From: Haliotis rufescens
Taxonomy: Eukaryota
Direction: 5' to 3'
Length of the DNA: 64,000 nucleotides
Assembly: GCF_023055435.1 (NCBI RefSeq)
Contig: NW_025963868.1
Span: 6,944,001 to 7,008,000 of the forward strand
Part shown: piece by piece, positions 1 to 64,000 of the stretch
Position numbering within the stretch: position 1 is the first letter of the stretch
Layout: every line of letters starts with the position of its first letter
Made by a program: the position numbers and the translations under genes
Notes under the pieces: model-generated
What the model was told of the DNA's origin: nothing
The model's database searches: none
Seen by the model: only the letters and a program-made list of their open reading frames with translations

Positions 1-148
1 TCCATGTAAGTGAAGGAGTTTGTCATTCGTGTCCGCGTAAGTGAAGGAATTTGTCATTCGTGTCCGTGTAAGTGAAGGAGTTTGTCATTCGTGTCCGTGT
101 AAGTGAAGGAGTTTGTCATTCGTGTCTGTGTAAGTGAAGGAGTTTGTA
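1..148. repeat. 31-bp tandem repeat (gtgtccgtgtaagtgaaggagtttgtcattc), ~4.7 copies, truncated by window edge
   Basis: Direct periodicity visible in lines 1-121. Confidence 0.9.
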
Positions 149-427
149 ATTAAGTTTTTCGCCGCTTCTTTTAATACCACAGCCATGAACTGGTTCAAAG
201 GATTCCGATATGAATACCAATGCGGGGAATCGAATTTGGGCTGACTTGCCACCCGACACCGCTTAAAGAATTCTTGTGCCTATCATTCCAATATTCTTCA
301 TTTCAAATACCGGGATGATCTAGCTAATGCCATTCCAGTTCTTTATCCATATGAAGCTACAGAGACAATAGACAGAGACAGAGACAACTTCAATATAAGA
401 CCAAGTCGCAGAAGATCTTTTGCATTT

Positions 428-652
428 TTATTTTTCAATATAATCTTCATTCACCTCAATACACTTATTACATATGTCCTTCAAGCTTTTAATACCACTT
501 TTATAGAAATCCGCAGATTGGCCCTCTAACCACGCCTCTGTGGCAGCCTTTATGTCCTCGTCATCCTGGAAGCGTCTTCCACGAAGGACAGATTTCATTT
601 GCTGGAACAGGAACTAGTCACTGGGGCCTAGTCTGGGCTGTAGGGTGGGTTG
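428..652 (-). mobile_element. Decayed mariner (DD34D-type) transposase C-terminal fragment
   Basis: Minus strand reads ~PPYSPD(frameshift)..PSD*FLFQQMKSVLRGRRFQDDEDIKAATEAWLEGQSADFYKSGIKSLKDICNKCIEVNEDYIEK*. This matches the mariner YSPDLAPSD motif and C-terminus, with a stop and a frameshift. Confidence 0.85.
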
Positions 653-701
653 TTTAACTGTACAGCGCAAACTTAGCTTCGGCAGTCTGTATAGGACTTA
701 C

Positions 702-3700
702 CGTTACAACATTTCAGGTCCAACGGTGTCCAAAGGCCTGACTTCGTACACAGTGAAACAACAATCTCTAGATCTGGACCTGTGGGCGTGGTTCCTTCTC
801 TGCATGTGTACTTGGCCACGCCGTTGAATTGTGTGGATGTATGCACAACCACTGCTCCGTCTTTGGCAGGAGGTTGGCCACATTCAGTCTGCAACGTCGC
901 TGATAAAAACAATCATACAAAAATATCTTCTTACAATGCTGTGTATTTCCCCTTTGCCTTGAATAGTTGGTTGGTTTGTTTGTTGTTTTACGCCGCACTC
1001 AGCAATATCCCAGCTATATGACGGCAGTCTGTAAAGAATCAAGTCACGACCAGACAATCAAGTGATTGATATCATGAGCATCCTTCCATGCAAATGGGAT
1101 ACGATGACATGTATCAACCAAGTCAGCGAGCCTGACCACCCGATCTCGTTAGTCGCCTTTTACGACAAGCATAGTCGCCTTTTACGGCAAGCATGGGTTG
1201 CTGAAGAGCTATAGAGGATATTGTATGTCTTCATGTCATACTGTTTATGACACGAGTGTCTAAATTCCGGTATTTCCCGAGCGAGTCCGACGGAAATCCC
1301 GCAATGTAGGCACGAGAGTCGTAAACATAGTATGACATGAAGACGAATATAATGTTCTGTCTATTACTGAAGAAGATGTCTACATACAGAGACGAATTTT
1401 AGCGGTTGCCTATAAGGACAACAAGTCGCAACAGCAGCGGAACCACAATTGTCGAATGACGTCAACATTCTTCAGCCATGACGTTGTTTATAGTGTGACG
1501 TCATTCCGACCTCTCGTCACAATAAGATTCGAATGACGTCAGCATTGCCGTCCGGATGACGGAAACAATACCCTGTTCTACGTGACTTGATATGACCCAA
1601 GGACACATCTGGGTTCATAAAATGATATGTGCCTTAGGGTCATATCATTCAGTAATAGTCCTGCTATACGACGGCGGTCTGTAAATAATCGAGTCTGGAT
1701 CAGGCAATGCAGTGAGTGAGTGAGGTTTTACGCCACTTTTAGCAATTTTTCAGCAATATCACGGCGGGGGACACCACAAAACGGTTTCACGCATTGTACC
1801 CATGTCGGGAATCGAACCAGGGTAAATTTAGTGATTGACAACATGAGCATCGATTTAGGCTATTGGGATACAATGGCAGGCATGAACCAAGTCAACGAGC
1901 CTGACCACACAATCATAATATTCATTCATATTTTATGTTCCCTGGCCCGAAAAACATTTTAATTTATTTCGACCACCAACCCCTTGCCTTTCTGAGTACA
2001 TCTGGCAGCTTCATATTTTAAAAGAAGAGCCAAATATTTTCGCGGAGATATGGTTTTTATGTTCACGAGTGGGTGAATGTGGGACAAAATAATGTAGAAG
2101 TCACACCCTGATGGCGGTCGGGTAGCCTAGTGGTTAAAGCGTTCGTTCGTCACGCCGAAGACCCGGGTTCGATTCCCGACATGGGCACAATGTGTGAAGC
2201 CCATTTCTGGTGTCCCCGCCGTCATGTGGCTGGAATATTGCTAAAAGCGGCGTAAAACCATACTCACTCTCACCCACCCTGATGGCACAATGTTGATACA
2301 AGAGGTCGGGAAACATCCATGCTTGTACAACATTGATTCACCACACTTTAAGTGCAGGACATAACTCGAATCCAAGGCATAAGACACACCAGAAACCTTT
2401 GATTGTGGGTTCGAATCCCGGTTCGCCCCGATTATGTTTCTAGGTTTGTCAGCACCATACCCGTGCTCGTGGGTTTCACCGAAGTGGTAAACGTCTGAGA
2501 CCTGCATCACTTCGACCTTTCCACCCACATTAAGCTGACCAGCGTGATATAACTGGAATACTGTTAAAGGCGGTGTTAAACCTAACTCACTCACTCACTC
2601 ACCAAGGGATAAGACCGAGGGGCGTCAGCATCGAGGTTTTATCCCGCGTTTGAGGGTTTTAAATCTCAAAAAGTAACGTTGGAAAGTTTTTTCTAACTTA
2701 TAAAACGAAAACAGAAACTTAAAACAACATTTATCAACACTTTTATGTTTCAAACATACTTTACATGAACATTAGGAAACGGGCGTTAAATATCTGTTGC
2801 TGGCGTAGGGGACTCTTTGAACCAGTGTGATTTATCAGCGCGGCTGCAGCCTGGTGGTACACTCACTAGGCTACAGAGATGAAGGTCTTCAGCAACCCAT
2901 GCTTGCCGTACAAGGTGACTATGCTTGTCGAAAAAGGCGACTAACGGGATCGGGTTGTCAGGCTCGCTGACTTGGTTGATGCATGTCATCGATCCCAATT
3001 GCGTGGATCGAGGCGCAAGATGTCAATCACTGGATTGTCTGGTACAGACTTGACTATTTACAGACCGCCGTCATACAGCTGGGATATTGCTGCGTGCGGC
3101 GTTAAACCAAACAACAAACAAACAATACAAACAAACAACTGCTCATATATTGAAAACAGATTATATCTTACCAAGCTTTCTTTCCAGTACAGCCACGCGA
3201 ATGTCAATATCGTTCAATCGATCTGCCCCTGTTAACACAACACGAAAAGTAGAGCCAAAACCTAATCTTTATTATATGTCTCGACGCTCATTTTCACCTT
3301 AAAAACATACGTCTTTGCGTTAATACTGGCTGCAAGATGGCTTCTTGTAGGCATCTCATATTACGTTAAGCAGATAATTGTCATAAGATAGCTATTACCG
3401 AGTTCGAGTTCAGTAAAGAGGGTTTGGGTGATCCTGGCACAGTCAGGCTGGTTAGGCTCATCATCAGCTCAGGGCCCTTGCCCCCTCTACACGCAGCCCA
3501 GACAGCGAATGGCACTTCTCCCAGGAAGCGCTGCCCAGTAAAACCCACCCAGAACTTTTCGGAGAATGTGAAAACTCCCCAACACTGCAGCCTTCTGCAT
3601 TACCCAGATTATCAGAAGGTCTGTATTCCTGGTAGCAAACCCGGGTACTCTCCCAATGTCAGTCAACAGATTCGGAGGGACCAAACCTAAGGCACCGAGA

Positions 3701-4305
3701 ACAATGGGGAGTCGGACAACTTGGTACTTGGGATGCAAGTGTGACATTTCGAAAGCGAGGTCCGAATATTTGCCATGTTTTTCCTCAATCCTGTCAATCA
3801 CTTTGGTGTCAAAATTCAATAATATAAATGCTTTCATTGGATTTATCAAAAAGGACAAGACCAGGTCTCTTGACCTGGATACGTCCTAGGCTATACGGGC
3901 CTATTCCACAGAATTTTTTATTTATCATTTTCCATGACGCCCTCCACATAGTCCGTGTCGTACCATGGATGAACCTCTGTGTGAAAACCACAAGCATGGC
4001 GAAGACGGTAGTAAAATGATCGAGCCACGCCATCATGTCGCTTAAGATACTGTGTATGTGCCAACGCATCCAATGATAATGTGTTGGACAGTCTCATCAA
4101 ATTCTTTACATAATCTACATTTCATATTTACGTGATTATTATTGTTGTTGTTGTTGTTGTTGTTGTTGTAGTTGTTATCTCACTAACCTGCAGCCTTATT
4201 GCTTTCGTCAGTATCAAAATCATCCACGTAGATCTGGCTAGCGATGACACAAGTTGCAGAAACCCCCGCCAGCAACAACCCGAGAGGAACACAGCCCACG
4301 TCCAT
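702..4305 (-). CDS. Secreted Sushi/CCP-domain protein, 5' part (exon 1 4188-4305, exon 2 702-899; continues beyond left edge)
   Basis: Exon 1 MDVGCVPLGLLLAGVSATCVIASQIYVDDFDTDESNKAA is signal-peptide-like and ends G|gttagt (phase 1), with a TATA-like TATAAG near 4350-4355. Exon 2 (tttatcag|...|gtaagt, 198 nt, phase 1-1) encodes ECGQPP...AKYTC...SLC..SGLW...LKC, the Sushi consensus. The two exons join in frame. Confidence 0.8.
968..1208 (-). mobile_element. SINE family B (~270 bp; core cccatgcttgtcgtaagaggcgactaa, tail ggcgttaaacaacaaac)
   Basis: About 20 recognisable copies, e.g. 2880-3135, 15730-15965, 18915-19170, 23495-23775, 27615-27855, 29090-29350, 32100-32375, 33057-33295, 35640-35886, 36432-36800, 37110-37365, 38969-39215, 40450-40875, 47340-47520, 49140-49350, 50375-50642, 50870-51070, 63180-63270. 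Copies end in microsatellite-like 3' tails. The core resembles the MetaSINE domain (from memory). Confidence 0.85.
1210..1658. mobile_element. Non-autonomous DNA element with internal inverted repeats
   Basis: Inverted arms tcttcatgtcatactgtttatgac / gtcgtaaacatagtatgacatgaaga (1228-1343) and a second hairpin atatgacccaagg / ccttagggtcatat (1590-1644). It lies between SINE B fragments. Confidence 0.55.
2112..2272 (+). mobile_element. tRNA-derived SINE family A (~160 bp)
   Basis: Pol III A box (tagcctagtggtt) and B box (ggttcgattcc), ending in (actc)n. Other copies at 16062-16225(+), 20045-20203(-), 29782-29948(+), 39757-39930(+), 62071-62235(+). Partial or decayed copies at 1715-1822, 18860-19270, 58630-58800, 59450-59590. 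Confidence 0.9.
3487..4075 (-). mobile_element. 5'-truncated non-LTR retrotransposon, C-terminal restriction-like endonuclease (RLE) region, R4/Dong/NeSL-like, decayed
   Basis: Frameshifted pieces YLKRHDGVA..., KILWN, RPGLVLFDK...IYIIEF, EEKHGKYSDLA, PIVLGALG and QKAAVLGSFHILRKVL follow the RHD...PD-(D/E)xK...KxxKY...QK layout of RLE-type LINE ends. Confidence 0.8.
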
Positions 4306-4850
4306 GTTGTTTTATTCTGTTGTTAAGTTAGTCGGTCGTTGGTCTCATACTTATAACGGTGAAAGCATGTAACATAATCCCGAACGCACTCTGTAACTTG
4401 CAATAAAAGTTAATGGGTTCATTTGTTTCACCACACTATAGCAACCTTTCACTGATCTTAGTTGATTACTACCGTATACCTTTCCTGATATACGTTAAAC
4501 CTTGACATAATGAGAAATAAAAATATTTAGAATTCTCTAGTTTATTGCTGTCAAGTACTATAGACTTCTGCGATGTCAAAAATGGGTTTGGTCACCTGCT
4601 CGTTTGGTAGAAAAGTGTCCTTACAAAAAAAGCAATACTTTGTCATTTACAAAATAACGTCATTGTACTTTTAAATTCTGCTGCTTTGCATTAAACATTC
4701 ATCATACTGATTCTGAAAAAAACCATATATTTGCACAACAATAATCTTTAAGTTTTATTTTCAGTGGTTAATGTGAAAAGAATAGTGATAAAGATGGATG
4801 GTGTTTTTTTCAAACTCTATGTGTACGTTTCATTTACATTTAAGTGTACA

Positions 4851-5213
4851 AGAGAGGGAGAGAGAGGGGGAGAGAGAGAGGGGANNNNNNNNNNNNNNNN
4901 NNNNNNNNNNNNNNNNNNNNNNNNNNNNNNNNNNNNNNNNNNNNNNNNNNNNNNNNNNNNNNNNNNNNNNNNNNNNNNNNNNNNNNNNNNNNNNNNNNNN
5001 NNNNNNNNNNNNNNNNNNNNNNNNNNNNNNNNNNNNNNNNNNNNNNNAGGAGGGAGAGAGAGGGGAGGGAGAGAGGGGAGGGAGAGAGAGAGACAGAGGG
5101 AGTGAGACAGAGAGGGTGAGAGGGGAGAGAGACAGAGGGAGGGAGAGAGAGAAGGAGGGAGAGAGAGAGGGGACGGAGAGAGAGAGAGAGTGGGGGAGAG
5201 AGAGAGAGAGAGA
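4851..5213. repeat. (GA)-rich microsatellite spanning an assembly gap
   Basis: Purine dinucleotide run on both sides of the N block. Confidence 0.9.
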
Positions 5214-5683
5214 GCCCTCAATACAAACAGCTAGAAAAGTCTTGGTTCTGTAGTCTTTGACTTTATACCCGATGTGTTAACACAGAGAACCTTCTGAAGC
5301 AATCATAATAACGTATCTCTGCTCACATTATTTCAATTCTATTAGACGGTGTGTTATTAATCGCCAATGAACAGTACGCCTTTATTATAGCTAAAATGGA
5401 TAGAATTATCACTATTATCACGTTATCAGAAATGAGCGGGCCACTGTAACTTGATAATGCCCTCATATTGCTTCACGACGGGTCATTATCAAGCCCGTTG
5501 TTAGGTGACGTCATAGGTTAGAGAAAATGACGTCACGTATTATAGTGACGTCATTTGGTTTGTTCTATGACGTTTCCATATTTGTAAAATGTGGTCAGTG
5601 ACATTCGTGTTGATTGCAGTAAATGTTTCAAAACCGATGTTGTTTCTTTTTATTTGATAACACATTCCGTACATTTTAGCTAT

Positions 5684-5822
5684 AATAACGGTAACGCTCT
5701 TTTTCAGGGCATTATCATTTGCAGAAGCCCTCGGTCTTTTCAAATGCCCTCCTTCGTCGGGCAGTTAATGGAAAACCTCGGACTTCTGCAAATGATAATG
5801 CCCTGAAAAATAGTGTTACCCT
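5684..5822. mobile_element. Palindromic hairpin element
   Basis: ggtaacgctctttttcagggcattatcatttgcagaag is inverted as cttctgcaaatgataatgccctgaaaaatagtgttacc. Confidence 0.65.
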
Positions 5823-6639
5823 TATATAAGACACTGTAAAAAATACGCTTGCGGACGGGTCTATTTTGGCATCAGCTGGTCATTTGAAAATCTTCCCTGA
5901 AAGGTGGACTCTCCTCCCGATGGACACTACGACTTATAACACAAGTGTATGGGCGACATATTTTATACTTGAATATGTCAAGTCCGTGAGTGTTTGCTGT
6001 TGTCTGGGATTTACTGCAGAACACGCTACAAAATTCGTTTGAAATAGAATATACGGGTCCTTAGTTTTTGTCTGGTAGTGGTACAACCATCGTGCCATTA
6101 TAAAAGTTCAGATCGACACTAATACACTAGGTATTTTGTTGAGGGATCATCACAACATACATCACCCGACTACTCACAACCTTGAAAGTTGTGTTTTAAA
6201 AGAGAGAATTTCAACATACGACGTCGACATCATTGTCATGACTGCGAATCCCTGCCACCACCCCCACCACCCTCCCTCTCCTCCCCACCCCCTTCTCCGC
6301 ATCCGCCAGTGCACATTGCAGATGAAGAACACCTGCTTTACGAATATTATTCATATAGACTGAATTAAAGGAATTGTGAAGAAGGATTTTATTAGCACTT
6401 CTGAGACATATTTTCATTTTGAAAATCTTGTCACCTTAAACGATCTATTGTATTACGCAAAGTCAGTGAAAACCATGATGGGACATTGTGATGCACGGAC
6501 AACGAGTCGATTTCCGAACTTAGGCGATCGCTAGGTCCATAGACCGACGACAATCGGAGTTGCAATCCTGAAGGGTTAAACAGTATGTGCTTAATAACTG
6601 TTAAATGCCTCCTCTTTTTACCACTGGTAATACATGTGA

Positions 6640-6978
6640 TGTGAAATTGGGTTTAACGTCGCGTCCAAGATTATTGCACTTATATAGCGACGTGCATGCA
6701 CGTGTATGTGTGGCTGCTTGTATTAGTCCGGACTGATGCGGATTTATAGTGCTAGCTCACTGAGATACCATGCCGCAGTTTGACATGAATACCCCACTCA
6801 GACACAGTATACTGACTCCGAGCCGACCAGTCCTTGTTTTAGCCCCTTAATGCCGAGCGCCAGACAGGGTAACAACAAATACCTTTTAACGTCTTTTGGT
6901 ATGGCGCGGTCGGGGATCGAACCCCGGACCTTCCGCTCTCCGGGCGGACGCTCTACCACAAGACCACGGAGGCGGTCT
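6640..6978 (-). mobile_element. tRNA-derived SINE family C (~340 bp)
   Basis: Head gaccgcctccgtggtct..tggtagagcgtccg...ggttcgatcccc and body cagtgagctagcactataaa. Other copies at 35143-35497(+), 46161-46500(+), 61345-61686(-). Confidence 0.85.
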
Positions 6979-8391
6979 GGTAATACATGTAAGCATTGTA
7001 GTTTGTTCTATATGTGAAACTGAGCCATTTTGTCTGCTGAAACATGCATAAGTAGCTTAACATACACATTCAAGTTCAACTAAAAGACAAATTGAAATCG
7101 ATCGCGAGGGACCGAAATCAAATTTGCTGGGAGTGCCAACCAGCCGAAGTTTTCACACGAAACCGAATTCGAATTTTGTTAAAAAGAACACGGCCGAAAC
7201 CTCACACGTGGAAATGTCTTTAACCCATCAAGTCACTACAAATCAGTTATGTCAAGTTTTCGGCATATCAAGATTAAAGAGTGCGGTGCAAACATACCAT
7301 TTGAAATGAATTTGGGCCTCATTAGACCACTCGGTATCCTCCCAAAACGTAGACCTGCCAAAACGCAGACCCGTTAAAACAACACTCGTTATGGCTGGTT
7401 GCATCAGCAATAAGTACCCTGTACCCTTGATTAAGTAAAATGGTATCACCCATGTAACAAGAAAGAAAGCTGGGTAGATTTCACAATTTTTTATTCAAAT
7501 GTTATATCATTCTGGGTGGCGGTGCTGCTCCAAATAGCTCCAAATTGCATCTGCGCTAGTTTCGCTCTCTCCGAAATTTCTGCCCCGTGGATCAGTTCGA
7601 TGAATCTGAAGATGTTTGGATGCTTGTGCTGGAGGGACTTGCTGATTCTGGAGTGGACTTACTTACTTACTTACTTTGGAGATTTAACGTGCGCTTTCCG
7701 ACTGATGCGTATTTCGCACACGGGAGTGGAGTGGAAACCAATTAATATATTTATATGTTACACCATAAACAAGAGAAGGAAGTATTAGTGATTGAGAACA
7801 TTTGGTATATTCTTACACAAATCCCACAACTTGTTTAAAGGTATGTTTGAATAAGATTTGTGATGTACCGGGAGCAGATTAAAGAAAGGAGGAGTTTTTT
7901 TAAGACAATGTTGTTGTTGTCCACTCCTGCTCATTGTCTCAACATATTGATAATCCCTCATAGCAGGGGAGTAGACCAGGCCATTCATTAATTAGGTGTG
8001 ACCAGCATGGCCCAATTAATAAGTGAGCTAATTTTAACTGCTTTTTGGGAGGTCTGCATTTTGGAGGTCTACGTTATGGGAGGGAACCGACCACTCGTGG
8101 ACCAGTGCCCATTTTGTTTATTTTTACCATGGCGAACAATATCTCATGATATAATACAAATGTTAAGTGATGATATGACTGCTTCTTGAGGTCCATTCTG
8201 TTGCTGTGTTGGATACCCATGTGTTTCCTGTATGTATGGAAGTGTTATCTAGGCACGAGTTAAATACAAACTTGGGGAAGTCAAGTGTTGATACATGTAT
8301 ATTTTATTCATCAAGAGTCTGCTGCATCGTGACGATACAGACATAAAAGCCTGGTATCCTTTGTCTCAATATTTTCCTGATGGTCAGATGT

Positions 8392-8712
8392 CACAGCCAA
8401 AAAAGTGTAGGTTTCCGTTTTCCGGAAACCTTCCGGAAACCTTCCGGATACCCTCCCACTTTGGACCCGGCCCGGATACCTTCTGGAAACCTTCCCCCAA
8501 AAATGTCAAAATTTGGTGGGGGCATTTTGTTCAATTAAGTGTGAAACATATAAAAATGTGTGAAATGTGAAAATTACCAAGAAAATTGAAGGGTGCTGAA
8601 GGTATCGTGAAGGTTTCCGGGATGTATCCGGGCCGGATCTAAAGAGGGAAGGTATCCGGAAGGTTTCCGGAAGGTTTCCGGAGAACGGAAACCTACACTT
8701 TCTTTTGCTGTG
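8392..8712. mobile_element. MITE with ~100-bp terminal inverted repeats containing (ttccggaaacc) sub-repeats
   Basis: cacagc..aaaagtgtaggtttccgttttccggaaaccttccgg is mirrored by ccggaaggtttccggagaacggaaacctacactttt..gctgtg. Confidence 0.85.
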
Positions 8713-8726
8713 TGTTGTCCTGCGTC

Positions 8727-11700
8727 TCAAACAATGACCTGTCCAAGGGCTACCATCATGATGAATGTCACGACAGGAATAGTGACCCTCCCTTCACCGG
8801 AGTGAAAGGGGAAAACCTGATCCTTGTCGACGCCCACACTGGCTTCTATACGGTATTGCAGGTATAAACCCTAGAGAAGAAAAGAACACAGCAAAATCAA
8901 AACAATATGTTAGTACACCCGACTACACCAGCCCAATAAACAGAGCAAATGCTGTGAAGAATAAGTAATTTTATAGGACGCCACCATCATCCACACCATG
9001 TTCATAGGAACACCACAGACATGGTGAGATATACGTTCTTCAACACGGTGCCAGTTTGACTATTAGACCAAAGAGCTGATGAAGACCATACGATTACGTA
9101 ATTGTAAACATTATTCGTGTGAAGATCATGTTCACTCTAAGGGAAAATATTAACACCTCTGCAACACAAAGCAAAATATTACCAAAGGTGAAAACTGTCA
9201 TGACGTGGATATATTTTCACTTGCAAACTTATACATTCATTTCTGGATTTGAACTAGTGAAAATAGTCGAAGAAACTAACCACCGTCGCTGATATTGCAT
9301 GTTTGTGCAAGAAGTAACGACTATTAGGGAATAATTGCTTCAGATGTTCCCTGTAAAAAGACAGACATACAATCCCATACCACTGATAGTCTACGCCACC
9401 GATGGTTTTGCTGATATATCACCACTCCACGCCTAAATGAAAATGACTGATGGCGTGCCATTGGAACGCTTGGAACCACTTCCACGCACGTCAATTCAAC
9501 GTCCACATTAATGGCGCCGTTAGCAACGGAACAGCTTTCTCAGAGACTGTATCGAAATGGCCGCCCGCCCATCATAGCCTCTCGCCAAGACATATGTATT
9601 CGTTTTACGCAGCTTCGACAAAGGTCCAGACGGTCAAAGCCCGTACCATACCTGGCAAAAGAGACGTATTAGAGGACAGTTCGACGACGTCTTCGCATCT
9701 ACAACATCCGTGCGAGATGCCTAGTCAGACATCAACGTCGACGTCTCCACTGTCGCAGAATACACGCAGTGGACAGCACGTCAGTCCAGCACGTTTCCTT
9801 CTCAATGTTAATGTGTTAACCATCCCCTGATTTGACACCAACCGAATACGTGTGGGGCGAAATGGACTGTCGTTTGCGACTTCTTCCAATTGCTCCAACA
9901 ACGTTGCAGGAACACCGGCTTATCATACCTCAGATTTTGAATGTCATTCCCCTGACAATTCTTCAACGTTTAATTGCTTCAGTGAAACGAAGCTTAAAGG
10001 TCAATGCACAAGATCGACACACTCACTACTGATGGTGTTGACTTGCCTCTGAAACCACTCGTTTGGCATGACCAACACACAGGTCAGGAAGAGCTTTCTT
10101 ATGGACCGTTGCTCATTACGGTAAATTTAGTCACTGTTCTTACCAAGTGCTAAAAGTGACAACATCATGTTAAGGCAACTTTGAGTATACATCACAAAGG
10201 ATGTACACACGCAACAAGAACTCTTGACAGAGCAACTCTACAAACAATAGTGTTAGAATGGGCATAAATAGTATGTGTCCCATTACTTAATAACTCGGTA
10301 GTTCATATGTCAACATTTTGTATACAACAATGTCAAATTTTGATCCTGAGTAATGTCATATATACGTTCAGAAAAGTATGGGAACGCCCACAGTTGAAAC
10401 AGACTTTTTCAGGCAGCTGTGTTCAAAACATATATGCGTGGATGCCAAAATGGCCTATATTTTACACAATAACAATGCATTTTTATCGAATCTGTTTTGA
10501 AAAAGAATGCTGGGCATTCCCATACTTTCATCATACCAGATTCGGGTTTTAGACAGTACGCAAATAATTCTCAAGGTTACAGAACTCACAGTGACGCCGT
10601 TCTGATCCCCACACCGATTGGCGGTCACGAACCACCCAGAGCTGCTGTCGATATCTATGTTGAAACGACCAACACAGTAGACGTAGTCTCCTTTGAACCG
10701 GTCGTAGCGGTTGTAACAGCCTGAGCTGGGTCTACTGGTGTCCAGGCTGAGAATCTGCCTGGAATAGGAGGGGTACTGAAGGAGGGCGATCTTCTGTTGA
10801 CATGACTGGAAGAAGGAAGGTTGGCGGTTTTACAAAACAAAACATCGTTAACTGGACATGTTGGATGACCTGGCAAGAAAGTGTTGTGTGTCAACAAATG
10901 TGTGCTCCTCCTATAATTGAACATAATGTGTGTTTGAAAATATATTTCGTCTCAAAAGAATATCATGAATGGCTGAGTTTGTAAGCTTTGCGTTGATCTT
11001 TATATACATTTTTCAGAGGTGGGACCATTTTTGTATTGTTAAGGATGACATATGAACTTATGGGTAAAAGAACAATGTTTGACTTCTACTTTCTCGGAAT
11101 GAATTTGTATTTCCTGACGTGGAGACTGAATAACATGGTCGGTCGCCACCGGTAACAGTATCGTACACGTGGTAACAGAGGTATACGTACCGCACTTGTC
11201 CTCTCTGCAAATACAAAGTATCCCCTATCATATACATGTACGGTTCCCTCTTTTCATACATTCATGTCTTAATGTCTTCCACACTTCTCTGTGTACAGTA
11301 CTCAATGTCTAAAACTAGTTCCTGAAGATGTATCCCATCTTTTAGACCGCTTCCGACTGTCCCAACTATGCTATGTACGTTTTCTTTATTATAGTATGCG
11401 AGTCCAATGTATTATATAGCAATACAATTGATATTAGGGATTTGCATATTTCCATAGATCTGATCACGGGAGACTCACTTTGAGAGGATCGTTGGCCTGA
11501 GCAAACTGTTCTCCACCATAGAACAGCAGAAACATAGGAGCGTATTGCTGTAAAACAAGGACATTGGAAACAACATTATAGTCAGTGGATCGTTTCTTTA
11601 TTCAATACCACTTACATGATGCTGATGCTTTTTATATTGTCATTTAAGCTTCCAAGAGTTATCAAGAATTGGAAATACTAAACGATAATGAGCTTTTTAT

Positions 11701-14700
11701 TTAGAGCGTAACTGATTTTGGACAAAAACTGTGCATGTCCAATATAGACCTACACTCAAAAGGAAAGTAACGATGATACATGTGTCTAATACTTATATAA
11801 AAAGTATTGATAATTACAATAATGATGCAGATGATGTGGTTTGTAGCTTTATGTATCATGTAACCAACCATGAAAACAACAAATCAATATCAGGGTGTTC
11901 TGATGTCCTTCTGGGGACACTATGTGATAAGGGACCTTTTACCCTACATGATCTGCATAATTTAAGAAATGAGCAAAACAAATTAGAAAGTTTTAAGAAA
12001 GTTTTCAGATATGAATAAGAACTATAGTTCGTTCATTTCAACACACGCGTGTTACGACACAAATTTATTACGTTTCGCTTAAATATGTTAAAAAGGTTTT
12101 CAAGATTATTTTTTTCAGAAACTGATATTTTTAGGTGATGTAACTAGTGAAGTGGTGAAAATAGACGAACTTGTTCAAGAAGTACATGTAATAGGCAGTT
12201 TTTGCCCAACCCTGTGTGAAGTCTAAAAGTACCATTATTACTAATAATTCCGTAGCTATATTTGTTGACGTACCGGATGTGCAGACAAAGAGTCCTAGTC
12301 CTTAGCCTACTTTTCACTTCAAATTGTGATGAATCTTTAATGGGAACAACACATTTCTCCATTACTCATTTATTTATTTAATTTAACATAATGAATGGCT
12401 GAATTTGAAATTTTACATTTACTGGGATTTAAATATTAAATTTTCATTCAAACCTTAATACATCTTATTGGGTCCATTGGTCAGTCCAACAACACAGATA
12501 TGGCTTACCCTTGTGCAGGCGAGGTTGTAACTGAAATAGGCTTTGATGTCCGTTGAGTGACTTACCTTTGGGTAGACGAGGCTATAACTGAAATGTGCCT
12601 TGTTGTCGGTTGAGTGACTTACCCTTGGGTAGACGAGGCTATAACTGAAATGTGCCTTGTTGTCGGTTGAGTTACTTACCCTTGGATAGACGAGGCTGTA
12701 ACTGAAAGTGGCCTTGATGTCAGTTGAGTGACTTACCCTTGGGTAGACGAGGTTGTAACTGAAATAGGCCTTGATGTCGGTTGAGTGACTTACCCTTGGG
12801 TAGACGAGGTTGTAACTGAAATTTGCCTTGTAGCCGGTTAAGTGACTTACCCTTGGGTAGACGAGGTTGTAACTGAAATAGACCTTGATGTCGGTTGAGT
12901 GACTTACCCTTGGGTAGACGAGGTTGTAACTGAAATAGGCCTTGATGTCGGTTGAGTGACTTACCCTTGGGTAGACGAGGTTGTAACTGAAATAGGCCTT
13001 GATGTCGGTTGAGTGACTTACCCTTGGGTAGACGAGGTTGTAACTGAAAGGGGCCTTGATGTCGGTTGAGTGACTTACCCTTGGGTAGACGAGGTTGTAA
13101 CTGAAATAGGCCTTGATGTCGGTTGAGTGACTTACCCTTGGGTAGACGAGGTTGTAACTGAAATTTGCCTTGTAGCCGGTTAAGTGACTTACCCTTGGGT
13201 AGACGAGGTTGTAACTGAAATAGACCTTGATGTCGGTTGAGTGACTTACCCTTGGGTAGACGAGGTTGTAACTGAAATAGGCCTTGATGTCGGTTGAGTG
13301 ACTTACCCTTGGGTAGACGAGGTTGTAACTGAAATGTGCCTTGATGTCGGTTGAGTGACTTACCCTTGGGTAGACGAGGTTGTAACTGAAAGGGGCCTTG
13401 ATGTCGGTTGAGTGACCTACCCTTGGGTAGACGAGGTTGTAACTGAAATGTGCCTTGATGTCGGTTGAGTGACTTACCCTTGGGTAGACGAGGTTGTAAC
13501 TGAAATGTGCCTTGATGTCGGTTGAGTGACTTACCCTTGGGTAGACGAGGTTGTAACTGAAAGGGGCCTTGATGTCGGTTGAGTGACTTACCCTTGGGTA
13601 GACGAGGTTGTAACTGAAAGGGGCCTTGATGTCGGTTGAGTGACTTACCCTTGGGTAGACGAGGTTGTAACTGAAATAGGCCTTGATGTCGGTTGAGTGA
13701 CTTACCCTTGGGTAGACGAGGTTGTAACTGAAATAGGCCTTGATGTCGGTTGAGTGACTTACCCTTGGGTAGACGAGGTTGTAACTGAAATGTGCCTTGT
13801 AGCCGGTTAAGTGTCTTACCCTTGGGTAGACGAGGTTGTAACTAAAAGGGGCCTTGATGTCGGTTGAGTGACTTACCCTTGGGTAGATGAGGTCGTAACT
13901 GATAGTGGCCTTGATGTCGGTTGAGTGACTTACCCTTGGGTAGACGAGGTTGTAACTGAAATAGGCCTTGATGTCGGTTGAGTGACTTACCCTTGGGTAG
14001 ACGAGGTTGTAACTGAAAGGGGCCTTGATGTCGGTTGAGTTACTTACCCTTGGATAGGAGATGTTGTAGGTGAATGAGGCACCGAGGCCGGCGGGGAAGA
14101 GGAAGCTGTCCATGAAGACCCAGCCCTGCGATAGACAATCACTGAACACTAATTATTAAAATAATGTCCCAAATCCAAAATTACTTTTTGAAGAAACGGT
14201 AGTACCGGGGGCGTTATCCCGTCGTTACATTACTGGACTCAACTAAACAGGATAATAATGGCGGACTGGCGAGGTCCACATTTAGTACGGTTGATAATAG
14301 AGATCCCACACAACCTATCAACAAGCCATTGCAGTTCCTGCTTGAAAACATTTACATGTAACAAAATGCATGGATTTTAGCCTCACTATTAGAATTCTGG
14401 TGGATTCCGAAAAGTGAATTTATTTGCCAAAAAAGTGTGATTCAGCTTTCGTTTTGGGTCTGAAAATGTTTCATTGGAATCTGCCTGAAAAAATGCAAGG
14501 GGGTTTGATTTATAGGACGCTGTGAACAGTGTCTCAGTTGATTGTGTCATCAGCCAGGCTCCAGCTTATCTCTCCACTCTGCTCCAGCTTCATAATCCAC
14601 CAAGAACTCTTCGATCAGCAAATCAAAACCTGCAACCTGTTCCTCAGTATAGACTTTCCAGCTATGGACTAAAGACTTTCAGTGTTGCTGCCCCGAAGTG

Positions 14701-15351
14701 ATGGAATGATCTTTCACTTGAGATTAGACTTTCGTCAACGTTTCAGACATTCAAAGCAAAACTAAAGACATTTGTACAAAAAAAAATTCCAGAGTGACAT
14801 TTGAATGTAGCGCTTTGAGCATGAACTACTACATGGAGGCTAGCGNNNNNNNNNNNNNNNNNNNNNNNNNNNNNNNNNNNNNNNNNNNNNNNNNNNNNNN
14901 NNNNNNNNNNNNNNNNNNNNNNNNNNNNNNNNNNNNNNNNNNNNNNNNNNNNNNNNNNNNNNNNNNNNNNNNNNNNNNNNNNNNNNNNNNNNNNNNGATG
15001 TCTAAAAGTTTGTAAATTCCCAGCGTTTATGATTTTAGTGACATCCAGCGCATAAAAAGAATCATAATTAATCTGATTCGAACCTATGAGCAGAGGCTCC
15101 TAGTACGCACATTTGCATGTAGACATGCAAAGGAACCACCTTTGTCCCCACGCCTGGAAAGGAACTGCGTGTTCTTCGAAAGGGCAGACTAATGCTAAAT
15201 TACCTGTCTTCAATATTGAAACAAATACCAATAATTTCAAAAGGGCAACACTCACCTTCAAAGAGACAATTGTTCCCTCTGCATATTTTCCTGATATAAT
15301 TGAGACGCAGGTCAGTATAGTACAAACAGATAGCAACCACATGCCCGCCAT
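8727..15351 (-). CDS. GOLD-like paralogue A: TMEM145/GPR180-type N-terminal ectodomain only, signal peptide and GPI-anchor-like tail, 200 aa
   Basis: Exons 15256-15351, 14048-14125, 11479-11547, 10590-10805, 8727-8870; all GT-AG, all phase 0. Protein: MAGMWLLSVCTILTCVSIISG-KYAEGTIVSLK/GWVFMDSFLFPAGLGASFTYNISYPR/QYAPMFLLFYGGEQFAQANDPLK/SCQQKIALLQYPSYSRQILSLDTSRPSSGCYNRYDRFKGDYVYCVGRFNIDIDSSSGWFVTANRCGDQNGVT/GLYLQYRIEASVGVDKDQVFPFHSGEGRVTIPVVTFIMMVALGQVIV*. Exons 3 and 4 (69 and 216 nt) are the same size in B and C. Confidence 0.88.
9440..10035 (+). mobile_element. Decayed Tc1-like transposase fragment in intron 4 of paralogue A
   Basis: Remnants ARQFNVH (HTH) and SPDLTPTEYVWGEMDCRLR...IPLTILQRLIASVKR...HTHY* (Tc1 SPDLNPIE..W motif and C-terminus), with deletions and frameshifts. 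Confidence 0.75.
12503..14047 (-). repeat. 57-bp tandem array (~27 units) derived from the 3' end of exon 2 plus its splice donor, in frame with the exon
   Basis: Minus-strand unit: gtaagtcactcaaccgacatcaaggcctatttcagttacaacctcgtctacccaagg. Its 3' part (FSYNLVYPR|gtaag) matches the exon end (FTYNISYPR|gtaag). ORF 12455-14149 stays open across the whole array. Confidence 0.95.
14545..14830 (+). mobile_element. L2/CR1-group LINE 3' fragment
   Basis: Reads QAPAYLSTLLQLHNPPRTLRSANQNL..VPQYRLSSYGLKTFSVAAPK.WNDL..EIR...F..FKAKLKTF, a typical L2 ORF2 C-terminus. Confidence 0.75.
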
Positions 15352-15457
15352 CTTCTTTCTCAATGTCACGATGTCACGATCAGACGATGCCTCCCACCTC
15401 CCACCGCTCGGCCCACATCCCCCACCTCCCGACCCCCACCCACCCCTACCCCTCCAC

Positions 15458-15511
<54 letters not shown>

Positions 15512-16929
15512 CGCAAAACCCAATTACGGATCGAACTGATGTCGCCCCAAGCCATTGCCGCGGTCCTGTTATCGGCTTGTTATGACACATACGATTATCT
15601 CGGTCGGGTGACATTGAACATCGAATCATACAATTTCTCATACAATTTACCCAATTATTTACGTCCTCCAGTGTGCACAACTCACCAACCTCCGTTTGGG
15701 AATAGGCCCCTTGTTTACAAATATAGGCCGACCCGTCACGATCCGGTGTAGAATTGGTCTTCAGCTACCCATGCTTGTTGTAAGAGGCGACTAACGGTAT
15801 TGGGTTGTCAGGCTCGCTGACTTGGTTGATGCATGTCATCGATCCCAATTGCGTGGATCGAAGCTCATGATGTCAATCACTTGATTGTCTGGTCCAGACT
15901 CGAGTATTTACAGACCGCCGTTATACAGCTGGAATATTACTGAGTACGGCTTGAAACAAACAAAAAATGAAAGAAAAAAAGGCATGTCAAATAAATAACC
16001 AGCAGGTCTTTTAACATTTTTTTTAGAATGCAAAGAGTAACTTGGATCTTATACAATGACAGGGGGCGGTTGGGTAGCCTAGTGGTTAAAGCATTCGCTC
16101 GTCACGCCGAAGACCCGGGTTCGATTCCCAACATGGGTACAATGTGTGAAGCCCATTTCTGGTGTACCCCGCCGTGATATTGCTGGAATATTGCTAAAAG
16201 CGGCGTAAATCAATACCCACTCACAATACACTGACAGGATCGCGTTAATAATTTATTTTGTTTTGACAACTTTTCACATTAGAGCATTATTTATAATTTA
16301 GCATCACCTTATTTGTGGAAATAACATGTTGTGCAATGCCGCAGACAGATCACAAAAAGGACGCCATCGGGCAAGGTGACCCGCTTTCATTGATGAATTG
16401 TAGTTTCTAGTTTCTACGTACCTTTCCTGTTTCTCGCCCCCGAAGCATGGTCCACTGACCACATATTTCATAAATATCATATTAGTGACATATTAGTTTT
16501 CTTAGGAAAAATAAAGCTCTGTATTTATGCCGCAAACACGTCGGTTTCGTAACCCACATTCACTCAAGCAGCGTTGAGCACCAGTGCGGCTGTTTACCCA
16601 CATTCATACGGCGCAGTGTATCAGAGCGGGTATTTGATAAAATAAAAGCGACAAAACCCTTCCGCATTCATCAGAAATCTCTACCGAAAACAGTATCGAT
16701 TGTATAATTCCGACTAAAGCATGAGCATACATGTGTTTATGAATCCACGTTCAAGCAGTGAAGTGTATCAGAGCGGGTGTTTAACCCACACTTAAGTAGA
16801 GTGTCAGAGAGGGATTAAAGAATTAATCCCACATTTTTGCAGCGCCGGGTATCAGAGTGGTTTGTTAACCCCCACTTAAGCCATGCAATGTGTCAGAGTG
16901 GTTTTTTATCCAACACTTACGTTGTCCAG

Positions 16930-17395
16930 ACTATAAGAGCGGGGTTTTTTTACCCACACTCCAGCAGTGTAGTGTATAAGAGCGGGGTTTTTTTACCCAC
17001 ACTCCAGCAGTGTAGTGTATAAGAGCGGGTTTTTTTTAACCCACACTCCAGCAGTGTAGTGTATAAGAGCGGGTTTGTAACCCACACTCCAGCAGTGTAG
17101 TGTATAAGAGCGGGTTTGTAACCCACCCTCCAGCAGTACTAGTGTAGTGTATAAGAGCGGGTGTGTAACCCACACTTTAGCAGTGTAGTGTATAAGAGCG
17201 GGTTTGTAACCCATCCTCCAGCAGTGTAGTGTATAAGAGCGGGTTTGTAACCTACACCCCACCAGTGTAGTGTATAAGAGCGGGTTTGTAAACCACCCTC
17301 CAGCAGTGAAGTGTATAACAGCGGGTTTTTAACCCACCCTCCAGCAGTGTAGTGTATAACAGCGAGTTTATAACCCACACTCAAGAAGGGCAGTG
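16930..17395. repeat. ~41-bp minisatellite (cccacactccagcagtgtagtgtataagagcgggtttgtaa), with degenerate copies out to ~16550-17550
   Basis: Direct periodicity. Confidence 0.9.
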
Positions 17396-18037
17396 TATCA
17401 GAACCGTTTCTTAACTCCCACTTTAGCAGTGCAGTTTTTCAGAGCAGATGTTTAAACCACACTCAAGCAATGCATCAGAGCGTGTTTGTTATCCGCACTC
17501 AATCAGTGCAGCGTTTATGAGCGGATTTCTAACCCACACTCAAGGAGCAGATGAGAGCAGCAGTTAATACCATTCGAATTTGTGATTGGCTGGCTGGAGG
17601 CATGTGTTCATAACTAATCTGATTAAACCAGAAAGTGTATGCGTTTCAAGTGCAACATGAGTTGGAACATGTAGCTTTTGTACAATCCAACTCGAGGCTG
17701 GTCGACTGCGTGAGCCACAATGTATCTATGTCAGACACGGATGGCGACAGTCTGAAGCCATATTACATTCTAGTTGTGACACTTTCCTTCTTACACAAAG
17801 GGTTGATCTGTACAATTAGCTTGCAATGTGTTCCGACAATTCGAACGTATCGGAGGCTTTGTCAGAAATAAACATGATGAAAGAATACAGGTTTTATTAT
17901 AAACACAGATATACAAATACTCAATGACGCTCACTCCATTATAATTATGTTGGGCTCTGAGGACTTTTACAGATACATTTGTACATGTTAAGCCACTTTG
18001 CAGGAAAGGACAAGTGAGATTTATACCGGGTTTTTAT

Positions 18038-18129
18038 GTGAGTGAGTGAGTGAGTGAGTGAGTGAGTGAGTGAGTGAGTGAGTGAGTGAGTGAGTGAGTG
18101 AGTGAGTGAATGAGTGAGTGAGTGAGTGA
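18038..18129. repeat. (gtga)n microsatellite
   Basis: Direct reading. Confidence 0.95.
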
Positions 18130-20698
18130 CACAAAAAAAATTACACTACAACCTGTGTAAAAGTTTTTTTGATACGTAGAATTTATTTAAATTCTGTTTT
18201 TTGGGAACGATGTATCTATTGGCAAGCCTGAATATCGAACGTCAGTCCTGTCAAACAACACTATGAATGAAGAGTCTTATTGGGTTGATTGACATGTACG
18301 CATCTAGATGTCCATTGATTAAAATGTAAATGATGGAAAACGTCCGTATCCTCAATCAGTGAAGAAATACAATTTCAGCTATCAATATCTTATATATACG
18401 CATATCCAGGGTATTTAAAAGACAGTCTATATCGGATTATAACACTCTGGAAATACGAGGATGGGATGACTTATAATCCGTTGAACCAGCTGTAACGATA
18501 TTACAGAAGCAATTCTGAAAAAAGCCGCATCTACCATGTCGGCTTCAGAAGTCTCTCAGAATGAAGTATGTGTTTTATGATATAACCTTTGCTCTTAATA
18601 AAATACAGTTGGTGGCTGTTTGTCTAGGTAGGTCGTTTATACACACGCGTGATGGTGCTTGTGTACGTGATCGCAATATTAGCCGTGTACATGTGTACTC
18701 CATGAGTATTTTATAAATTTTATCATCAGTAGGTATATTTTGGAATACGTATAAGTAATGTTTGCTAAGCTCATCTTCATATTTCGTAATTTTATGTCAT
18801 ATTTGAAAAGCAAATATTAGCCTTATAGTTATAGTTCTCTTGTTCTCCTTACTTTAATAGGGGACGGGGGGTAACTTAGTGGGTAAAGCGTTTGCTTGTC
18901 ACGCCTTAGGTTTGTGTGTTTGGTTTGGTTTGTTGTTTAAGGCCGCACTCAGCAATATTCCAGCTATATGACGGCGGTCTGTAAATTATCGCGTCTGGAC
19001 AGACAATCCAGTGATTGATATCATGAGCATCGATCCACGCAACTGGGATACGATGACATACATCAACCAATCAGCGAGCCTGACCACCCTCGCTTCTTAC
19101 GACAAGCATAGCCGCCTTTTACAGCACGGGTTGCTGAAGACCTATTCTACCCGGATCTTCACGGGTCTTCACGCCTGAGGTACCGGGTCGATTCCCGATA
19201 TGGATACAATGTGTGGAGGCCATTTTATTATCCCACTGGCTGCAATAGTTCCACAAGCGTCGTAAAACATAACTAAATGAGTCTTCCACTGAAATGAATC
19301 CTTATAATTGACTTGGGCTGAACAATATTTCAGTTAAGCATCTAGGGTTTGAAGGTACCACAGCTGTCGAAAGTGACCCCTCGATCTCCATCGTAGACTG
19401 TTCCGATATCACTAATAGGGGACCCATACACAGAGAGCAGTTATATTTGTGGAAAAATCACGATGCATGCATTACATGAGCGACAGCTATGATGGAAAAT
19501 ATTATGATAACTAGCCGCCAATATAACATGCTATTAGCATACTTGAAGCGTACATTCTCATCACCCTTCGGAGTATACCAGAGCGCTAAACACATATACA
19601 TCTCATCCTACCCGGTACCCAGTTACAACATACTGGGTGACTCTGAGCCTTAGTGAGCTCAAAGTCGACGGATGTTTCAAGGTCAGTGAATTTGACGACA
19701 CGATCATGGATTCATAGATGGAGTCATTTTCAAGATCAGATATACAGTGAAAACGTGTTGCATCGAATTGGACCAAAAATTCGGGAAGAATTTGTGTTGT
19801 TGATTGACTTGTGAAGATCAGATCAATTAGATAGGCCATGTCATAACAACATAACTATGAACATTTTCCATATGTTGACCATTGATAAACGGTAATGGTG
19901 TCTTCAGCCAATGTACCTCACATTGTTACATTTATCTGTTTCATTTTTACTTGGAAAGAATAAAAAAATTATCAGTAAACATATTGATGTTCTTATTGCA
20001 TTCTTACTTATAGAATTTTGTTATTATGTCTAGTATACATAATAGTGAGTAGGGTTTTACGCCGCTTTTAGCAATATTCCAGCAATATCATGGCAGGGGA
20101 AACCAGAAATCGGCTTCACACATTGTACCCATGTCGGGAATCGAACCCGGGTCTTCGGCGTTACGATCGAACGCTTTAACCACTAGGCTACCCGACCGCC
20201 CCATTTTATACATAATAACTGACCATACATTTTAACCATAACACATATGGACGTTCCAGCGAGAATGGTATAAAAGGCGAGGTTTTCGGTCCTGATGCGT
20301 CCGGACTGACGAGTTTTCGTTGTACTTGTTCAGATTAGAATATTTAATTAGCAAACACGACTGAACTGTGTCCACGATCAATGTGTTTTACAGCGCAATA
20401 AATTAGAACTTGGTGTGGCAATGTTTATTTACATTTCACGCCTTCGGAATACCAATCGGCCATTATGTGACTGTCTGATGTTGGCCCTACATACACTTGG
20501 ATCAGTTTGCTGTCTGAATCCGGGAGCACGGGCAGCTGCAGGAGTCGTAAGTAGCCTATTTCATACTCGTATGAATTATTTCGCAACAGAAATGAAGCTC
20601 TGCTAAAATAAAACCATGCCGAAATCAGCAGAATTACGCGGTCGGTGTGATGGGTTTGGAGGTAAATAGTTGGTTCGTCACTCCGAGAGTCAATGTTC

Positions 20699-21832
20699 GA
20701 TGACGTTCAGAATATGCCAGGTGTAAGTAGTGCTTTACACGTCTTTGTTTGATGATGACGTTCAGAATAAGCTAGGTGTAAGTAGTGCTTTACACGTCTC
20801 TGTTTGATGATGACGTTCAGAATATGCAAGGTGTAAGTAGTGCTTTACACGTCTTTGTTTGATGATGAAGTTCAGAATATGCCAGGTGTAAGTATTGCTA
20901 ACATGTTTTTGTTTGATGATGAAGTTCAGAATATGCCAGGTGTAAGTAGTGCTTTACACGTCTTTGTTTGATGATGAAATTCAGAATATGCCAGGTGTAA
21001 GTAGTGCTCTACACGTCTTTGTTTGATGATGAAGTTCAGAATAAGCTAGGTGTAAGTAGTGCTTTACACGTCTTTGTTTGATGATGAAGTTCAGAATATG
21101 CCAGGTGTAAGTAGTGCTCTACACGTCTTTGTTTGATGATGAAGTTCAGAATATACCAGGTGTAAGTAGTGCTTTACACGTCTTTGTTTGATGATGAAGT
21201 TCAGAATATACCAGGTGTAAGTAGTGCTTTACACGTCTTTGTTTGATGATGAAGTTCAGAATATACCAGGTGTAAGTAGTGCTTTACACGTCTTTGTTTG
21301 ATGATGACGTTCAGAATATGCCAGGTGTAAGTAGTGCTCTACACGTCTCTGTTTGATGATGAAGTTCAGAATATGCCAGGTGTAAGTGGTGCTCTACACG
21401 TCTCTGTTTGATGATGAAGTTCAGAATATGCCAGGTGTAAGTAGTGCTCTACACGTCTCTGTTTGATGATGAATTTCAGAATATGTCAGGTGTAAGTAGT
21501 GCTTTACACGTCTTTGTTTGATGATGAAGTTCAGAATAAGCTAGGTGTAAGTAGTGTTTACACGTCTTTGTTTGATGATGAAGTTCAGAATATGCCAGGT
21601 GTAAGTAGTGCTTTACACGTCTTTGTTTGATGATGACGTTCAGAATAAGCTAGGTGTAAGTAGTGCTTTACACGTCTTTGTTTGATGATGACGTTCAGAA
21701 TATGCCAGGTGTAAGTAGTGCTTTACACGTCTTTGTTTGATGATGACGTTCAGAATAAGCTAGGTGTAAGTAGTGCTTTAAACGTCTTTGTTTGATGATG
21801 ACGTTCAGGATATATCGGGTGTAGCTAGTGCT
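20699..21832. repeat. 55-bp tandem satellite, ~20 units
   Basis: Unit gatgatgaagttcagaatatgccaggtgtaagtagtgctttacacgtctttgttt. Confidence 0.95.
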
Positions 21833-22499
21833 GTATATTGCTATGTTTTAGAATTTTATCCGAATAACGGACATATATCGCAGAGCTGGACCAACACCCT
21901 GTTGTATTGTAACATCGTTCCGTCTCATCACTCTATGCTCGCATCAAAATAGGGACTCAAATCATGGCTGTTTGGGTTAGATTTTGCTGAAACCGACGAA
22001 AAAATTGTAAAGTGCTGACAAAAAATAGAAACATCAGAAGGTGAAATCTGGTATTCGATTATAATCTATTTTTTTACCACGATGCACGACAAATGGGTCA
22101 GCAGTGCCACACGGGTAATTGAGGTCATGGGTTCGAGTTGATCAGATATCAGTGTACACGAGGATGAGGATGTTACAAGTTTAACAACGCGCTTCGGTAG
22201 GACCGATTTCGCACTCAGGACCACTGCACACTGCGGTTCCATGAGAAGGAACATCAGGTCATCTCGATCTATGTAGCATTACCATTGCATTGATTGATTG
22301 TGCTTACTTTCATTCACTGTGTGGGTGAATGTAGTTTGCACACAGCGGTGAATGGGATAGCCTTGTGGGTAAAGCCTTCGTCCGTGTTTGTCAAACTCGT
22401 GTATAACTTCGATATTGCTAAAAGCAGCCTACCTCCTCAAACAGTCTTTCACTTTATCAGATAGCCATGTGGTTTCAAAAGAACCTCACCGACAAAAGA

Positions 22500-22780
22500 G
22501 TGAGTGAATGAGTTGGGTTTAACGCCACTTTTAACAGTATTCCAGTTATATCGCGGCATGTCAGCTTAATGTGGGAGGAAAGCCCAAAGTGATGCAGGTC
22601 TCAGACGTTTACCACTTCGGTGAAACTCACGAGCACGGGCATGGTGCTGACAAACCTAGAAACATAATCGGGGCGAACCGGGATTCGAACCCACAATCAT
22701 AGGTTTCTGGCGTGCCCAAGGGACGCAACTCTGCACAGCGAATCGCGGCGCCTGAGACGACTGAGCCACCCGTGTCCCCT
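22500..22780 (-). mobile_element. tRNA-like SINE family D (~280 bp)
   Basis: Head gggtggctcagtcg...ggttcgaatccc and tail ggcgttaaacccaactca. Other copies at 2385-2600(+), 47660-47925(+); decayed at 30290-30520, 32740-32920, 44980-45240. Confidence 0.8.
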
Positions 22781-23183
22781 CACCGAAGTACCATACATGT
22801 TGGTATATATATGAAGAATCACTCATATTCAAGAGATATCAGATTGGTTCGATGAGCAAACGAACATACTGTCATATTGCGTGAACCGACGTTCATGAAC
22901 GCATCACATGTGACGTCATAGATCCATGACGCGAAATGCATCTCGTGCAGCTTATCGTGAAAAGAATAAAGACACGCTGTGGTAACACTTAACTAGTTGT
23001 TAGTTTTGTCATTAAGTGATACACATCTCTTCTTAACGTACATACGTCTCTAAATGTTTCTATGGTTCCCGGTTCTTTTCTATATTGTTTCAACTGATAT
23101 CGCTCTGACAATTGTGGTAGCAGCAAAACACAAAATGACACAAATACACAATTTTTTGTAGCTCCAGAAACCGTGGGTTCAAG

Positions 23184-23491
23184 ATGAACAAACAGTACGT
23201 TCAGCTGTTGGCGCTCAACTCCGCCATCGTCGTTCTCTTCATCGTTGCTATCACAGTCTTCATCGCCGGCATATACAGCAATGATCCAGGTACAGAGAGC
23301 GAGAGGATGTTGTTTAACGGATTAAAGTTGCAACCCCGAGTTTTATAAGGTCTTTATTAACAACCATATTGGACAGCTGTGTCGACACAGTACTGTTATC
23401 TTATCTTACCATGCCGACCAAGTAACAGTAACCTTAAAACCAAAATGACTGTGCCGACATAACTATTAACGTTACAGGAAGCCTACATAAC

Positions 23492-23525
<34 letters not shown>

Positions 23526-24784
23526 GTTTAACGCCGCATTCAGCAATATTCCAGCTATATGACGACGGTCTGTAAATAATCGAATCTGGACCAGACAATC
23601 CAGTGATTGACATCATTAGCATCGATCCACGCAATTGGGATCGATGACATGTATCAACCAAGTCAGCGAGCCTGACCACCCGATCCCGTTAGTCGCCTTT
23701 TACGACAAGCATAGTCGCCTTTTACGGCAAGTATGGGTTGCTGAAGATCTATTCTACCCGGATCTTCACGGGTCCCTACATAACAGGCTGCAAGGCGTCA
23801 CATATAGCTATGAACCATATGCTAGTGTCGATGTATTTTTAAAGACACGTTTTTTGTAATTATTATTTAAATGATTACTTATTAATTTTCAACTAACACG
23901 AGTAAATATTTTCCTTAGTTCCAGCACTGCAAAACATTGTTCCCGTGCTGGACGTCTACCCGGCTCGCTGGACCCTGGTCATCGCCTGGTTCGTCTACTC
24001 CTGGCAGGTCAGCTGGATCATCTACTCTCTGATCCTGGTGTGCAGGTCCAGCCCTCACCCGGTGCTCCTGACCCCCCTCTTCCTTGGTATCTACTTTCTG
24101 GCACTTGTTATCCAGATCGCCATCAACTCAGTAGCCTTCACGGACATCGTGTCCGTATCATTCGTTGGTCTGCTCCTCATCTCTGTTACCCTGTTTGCAT
24201 CTCTAGCCATCTCCTACATAGCTCTGTATCAGAACAGAACTGTTCTGGTTCAACAGAATCGCAGGGTGGACGACGCTCTCATCAGAGGTCTGGTTCAGAA
24301 TGGTATAGGCCTGTACGCTACCTGGACGTCCATGGCTACTTTCATCACGATGGCCGTGTTGGTGGTCTACCGATCTGATCCCATCATAAACCAAAATACT
24401 GCTTCCTCTGTTGTTATTGCCTTTATCGCAGCTTTCCTTGTTGCCTACACTGCAACTGACCTGACTGTCCTGGACAAATACTCCCGCTATACCTTCACCC
24501 CCTATGCTGTTGTCATGTGGGTCTTGATCGGTATTCTGGTCAGCCTGCCTGCTACAAATAGTGCCAACTTCATCGTCACGGCTGTGCTGTTGGGCCTAAC
24601 GATTGTGGCTCTCACTGCCAAGATAACACTTGTTGTTGTCAGAAAGAAGGCGGACCCTGTCCTGCCTCGTATGGCTGTGGTTGCTAGCACGGCTGGGAGT
24701 GACACGAAACCGGACCCAAAACCGGAAGTTCCAAAACCGGAAGTTCCAAAACCGGAAGGTGTTGAAAAGGAGGTTGGCCCATAA
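23184..24784 (+). CDS. Multi-pass (~8 TM) membrane protein 1, 323 aa; uncharacterised family, probably TspO/MBR-related (si:ch211-161h7.5-like)
   Basis: Exon 23184-23289 (MNKQYVQLLALNSAIVVLFIVAITVFIAGIYSNDP, G|gtacag, phase 1) joins exon 23919-24784 in frame. Motifs PARWT..IAW..Y.WQ..W, LVQNGIGLYATW and DKYSRYTFTPY. An acceptor at ~23161 implies a 5'UTR exon upstream. The family name is from memory. Confidence 0.85.
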
Positions 24785-25779
24785 AGTGAAGATTGAAAAT
24801 AGCCGAAACCAGATGAAACCAAAGCATGAGATTTTCTATAATTGAAAACTGATCACGGAGATAGCAAAAACATTGGCTAAATATATGGAATAATAAAAGC
24901 GACAAAATCCTTTCCCTAATAATAAGAAAGCAACACGATATCATTCAATATTACAAGAAGTCTACAAACTATCTGAACAAGTAAACATTCGTGAAGTTGT
25001 CTGGGCCATGGATCCCGTGATCGGTGGTCGGAATACCAGACACCAGATTAAGACACCTTCTTTGCCAACACCGCTACTGCCGGCTTTCATCAAACTACTG
25101 AATGTTTAAAATCGCCTCACTCTCTCTCCTCCTCTCTCTGAGATGAGATATAACTAAAAATACTTTTAAGCAATGTACAACACAAGTCACTTATTCATGC
25201 ATAAATGTATATTTGCACTAGAATTAATAATCTTCCGATTAATGATCGGTATTGGCCTTGGAAAATGTGGTCTGATTTATCACATTTCTTTTCAAAATGT
25301 TATTGGAATATGTTTTAATGTTCAATGAGTCCATGTTGAGTGGGATAGGCACCGACATTTTATGATGTTGCATATGTTTCTTGTCACATAACATTCATGG
25401 TTGGAGCACACACATTCACGTTACCACATTTATTGCTACCAGATTTCTTGATACAAATCTAATTTCACAGTTTGTTAATGCATTTAATATGTTCTATTTG
25501 TTTTGATTTATGAGATTTGTTATAATGTATTCACAAACACAAAATGAAAATTGCCTGTATAGTGTGACTACATTGAAAAACTAAATAAATATGACATTAC
25601 CTAGCTCACTCTTGAAAACCTGATGTGACGAAAACGAGTGTTGCTATGACTTAGGAATGAAAACTCTGCAACTGCGGAAAGAAGAATTCTGTGAAAATAA
25701 CAATAACATTTACATCAAAACCAACTAAATTCGGTTATGAATTGGGAAATTTGTACTCTATGTGAATCTGTATTGAAAT

Positions 25780-25990
25780 CAGATTCCATAGTCCGATTCC
25801 GACTATATCATGAACATGTGTTTAGGAATCACTATCTTACAGTGATGATACCAGGTATTCTCGAAAAGTTGGGCGTATTCTACTCTACAGATGACACTTG
25901 TCAGTATCACCTGCAGAGAAAAATCTATTGTTCACGGGAAAATATGATTCAAGCCAAAATAGTGGATTGCAACAGACATATATTTTGACA
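25780..25990 (+). repeat. Old dispersed repeat, unclassified
   Basis: Motif attccgactatatcatgaacatgtgttt.gaatcac...gatgataccaggt recurs at 16698-16748(+), 45845-45930(-) and 51565-51650(-). Confidence 0.6.
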
Positions 25991-26914
25991 CTCCACATGT
26001 GTACCAAGACACGTTTAAAGATTTAAAGCCTTGATTGTGGTAATCCTGATCAAGCATCTCTAGAGCAAGAGTCATAAGACGTCATTTGGACCTTTCGTAG
26101 AAAGACCTCGATAGAACCAAGTTGTCAAACTCCAAAGGCTGGGGCTGCAGAAATATTGCTCGACATAAAGGAAAAGGAGACTATTGGAAAGTAGAAGTCA
26201 CTCCTCTTTTCCGAAGTGTTATTGAATACGTTCTCATGAAAACAATGTTTACACATGTTAGCTGTCGAATGTTCGCCAAAGTAACAAGGCCACATCTGAG
26301 GTGTTCATTGTTGAACGTTTGCTTATATTAATGATAACACAAAATCAATTTAAACTCGAAATCAGAATAATAAAAAGGCTATCTAAAAAAACATCGAATG
26401 AGATTCGAACTCGTACGACGACATAGTTTTTGATAGATTATCTTAACCCAGAACAACACAATTTAACGTTTGAGACCATTTTGTGTTTTCAAAGTGTTTC
26501 AGTGTAAATTATGTCCATATGGAAGTATATATTTCTAGCTGGTGCCTTTAAATGAATAAAGATTAATTTACTTGCATTTTGATTTCCTGTTGATTGAGGG
26601 ACAGACCACTTTAATAACGGTTGAAAGACTAAACACTTTAATTAAAGGCGAATATGGGATTTGAACCCATAGCCAACTGATCTTGACATGAAACGACCAG
26701 CTGATCTAAAGGACTCGTCACGGTGAATGACATCCACTTTCAACACCAATTTGTTGGTGAGTATTTGTTAACAAGAGAGTATGTTGTGTTTAACGTCTTT
26801 ATAGCAGGTCTGTAATATCACTGCGTCTCAGCTTAATGGTCTAAATAAGAGGTGATGTAAACCAGTATACAATAGAACACTGGGGAACCCACCCTGCTTT
26901 GCAGAACGTGGGTC

Positions 26915-27453
26915 ACTATGCCGGATGTCGCTGGTGTTGACGGGTAATCTGCCGATCTTGTAGAGGTGTGGTGACCCTAGGACGACCGCTCCGAGGAAGA
27001 CCTGTGGTCTGTATAGCATTGTATCGATGCAGGAGAAGGTAAATTGTGGTTATGTTAACGTTGAAATGACGGGCAACATCTTGGACAGACTCTCCAGCTT
27101 CCAAACGTCCGATAGCCTGGTTTCTCTAAATTTGAGTTAGGCGTGGCATTGTTGACCAAGGAGTGGTAGGTCCAAGAATCGGCCACAGTTTTATACCCAC
27201 TACAGTTCGTCACAGTTCGTGCATTTTCGATTTCGCGAGAAATGGTTGCATGAAACCCCCATATTCATTGAAATGGTGCGTTTTGGCGATTCGTTTTTTA
27301 TGTTGCGTTTTTACTCGGGGCTTCCAAAATGCAACCAAAGATATTGATAACAACATCAGGCTTCACTACATGCTAAAACTCGTATCAATTTACGGTTCCG
27401 TGTTTGTTACCTATTTGCTTAAAACCACTTGCGTTTCTTTTGCGTGTGAGTAT
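26915..27453 (-). mobile_element. Tc1-like element 5' part (terminal sequence plus N-terminal HTH), truncated
   Basis: MPRLTQI*RNQAIGRLEAGESVQDVARHFNVNITTIY...PRSGRPRVTT..QDRQI is the paired-like HTH with the GRPR motif and an internal stop. A TIR-like tactcacacgcaaagaaacgca lies at ~27430-27453. Confidence 0.8.
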
Positions 27454-28693
27454 CTATTTTATTCTTTCACCTTTTCAAATGTTTGTCTGTCTGGGATAGC
27501 AAAATAAAATTACTCTACATAATGTTTACTTAAAGTTCGAGGGCCATTGAGTCATCCGTTGTACGAGATACGCGAAGTGCATGGGTCTTTGGTCATGTTG
27601 TCGATAACATTTTTTGTTCGTTTGTTGTTTAACGCCGCACTCAGCAATATCCCAGCTATACGACGGCGGTCTGTAAATACTCGAGTCTGGACCAGACAAT
27701 CCAGTGATTAACATCATGAGAATCGATCCACGCAAATGGGATACGATTACATGCATCAACCAAGTCAGCGAGGCTGACAATCCGATCCCGTTAGTCGCCT
27801 CTTACGACAAGCAAGTCTCCTTTTACGGCAAGCATGGGTTGCTGAAGACCTATCATTCTCACATCTGGGTAGCAACTGTCCGACCCCAAATTGATTGTTT
27901 CCAACGCAGAAAGTAATGAAAGTTGATGTGAACATTTCATCACAAAATCAAACACTCGTGAACAATCGTAAGGAAAATAGCGTTTATTATCATATACAGA
28001 CAAATTACACTCTATCGTTCTCGTACGGGGTGTGCATGCACAACCACCGGTATAGAATACAGAGTATTAGGTACACTGTTCAGAAGTCAGTCGCCATGGC
28101 AATGGCGACGTCAGACTGCAACATTCCAACGCGCGATTCTCCTCTCAACTACATATATCCACAAGGTGTTATGTAGGTAACTAGTCACTATATGGTACTC
28201 GACATCCAGGGGCGTGTCCATTATCAACATCAATTTTATCCTGTCTTAAAGATGGACTGAACTTCAAAAAAATGTTTAAATGCACCCAGTTATGAATCTA
28301 TAATGGCATATGGTTTCTTTTTTGAGAGGCATTTAAAATTTGGTGGACTAAGTAAGAGTAAGATATATGGATGAACAACTTCTTTATTGCAATTGCTTGA
28401 TAAGGGTGTGAGAACCTACACCGAAACGTCGCTCCTAATTGTAATAAAGAAGTTATATCTTATCCTTGCATGACATATGTCGACAAGACGAGAAAAAGTC
28501 GATCTCTTTCGGCTAAATAATTTCTTAACATGGATAGGTTTTTCACGAAATTAGGAAAAACAAACTTCTGACGCCTTGGATCTCTAGTTGGGTTAAGAAT
28601 ATAGACGGGTCTTTATATCTCAGGAACAATTCAATATGAAGTCATCAGGAATATGTTGATTGTTATATACGTGTGGAGGCCAACCAATGAGAG

Positions 28694-31600
28694 CTACGCC
28701 AGACATTGTTTCAGCACGAGGAAGGGAATCAAGGTGAAGGCCGTGAACGTGGCCTTTGATTGGCCGGAGTATGTAGGGAAGCCAGGGTGCCGTGTGGTTT
28801 CCCCCTCTGTCTCCCCCTGGTTGTCGATGTAGAACCACACGTCCATGCCCTGCAGAGGGAGAGGAAGACATTCAAGCAAGAACTGCTCTCGTAATACAGT
28901 AATTAATTTATCAATATAATTGACGACTGGTATTAATTACCGATTGTACATTTATAACATATTAACTGTTAGATAACGGTTTGTATGGAAAGGATTTTGT
29001 CGCTACTAGTTGCTTTCATGTTATAGTATCATAATGTTTGATGTGAAGTGTCGTCAAATATGTATCTAATATATTTGTTATTTCAGTGATTGTTGTTGTT
29101 TGTTGTTTAACGCCGCACTCAGCAATATTCCAGCTATATGACGGCGGTCTGTAAATAATCGAGTCGGGACAAGAAAATCCAGTGACTGACATGCTGACAT
29201 GAGTATCAATCCGCGCAATTGAGATACGATGACATGCATCAACCAAGTCAGCGAGCCTGGCCACCCGATCCCGTTAGTCGCCTTTTACGACAAGCATAGT
29301 CGCCTTTCACGGCAAGCATGGGTTGCTGAAGACCTATCCTACCCCGGATCTAATCTTATTTCAGTGAGTGAGGATTGAGGTGTACATGTACACGTTCACC
29401 GTATTAAACAGTATGTGAATTAGGTCACGTCGTGTAGGCGTGATTGGGGCCGAACATCTGAAGTGATGGAAGCGAGTTAGAACCCACCATCAACGGGTCT
29501 GACATGACTGAACACCCGTGAAGATCCGGGGTGGAGTAGGTCTTCAGCAACCCATTACATGACTGAAGGACGTTGCAGCAAGGAGGAGCAAGAGCTCTGC
29601 GTGTTTTCAAAGTTACATTGTGGGGGATGCGGGAAATAGTCATAAGGTCCATCTACACCCATATCACACGATTGATAGGAGAAATTGTCCTTACATTTCA
29701 TACCCGAGGGCTATTTATAATGCTGAGGCACAAAACGTTGAACCCTGCAAAGAAACTATAACCCTTCTTCATTTTACGTAAAGGGCGGTCGGGTAGCCTA
29801 TGGTTAAAGCGTTCGCTCGTCACGCCGAAGACCCGGGTTCGATTCCCGACGTGGGTCCAATGTGTGAAGCCCATTTCTGGTGTCCCCCGCCGTGATATTG
29901 CTGGAATGTTGTTAAAAGCGGCGTAAAACCAAACTCACTCACTCACTCGTTCACTCATTTTACATAAATAAACGTTAATACATGTATGCACTCGTCCTGA
30001 CTATCATGTAATGGTAAAATGCTGTAAAGGTGTATTACGTACCGAGATTCCGTTCATTGTGCCACATCTGTTGCCCACCACGTACCACATCATACCACGA
30101 TCGACGTTGAAGGTAACGCGGCCGTTACAGGTGACGCTGTCCCCCATGGTGGAGTCGTAACGCTGCATACAGCCGGCTTGGGTCATTCCAACGTCAAGGT
30201 TCAGGATTTGTTGACCGGTGGCGCCGAATTGTAGAACAGACAACTTCTCGTCGCAAGTCTGTCATAAAAGCAAACATACGTACATCTGTGAGTGAGTGAG
30301 GTTTAATTTAACGCCGATTTGAGGAGCATTTCAGTTATATCACGGCATGTCAGCTAGGTGTTGGATGAAAGCCCAAGGTGACGCATGTCCAAGACAATTA
30401 ACACGTTGGTATAAGCCTAAAACATAATCAGGGCGGACGGGGTTTCAATTCCACGAAAGCAGTTCCTGTCAGGCCTAAGGGACGTAACTATGTACAACGA
30501 CTGGGCCATCCGCCCCCAGAAACATACATGATTGATATCAGTTTGAGCTTTGCGGTATTTTTTAAATTGTATTGCCTAAGTACTATTACTATATTCTATT
30601 GTCATCTTTAAAGGTAACATATTTTATCACGTAATGTGTCATGTGAATACAAAAAAGGACCGGTTTTAGAAAAAACAATAGAAAGACCGTTGCTTCCCAT
30701 CAATACATTGTAATGCAGCTCGGTTTGTGAATTGTTGATTTAAAATATTCATTTGTAACATTGAAATGAGGAGATAACTACACTGTGTTTCAATGTAGAG
30801 CAACGATGCAATAATAATAGTTATATTCATAATAATGATGATGATAAAACTAATAATGATAATAAGAAATAGACTACAATTACATCAATCCGCCGAATAG
30901 ATCAGTGTGCGTTCAAATCGTATTCCCAGTTCCCTGAGGAGTGAATAAACGGATCCTGCTTCATCAGGCTTTTGAATGTTTACAGTCATATAATTACCAT
31001 CTCGTCCTACCGGCTGCTAATGTTGGAAAAAATTAACCCGTCGTTTCATCATAATAGCCTCAAGACGTTAAGGTGACACTGACGATACACCCGAAGCCGA
31101 CAATCAGGGCGGAGCTCTCTTAGCTGAACAGTACACTTGACCAATCACGTCACAGACCTCGATACTAATGGCGTCTATTTCGCCGATGTTGACGGGTCAA
31201 GGCAATGGGGTGAAAATCACTCGGTCCCAGTCATGTCAACGCCGATGACGTCACCGCCTGGAAGTGGTTACGCATATGTAACGTGCCCAGATGCCGATTC
31301 TGCTGTGGCGTGGTCACATTTGGCCTCCAGCTTCCGGTCTGCCCCTTGTGTGCCCAGTCTGGTGATACCCCTGAAGTAGTCAGTATCACAGGGATCAGCC
31401 GGCTGCACCCGACCGTTCTTGCAATAGGGATCTACGTGGTTACCATCAGTGCCATTCAAAGACACACACCCCTCTTTGTTCTGCTGATAACCTCGCGTGT
31501 TTTTATGACCTTTGATGTTTTGGGATCCAGCCGTTGCATTTTATATCCGCTATGCAGTTTCATGTCGTGCTGTCACAAACAGACCCGTGTCATAAAAAAA

Positions 31601-34600
31601 TCACGAACAGTCTTTTCTTCTCAAACTATCGAACAGTCAGATGATGTTGGGTGTGTTTGGGGACTCGTTTTCATCCTGAATTCAGTATCCACTAGCCAAT
31701 GTATTAAAAGTTATTTACGATAAAAACATTCTTTCTTTCGATCAGCAGTTTACATAAGAGAACGCATGATGTAGCTGAAGATGATGTGGTTATTGGTTGC
31801 TGAAAGTTTGATCTTGCCCTCAGTGTTTGATGTGAGTGTGTGATTTGCACTTATAAACATTTAACAATCCATATACATGTATACACAAAATACACAATTT
31901 CACTATAATGATATATACAAACATTTTCCCAGATGGCATATATTATCATCGGTTTGGCCAAACCTACGTTATTGTTATTTGCTCTTCTAGAGGAAACAAA
32001 GGTCAATAAATTGTCTGTCCATTTTTGTCTCAGTCTTAGAGATATTTTCAAGAATTTCCGAAGTGCATACAGATATCATGCTGAAGTTTACCCCAAAGGT
32101 TGGTTGGTTGGTTTGTTGTTTAACGCCGCACTCAGCAATATTACAGCTATATGACGGCGGTCTGTAAATAATCGAGTCTGGACCAGACAATTAATCAGAC
32201 CAGTGATTAATGTCATGAGCATAGATCCACGCAATTGGGATCGATGACATGCATCAACCAAGTCAGCGAGCCTGACCACCCGATCCAGTTAGTCGCCTTT
32301 TACGACAAGCATAGTCACCTTTTACGGCAAGCATGGGTTGCTGAAGACCTATTCTACCCCGGATCTTCACGGGTCTTACCCCAAAGGAGAAATCCAGAAC
32401 AGAATAGGTTCAAGCTCAATTTGAGATCATGTACACTGCAGTAAAACAATCTCATGGATGTGAATACTCACCTTGCTTCCTTCGTTCGCCTGGAAGAACT
32501 GTTCTTGTTTGTAGAAAAGGAACTTCATGGGAGCATAGCTCTAAAAAGAAGGAAAGAAAAGTTTGAGAAGAATTAGTGTTATTTTTGTGGTGATATATCA
32601 TTCATAAGACACATGTCCTTGAAAAGGATTCATAATATAATATCCGTAGTCCTGGATTTCCCATGAACATTGATACTTCCCCCGTCGTTCTTGCTGTATA
32701 GGTACAGTGGTAGCTCCTTGGCCATATCTCGCGAAGTGATGAGTTGAGTTCAACGCCGCTTGAACAAAAGTCCAGTTACAACACGGCGTGTCAGCGTGAT
32801 GTGAGTGCAACCCACAAGCACGGGTATGGTCTTGTTAAACCTTGAAACATAATCAGTGTGACCTGACGGTTCTGGCGTGCCCAAGGGACGTTACTCTGCA
32901 CAGCGAGTTGCGGCACCCTTAGACAACAAACACCCACACACCCACCCCACCTACCCTTACCCCTACCCCTTCACCACCTCCACCCGTCCCAACGAAGGAA
33001 TCATCATCTGTGGCATATTGGACTGTCCATCCACCACACAACTGGTCAGTTTGACGCTTCAGCAACCCATGCTTGCCGTAAAGGGCGACTATGCTTGTCG
33101 TAAGAGGCGACTAACGGGATCGGGTGGTCAGACTCGCTGACTTGGTTGATGCATGTCATCGTATCCCAATTGCGTGGATCGATGCTCATGATATCAACCA
33201 CTGGATTGTCTGGTCTAGACTCGATTATTTACAGACCGCCGTCATGTAGCTTGAATATTGCTGAGTGCGGCGTTAAACAACAAACCAACCAACCCTATTG
33301 ATGACGTCTGGGGTATGACAGGGAAGGACGTCATAAGCCGCCGACCACGATGCGTTCTTACCCGAGGAAAGGTGATGTTGTAGTTGAAACGAACGTAGCC
33401 TGATTCGAACGTCCACGTGTCGATCAACTGCCATTCCTGGAAGGGAATAAAGTCACACATCAATTCTGTAATGTGAAGTTCACAAGATCTATACGTTTCC
33501 CATTGGACAAAATACCGGTCACCTGACCTTGAGAAGTTCACCTGAAACGTTCAAACCCATTGGAGGTTTTACGTTTTCCACACGATGGTATGGTATGGTA
33601 TACAAGACTGTAAACACAACCGAACACCTCACAACATCGTCGAACATGACCGAATCATGACAGGAAAAGATCATTGTTTGCGATCATTTAGAATCCTCGG
33701 CAGGATAAAGCCAACGGATAAAAACGATATCCGTTGGGGTCATATGCGGATAGAGATGCAAATATCAAAGGTCACGTAGGGACTACTTTCACTGTTTATA
33801 AACAAACACGGCGTCGCATTCGTCATTCGGCGATCGAGTCAGAATTAACCATCGGGAATCTGGATAAACTACAGGGATAATTGCTATCATTATCAAAAGA
33901 ACAGTCTAATATACTGAAAATCTGTGTCTAACTATGACGTAGCTAAGGCATTTTATAAGTTTTGGCAACTTTGGAGATATACATTTCGAAACAATTTGGC
34001 GAGGGCACGAGACCTAGCCAAGCGTGATCAGTAGCCATATCTGTGCTTGTAGACCTCTGCGGCTTGAAACCTCCTCCACAAATTAAAATAGTTGGATTTG
34101 GCCGAAATATGTTTGAATTGTTACCTTGTTTCGTTTTGTCGCTGTGTGTACATCTGACAACACTTCTTATCGTTATGACAGGACAGACCGACTGTCAACA
34201 ACGTCTGACCGTGGCCGTGACGTCTCATAGACTAGGGTTAGAGTAGTTTCCCTTTGACAAAGGGCAGTTACTCTAGCGGACAGACCGATGGATTACAGCG
34301 AAAGTGTATAAGAAACATATTTCAGTTGGAACTATATTGGCTACTGTCACTGTCCGACTGACACATCACTTACCCTGTGACGTAATAAATATTAATGCGC
34401 GCATTCCAGGAAAACTCGCAATGCTTCGGTAATGTTTGTGAGTGAGGGTAAAGCGATTTTGAAGCACAGAATTAAAGAATGACATTTTATGATAAAGAGG
34501 TTATCACGCTTGTGTGTTTGGGGATGGTATATATCCTGTATTAGGAATAAACACTATGTATTTAGCTCGCCAAGGCTCGCTAAATACAATGTTTATTCCT

Positions 34601-36043
34601 AATGCAGGATATTTACCATCCCCAAACACACTCGCGTGATAACCTCTATATATATACAATCAATACAATGTCAATACAATTGTGGTACATAGTATTCAAG
34701 AAGTGAACATCTTTTCATACATGTAAATTCTTGCCTGTAAAGTCAACGTACTGTATCTATATTATAAGATGCATATAACATGTACGCTCACTAGACTCGG
34801 TGATACATGTATGTATAGTGGTATCTAGTTTCAAAGCCTTGTGTTTGCATTAGGGTATAAAGAATACACTTATAGTTATGTTATTTATTACGAAATACAT
34901 CTATCGCCAATAAGCAATATTGGAGTGGACTCGATTCCGGTGAATCTTGCTTCAGTAAAGTAGTGCTTTATCATACGTAGTCCAGTGTTGATATATACAT
35001 AACAAAACATCATATAATTTCGTGCCGTGAAACTTTTGAAATCTTAACATTAAAGCAGGCACTTAATATAATTGCTTTATATAAACAATATCTCTCGTCA
35101 AGTTTTTTTATGACGCATTTTTATGAAGGGGGAAAAAGCTCTTGACCGCCTCCGTGGTCTAGTGGTAGAGCATCCGCCCGGAGAGCGGAAGTTCCGGGGT
35201 TCGATCCCCGGCCGCGTCATAACAAAAGGTCTTAAAAGATACTTGTTGTTACCCTGCTTGGCGCTCGGCATACAGGGGCAAAAACAAGGACTGGTCGGCT
35301 CGGAGTCAGTATACTGTGTCTGAGTGGGGTATTCATGTTTAACTGCAGCATGGTATCTCAGTGTGCTAGCACTATAAATCGGCATCAGTCCGAAATAGTA
35401 CAAGCAGCCACACACACACACACACATGTGCATGCACGTCGCTATATAAGTGCAATAATCTAGGACGTGACGTTAAACCCGATTTCACCTCACCTCAAGA
35501 TTTTTCGAACAAAGTATCTCCTTGACTCCCTATCTCAAAATATCCCTAAATGCTACCTACATCATTGTCATGTTACCATTACATAAAACATAAGACCTTC
35601 ATCATACTATTTGAGTAAAATTAACTTCCACACATAATTGTGTTTGTTTGTCTGTTGTTAAACGCCTGACTCAACAATATTCCAGCTATATGACGGCGGC
35701 CTGTAAATAATCGAGTCTGGACCAGATAATCCAATGTTTAACATCATGAGCATCGATCTACGCAACTGAGATACGATGACATGGATCAAACGAGTCAGCG
35801 AACCTTATCACTCGATCCCGTTAGTCGCCTCTTACGGCAAGCATGGGTTGCTGAAGACCTATTCTACCCCGGATCTTCTCGGGTCCCCCACATAATTAAT
35901 GTGTACACGGTGAACATCATTGAGATCTGCATGGTCATACTCACACTAGCTGTTTGAAGCCTCCGTTGAGCGACCTTGAAAGTAGCTGACGTGAAGGCTG
36001 ATAAAAAGAGGACACACAGAACGGAAAGAAAGACAGCTGCCAT
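28694..36043 (-). CDS. GOLD-like paralogue B, 204 aa, signal peptide and GPI-anchor-like tail
   Basis: Exons 35945-36043, 33362-33436, 32472-32540, 30043-30258, 28694-28849; all GT-AG, phase 0. Protein: MAAVFLSVLCVLFLSAFTSA-TFKVAQRRLQTAS/EWQLIDTWTFESGYVRFNYNITFPR/SYAPMKFLFYKQEQFFQANEGSK/TCDEKLSVLQFGATGQQILNLDVGMTQAGCMQRYDSTMGDSVTCNGRVTFNVDRGMMWYVVGNRCGTMNGIS/GMDVWFYIDNQGETEGETTRHPGFPTYSGQSKATFTAFTLIPFLVLKQCLA*. Confidence 0.9.
34495..34648. mobile_element. Near-perfect ~150-bp palindrome (hairpin element)
   Basis: agaggttatcacgcttgtgtgtttggggatggta...taccatccccaaacacactcgcgtgataacctct. Confidence 0.8.
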
Positions 36044-36093
36044 CTTGACGTTTCAAAGTTGATCCCGAAATGAGGCGTCTCCTACCAACCCGG

Positions 36094-36106
36094 TCTTTAT
36101 AAAGGC
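36094..36106 (-). promoter_or_regulatory. TATA box of paralogue B
   Basis: gcctttataaag on the minus strand ~55 nt upstream of the ATG. The same 12-mer is at the same distance upstream of paralogue C. Confidence 0.65.
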
Positions 36107-38154
36107 AACCCTGAGACCAAACTGCACATCTTTTGTAAGATGTAACCGTGTTGTCACGTACAGCGAACATGCAGCTAATGACTAATTTGTACTTATGCAT
36201 GAGTGAGTTTGTGTCAAGTTGTTGTCAAGGAAATCATGCTGGGTAGGGGAAACCCAGTAATGGTGACAGTTTGTAGAATTGACAAAGCTGTCTCAGTCCA
36301 ATTAGATATAAACAAGCTTGTTATGTTTAATGGAGTAGATTTATGTTGTGTTCCCGAGAACCGATGTCAGTCAACCTAAGTAATTATTCAGTTGATATTT
36401 ACCAATATGTGACAACGTGTATGCTTCTACATGTTTGTTTGTTGTTTAAGGCCGCACGCAGCAATATTCCAACAATATGACGACGGTCTGTCAATAATCG
36501 AGTCTGGACCAGACAATCGAGTGATTGACATCACGAGCATGATCCACGCAACTGGGTTGGTTGGTTTGTTGTTTAACGCCGCACTCAGCAATATTCCAGC
36601 TATATGACGGCAGTCTGTAAATAATCGAGTCTGGACCAGACAATCCAGTGATTGACATCACGAGCATGATTCACATGCTTCAACCAAGTCAGCGAGCCTG
36701 ACCACCCGATCCCGTTAGTCGCCTTTTACGACGAGAAAAGTCGCCTTTTACGGCAAGCATGAGTTGCTGAAGACCTATTCTACCAATGATCTTCACAGGT
36801 GCCACTCACACGGGAATGCACGTTGCTATATACGTGCAACCCGATTTCAGCTCATCTCACTGTCTCTTATGGCCTGTAAATAACCGAGTCTTGACCTGAC
36901 AATCCAGTGACTGATATTATTTGCAACGCTGCACGCCTTTAGTATACAATGACTCGTTATCAGCCAGGTCGCAAAGCCTGACCGTCCTATCCTATCCTAC
37001 GACCAGAAATACATGGGGATCAATTGTGACCCGGACTCCCAACTGAGATTGACCTTATATCGACTGATTAAACACATTTAGTGACAATACGACTAGAGAG
37101 CATACACATGTGTTTGTTGTTGGTTGGTTTGTTGTTTTACGCCGCACTCAGCAATATTCCAGCTATATGACGGCGGTCTGTAAATAATCGAGTCTGGACC
37201 AGATAATAGAGTGATTAATATCATGAGCATCGATCCACGCAATTGGGATCGATGACATGCCTCAACCAAGTCAGCGAGTCTGACAACCCAATACCGTTAG
37301 TCGCCTCTTACAACAAGCATATGGGTAGCTGAAGACCAATTCTACACCGGATCGTGACGGGTCGGCCTATATTTGTAAACAAGGGTCCTATTCGCAACGG
37401 AGGTTGGTGAATTGTGCACACTGGAGGCCGTAAATAATTGGGTCTTCAGCAACCCATGCTTGCCGTAAAAGGCGACTATGCTTCTCTCGTTAGTTCGTAA
37501 TGTAATACAAACTTTATTCTAAACATTTCAGCATACATGCCAACTTTCAATGTATCTGACATTATCTAAAAACTTTAATTATTACATAACATTTAAAAGT
37601 CTAAAAATGGGACTAGGCTGAAAATGAGTTCAAATGTTTGATGTCATGTATCTCTGTAATAAATATAAGTTGAAGCTTATGTCTTTGCGGTCCTAGGATA
37701 CTGAAGTATTAAAATACAATAAGAAGTCATAATGAGATTTTTCACCTATAAGCTCCCTTAATGATGGTTGTTCACATATATTTTCCTGACTTAACCAAAA
37801 ACGATAACGACCAATAAAGTACAATCTGCCCGAACATGTAATATTTGATATAATTCAGTATCAAACATGTTTTCATTTTAACTATGCGGTGTGGCCCGGT
37901 GCTCACCGTTCATATACCTGGTCTTGAGGGCCGCGCGACCTTGTCCGTATTTTACCTGTTCGTCGGAAGTAGAGATTATCGTCGGTCACAATTTGAACGA
38001 AATTCTGAACACAGTCACGGGTTTTATATTCTTCCTTTGGCTCAATAACATGTCATTGCTGCGTTGTGGTCACAACTACTACAGCCATTTGCTACATTTG
38101 TATGGAGCCTGTTAAACTGAACGTTCTGTTCAGATTGAAATGTTACGTGCGGCA

Positions 38155-38570
38155 TCACACACACAACACACACACACAACACACACAACAGCACAAACAC
38201 AACACACACACAACAGCACACACACAACACACACACACAACACACACAACAGCACAAACACAACACACACACAACAGCACACACACAACATCACAAACAC
38301 AACACACACACACACACAACAAACACACACACAACAGCACAAACACAACACACACACAACAAACACACACACAACAGCACAAACACAACACACACACACA
38401 CACATATAGATATATATATACCGTGCTTAGGATCATTAAATGAAACAGCACACACACACAACACACACACAACAGCACACACATAACACACACACAGCAC
38501 ACACACACACAACAACACACACACATATAGATATAGATATATATATCGTGCTTAGGATCATTAAATGAAC
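38155..38570. repeat. Compound CA-rich low-complexity repeat with a local duplication
   Basis: (ca)n/caa/cagc mixture; cgtgcttaggatcattaaatgaa occurs twice. Confidence 0.85.
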
Positions 38571-40499
38571 AGTGGACGAGGTCACTATAACTTTCCCACG
38601 CTATATCAGTGACAAAGAGTCCTTTCACACTCAACGCTAATATTGTTGCAGAAAATATCGACCTTGACTTGAAGATTTGAGCTGTTGTTTATTTGTTTTA
38701 TTTTATGTTTCTTGTACGCAATACACAGGACCAAAAGTGGTGATTTTCTGACTTGTGAACACGTTGTATATATATCGCAAATACAAATGCATTCAAAGTA
38801 AAGTTTGGCGGCAGTTGACAGGCTACTTTAACCTTCCCCCGTTCTATTAGTAACAAAGAGTCCTTTCATACTCAACACTAAAGATAACTAAATCCAAGAG
38901 GAACAGACCTTGCAAAGACGATATATTTTAACAAAGATGTACATGCAATTGTGTGTCCGTATATCCAAAGACCCGTGAAGATCCGGGGTAGAATAGGGCT
39001 TCAGCAACCCATGCTTGCCGTAAAAGGCGACTAACGAGATCGGGTGGTCAGCTCGCTGACTTGGTTGATGCAGGTCATCGATCCCAATTGCATGGATCGA
39101 TGCTCATGATATCAATCACTGGATTGTCCGATCCAGACTCGATTATTTACAGACCGCCGTCATATAGCTGGAATATTGCTGAGTGCGGCGTAAAACAACA
39201 AACAAACAAACCAACCGTATACCCAAAGAAGGACAAATTACATTTGAAATTTGGTTTGGGTATTTATTGAGGTTATCAATTGCTTTATTGAGAAGGGTCA
39301 TCATATTCTGAACCAATTGACCGTGTTAATGGAAAATAGGTAAAGGTTTACAGACTTTGTAAAACTGAGAATTGAAATCAAGGTACGTTGTGAAAATGAC
39401 AGTTTCAGTCAGCTACTTACTAGATTATGTGATTATTGCTGGAGAGTGGTATCAAATGAAATAATTAAATATGTCTTTAATTTTACTCCTTCACTCTCAT
39501 CACCATTATACAATGTATAACACAATGTTGACCTGACGTTTTAGTCATCGTTTTGGCAGCATTATCTGTGTAAGTGTTCTTACAGTTACGTATTAATCAG
39601 GGACATAGGGTAGCCTGGTGGTTGAGGCGTTCGCTCGTCACGATGAAATTCTGGGTTCGATGTTCCACATGGATAGTGTTTTCAACACTAACAGTGTTAC
39701 TCGTTTTAATTATTCTGAAATGTCAGGCATAAAGTCTGGGTCTCTGACACACCGCTGGGGGCGGTCGGGTAGCCTAGTGGCTAAAGCGTTCGCTCATCAC
39801 GCCGAAGACCCGGGTTCGAATCCCGACATGGGTATAATATGTGAAGCCCATTTCTGGTGTCCCCCGCCGTGATATTGCTAGAATATTCCTAAAAGCGGCG
39901 CAAAACCATACTCACTCACTCACTCACTCACACACACATTGTTCGGCTTTCTAGGTGTATCAATTAATTTGCTTTTCAGAAAGTCTGAGGTCAATTAGTT
40001 GTTGTAGATACGATTACGTTATCAACTGATTATTTGAATGCAGTCCATAATATTTGTCATGACTTTTTGACCTGCCTTTCGCCCTTAATGTATTGACAAC
40101 TTTAAATATTACAAATAAAAAAATGTTTCACAATAATCTGTAAATGTCACTGCTTCCGATGCCTAGGGAAGATAAACAATTTTTAGATATCAGGTTCCGC
40201 CCTGATGTGAGTGTCTAATTAGTTGTTTCAATCAGAGGTGGTTACTGTGAGTTAAAAAGCTGATCGAACAATCCAGATGGTGGCATGTTATGTAAGCAAC
40301 TTGGGTCCCCATGACCATCCTTGTCTGTTACCAACTGGTGTGAAAGACATTCATGTTCAGCATTTCGTCAAACACCCCGCTCCTTCAGCGTTTCAGAGTC
40401 ATGAGTGTAGAATTATTATTATCCCTTCTCATTGTTTAATTTTATATGTCCTGTTTAACGCTGCATTCAGCAATATTCCAGCTGTAGGACGGCGGTATA

Positions 40500-40677
40500 T
40501 ACAGTAAACTACGGTTAAATCGAACTCAAAGGGACCACTAACTTTAGTTTGTTATAACCGTAGTTCGTTATAACCATATATACAGCATAACTATAGCAAA
40601 TAGTCGGGACAAAAAAAAAGTTCGTTATATCCGTCAGTTCGTTATAAGCGTGTTCGTTATAAACGTACTTTACTGTA
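40500..40677. mobile_element. Tc1/mariner-pogo-type MITE (TA-CAGT...ACTG-TA)
   Basis: TIR cagtaaactacggtt / aacgtactttactg, inserted into a SINE B. A second copy lies at 48111-48290. Confidence 0.85.
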
Positions 40678-43143
40678 TATATATATTATTTATATAATAG
40701 GGTCTGGACCAGACAATCCAGCGATTTACATCATGATCGTCGCTCTACACAATTGGAATACGACGACATGAATCCACCACGTCAGCGATTCAGACCACAC
40801 GTTCCCGTTTGTCGCCACATTTACAACAAAAACATGTGTTTCTGAAGACTATTTGTCAGCCGGTTCTTCTCGGGTCAGAAACCGCGTAGGATTACTATGC
40901 CACATGTAGAGTGAACTGTCTAATTTATCACATGAGATTACGTGACGTGCAGCCAATGGTTGTATACAAAAACGACAACAGTTCGAAACATAAACCCCCA
41001 TCCAATCTTATAAGGAACGAAAGGCAATAGTTTGCAAACATATCGATGTTTTGATTTTATTAAAGTCATGCCTTTATTGCATCGACAAAACTATCTCTTA
41101 CTGGATAATGCGTTTCACCTTTTTCAAACAAGATGTGCATTCATCAAATCTTGTCAGGATGGACAGTTAGGGACTCTACTAGCCCTGTCCATGTTGTAGA
41201 CGATCTACATTTTGTCTTGCATCTCCTGGTCCGTTTAACACTGTCTTTGTAGTAGCCATACAATTGTACGTGAAACATGTTCAAATATGGGCAGGTAAAT
41301 AACACTAAACAGTTTCTCTGACGTACATTGAGATAACAGAAGTATCGCTCACACGTCGTGTATGTATAATATAGAAGTTGTTGTCCATAATACTCCTTCT
41401 GATGAACTTATTAAGTGCACCAACTACTTTCATATAATAAATACGGTTGAACTGTCCTTTACCGAACCAATGTTTCAGTTATTGCTTCCATATACCTACA
41501 CGTTTTTGTATGTGAGTGAATGTTGTTTTAAGTCCAAGTCAGCAATACTTCAGCTTCACACAGCCTCTGACAAACCGTGAAATCAAATCAGATTCGAGTA
41601 TTTGGGTGTATCGTGCAGTCCTCTAAATATTCAGAAGCTGACAAACCAGGGATTGATTAAAGGATCATGGTGTCATCATCACTATCACTTGTACGTCTTT
41701 GAAAAAGATGTGACTGTTGAAATCATGGACTGCATTGGAATAATCGATCAATTGGCAACTTTATCGTATCTACAACAATTAATTTACCTCAGACTTTCTG
41801 TAAAGCAACTCAGTTGATAACCCAGAACACCGAACGATGTGAAATGGGGACATCATGTGCGAGAGACCCATACGTTATGCTTGTCGCAAAAGTCGTTGAA
41901 AATGATCAGGTGGTCATGATATGTTCATGCTATCAACCACTGGTTTACCTTGATCTAGCATGCTCATTTAGAAATTGTAGTTATTTGCGGACTGTGAAAC
42001 AGCATTAACTTCATTCACCATAATGATCAACGACCCTCCCTTTCAAGATACAGAAACACACTCAGTCATCACCACAAATGAAGCAAACGGAACCGGACAC
42101 GTATTAGAACCCAAACTTGTGTCGTTTATTGAACGGGACGTGCTGAAACATATATTTCATTTCAAATACAGATACACAAATACAATGTTACAGGAATCTC
42201 TTAGAATTATGTTTGTCTCTTTATTTAGGAGTGTGTGTATGCAACGAAAAGAGACGAAGGGCTGTGTATATATACTAAAAACTGTTAAGGACAGATCAGC
42301 TACAGATGGTCCTTAAAAAGTATATGTATGTCAGTGCAAACCAATTCGAAGTATTTGAATATGTCCAGTGCAATAATCACTTGATAAGCATCATGGTCCA
42401 TAACTATGACAAATGTTAACACAGATAGGATAATTGTGAATTTTTTTATTGCTCAAAAACTATTAATTGTGAACATTCGTGATGAACATAGACGAACATT
42501 CAAACACGAATGTACATCATTGGCTATGCCGTTCAGCAGTCAGTCGCCATAGTAATGGTAACGTCACACTGCAAATACTAAACACACGAATGAAGGCAGG
42601 CCAATGTGCAACAAACTAGTCATACGCAGTTTCAAATCCAGGTCAAATTGAGGTTGTTTGAAGTCAAGTTCCGGGGACAGGTCCTTTGCAGCTATAGAAA
42701 CATCCTACATATCGCCTTCTAAACTTCCCTTGGTTAAGGGTATGCACAATCTGATTGTAAAACTGAATAGCACAGACATAGATACCAAATAATTATTACT
42801 GATGTGTACAGAACAAAAGCGACACTGATAGGAATTACAAATACAAATACATTGTGTAAATGACATTACTAACTAACAGTAGTTTGTAATGATCGGATAC
42901 ATATGAATACAGATAGTAGTAGTTAAAAAATTAACGATTAAGAGCTGACGCATATAGATGTAGATTTTCATGGGTCGAACAAGTCTGAGATAAAGATATT
43001 TTTATCTAACATGTTTTGTCATATTCAATTGATTGCTTTGAAGAAGTTCATATTTTAGCTTTCGAATGACAGTCGATACGTAGGACGTTTATATAACTTT
43101 CTTATATTTCTTGAAGGTGGCATACCAGACCAGGTGCCATGTC

Positions 43144-46100
43144 TTACGCCAGGCATTGTCTAAGAACAAGGAATGGAACTAAGGTCAAGGCCGTGAACGT
43201 GGCTTTTGATTGGCCCGAGTACATCGGGAAGCGAGGGTTGTTGGTCGTCTCCCCCATGTTGTCGATGTAGTACCACATGTCCATGCCCTGCAGAGGGAGA
43301 GGAAGACGTTCAAGCATGTTTCAGAATGTTCAATATCAAGCGTGGGAAGTCAGATAGTGCTCTATTAGGCGTTATTTAAGTTACTTGCTATTTACATCCC
43401 ACAAACCAACATCCTACAAACGTAAAGTAAATTGAATTGAATTGAAAACAGTTGTTTTCCCCAATTAGTCTGTAAACTGACGTCAAACAAAAACGCCACA
43501 GAAGGGAACTGTAGGATGCGACGTCACCCTATACAGTCATGCCCCGCTTATACGGACTTCAGATATCCGGAAACCTCGGTTCCCGGACGATTTTCATTCA
43601 AAACGAAATAATTACTATATAAATTTACCCGTATTTCCGGAAATTCAGTTTCCGGAACCGGACAGTCATTTTCATACACAAAACACTGAAATGCACACAA
43701 AATTGTCTCACATATCCGGACAATACACTTCCGCTGTTGGTAATCCTTTAATTCGTGAGAAGTCAATTAACCAAGTGACACTGAGTTACGTTTGAGACGA
43801 GCTTGTTTATTGTACATGTAATCCCCTTCGATAAATATGGCGTCTGTGGAGGTCAGGTCAAAGTTGTGTAAGTATGTATATGTTCATTCATAATTATAGG
43901 TTTGTTTTAAATGCACGGGGATAATGATGTTCTTATGGAATCTTCTTAAAAATATTTCTGAATGTTGTTTTCATTTCATTTCGACCATCGAACATGCGTT
44001 TTAGCACCAAAACATCTTGATACATATTTTGACATTTCAGGGACCAACATCCAGGAATAGTTCGATGAGGATGGGTTAATACACCCACAAGCATGGAACG
44101 GTGAACGGATTGCCAGATTAATGTTTCTCACATCCATCATGTCATAGACTATTTGGTAGCCACAAAACACAACGATGCATAATATGTTAAGAAAAGTGAT
44201 CCACCCATCAAATTTAACTATTTCTACAAATTTAGAAGAAATAATAATTCCTCAGCTTCATAAAGGTCCTGAAAGACTGGTATTATATCCCCGTCCTTTA
44301 GAGTCAATGTATATCTTTCAACAAATGACGCAGTTGCACATTTGATAGGAGATTTGCGAGAACATCTTTTTGACACAAAAATACTGATATTTATTGATTC
44401 GTTCTTACCCGAGGAAAGGTGATGTTGAAGTTGAAGCGAAAATAGCCTGATTCGAACGTCCACGAGTCGTTTTAGCACCAAAACATCTTGATACATATTT
44501 TGACATTTCAGGGACCAACATCCAGGAATAGTTCGATGAGGATGAGGATGGGTTAATACACCCACAAGCATGGAACGGTGAACGGATTGCCAGATTAATG
44601 TGTCTCACATCCATCATGTCATAGACTATTTTGTAGCCACAAAACACAACGATGCATAATATTTTAAGAAAAGTGACATGCACTTTTCGTTAGAAGAACC
44701 TGATAAAATACTATAAAAGTGTGATACGTACCGAAATTCCGTTCATTGTGCCACATCTGTTGGCCACCACGTACCACATCATACCACGATCGACGTTGAA
44801 GGTAACGCGGCCGTTACAGGTGACGCTGTCCCCCATGGTGGAGTCGTAACGCTGCATACAGCCGGCTTGGGTCATTCCAACGTCAAGGTTCAGGATTTGC
44901 TGACCGGTGGCGCCGAATTGTAGAACAGACAACTTCTCGTCGCAAGACTGTGAAAAAGCAAACATACATGTACATATGTGAGTGTGTTGGGTTTAACACC
45001 GATTTGAGCAGTATCAGCTTGATGTGGGAGGAACGCCCAAGGTGATGCATGTTCTAACTGTAAACACTTTGTGTGGGCCTCTGGTACGTTGATGACAAAC
45101 CTTAATCATGCAGGGGATGAACGGAGATTCGAATCCACTATCATAGTTTCTGACACGCCGTGATATAACTTTAATACTGTTAAAAGCGGCGTTAAACCCA
45201 ACTCACTCACTCACTGTACAAGGAAAGGAGCCACCCATGCCCCAGCAAACATAATCAGTGATATTAGTTTGAGCTTTGTGGTATTTATATAATTGTTTCC
45301 CTTAATAGCTCTGTACGTTATATTCGATCATCTGTCTTTAAAGGTAACACATTGTACCACCTGATATGTCACGTGACCACTAAAAGGTCCGGCTTTAGAA
45401 AAAACAAATATAACAATATTTCCCATCAACTCTGTGTGAGGGAGACTTTCTCAAAGTTCAATTGGTGAGGTGTATATTTGGAATCATCATTTTGAACACT
45501 AAACTGAGAGGACAAACACATTGTATTTTAATGTGTACAGCCAATAAGGTGTTGTTCGTATATATACCATTGGCTTACATTGCATTTAATAGTGCTTCAA
45601 TAAACATCATCTACCCGTACACTCAGCTCATTGCAAATTCACCAAAGTTGTTTTCGTTTAAAACTCATTTCTGAATTTTCATTTGTAATTATTTTTGCAG
45701 TCATATAAAATATAGATAATATATTGTTCTCAATAATTAGGGACCGTAAATGTCGTCTTAATTGATAAATTTGATAAAATTGATTTACATTCAGCGTAAA
45801 GAAATATATCTACAAGAGGGATGACTCTGCTTTCGAATATTAATTTTGCAAACACCTGGTATCATCATAAAGATGATGGTGACTCATAAACACATGCTTA
45901 TGATATTGTCGGAATCGTACAATGGACTTATTTCTAATGGTTATAGAAAAGGTTACATCACTGTGCTGGACACGTATTAACAATAGGTTTGGTGACGAAT
46001 TCCCATGATATGTCATCACATCTATGATCTGAAGACAACGGCTGTTCAACTATCAACTATTTGGCTCACGACGTTACTCAACAAAATAAGTAATAAAAAC

Positions 46101-46368
46101 ATTCTTTCAGGTAGGGACAGGATAGATATATAATACACCTGAAAATACTTCTCCTCTTCAGACCGCCTCCGTGGTTCGATCCCCGGACGCGTCATACCAA
46201 AATACGTTTAAAGATGGTACTTGCGCTCGGCATTAGGGGCTAAAACAAGGACTGGTCGGCTCGGAGTCAGTATACTGTGTCTGAGTGGGGTATTCATATT
46301 AAACTGCGGCATGGTATCTCAGTGAGCTAGCACTATAACTCGGCATCAGTCCGGACTAGTACAAGCAA

Positions 46369-46433
<65 letters not shown>

Positions 46434-48398
46434 CATGTACGTCGCTATATAAATGCAATAATCTTGGACGCGACGTTAAACCAAATTTCACCTCACCTCA
46501 CCTCTTCATTTTTTAATGTCCCAAAGTCCATTTCTGGTGTCCCCGCCGCCCATTACTGCTGAAATATTGCTAAATTCGGCGTTCAACCCAACTCACTCAC
46601 TCACCCACTATGATCTCCCTCACCTTGGAACCTTCGTTAGCCTGGAAGTACTGGTCCTGTTTGTAGAAGAGAAGCTTCATGGGGGAATAACTCTGGAAGA
46701 AGAGAGAAATCTTTCACAGCCGTCACAAACACATCTCTGTTGAAGACAGTCTTATATCGATGACTGACGTTTCGGTAAAGATGCTTTTGCCTTTATCAAA
46801 AGGATTCATCCATTAGTTTATTCATAACTAAAATATTAACTTCAATGATACCAGTGATGTATCAAATTTAACTATTTCTACAAATTTAGAAGAAATAATA
46901 ATTCCTCAGCTTCATAAATGTCCTGAAAGAGTGGTATTATATCCCCGTCCTTTAGAGTCAATGTATATCTTTCAACAAATGACGCAGTTGCACATTTGAT
47001 AGGATATTTGCGAGAACATCTTTGACACAAAAATACTGATATTTATTGATGCGTTCTTACCCGAGGAAAGGTGATATTGAAGTTGAAGCGAACGTAGCCT
47101 GATTCGAACGTCCACGAGTCGATCAACTGCCATTCCTGGAAGGAACATAATGTTTTTATACGTTACAGATGTATTACTTTAAAAGTTTTAATTTACTTCG
47201 TATGTGAATATTGCAAATGTTGTACATGTATAACATATTGGAACACTTTACGAAACAATACGAAAATAGTTATAACTAATATTTGAACGCCAAATGTTTT
47301 TTTGTCATTTCTGTCATGTAAGGTTGAAGTAAAATATATTTGTTTGTTGCTTAACTCCTCACTCAGCAATATTCCAGCTATTTTACAGCTGTCTGTAAAT
47401 AATCCGGAGCACCCAATCCGGTGATTGATATCATGAGCATCGATCCACGCACTTTGGATACAATGACATGCATCAAACAAGCTGCTGAAGACCCATTCTA
47501 AGCCGGATCGTCAAGGGTATGAAGACAAAGGGTATAGAGAAATTTAAAAAAATGTCAATGTGTTAATAAATTCGAAAAATAGAGTGGGGAAGAATAGGAA
47601 AATGTGAATATGTCAGACTTGGTGACGTGTATATTGCCCCATTCATAATATAATACGTAGGGCAGGGCTGGCCCCGTCGTCGAAGGCGCCGCGACTCGCT
47701 GTGCGTCCCTTGGGCACGCCAGAAACCTATGGTTGTGGGTTCGAATCCTGGTTCGCCCAGATTATGTTTCTAGGTTTGTCAGCACCATACCCGTGCTCGT
47801 GGGTTTCACCGAAGCGGTACACGTCAGAGACCTGCATCACTTCGAGCTTTCCTCCCACATTAAGCTGACACGCCGCGATATAACTGGAATATTGTTAAAA
47901 GCGGCGTTAAACACAACTCACTCTCTAGTATAATACCTAAAGCATTGGTTTGTATGGTCCAGACTGCATTACTTACAAGCGGCCGGTATATCGTTCGAAT
48001 ATTGCTGAGCGCGGCTTTGTACCCATGCGGGGAATCAAACCAAGGTATTCGGCATGACGAGTGAAGGCTTTAATCTACCCCAACGGCCCGTATCAATGAT
48101 AAAATACAATTACAGTAAACTACGGTTATAACGAACTCAAAGGGACCACTTTTTTGAGTTCGTTATAACCGTAGTTCGTTATAAGCATATATACAGCATA
48201 TAAACAACAAATGGCCGGGACTAAAAAATGAGTTCGTTATATCAGTCGGTTTGTTATAAGCGTGTTCGTTATAACCGTAGTTTATGGTATACTTACATTA
48301 GATGTTTGAAGCCTCCTCTGGGCGACTTTGAAGGTAGCTGAAGTGTAGGACGAGAACACAAAGACGACGCATAGCACGGAAAGGAACGTGGCGGCCAT
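43144..48398 (-). CDS. GOLD-like paralogue C, 201 aa, signal peptide and GPI-anchor-like tail
   Basis: Exons 48297-48398, 47061-47135, 46624-46692, 44732-44947, 43144-43287; all GT-AG, phase 0. Protein: MAATFLSVLCVVFVFSSYTSA-TFKVAQRRLQTSN/EWQLIDSWTFESGYVRFNFNITFPR/SYSPMKLLFYKQDQYFQANEGSK/SCDEKLSV...VVANRCGTMNGIS/GMDMWYYIDNMGETTNNPRFPMYSGQSKATFTALTLVPFLVLRQCLA*. Confidence 0.9.
43997..44676. repeat. ~200-bp direct duplication flanking an ectopic copy of the exon-2 3' end and intron 2 of paralogue C
   Basis: 43997-44199 matches 44468-44676. The insert 44208-44468 matches 46860-47121. Confidence 0.85.
48111..48290. mobile_element. Second copy of the TA-CAGT MITE, abutting the exon-1 donor of paralogue C
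   Basis: Homologous to 40500-40677 and ends immediately beside acttac (48291-48296). Confidence 0.85.
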
Positions 48399-48445
48399 CT
48401 TGGCGTAAAGACGTCGAAGAATTGTAGTGCTATTCCGTAAATCAT

Positions 48446-48458
48446 GCTTTATAAAGGC
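48446..48458 (-). promoter_or_regulatory. TATA box of paralogue C
   Basis: gcctttataaag on the minus strand ~50-55 nt upstream of the ATG; conserved with paralogue B. Confidence 0.65.
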
Positions 48459-49684
48459 ACCGCTCGGACAGGATATGCAGCCTTAGTAGCGACTAGTCCT
48501 ACGTTCCCACAACTCGTGGGGTAAACAACTAAATTAGACTACCGCATGAGAGCATTCATGTCAAATTAGTTTCAACCAAATCGGCTCCATGACGTTAAAA
48601 CGTCACATTTGTTTCAGTAGACTCGTTATTTTCGGATTGTCATGTCAGCCTGTCGAATTAAGGAAACGGGTGTGGTCAAATTAAAGAAATAAACAAGCTT
48701 GCTGTGCTTGTTACTACTGACGGACCTCCTGACTGTGCGAGTACGACTGTCAAGTGTTTGTTTACGCGTCCCCGTCGAAACACGTCTCCCAGTAGTCTAT
48801 GCTTGTCACCGGGGCTGTGAACTAACAACAGGGTGGTCAGGCTCGTTGACGTGGCCGTTGACGTGCCCCGTTGACGTAGGTCCTTATCATTCTGTAATTG
48901 TTGTGACTGGTGTTTTCTCAATTATTGATCGGCCCTTGTGATATAGCAAGAATATTGTTGAGTGCGATTTACTCAATGATATGTTTGTATATATCGTTCA
49001 GTATATACAATTTCATGAGGTTGTATCATGTATGCAAACTCGTATTGCTGTTGCACAGATGGAATCTTTCAAATTTTAAAGGAACATGCATTTGCCTTTT
49101 TAGCAGTAAGGGTGCATTATTCTTTGTGATGTTTGTTTTGTGTTGTTTGTTTGTTTGTTTGTTTGCTGTTTAACGCCGCACTCAGCAATGTTCAAGCTTT
49201 TTGTCGGCGGTCTGTAAATAATCGAGACTGGACCAGACAATCCAGTGATTGACATCACAAACATCGATCCACGCAGCTGGGATATGATGACATGCATCAA
49301 TCAAGTCAGCGAGCCTGACCACCCGATCCCGTTAGTCGCCTTTTACAACAAGTATTTTATTTAAAAGCTGTAAAATAATGTGCCGCTTGCAATTTATTTG
49401 ATTCTGTAAAATTCTGCTTCCTTAAAAGGAAGTATTTATTTTATTTGAATCGAACACATTCAAATGATCCGACTGATCAATACATGAAGTGTCGTTTGGA
49501 GGTAAACGTATTCGGTAACATGATTCGTCAACAATGCGCCTACGCTGTTGGAAGCAGATCTGTCTTTATCGTTTTTGGTTTCAACAAAATGAGTAAACGC
49601 GCTATCGTGTGACTGGATTGTCTGGTCACAAACAATTTATGTGCCCATCGTAGGGATATTAATATATATATAGAGAGAGAGAGA

Positions 49685-49830
49685 GAATCTCACCCTCGTG
49701 TCTTTTGATATCAAATATATCAACACGAGTTGATAAAGGTGGAAAAATACCGAGGCTTGCCGAGGATATTTGCCACTTTTATCAACGAGTGTTGATATAT
49801 TTGATATAAAAAGACACGAGGGTGAAATTT
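49685..49830. mobile_element. Palindromic hairpin element
   Basis: tcaccctcgtgtcttttgatatcaaatatatcaacac...gtgttgatatatttgatataaaaagacacgagggtga. Confidence 0.75.
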
Positions 49831-52005
49831 TATTTATCATCCATCATCATTCTTCCCACTTTTTCTGTTTGTAGACAGTAATTAGCAGTGTCTAAGTGTA
49901 AAAAGAACTGCTAACAGCTTCAGTAACAGAGCCATTAGTGATGTCATTTGATTGTGACGTCATGGTAACCAGTGACGTCCCAATGGTCTTCAAAGCATTG
50001 TGATGCAATTTCATTGCAGCGATATCTACAGTGTAGATATCGCTTGCTCTCATCAAAGCGATATCTCCAGTGGGAGCAAGTTTTGGATCATATATCAATA
50101 TTATATATATATTAGTGAAACTGGCCTAAAATTCAGCTTATCAATACAGGTAATTTGTAATTTGTGTTAACATTGACCTGCACACAACGTGAGTATCTTG
50201 CCTTGGTTGCGTCTCTCGATAAATCGTAACACTGTCAAGATCCAAATGCTGAATCACGATCTTTACGATCAAGCCATGCAGAGTTATGCCCCTTATGTCG
50301 TCACCAGTGGTATCCATGCGCCGATGTGGGGCAGGCCTTGTTTTCATAGAGTGTTACGTGTCTCAAAAGCGGCATGTTTGGTTCAATTTGTTGTTTGACG
50401 CCGCACTCAGCAATATTCCAGCTATATGACGGCGATATCAAAACAATCGAGTCTGGTCCAGACGGTCCAGTGGTCCACATCATGAGCATCGATCCACGCA
50501 ATTGGGATCGATAACATGCATCAAACAAGTCAGCGAGCCTGACCAACCGATCCCGTTAGTCGCCTCTTACGACAAGCATAGTCGCCTTTTGCGGCAAACA
50601 TGGGTTGCTGAAGACCTATTCTACCCCGGATCTTTACGGGACCAAAGGCAGCATGTACGTCTTGTGATGTACAAATATATTCGCTAAACCCTGTACAAAA
50701 GTGGCATGTAGAGTGTTCAGCGAATATATTTGTACATCACAAGGTCACAAGTTACAAAAAATTATTCTGGAGTGTTCGTTGTGATGGGCAATATTGCATC
50801 TATATCGTGACAGCCAGTGTACTCTATATTGTAACTCAAAGTGCTATCAACCAATTGTGGCACTATGTTTGCCGTTAAAGGCGACTATGCTTATCGTAAA
50901 ATGCGACTAACGGGATCGGGTGGTCAGGCTCGCTAACTTGGTTGATGCATGTCATTGATCCCAATTGCGTGGTATTATTCACTGGATTGTCTGGTCCAGA
51001 CTCGACTATTTACAGACCGCCGTCATATAGCTGGAATATTGCTGAGTGCGGCGTTAAACAACCAACCAACCTCAAACCTGATGACCTTCCAGGCTAGCTA
51101 GGGCAGTCGATCTGAGGTAAAGTGTTATACCAGGGAACATGTTGCATCCGTGACCGTGGTATGGCTCCATCAGTTTTGGGTTTTAATGAACTATATTCAC
51201 GATTGTGTTCCTAAGTTAATCATTTTGGAAGTATTTGAATTGACAATCAGCCAAATGCACTGATATGCATTTGCACGTCAGCATGCTCTTTCTACCACGA
51301 TTTTTAAAAAAACGTCTTACGACTCTTGCTCAGAAGTTGTTTGATCAAGTTTACAACATTCAAGGCCCCAGTAAAGCTTTCAAAAATGTTATGGTAGTCA
51401 TATAGAGGATATTTCTAAATTTGACGTATCAGTGACAAAAATGATGTCCGATGCAATTCCCTATTGACTTGTACCATGTGTTCCCGTTTTTTTCCCGATG
51501 AACACTTGATTTGCCCTTGTATGTGTTTATGACGGGTGCCACCGGCGGGGCAGGATACGCTCACCTTTTCGCAAACACCTGGTATCATCTCTATTTGATA
51601 GTGATTCATGAACACATGCTCATGATATAGTCGGAATTGTACAATAGAGATTTCTATTAAATATGGAAAGTGTTTTGTCGCTTGTATTTATTCGTGCATT
51701 CTAACTGAGCCACAATGACATATGCATGTACTATATTTCCTCTCAAACCCAAACGTCAGCATAAGTACGTGCTGTGTGTGTATAATGCGTGCTCCATCCT
51801 TCCATACACTCGTCACACGAGGCACCATCACCACACTTAGTGGAAGAGGGACACTAGATGTCTTGGAAGGTATTTATACAGAAATTACTTGACCAATACT
51901 TCTTGCATGATTCATTTTTATCTCACATGAAGATGTTCTAAGACGACGAACATGCAATCGAGAACCAGCACATATGCATTTGTAGGTAGATCGCTGTTTA
52001 TATGC

Positions 52006-55000
52006 CATTGTTTGTATATTCATGATGCTATCGCAGACGTCTTTAGGTAAACATTGTTTGTATATTCATGATGCTATCGCAGACGTCTTTAGGTTACATT
52101 GTTTGTATATTCATGATGCTATCACAGACGTCTTTAGGTTACATTGTTTGTATATTCATGATGCTATCGCAGACGTCTTTAGGTTACATTGTTTGTATTT
52201 TCATGATGCTATCGCAGACGTCTTTAGGTTACATTGTTTGTATTTTCATGATGCTATCGCAGACGTCTTTAGGTTACATTGTTTGTATATTCATGATGCT
52301 ATCGCAGACGTCTTTAGGTTACATTGTTTGTATATTCATGATGCTATCGCAGACGTCTTTAGGTTACAGTGTTTGTATATTCATGATGCTATCGCAGACG
52401 TCTTTAGGTTACATTGTTTGTATATTCAGGATGCTATCACAGACGTCTTTAGGTTACATTGTTTGTATAATCATGATGCTATCACAGGCGTCTTTAGGTT
52501 ACATTGTCTGTATATTCATGATGCTATCGCAGCCGTCTTTAGGTTACATTGTTTGTATATTCATGATGCTATCACAAACGTCTTTATGTTACATTGTTTA
52601 TATATTCATGATGCTATCACAGACGTCTTTAGGTTACATTGTTTGTATATTCATGATGCTATCACAGACCTCTTAAGGTTACATTGTTTGTATATTCATG
52701 ATGCTATCGCAGCCGTCTTTAGGTTACACTGTTTGTATATTCATGATGCTATCGCAGACGTCTTAAGGTTACATTGTTTGTATATTCATGATGCTATCAC
52801 AGACGTCTTTAGGTTACATTGTTTGTATATTCATGATGCTATCACAGACGTCTTTAGGTTACATTGTTTGTATATTCATGATGCTATCGCAGGCGTCTTT
52901 AGGTTACATTGTTTGTATATTCATGATGCTATCGCAGACGTCTTTAGGTTACATTGTTTGTATATTCATGATGCTATCGCAGACGTCTTTAGGTTACATT
53001 GTTTGTATTTTCATGATGCTATCACAGACGTCTTTAGGTTACATTGTTTGTATATTCATGATGCTATCGCAGGCGTCTTTAGGTTACATTGTTTGTATAT
53101 TCATGATGCTATCGCAGACGTCTTTAGGTTACATTGTTTGTATATTCATGATGCTATCGCAGACGTCTTTAGGTTACATTGTTTGTATATTCATGATGCT
53201 ATCGCAGACGTCTTTAGGTTACATTGTTTGTATATTCATGATGCTATCGCAGACGTCTTTAGGTTACATTGTTTGTATATTCATGATGCTATCGCAGACG
53301 TCTTTAGGTTACATTGTTTGTATATTCATGATGCTATCGCAGGCGTCTTTAGGTTACATTGTTTGTATATTCATGATGCTATCGCAGACGTCTTTAGGTT
53401 ACATTGTTTGTATGTTCCTGACGCTATCGCAGACGTCTTTAGGTTACATTGTTTGTATATTCATGATGCTATCACAGACGTCTTCAGGTTACATTGTTTG
53501 TATATTCATGATGCTATCACAGACGTCTTTAGGTTACATTGTTTGTATATTCATGATGCTATCGCAGGCGTCTTTAGGTTACATTGTCTGTATATTCATG
53601 ATGCTATCGCAGCCGTCTTTAGGTTACATTGTTTGTATATTCAGGATGCTATCGCAGACGTCTTTAGGTTACATTGTTTGTATATTCAGGATGCTATCAC
53701 AGACGTCTTTAGGTTACATTGTTTATATATTCATGATGCTATCGCAGACGTCTTTAGGTTACATTGTTTATATATTCATGATGCTATCACAGACGTCTTT
53801 AGGTTACATTGTTTGTATATTCAGGATGCTATCGCAGACGTCTTTAGGTTACATTGTTTGTATATTCAGGATGCTATCGCAGACGTCTTTAGGTTACATT
53901 GTTTGTATATTCAGGATGCTATCACAGACGTCTTTAGGTTACATTGTTTGTATATTCAGGATGCTATCACAGACGTCTTTAGGTTACATTGTTTATATAT
54001 TCATGATGCTATCACAGGCGTCTTTAGGTTACATTGTTTGTATAATCATGATGCTATCGCAGACGTCTTTAGGTTACATTGTTTGTATAATCATGATGCT
54101 ATCGCAGGCGTCTTTAGGTTACATTGTTTGTATAATCATGATGCTATCGCAGGCGTCTTTAGGTTACATTGTTTGTATATTCTTGATGCTATCGCAGACG
54201 TCTTTAGGTTACATTGTTTGCATATTCAGGATGCTATCGCAGACGTCTTTAGGTAACATTGTTTGTATATTCATGATGCTATCACAGACGTCTTTAGGTT
54301 ACATTGTTTATATATTCATGATGCTATCGCAGACGTCTTTAGGTTACATTGTTTGTGTATTCATGATGCTATCGCAGACGTCTTTAGGTTACATTGTTTG
54401 TATATTCAGGATGCTATCGCAGACGTCTTTAGGTTACATTGTTTGTATATTCATGATGCTATCGCAGACGTCTTTAGGTTACATTGTTTGTATATTCATG
54501 ATGTTATCACAGACGTCTTTAGGTTACATTGTTTGTATATTCATGACGCTATCGCAGGCGTCTTTAGGTTACATTGTTTGTATATTCATGATGTTATCAC
54601 AGACGTCTTTAGGTTACATTGTTTGTATATACATGATGCTATCGCAGCCGTCTTTAGGTTACATTGTTTGTATATTCAGGATGCTATCGCAGACGTCTTT
54701 AGGTTACATTGTTTGTATATTCAGGATGCTATCGCAGACGTCTTTAGGTTACATTGTTTGTATATTCATGATGCTATCGCAGACGTCTTTAGGTTACATT
54801 GTTTGTATATTCATGATGCTATCGCATACGTCTTTTGGTAACAATTTTTGTATATTCATGATGCTATCGCAGACGTCTTTAGGTTACATTGTTTGTATAT
54901 TCATGATGCTATCACAGACGTCTTTAGGTTACATTGTTTGTATATTCATGATGCTATCGCAGACGTCTTTTGGTAACAATTTTTGTATATTCATGATGCT

Positions 55001-58000
55001 ATCGCAGACGTCTTTAGGTTACATTGTTTGTATATTCATGATGCTATCGCAGACGTCTTTAGGTTACATTGTTTGTATATTCATGATGCTATCGCAGACG
55101 TCTTTCGGTTACATTGTTTGTATATTCAGGATGCTATCGCAAACGTCTTTATGTTACATTGTTTGTATATTCATGATGCTATCACAGACGTCTTTAGGTT
55201 ACATTGTTTGTATATTCAGGATGCTATCGCAAACGTCTTTATGTTACATTGTTTGTATATTCATGATGCTATCGCAGACGTCTTTAGGTTACATTGTTTG
55301 TATATTCATGATGCTATCACAGACGTCTTTAGGTTACATTGTTTGTATATTCATGATGCTATCGCAGGCGTCTTTAGGTTACATTGTCTGTATATTCATG
55401 ATGCTATCGCAAACGTCTTTAGGTTACATTGTTTGTATAATCATGATGCTATCGCAGGCGTCTTTAGGTTACATTGTTTGTATATTCATGATGCTATCGC
55501 AGACGTCTTTAGGTTACATTGTTTGTATATTCATGATGCTATCGCAGACGTCTTTAGGTTACATTGTTTGTATATTCATGATGCTATCGCAGACGTCTTT
55601 AGGTTACATTGTTTGTATGTTCCTGACGCTATCGCAGACGTCTTTATGTTACATTGTCTGTATATTCATGATGCTATCGCAGCCGTCTTTAGGTTACATT
55701 GTTTGTATATTCAGGATGCTATCGCAGACGTCTTTAGGTTACATTGTTTGTATATTCAGGATGCTATCACAGACGTCTTTAGGTTACATTGTTTATATAT
55801 TCATGATGCTATCGCAGACGTCTTTAGGTTACATTGTTTATATATTCATGATGCTATCACAGACGTCTTTAGGTTACATTGTTTGTATATTCAGGATGCT
55901 ATCGCAGACGTCTTTAGGTTACATTGTTTGTATATTCAGGATGCTATCGCAGACGTCTTTAGGTTACATTGTTTGTATATTCAGGATGCTATCACAGACG
56001 TCTTTAGGTTACATTGTTTGTATATTCAGGATGCTATCACAGACGTCTTTAGGTTACATTGTTTATATATTCATGATGCTATCACAGGCGTCTTTAGGTT
56101 ACATTGTTTGTATAATCATGATGCTATCGCAGACGTCTTTAGGTTACATTGTTTGTATAATCATGATGCTATCGCAGGCGTCTTTAGGTTACATTGTTTG
56201 TATAATCATGATGCTATCGCAGACGTCTTTAGGTTACATTGTTTGTATATTCTTGATGCTATCGCAGACGTCTTTAGGTTACATTGTTTGTATATTCAGG
56301 ATGCTATCGCAGACGTCTTTAGGTAACATTGTTTGTATATTCATGATGCTATCACAGACGTCTTTAGGTTACATTGTTTATATATTCATGATGCTATCGC
56401 AGACGTCTTTAGGTTACATTGTTTGTGTATTCATGATGCTATCGCAGACGTCTTTAGGTTACATTGTTTGTATATTCAGGATGCTATCGCAGACGTCTTT
56501 AGGTTACATTGTTTGTATATTCAGGATGCTATCGCAGACGTCTTTAGGTTACATTGTTTGTATATTCATGATGTTATCACAGACGTCTTTAGGTTACATT
56601 GTTTGTATATTCATGACGCTATCGCAGGCGTCTTTAGGTTACATTGTTTGTATATTCATGATGTTATCACAGACGTCTTTAGGTTACATTGTTTGTATAT
56701 TCATGATGCTATCGCAGCCGTCTTTAGGTTACATTGTTTGTATATTCAGGATGCTATCGCAGACGTCTTTAGGTTACATTGTTTGTATATTCAGGATGCT
56801 ATCGCAGACGTCTTTAGGTTACATTGTTTGTATATTCATGATGCTATCGCAGACGTCTTTAGGTTACATTGTTTGTATATTCATGATGCTATCGCATACG
56901 TCTTTTGGTAACAATTTTTGTATATTCATGATGCTATCGCAGACGTCTTTAGGTTACATTGTTTGTATATTCATGATGCTATCACAGACGTCTTTAGGTT
57001 ACATTGTTTGTATATTCATGATGCTATCGCAGACGTCTTTTGGTAACAATTTTTGTATATTCATGATGCTATCGCAGACGTCTTTAGGTTACATTGTTTG
57101 TATATTCATGATGCTATCGCAGACGTCTTTAGGTTACATTGTTTGTATATTCATGATGCTATCGCAGACGTCTTTCGGTTACATTGTTTGTATATTCAGG
57201 ATGCTATCGCAAACGTCTTTAGGTTACATTGTTTGTATATTCATGATGCTATCACAGACGTCTTTAGGTTACATTGTTTGTATATTCAGGATGCTATCGC
57301 AAACGTCTTTATGTTACATTGTTTGTATATTCATGATGCTATCGCAGACGTCTTTAGGTTACATTGTTTGTATATTCATGATGCTATCACAGACGTCTTT
57401 AGGTTACATTGTTTGTATATTCATGATGCTATCGCAGGCGTCTTTAGGTTACATTGTCTGTATATTCATGATGCTATCGCAAACGTCTTTAGGTTACATT
57501 GTTTGTATAATCATGATGCTATCGCAGGCGTCTTTAGGTTACATTGTTTGTATATTCATGATGCTATCGCAGACGTCTTTAGGTTACATTGTTTGTATAT
57601 TCATGATGCTATCGCAGACGTCTTTATGTTACATTGTTTGTATATTCATGATGCTATCGCAGACGTCTTTAGGTTACATTGTTTGTATGTTCCTGACGCT
57701 ATCGCAGACGTCTTTATGTTACATTGTTTGTATAATCATGATGCTATCGCAGGCGTCTTTAGGTTACATTGTTTGTATATTCAGGATGCTATCACAGACG
57801 TCTTTAGGTTACATTGTTTGTATAATCATGATGCTATCGCAGACGTCTTTAGGTTACATTGTTTGTATAATCATGATGCTATCGCAGACGTCTTTAGGTT
57901 ACATTGTTTGTATATTCAGGATGCTATCACAGACGTCTTTAGGTTACATTGTTTGTATAATCATGATGCTATCGCAGACGTCTTTAGGTTACATTGTTTG

Positions 58001-58088
58001 TATATTCAGGATGCTATCGCAGACGTCTTTAGGTTACATTGATTATATATTCATGATGCTATCGCAGACGTCTTTAGGTTACATTTTT
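52006..58088. repeat. 45-bp satellite, ~135 units, with a 2070-bp higher-order duplication
   Basis: Unit cattgtttgtatattcatgatgctatcgcagacgtctttaggtta. Rare variants recur exactly 2070 bp apart. Confidence 0.97.
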
Positions 58089-59034
58089 TGCAACTGAACA
58101 CACCAATCACAACTGTAGGACCATGACTGCTTCACTATAATTAAGTCTTCATGGGGAATATTTAATGCATAACTATGACACGAATGCACACTAATATGTC
58201 AACTTGTTTTAATCTGCGTAGAAACAACTATGAATTTGAAACATGTCCTAGTAGGATGGTCAGTTTGTATGTTTGTTGATTACTGCCGCACACCAATATT
58301 CCAATTGTTTGACGATCGCCTGTAAATAATGGAATATGGGTATGAAACCCGAGCTTGATATTATGATCAACGTTTCACACACAAACAGGTCACCGGATCA
58401 ACCCACGATGTATTTATTCGCCTAGTACAACAAGCATGGGGTATTCATGTCCCATTGTTACGGGATAGGCCTGTGGTGCGTGTTCTACGTTGATAATGAA
58501 TTCTATCTGCGTACATAACACAAACTGACACCTAATTCGTATATGAAATGACACGCCCATCATAAACAGATACAGGGGAAGAGTGGATTCTACATTAACA
58601 CAACGATTTATCTAGTGTGTACTAGTGAGTCTTAAAGTGTTGGCGCATCGGCGACGAATGCCTGGGTTCGATTCCGCACATGGGCAAAATGTGTGAAGCT
58701 CATTACCGGTGTCACCAGCCTTTATATAGCTCGAATATGGCTTAAACTGACATAAACCTCTACAAATTACTCACCCACTCACCCACTCACTCACTTACTC
58801 TCTAAGGGAGGCTCCGGTATTGTAAGTTACATAGAAAAGTAATAAAAATAATAAAAACGTCCTGACAAGGAAGCATAACGTGAGAGGTTTCTTGAATGCT
58901 AGGAAATATCCTGGAGTAGCATAAAATGTAACATGAATCTCATATTGAACTTTATGCAGTGACGTTATAATGGCTTTTTCTTGTTGTTTTGTTGTTTGCC
59001 TATTCTGTATATTTCAGACACGGACATATATACA

Positions 59035-60497
59035 ATGGCGAAGTACTACAATTTGGTAGCGCTGAACATCGTCATCATTTTCCTGTTCTTCACGTTGCCC
59101 ATTCTGTCAGCCCTGTTCATTGTCCTATTGTCCCCGCTTGTAAACACAGGTAAGCATCCTTTAATAATTTGTCTGAATCATAGGTTATTGGAACTTAACT
59201 GTACGTCCCTTAATGGGCCAGTATGCCCCTAAAATAATGTCGTCATTATTACGCAAGGAGTTCATATAAATGTCCATGCAGGTACTGATTCATCAGGTGA
59301 ATGTTTTCAGTGCTGTATCTCGATTGTGATCAAACCACACTTGATAACTGTCACTGGCATATCTGTAACAGGTTGGTCTATGCCCCAGGTTAGCAAAGAT
59401 ACTGTAGTGTCAAGTACCCTTGTGATTGTTCGGTTTATCGTTAATTAGGACGGTAGGGTAACATCGTGCTTTAAGCGTTTGCTCGTCACATCAAAGGCCC
59501 AGGTTTGATCCCCTGGGTACAAAGTGTCGTATCCAACTCTTGTGTTTCTGGAATATTGGTAGGAAGCGACGTAAAACCTTATGAACTAACGACTTCTAAT
59601 GGTAAATGCGCTACATTATCTTTTCCTCATTTTTTTAAGGTCATATAAAATTGTTCCTAATGTGTTTTTTTTGTAATTGCAGTTCTTCTCCTGAGTATCA
59701 CCGATGCTATCACCTACACGTACCCCACCGAGGTCAGCCCACGTCCCTGGGTCTTCTTCATCTGGGCCTTTATCTTCATCTGGCAGATCATCTGGATCTT
59801 CTACTCCATGAACTTAAGCTACCGGGTAGTTCGTGGAGGACCATCAGTCCTCCTCACCTCAGTCTTCCTTGGCATCTTCATCCTCAGCCTTCTCTTACAC
59901 GTAGCTTTGAACATCGCCGCCGTTTTCGTGCTAGTGTTAGCCTTCGTCTTCCTGATCCTTCTCTCCGCAAGCCTCTTTGCCTGCCTAGCACTGTCTTACA
60001 AATCCCTGTATGACAATAGACAGATACTGGCTGATCAACAGCGTGGACTGGATGACTCCCTTGTCAGAGGTTTGGTCCACAACGGTCTAGGCCTGTACGC
60101 TACCTGGACCTTGATTGCTGCTCTGATAAACATCGCGGTCCTCATGACCTACAGATCTAATCCACCGATTGACCAGAGCACTGCCTCAACTGTAAGCCTG
60201 GCCTTCATAGCCGCGTTTTTGGTCGTGTACTTCATCACTGACCTTACCGTGTTTGACAAATATTCCCGCTACACCTTCACACCCTACGTTGCTCTTTTGT
60301 GGGCGCTCGTTGCTATCCTGGTCAACAACGTTGACTTCAGGAAGCACAACACCATCTTCACCGCCGTGTTGCTTGGGCTGACTGGTTTGAGCTTAATTGT
60401 CAAGATTGTTGTGGTGTGTGTCAAGAAGAAAACCAACCCCTTGTTTCCTGACCCAACTGCTGTCAAGGACACTGTAGTTGGACACGGTGGACCTTAG
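59035..60497 (+). CDS. Multi-pass (~8 TM) membrane protein 2, 309 aa; paralogue of 23184-24784
   Basis: Exon 59035-59149 (MAKYYNLVALNIVIIFLFFTLPILSALFIVLLSPLVNT, G|gtaagc, phase 1) joins exon 59683-60497 (VLLLSITDAITYTYPTEVSPRPWVFFIWAFIFIWQIIWIFYSMN...). It has the same intron position and phase as paralogue 1 and shares LV.NG.GLYATW and DKYSRYTFTPY. There is an upstream acceptor at ~59017. Confidence 0.87.
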
Positions 60498-60729
60498 TCA
60501 GGAAATATTGCAGTTGTACAAACCGTTACAAGCTTCACTACTTTCATAAGAGTTCCAGTATACAGATCTAATTGGATGATTAGAAATAGTTGTAGTGGTA
60601 AAGAATGAAGCTAGCTATGTGTTAAATGCAGGATGTTTTCACACGGATATGGCCGCTCTCCCTCACAATATTGCAGATCCGGGGTAGAATAGGTCTTCAG
60701 CAACCCATGCTTGCCGTAAATGGTACTCC

Positions 60730-60928
60730 GAATGGGTACGCAATAGGATAAGATGGCAATGTGGTTGTTAACCTTCTGGTCCAAAGTACATGTTCAACCA
60801 GCAGTGAATGGGTACGCAATAGGATAAGATGGCAATGTGGTTGTTAACCTTCTGGTCCAAAGTACATGTTCAACCAGCAGTGAATGGGTACGCGGTAGGG
60901 TGAGATGGCAATGTGGTTGTTAACCTTC
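60730..60928. repeat. 76-bp tandem repeat, ~2.6 copies
   Basis: gaatgggtacgc...gatggcaatgtggttgttaaccttc recurs at 60730, 60806 and 60882. Confidence 0.85.
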
Positions 60929-61404
60929 AAGCTGACAAGGTGCGGATGTCGTCTGTGGGAAGACTCCACACCCTGCTACACCAGCATCATATAGAGCAAC
61001 AACTGGATGTCCTAGTACAATTAGTCTTTGTACATGTACATATATGTTCCTTCTTACACACAGTTTGGGTAAAGGTATCTTGGTTTAGTATTTTTGCACG
61101 TTTTTCAACCACATGCTAACGGCTACACAAAGTAGTCTATTTATTTGCAGGCGGCAGTTTCGAAATCTACAATATATTGTACACACGCACTGGGTGTAGC
61201 ACTCACATTGTGATTAAAGTATGCTCTGAAATAAATACGTGGTGTCTGAAGTGTGATGTATACTGTCTTACGAACAAAGCACATACCAGAGTGCTCCTTG
61301 TTTAAATATGACGACCACATTATTAAGCGGGGTTTTTTTCCGATGAGGTGAAATGGGGTTTAACGTTGCGTCCAAGATTATTGCACTTATATAGCGACGT
61401 GCAT

Positions 61405-61437
<33 letters not shown>

Positions 61438-64000
61438 GCTGCTTGGACTGTGGCTGATTTATAGTGCTAGTCCACTTAGATACAATGCCGCAGTTTAACA
61501 TGAATACCCCACTCAGACACAGTATACTGACTTCGAGCCGACCAATCCTTGTTTTAGACCCTTAATGCCGAGCGCCAGGCAAGGTAACATCAAGTTACGT
61601 CTTTTGGTATGACGCAGCCGGGGATCGAACCCCGGACCTTCCGCTCCCCGGGCGGACGTTCTACCTTTAGACCACGGAGGCGGTCAAGAGCTTTTTCCCC
61701 CTTCATAAAAATGCGTCATATGATGACAAGAAGAGGGCACGGGATGTCCAGTCGTCTACAGCTCCGCAGTTTGTTATGCTGCAAACTCGGATTGGCTGGT
61801 CGAATCTCACAATTGCCTTGATTATGTATCCGTGTTTGTCAGCAAGCCAAACTGTCTCCCTAATCCAACCACATCAAGCTGACCCACTCAACCTTTGACT
61901 GCGATACTGATATATTCAATTTACAAAAGCAACAGCTTAAAGGGGTCATATAATATGAATCACTTGCTACAAAATGAGTCAGTTCCAAGGCAACAGTGAA
62001 TGCTATTTGTATCGCAACGTCTTCCAGCGACCAGGGACACTAAGTCCCTGTGTGGACACTCAGTATCATAGGGGCGGTCGGGTAGCCTAGTGGTTAAAGC
62101 GTTCGCTCGTCACGCCGAAGACCCGGGTTCGATTCCCGACATGGGTTCAATGTGTGAAGCCCATTTCTGGTGTCCCCCGCCGTGATATTGCTGGAATAAT
62201 GCGGCGTAAAACCATACTCACTTACTCACTCACTCAGTATCATAATTAAAGATTAAACGCGGCGTTAAACCAAAATATATCACCCATTGCAAGTAAATTT
62301 CATATCACCAAAATATCTCGCGCTCTGTGCTAGGGCTGTGCTTTGCTACCCTCCCTATTACCCGACCCTACCCAGGTACCCACTGTAAGTCTCAGGAGAT
62401 GTCTCAAAATGTCCGATTTGGAACATTTTTAGCATAGCACTGGCAAAACGTATGTAGATACATGCATTAAACAATCTGGTCATTCATACACTGAAGTTGA
62501 AATAAGATATATCTTTATTCAACGACATGAAAAATCAGAAGGAATGGGTGCACAGTCAGAAAGAAATGCGAACATTAGTGACTTGTAGTGTTACCATGGA
62601 GTTCTAGACAAGTTTTTTCATTAAACAATATATCACGTGACTAACCACGGGTCCGGGTAGTCCTGTGCGTACCCGGGTCCTACTCAGTACCCACCCGTCC
62701 CAGGTACCCGAGTTACCCGTCCCAGCCATGCTTTGGGAAGGGTTTCTACTATTGTCACAGCAACTGATAACGAACACAACTTTACGCTATAATTTCAAAA
62801 CGCATATTTTTTTATGCAACACATACCAGTTGTCTAAAACAAATGCATCACAAATTCGTTTCTGATTTATGATCTTTGGAAACATTTTGCAGAATCTTCC
62901 TATTTCATTTAAAATTAAAAGTAACTGAAAGCTTCGCTTGAAAGACATTATATTACCTGGATCACATGAACCATCGCTTGGAAAGTATCGGTTATTATCA
63001 TAAACATGTTCATAAACCTATGAACTCGACCTCGCACGTTATTTGAATACAAGGCAAGTCGAAAGGGGTATTAGCCATTCCGCTCAGCAGTCGGTCGCCA
63101 TGGCAATGATAACGTCCCACTGAATAAACTTTACCTGTCAGCCACATACTGAGGTCATGCGAGATGTGGATATTCGATGTTTTGTTAGTTAGTTTGTTTT
63201 GTTGTTTAACGTCGCCCTCAGCAATATTCCAGCTATATGACGGCGGTCTGTAAATAATCGAGTCTGGACCGTGTACTATGTAAGGGGAAAGGTGTACCTG
63301 TTGACTTCCTTGGCTCACTGCGTTATAGGGGCTGACCATGTTTTCTGGGGATTTTGGTATTATTTTTAAAACCCTTATGAGTTCCCCCAAATGCTTGAAA
63401 CATCACTTGGCCTCGTGTATTACACTCACAAGTCTTGTTCACTGGATAAACTGGGTGTTCGGGACAAGAATCTGCAGTGGCGCCCCAAAAAGTCCACAGA
63501 CATGGAAACTTGGATGTCAAACAACATGCAAAGCCAAGTAACAATATATTCTTTTTGGGTTTTCGAAACAACAATCCTTTAAATCTTATCATTATTTTGT
63601 CAAAACGAATAATTTTCAACTTCCGAAATAACTATCCACGAACATTCCAATAAATACAGAAGGACCGCACTGAATTGTATAAGTTAAAGTATACTTCTGT
63701 CATTAAGTGTAATAGCGATTACCTCAATAAGCTTTGGTGAAGCTGTCGGGCTTTATTTCTTTGAATATATTGTTTTGCAAAACCGTGTAAATGTTTAGAA
63801 AAAACAAACATTATTTATAAAATCTTTCACTAGACATGATTGATGTTCGGGACTATAATTTGCTGTGGCGCCCCCCAAATTGTTTTGCCTCGACCTTTCA
63901 GATCACACGTATACAATAAAGCATCTAATAGTTTGTCGCAAAAATACTAAAACTATTCGATGGTGGGAAGTACACAATAACTCGATGGTGGAAAGTATAC

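What the first reader, a model, noticed from the sequence alone, without database searches (positions are those of the whole stretch)
8727..48398. Expanded family of stand-alone TMEM145/GPR180-like ectodomains with a GPI-type tail and no 7TM
Seen: three intact 5-exon genes with a signal peptide, a conserved N-I-S/T glycosylation site, four conserved Cys in the 216-nt exon, and a C-terminus (FPxxSG, spacer, hydrophobic stretch, no cytosolic tail). Established knowledge, recalled rather than searched: the TMEM145 N-terminus runs KY..G....DWVFL..F.F....G..F...YP......LLY....QW.......C..K..V......QVINL......SGC...........C.....F......WWY.....C...GL.L.Y, and these proteins follow it motif by motif. 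TMEM145 and GPR180 are GOST proteins, in which this GOLD-like domain is fused to a 7TM domain. Inference: a liberated, GPI-anchored ectodomain family could act as co-receptors, decoys or surface ligand binders. I know of no description of such a family.
Basis: partly seen in the sequence, partly recalled or inferred. Interest (0 to 1): 0.8.

Follow-up and report, generated by a model that had tools for sequence, protein, structure and literature searches.

The report
Abalone stand-alone TMEM145-type GOLD domain genes
Red abalone has three neighbouring, expressed genes that each encode only the outer ligand-binding domain of the TMEM145/GPR180 receptor family, ending in a short greasy tail that looks like a lipid-anchor signal instead of the usual seven membrane helices; this is real and unstudied, but small, confined to abalone and already in the databases as "uncharacterized protein".

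Summary
Three minus-strand, five-exon genes lie at A 8727-15351, B 28694-36043 and C 43144-48398. All introns are phase 0 with GT..AG ends. They encode proteins of 200, 204 and 201 aa. Exon by exon these equal Haliotis rufescens RefSeq proteins LOC124149676, LOC124149719 and LOC124149718, all named "uncharacterized".

- **No 7TM:** no 7TM exon lies within about 2.9 Mb. Spliced RNA contigs confirm all four introns of gene C, and its last exon runs unspliced through the stop codon.
- **Origin:** exon limits match a canonical TMEM145-like 7TM gene 3 Mb away. The hydrophobic tail starts where that gene has an intron, so a partial duplication is likely.
- **Distribution:** the trio is conserved in four Haliotis species and was found nowhere else.
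- **Assembly gap:** the N gap lies in intron 1 of gene A and does not touch coding sequence.

GPI anchoring fits the sequence but is untested. The family is small, and a mollusc-wide single-pass TMEM145_N family shows the domain is not tied to 7TM anyway. Verdict: a new architecture of a known domain, of moderate interest. The scan noted this stretch twice more, for the intronic repeat and for the neighbouring multi-TM genes.

The parts
15256..15351 (-). Gene A exon 1 (ATG at 15351; 32 aa, hydrophobic signal-like N-terminus, ends ..KYAEGTIVSLK)
   Evidence: Equals residues 1-32 of P0068.
14846..14996 (.). Assembly gap (N) inside intron 1 of gene A; non-coding position
   Evidence: It lies between e1 and e2. 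The e1/e2 junction is conserved in orthologues of three other species.
14048..14125 (-). Gene A exon 2 (26 aa, ..FTYNISYPR, N-glycosylation sequon)
   Evidence: It has the same limits as the 75-nt exon of the canonical 7TM gene.
12504..14068 (-). 57-nt x about 28 tandem array in intron 2 of gene A. Each unit is the last 27 nt of exon 2, a GTAAGT donor and 24 nt of intron.
   Evidence: 25 of 28 units keep GTAAGT. RefSeq isoform X1 splices from the first donor, and isoform X2 (P0067) skips exon 2.
11479..11547 (-). Gene A exon 3 (23 aa)
10590..10805 (-). Gene A exon 4 (216 nt, 72 aa, four Cys)
   Evidence: PF21892 scores 26.1 bits on this exon alone.
8727..8870 (-). Gene A exon 5 (47 aa plus TGA): GLYLQY.., FPFHSG, hydrophobic end IPVVTFIMMVALGQVIV
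35945..36043 (-). Gene B exon 1 (33 aa)
33362..33436 (-). Gene B exon 2 (25 aa, NIT sequon)
32472..32540 (-). Gene B exon 3 (23 aa)
   Evidence: The e3/e4 junction of B is seen as a loose end at 44946 in runs X1 and X2.
30043..30258 (-). Gene B exon 4 (216 nt)
   Evidence: PF21892 scores 34.0 bits on this exon alone. Also.
28694..28849 (-). Gene B exon 5 (51 aa plus stop): FPTYSG, hydrophobic end
48297..48398 (-). Gene C exon 1 (34 aa)
   Evidence: RNA contigs reach 48408-48431.
47061..47135 (-). Gene C exon 2
   Evidence: Joints 47134/48296 and 46692/47061
46624..46692 (-). Gene C exon 3
   Evidence: Joints 46692/47061 and 44947/46624
44732..44947 (-). Gene C exon 4 (216 nt)
   Evidence: PF21892 scores 35.1 bits. 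Joints 44947/46624 and 43286/44731.
42900..43287 (-). Gene C exon 5. The CDS is 43287-43144 including the stop, then at least 244 nt of 3'UTR contiguous in RNA contigs.
   Evidence: X3 record 16 and X4 record 21 lie unspliced on 42900/42998-43288. Their loose end matches the end of exon 4.
44409..44480 (-). Dead copy of exon 2 (with an in-frame stop) inside intron 4 of gene C
   Evidence: tblastn, (75% identity, one stop)

Best explanation
The window holds a three-gene tandem cluster of Haliotis rufescens, conserved across the genus.

**Shown.** Each gene makes a protein of about 200 aa consisting of a signal-like N-terminus, one TMEM145/GPR180-type GOLD beta-sandwich with four conserved Cys and one N-glycosylation sequon, a disordered linker, and a 14-17 residue hydrophobic C-terminus with no cytosolic tail. 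There is no 7TM domain.

**Inferred from exon structure.** The genes arose by DNA-level duplication of the first five exons of a TMEM145-like GOST gene. Homology to that gene ends exactly at its exon-5 donor. The hydrophobic tail therefore lies where the parent gene has intron 5, so it was probably recruited from intronic or other new sequence.

**Inferred, likelihood about 0.55-0.6.** The tail is a GPI-attachment signal. The omega site would be at the invariant S-G, omega+2 would be S or G, followed by a spacer of about 6 residues and a hydrophobic end of about 14 residues. The mature product would then be a lipid-anchored GOLD domain on the cell surface.

**Inferred by analogy.** The domain would bind a secreted or matrix partner through the GOLD face, as the TMEM145 GOLD domain alone binds stereocilin. 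It lacks the 7TM cavity, so it could tether, present or sequester the partner, but it could not chaperone a lipidated cargo as WLS does.
For: **Gene models.** The models equal RefSeq proteins exon by exon.

**Domain identity.**
- PF21892 scores 68.9 and 59.3 bits over profile positions 2-128 of 131, and scores on exon 4 alone as well.
- The AF2 model has pLDDT 72.6, a beta sandwich at 22-165, a disordered stretch at 166-190 and a helix at 190-203.
- Four Cys are invariant across the family plus 28 other TMEM145_N proteins.

**No 7TM.** PF10192 hits in the genome lie only at C90:9.93 Mb, C223 and C605.

**RNA.** All four gene C introns are confirmed. The last exon is contiguous through the stop. 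The gene B e3/e4 junction is also seen.

**Origin.**
- The canonical gene has a 75-nt exon with the same limits as e2.
- It has a 216-nt exon starting one residue before the first Cys.
- Its next exon aligns without gaps to our e5 up to FSADEF|gt, with the S of FPxxSG falling on the S of FSADE.
- Exon 4 is 33-37% identical to the canonical gene, against 26-30% to the single-pass paralogue.

**Selection.**
- B versus C gives dN/dS 0.18.
- A, B and C types are each present in H. rufescens, H. cracherodii, H. rubra and H. asinina.

**Ligand-binding precedent.** A TMEM145 construct lacking the 7TM domain still binds stereocilin (PMC12789471).
Against: - No GPI or signal-peptide predictor and no biochemical data were available, so omega-site reasoning rests on recalled rules.
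- The S-G motif is inherited from the parent's FSADE linker. Its conservation therefore need not reflect an omega site.
- The tail is rather well conserved between species, which is more than a cleaved signal strictly needs.
- In B and C the tail carries K/R-Q four residues from the end.
- The ligand is unknown.
- The family evolves faster than the single-pass paralogue between the same species: 74-86% for this family (A 80%, B 81%, C 82-86%) against 96%. That could mean relaxed constraint.
- RNA evidence was laid only on gene C. Gene A expression was not tested here.
- RefSeq isoform X2 of gene A skips exon 2.
Confidence: 0.6

Rival explanations
1. Same domain, but the hydrophobic end is a true membrane anchor: a type I protein with no cytosolic tail. 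It could be retained in the ER or Golgi by a short transmembrane segment, like other GOLD cargo receptors, rather than being a GPI signal.
For: - AF2 draws residues 190-203 as a helix.
- The tail of gene A has 17 uncharged residues.
- Tail sequence is conserved across species.
- GOLD proteins (p24/TMED, most GOST proteins) work in the early secretory pathway (PMC9711517; PMC11605061).
Against: - In B and C only about 12 hydrophobic residues precede K/R-Q, which is short for a bilayer span.
- There is no positive stop-transfer flank and no cytosolic sorting motif.
- The layout of small residues, spacer and hydrophobic end resembles known GPI signals (recalled knowledge).
Confidence: 0.2
2. The proteins are secreted, soluble GOLD domains. 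The weak hydrophobic end would be shed or would fail to anchor, so they act as diffusible binders or decoys.
For: - The tail hydrophobicity is modest in B and C.
- Contig word depth is very high in two runs, as is often seen for secreted products (depth is a poor measure).
Against: A hydrophobic C-terminus conserved in all three paralogues and four species argues that it is used. There is no dibasic or other obvious cleavage site before it.
Confidence: 0.1
3. The genes are truncated duplicates of TMEM145 that are transcribed but have no function of their own, and are decaying.
For: - They are partial copies of a longer gene.
- They diverge faster than the single-pass paralogue.
- Gene A carries a 1.6-kb donor-site array in intron 2, and an exon-2-skipping isoform is annotated.
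- A dead exon-2 copy lies in gene C.
Against: - All 15 exons are intact, with consensus splice sites.
- dN/dS is 0.18.
- All three types are retained with open frames in four species.
- The Cys residues and the sequon are invariant.
- Spliced RNA is abundant.
Confidence: 0.05
4. These are mis-modelled 5' parts of ordinary GOST genes whose 7TM exons lie further downstream.
For: None found beyond the domain's usual context.
Against: - The stop codon sits in an exon that RNA contigs cross without splicing for at least 244 nt.
- No PF10192 match lies in the window or within about 2.9 Mb.
- RefSeq models in four species end at the same place.
Confidence: 0.02

Closest known systems
TMEM145 (GOST protein; Pfam PF21892 N-domain plus PF10192 7TM), including the abalone's own canonical gene at G000:C90:9.93-9.965 Mb
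   Same: - The N-terminal GOLD-like domain matches over the whole Pfam profile.
- It has four Cys.
- The exon limits agree for the 75-nt and 216-nt exons, and the next exon is homologous up to FSADEF.
- It lies on the same chromosome.
   Different: - There is no 7TM domain and no cytosolic part.
- The protein ends in a 14-17 residue hydrophobic tail where the parent has intron 5.
- Identity in the shared exon is only 33-37%.
GPR180 N-terminal domain (crystal structure 9FOW; PMC11605061)
   Different: - Sequence identity is 14%.
- GPR180 carries the domain on a 7TM body and sits in intracellular vesicles.
- The comparison here is with a predicted model, not a solved structure.
Molluscan single-pass "GPR180-like N-terminal domain-containing proteins" (e.g. 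XP_046368219, P0072; G000:C46:30587373-30588566)
   Same: They carry a TMEM145_N domain without 7TM, and they are uncharacterized. This shows the domain works outside GOST proteins.
   Different: - They have a real 23-residue TM segment and a cytosolic tail of about 190 aa with conserved PPPPY and a C-terminal ETSA.
- Their N-domain is intronless.
- They occur in gastropods, bivalves, cephalopods and chitons, and are 96% conserved between abalone species.
- They are only 25% identical to the genes here.
p24/TMED GOLD-domain cargo receptors
   Different: p24 proteins have a coiled coil, a TM helix and a COPI/COPII-binding cytosolic tail. There is no sequence similarity.

Membership tests
TMEM145_N domain family (Pfam PF21892) | Score above Pfam's gathering cut-off (28.1 bits) over most of the 131-position profile | tested here: met
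   - P0001 (99% identical to gene B) scores 68.9 bits over profile positions 4-128.
- P0002 (A type) scores 59.3 bits over positions 2-128.
- Window exon 4 alone scores B 34.0, C 35.1 and A 26.1 bits.
TMEM145_N domain family (Pfam PF21892) | GOLD-like beta-sandwich fold like the GPR180/TMEM145 N-terminal domain | tested here: met
   [not shown]
TMEM145_N domain family (Pfam PF21892) | Four conserved cysteines of the domain | tested here: met
   C83, C111, C125 and C146 are invariant in a 34-sequence alignment with single-pass and canonical-type members and within the family. The disulfide pairing was not examined.
GOST proteins (GOLD domain plus seven-transmembrane helix) | The GOLD domain is followed directly by a 7TM domain (PF10192 for the TMEM145/GPR180 branch) | tested here: not met
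   - There is no PF10192 match in the window or nearer than C90:9.93 Mb.
- The stop codon lies in the terminal exon, which RNA contigs cross.
- The proteins are 200-204 aa.
GPI-anchored proteins | Cleavable N-terminal signal peptide | tested here: inconclusive
   There is a hydrophobic N-terminus (9-residue Kyte-Doolittle means up to 2.4-3.2). The domain starts at about residue 22 in the model. No SignalP-type predictor was available.
GPI-anchored proteins | C-terminal signal: small omega and omega+2 residues, a polar spacer, and a hydrophobic end with no cytosolic residues | tested here: inconclusive
   By inspection the layout fits. S-G is invariant, with G as omega and S/G at omega+2. A 6-residue spacer follows, then about 14 hydrophobic residues to the end. 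The rules are recalled from memory, and no NetGPI, PredGPI or big-PI was run.
GPI-anchored proteins | Release by PI-PLC, or a lipid-linked C-terminus | not testable with these tools
   This is a bench assay.
p24/TMED family | GOLD domain, coiled coil, TM helix and a short cytosolic tail with COPI/COPII motifs | tested here: not met
   [not shown]

The most novel reading that the evidence does not exclude
The three proteins are GPI-anchored, autonomous GOLD receptors that arose as a natural "7TM deletion" of TMEM145. They would compete or cooperate with the canonical TMEM145 for the same extracellular partner, for example a stereocilin/mesothelin-like or collagen-like matrix protein. This would show that the GOLD domain of the TMEM145/GPR180 branch is a self-sufficient ligand-binding module, and it would give a tractable handle on its unknown ligands. 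Their relatively fast divergence between abalone species would then reflect co-evolution with that partner.
Probability: 0.15. Interest if true: 0.6.

Novelty: new variant of a known kind. Interest (0 to 1): 0.4.

Why it matters
[quoted passage not shown] Their ligands are largely unknown. Here evolution has kept the GOLD domain of the TMEM145 branch alone, tethered by a lipid-anchor-like tail. The arrangement is under purifying selection in at least four abalone species, and its RNA is abundant.

This supports the idea that the domain binds partners on its own, as the TMEM145 construct lacking the 7TM domain does with stereocilin (PMC12789471). It also offers small soluble-domain proteins for ligand fishing. 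The exon-level history is a clean example of how a multi-pass receptor gene can give rise to a surface-tethered ectodomain gene: five exons were copied and the new end sits at the old donor site.

The scope is limited. The family has three genes, is confined to one genus and has no functional data. The domain also occurs in a mollusc-wide single-pass family.

Tried and rejected
- **Sequence search of PDB.** Searches with exon 4 and with the A-type protein found nothing. Only fold comparison found GPR180.
- **Foldseek alone was weak.** It gave E 6e-3 for 9FOW among C1q, Eph and DeCLIC sandwiches. VIA-align settled it.
- **Exhaustive HMMER search.** The exon-4 profile against 1.84 billion representatives gave only the two family clusters, one canonical-like fragment (P0004) and one spurious repeat protein (P0003). 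Word-based searches with P0002 and P0005 gave only Haliotis proteins. I found no relatives outside the genus. A 72-position profile needs about 35 bits at this database size, so distant or independently derived short forms could be missed.
- **"Split GOST" idea.** I tested whether the neighbouring plus-strand multi-TM genes (23906-24784, 59808-60497) are the detached 7TM half.
  - They have no Pfam match.
  - They have at least 20 paralogues elsewhere in the genome with no GOLD gene beside them.
  - I rejected the idea.
- **Homology of the tail to TM1 of the canonical gene.** This could not be resolved, and I did not securely locate the TM1 exon.
- **Tree of N-domains.** I did not build one, because only single exons of the canonical genes were available. 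I used pairwise scores instead.
- **Literature.** There were no papers for the LOC or XP ids, for Haliotis plus TMEM145, or for PF21892 or "GPR180-like N-terminal domain".
- **Joined model.** I searched the spliced model exon by exon. The full-length proteins used were database records returned by the tools, and scripts compared exons one at a time.
Full report
**Organism and setting.** The window is G000:C90:6944001-7008000 of a 1.33-Gb assembly. The contig length, 32,727,429, is that of the record carrying Haliotis rufescens XP_046377420.2. Three RefSeq proteins of that species are identical to my exon translations. The organism is therefore the red abalone. GC content is 41%, and there are two N gaps, at 4885-5047 and 14846-14996.

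**Checking the observation.** A tblastn of candidate exon peptides against the window showed three minus-strand copies of each of five exons. Reading the DNA gave three models, all with AG..GT borders and all introns in phase 0:
- A: 15351-15256, 14125-14048, 11547-11479, 10805-10590, 8870-8727 (200 aa).
- B: 36043-35945, 33436-33362, 32540-32472, 30258-30043, 28849-28694 (204 aa).
- C: 48398-48297, 47135-47061, 46692-46624, 44947-44732, 43287-43144 (201 aa).

The finding's limits, 8727 and 48398, are exactly the stop of A and the ATG of C. Each protein has:
- a hydrophobic N-terminus;
- N-I-S/T at the end of exon 2;
- four Cys in the 216-nt exon;
- FPxxSG followed by a short spacer and a hydrophobic end with nothing after it.

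Exon by exon, the translations tile P0068 (LOC124149676 isoform X1), P0005 (LOC124149719) and P0069 (LOC124149718) from first to last residue.

Every full-length sequence used afterwards was a database record returned by a tool.

**The assembly gap.** The gap 14846-14996 lies between exon 1 and exon 2 of gene A, inside intron 1, so the reading frame across it is not an issue. The order and orientation of the two flanks are supported by the same exon-1/exon-2 junction in the A-type proteins of H. cracherodii, H. rubra and H. asinina, which come from independent assemblies.

**What the domain is.**
- Pfam TMEM145_N (PF21892, cut-off 28.1 bits) matches exon 4 alone at 34.0 bits (B), 35.1 (C) and 26.1 (A).
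- It matches the full database proteins at 68.9 and 59.3 bits over profile positions 2-128 of 131.
- An AlphaFold2 model of P0005, built on a 34-sequence alignment, has mean pLDDT 72.6. It shows a beta sandwich at 22-165, a disordered stretch at 166-190 and a terminal helix at 190-203.
- Foldseek placed the GPR180 N-terminal domain (9FOW) among its best hits, but weakly, at E 6e-3.

**No 7TM.**
- PF10192 (GPR180-TMEM145_TM) matches the genome only at C90:9.93 Mb, C223:52.11 Mb and C605:40.57 Mb. None lies in the window or within about 2.9 Mb of it.
- I laid contigs of four runs from two studies on gene C (5,701 letters, within the operators' limit). All four predicted introns appeared as GT..AG joints: 43286/44731, 44947/46624, 46692/47061 and 47134/48296. 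One 508-nt contig carries exons 1-4.
- Contigs that start with the end of exon 4 run unspliced over exon 5, through the stop at 43146-43144, to 42900 and beyond.
- The runs had no library record, but intron-less contigs show they contain cDNA.
- Loose ends at 44946 in X1 and X2 spell the end of exon 3 of gene B joined to its exon 4. Gene B is therefore spliced and expressed too.

**Size and spread of the family.**
- In this genome, P0005 and P0008 find coding matches only inside this window, apart from a 25% match to the single-pass gene on C46. "Expanded" therefore means three genes, plus a dead copy of exon 2 at 44480-44409.
- The exon-4 profile run by HMMER over 1.84 billion representatives returned only two family clusters, a canonical-like fragment and one spurious repeat protein.
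- Word-based searches returned only Haliotis proteins.
- Cluster look-ups show A, B and C types in H. rufescens, H. cracherodii, H. rubra and H. asinina. In each species the three sit on one contig, and in H. cracherodii they have consecutive accessions.
- All are named "uncharacterized protein", with PF21892 precomputed.
- Between H. rufescens and H. asinina or H. rubra, the A type is 80% identical and the C type 82-86% identical.
- B versus C within the window gives dN/dS 0.18. Exons 2 and 4 are nearly identical even at silent sites, whereas exons 1, 3 and 5 have pS of 0.4-0.6. This suggests patchy gene conversion.

**Where the genes came from.** The genome has a canonical TMEM145-like gene on the same chromosome, with N-domain exons at C90:9964510 and 9952640 and 7TM exons at 9932828 and 9931878.
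- Its exon NWEFLG..FMYPV is 75 nt long. It starts one residue before the conserved W and ends one residue after Y-P, exactly like exon 2 here.
- Its next N-domain exon is 216 nt long and starts one residue before the first Cys, like exon 4 here.
- The following exon, VEGMKLEY..TYEFSADEF, aligns without gaps to exon 5 of gene A, GLYLQY..FPFHSGEG. That exon then ends at a GTAAGT donor.
- The hydrophobic tail of the three genes therefore begins exactly where the parent gene has an intron.
- Exon 4 is 33-37% identical to the canonical gene, 26-30% to the single-pass paralogue and 22-23% to a further N-domain exon at C90:14.19 Mb.

I infer a DNA-level duplication of the first five exons, with a new coding end and stop recruited beyond the old donor. 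The sequence of the tail itself is too diverged to trace.

**How it probably works.**
- *Shown:* this is an expressed, spliced, selected, stand-alone GOLD-type domain with a secretory-type N-terminus and a hydrophobic C-terminus.
- *Inferred:* the C-terminus is a GPI signal.
  - With G of the invariant S-G as omega, omega+2 is S (B, C) or G (A).
  - Six moderately polar residues follow, then about 14 hydrophobic residues reach the end.
  - In B and C only about 12 hydrophobic residues precede K/R-Q, which is short for a membrane span.
  - The 15-25 residues before the site are predicted to be disordered.
  - This fits what I recall of GPI signals, but no predictor or assay was available. I put it at about 0.55-0.6. 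A tail-less membrane anchor and secretion are the alternatives.
- *By analogy:* a TMEM145 construct lacking the 7TM domain still binds stereocilin (PMC12789471), and WLS binds Wnt partly through its GOLD domain (PMC9711517). The domain would therefore hold a secreted or matrix partner at the cell surface. Without the 7TM cavity it cannot do the lipid-moiety part of the WLS-type mechanism.

**Comparison with what is known.** The proteins are members of the TMEM145_N domain family, and all three features I tested were met. They are not GOST proteins, because the defining 7TM is absent.

The literature I could search describes the GOLD domain of GOST proteins as directly followed by the 7TM (PMC12716839). 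It holds nothing on these loci, on Haliotis with TMEM145, or on PF21892.

The domain is not otherwise bound to 7TM, however. A 397-aa protein at C46:30587373-30588566 has an intronless N-domain (120 bits), one TM helix and a long cytosolic tail. It has relatives, all with PF21892 only, in gastropods, bivalves, cephalopods and a chiton. UniProt auto-names these "GPR180-like N-terminal domain-containing protein".

What is new here is the third architecture: domain only, with a GPI-type end, and the clear record of how it arose.

**Neighbours, and the idea of a split receptor.** Another first-stage note (s1-813716) reads the region as repeated cassettes of a GOLD gene and an 8-TM gene.
- The plus-strand multi-TM open frames at 23906-24784 and 59808-60497 are 52% identical paralogues.
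- Their family has at least 20 members, mostly clustered on C235, with no GOLD gene nearby.
- They have no Pfam match.

I therefore do not regard them as a detached 7TM partner.

**The repeat in gene A.** Note s1-813587 concerns the 57-nt array at 12504-14068.
- It consists of about 28 units. Each unit holds the last 27 nt of exon 2, a donor (GTAAGT in 25 of 28 units) and 24 nt of intron, and stays open in the exon's frame.
- A stop-free 19-codon unit is expected by chance about 40% of the time, so the long open frame by itself means little.
- RefSeq isoform X1 and all three orthologues splice from the first donor with no repeat included. RefSeq also lists an isoform X2 that skips exon 2.
- I could not test whether downstream donors are ever used.

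**Verdict.** GPI anchoring and the co-receptor or decoy role remain hypotheses. This is a new variant of a known kind: small, restricted to one genus, already annotated but undescribed. Interest is 0.4.

- Run labels were coded, so tissues are unknown.
- Only gene C was laid with reads.

Noticed in passing
[not shown]
   Followed up: partly
window 12504-14068 (-): A 57-nt x about 28 array lies in intron 2 of gene A. It is made of the exon-2 end plus its splice donor, and 25 of 28 units keep GTAAGT. The copies read FSYNLVYPR and so lack the N-I-S sequon of the real exon. RefSeq isoform X2 (174 aa) skips exon 2.
   Followed up: partly
window 52022-58097 (+): A very large tandem array of about 6 kb with a 45-nt unit reads CLYIHDAIADVFRLH in one frame. 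It lies upstream of the second multi-TM gene. Open frames of up to 1769 aa are a by-product of the repeat.
   Followed up: no
window 44409-44480 (-), and the direct repeat around 43976-44683: A dead copy of exon 2 (75% identical, with an in-frame stop) sits in intron 4 of gene C, inside a direct duplication of about 470 bp. One RNA-run contig lacks one repeat copy (joint 43996/44468).
   Followed up: no
L001 1384-2577 = G000:C46:30587373-30588566 (+): An ORF with an intronless N-domain (397 aa) encodes a signal peptide, TMEM145_N (120 bits), one TM helix and a cytosolic tail with PPPPY and a C-terminal ETSA (PDZ-ligand-like). The family is conserved across Mollusca in 55 hits, none with a 7TM Pfam domain, and all are uncharacterized.
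   Followed up: partly
L019 4759-4956 = G000:C90:14190761-14190976 (-): A further TMEM145_N exon (54 bits) has the same 5' exon limit, but no PF10192 exon was detected nearby. Its gene architecture was not worked out.
   Followed up: no
window exons 2 and 4 of genes B and C (33362-33436/47061-47135; 30043-30258/44732-44947): Silent-site divergence between B and C is 0.04-0.13 in exons 2 and 4 but 0.4-0.6 in exons 1, 3 and 5. This suggests patchy gene conversion between the paralogues.
   Followed up: partly
window, many places (e.g. 15770-15975, 27526-27780, 29016-29264, 32088-32279, 36491-36667, 37093-37269, 39061-39270, 49150-49355): A SINE-like repeat of about 200 bp is very abundant. One frame reads ..GLSGPDSIIYRPPSYSWNIAECGVKQQTN.. 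and it dominates self-comparisons of the introns and intergenic DNA.
   Followed up: no
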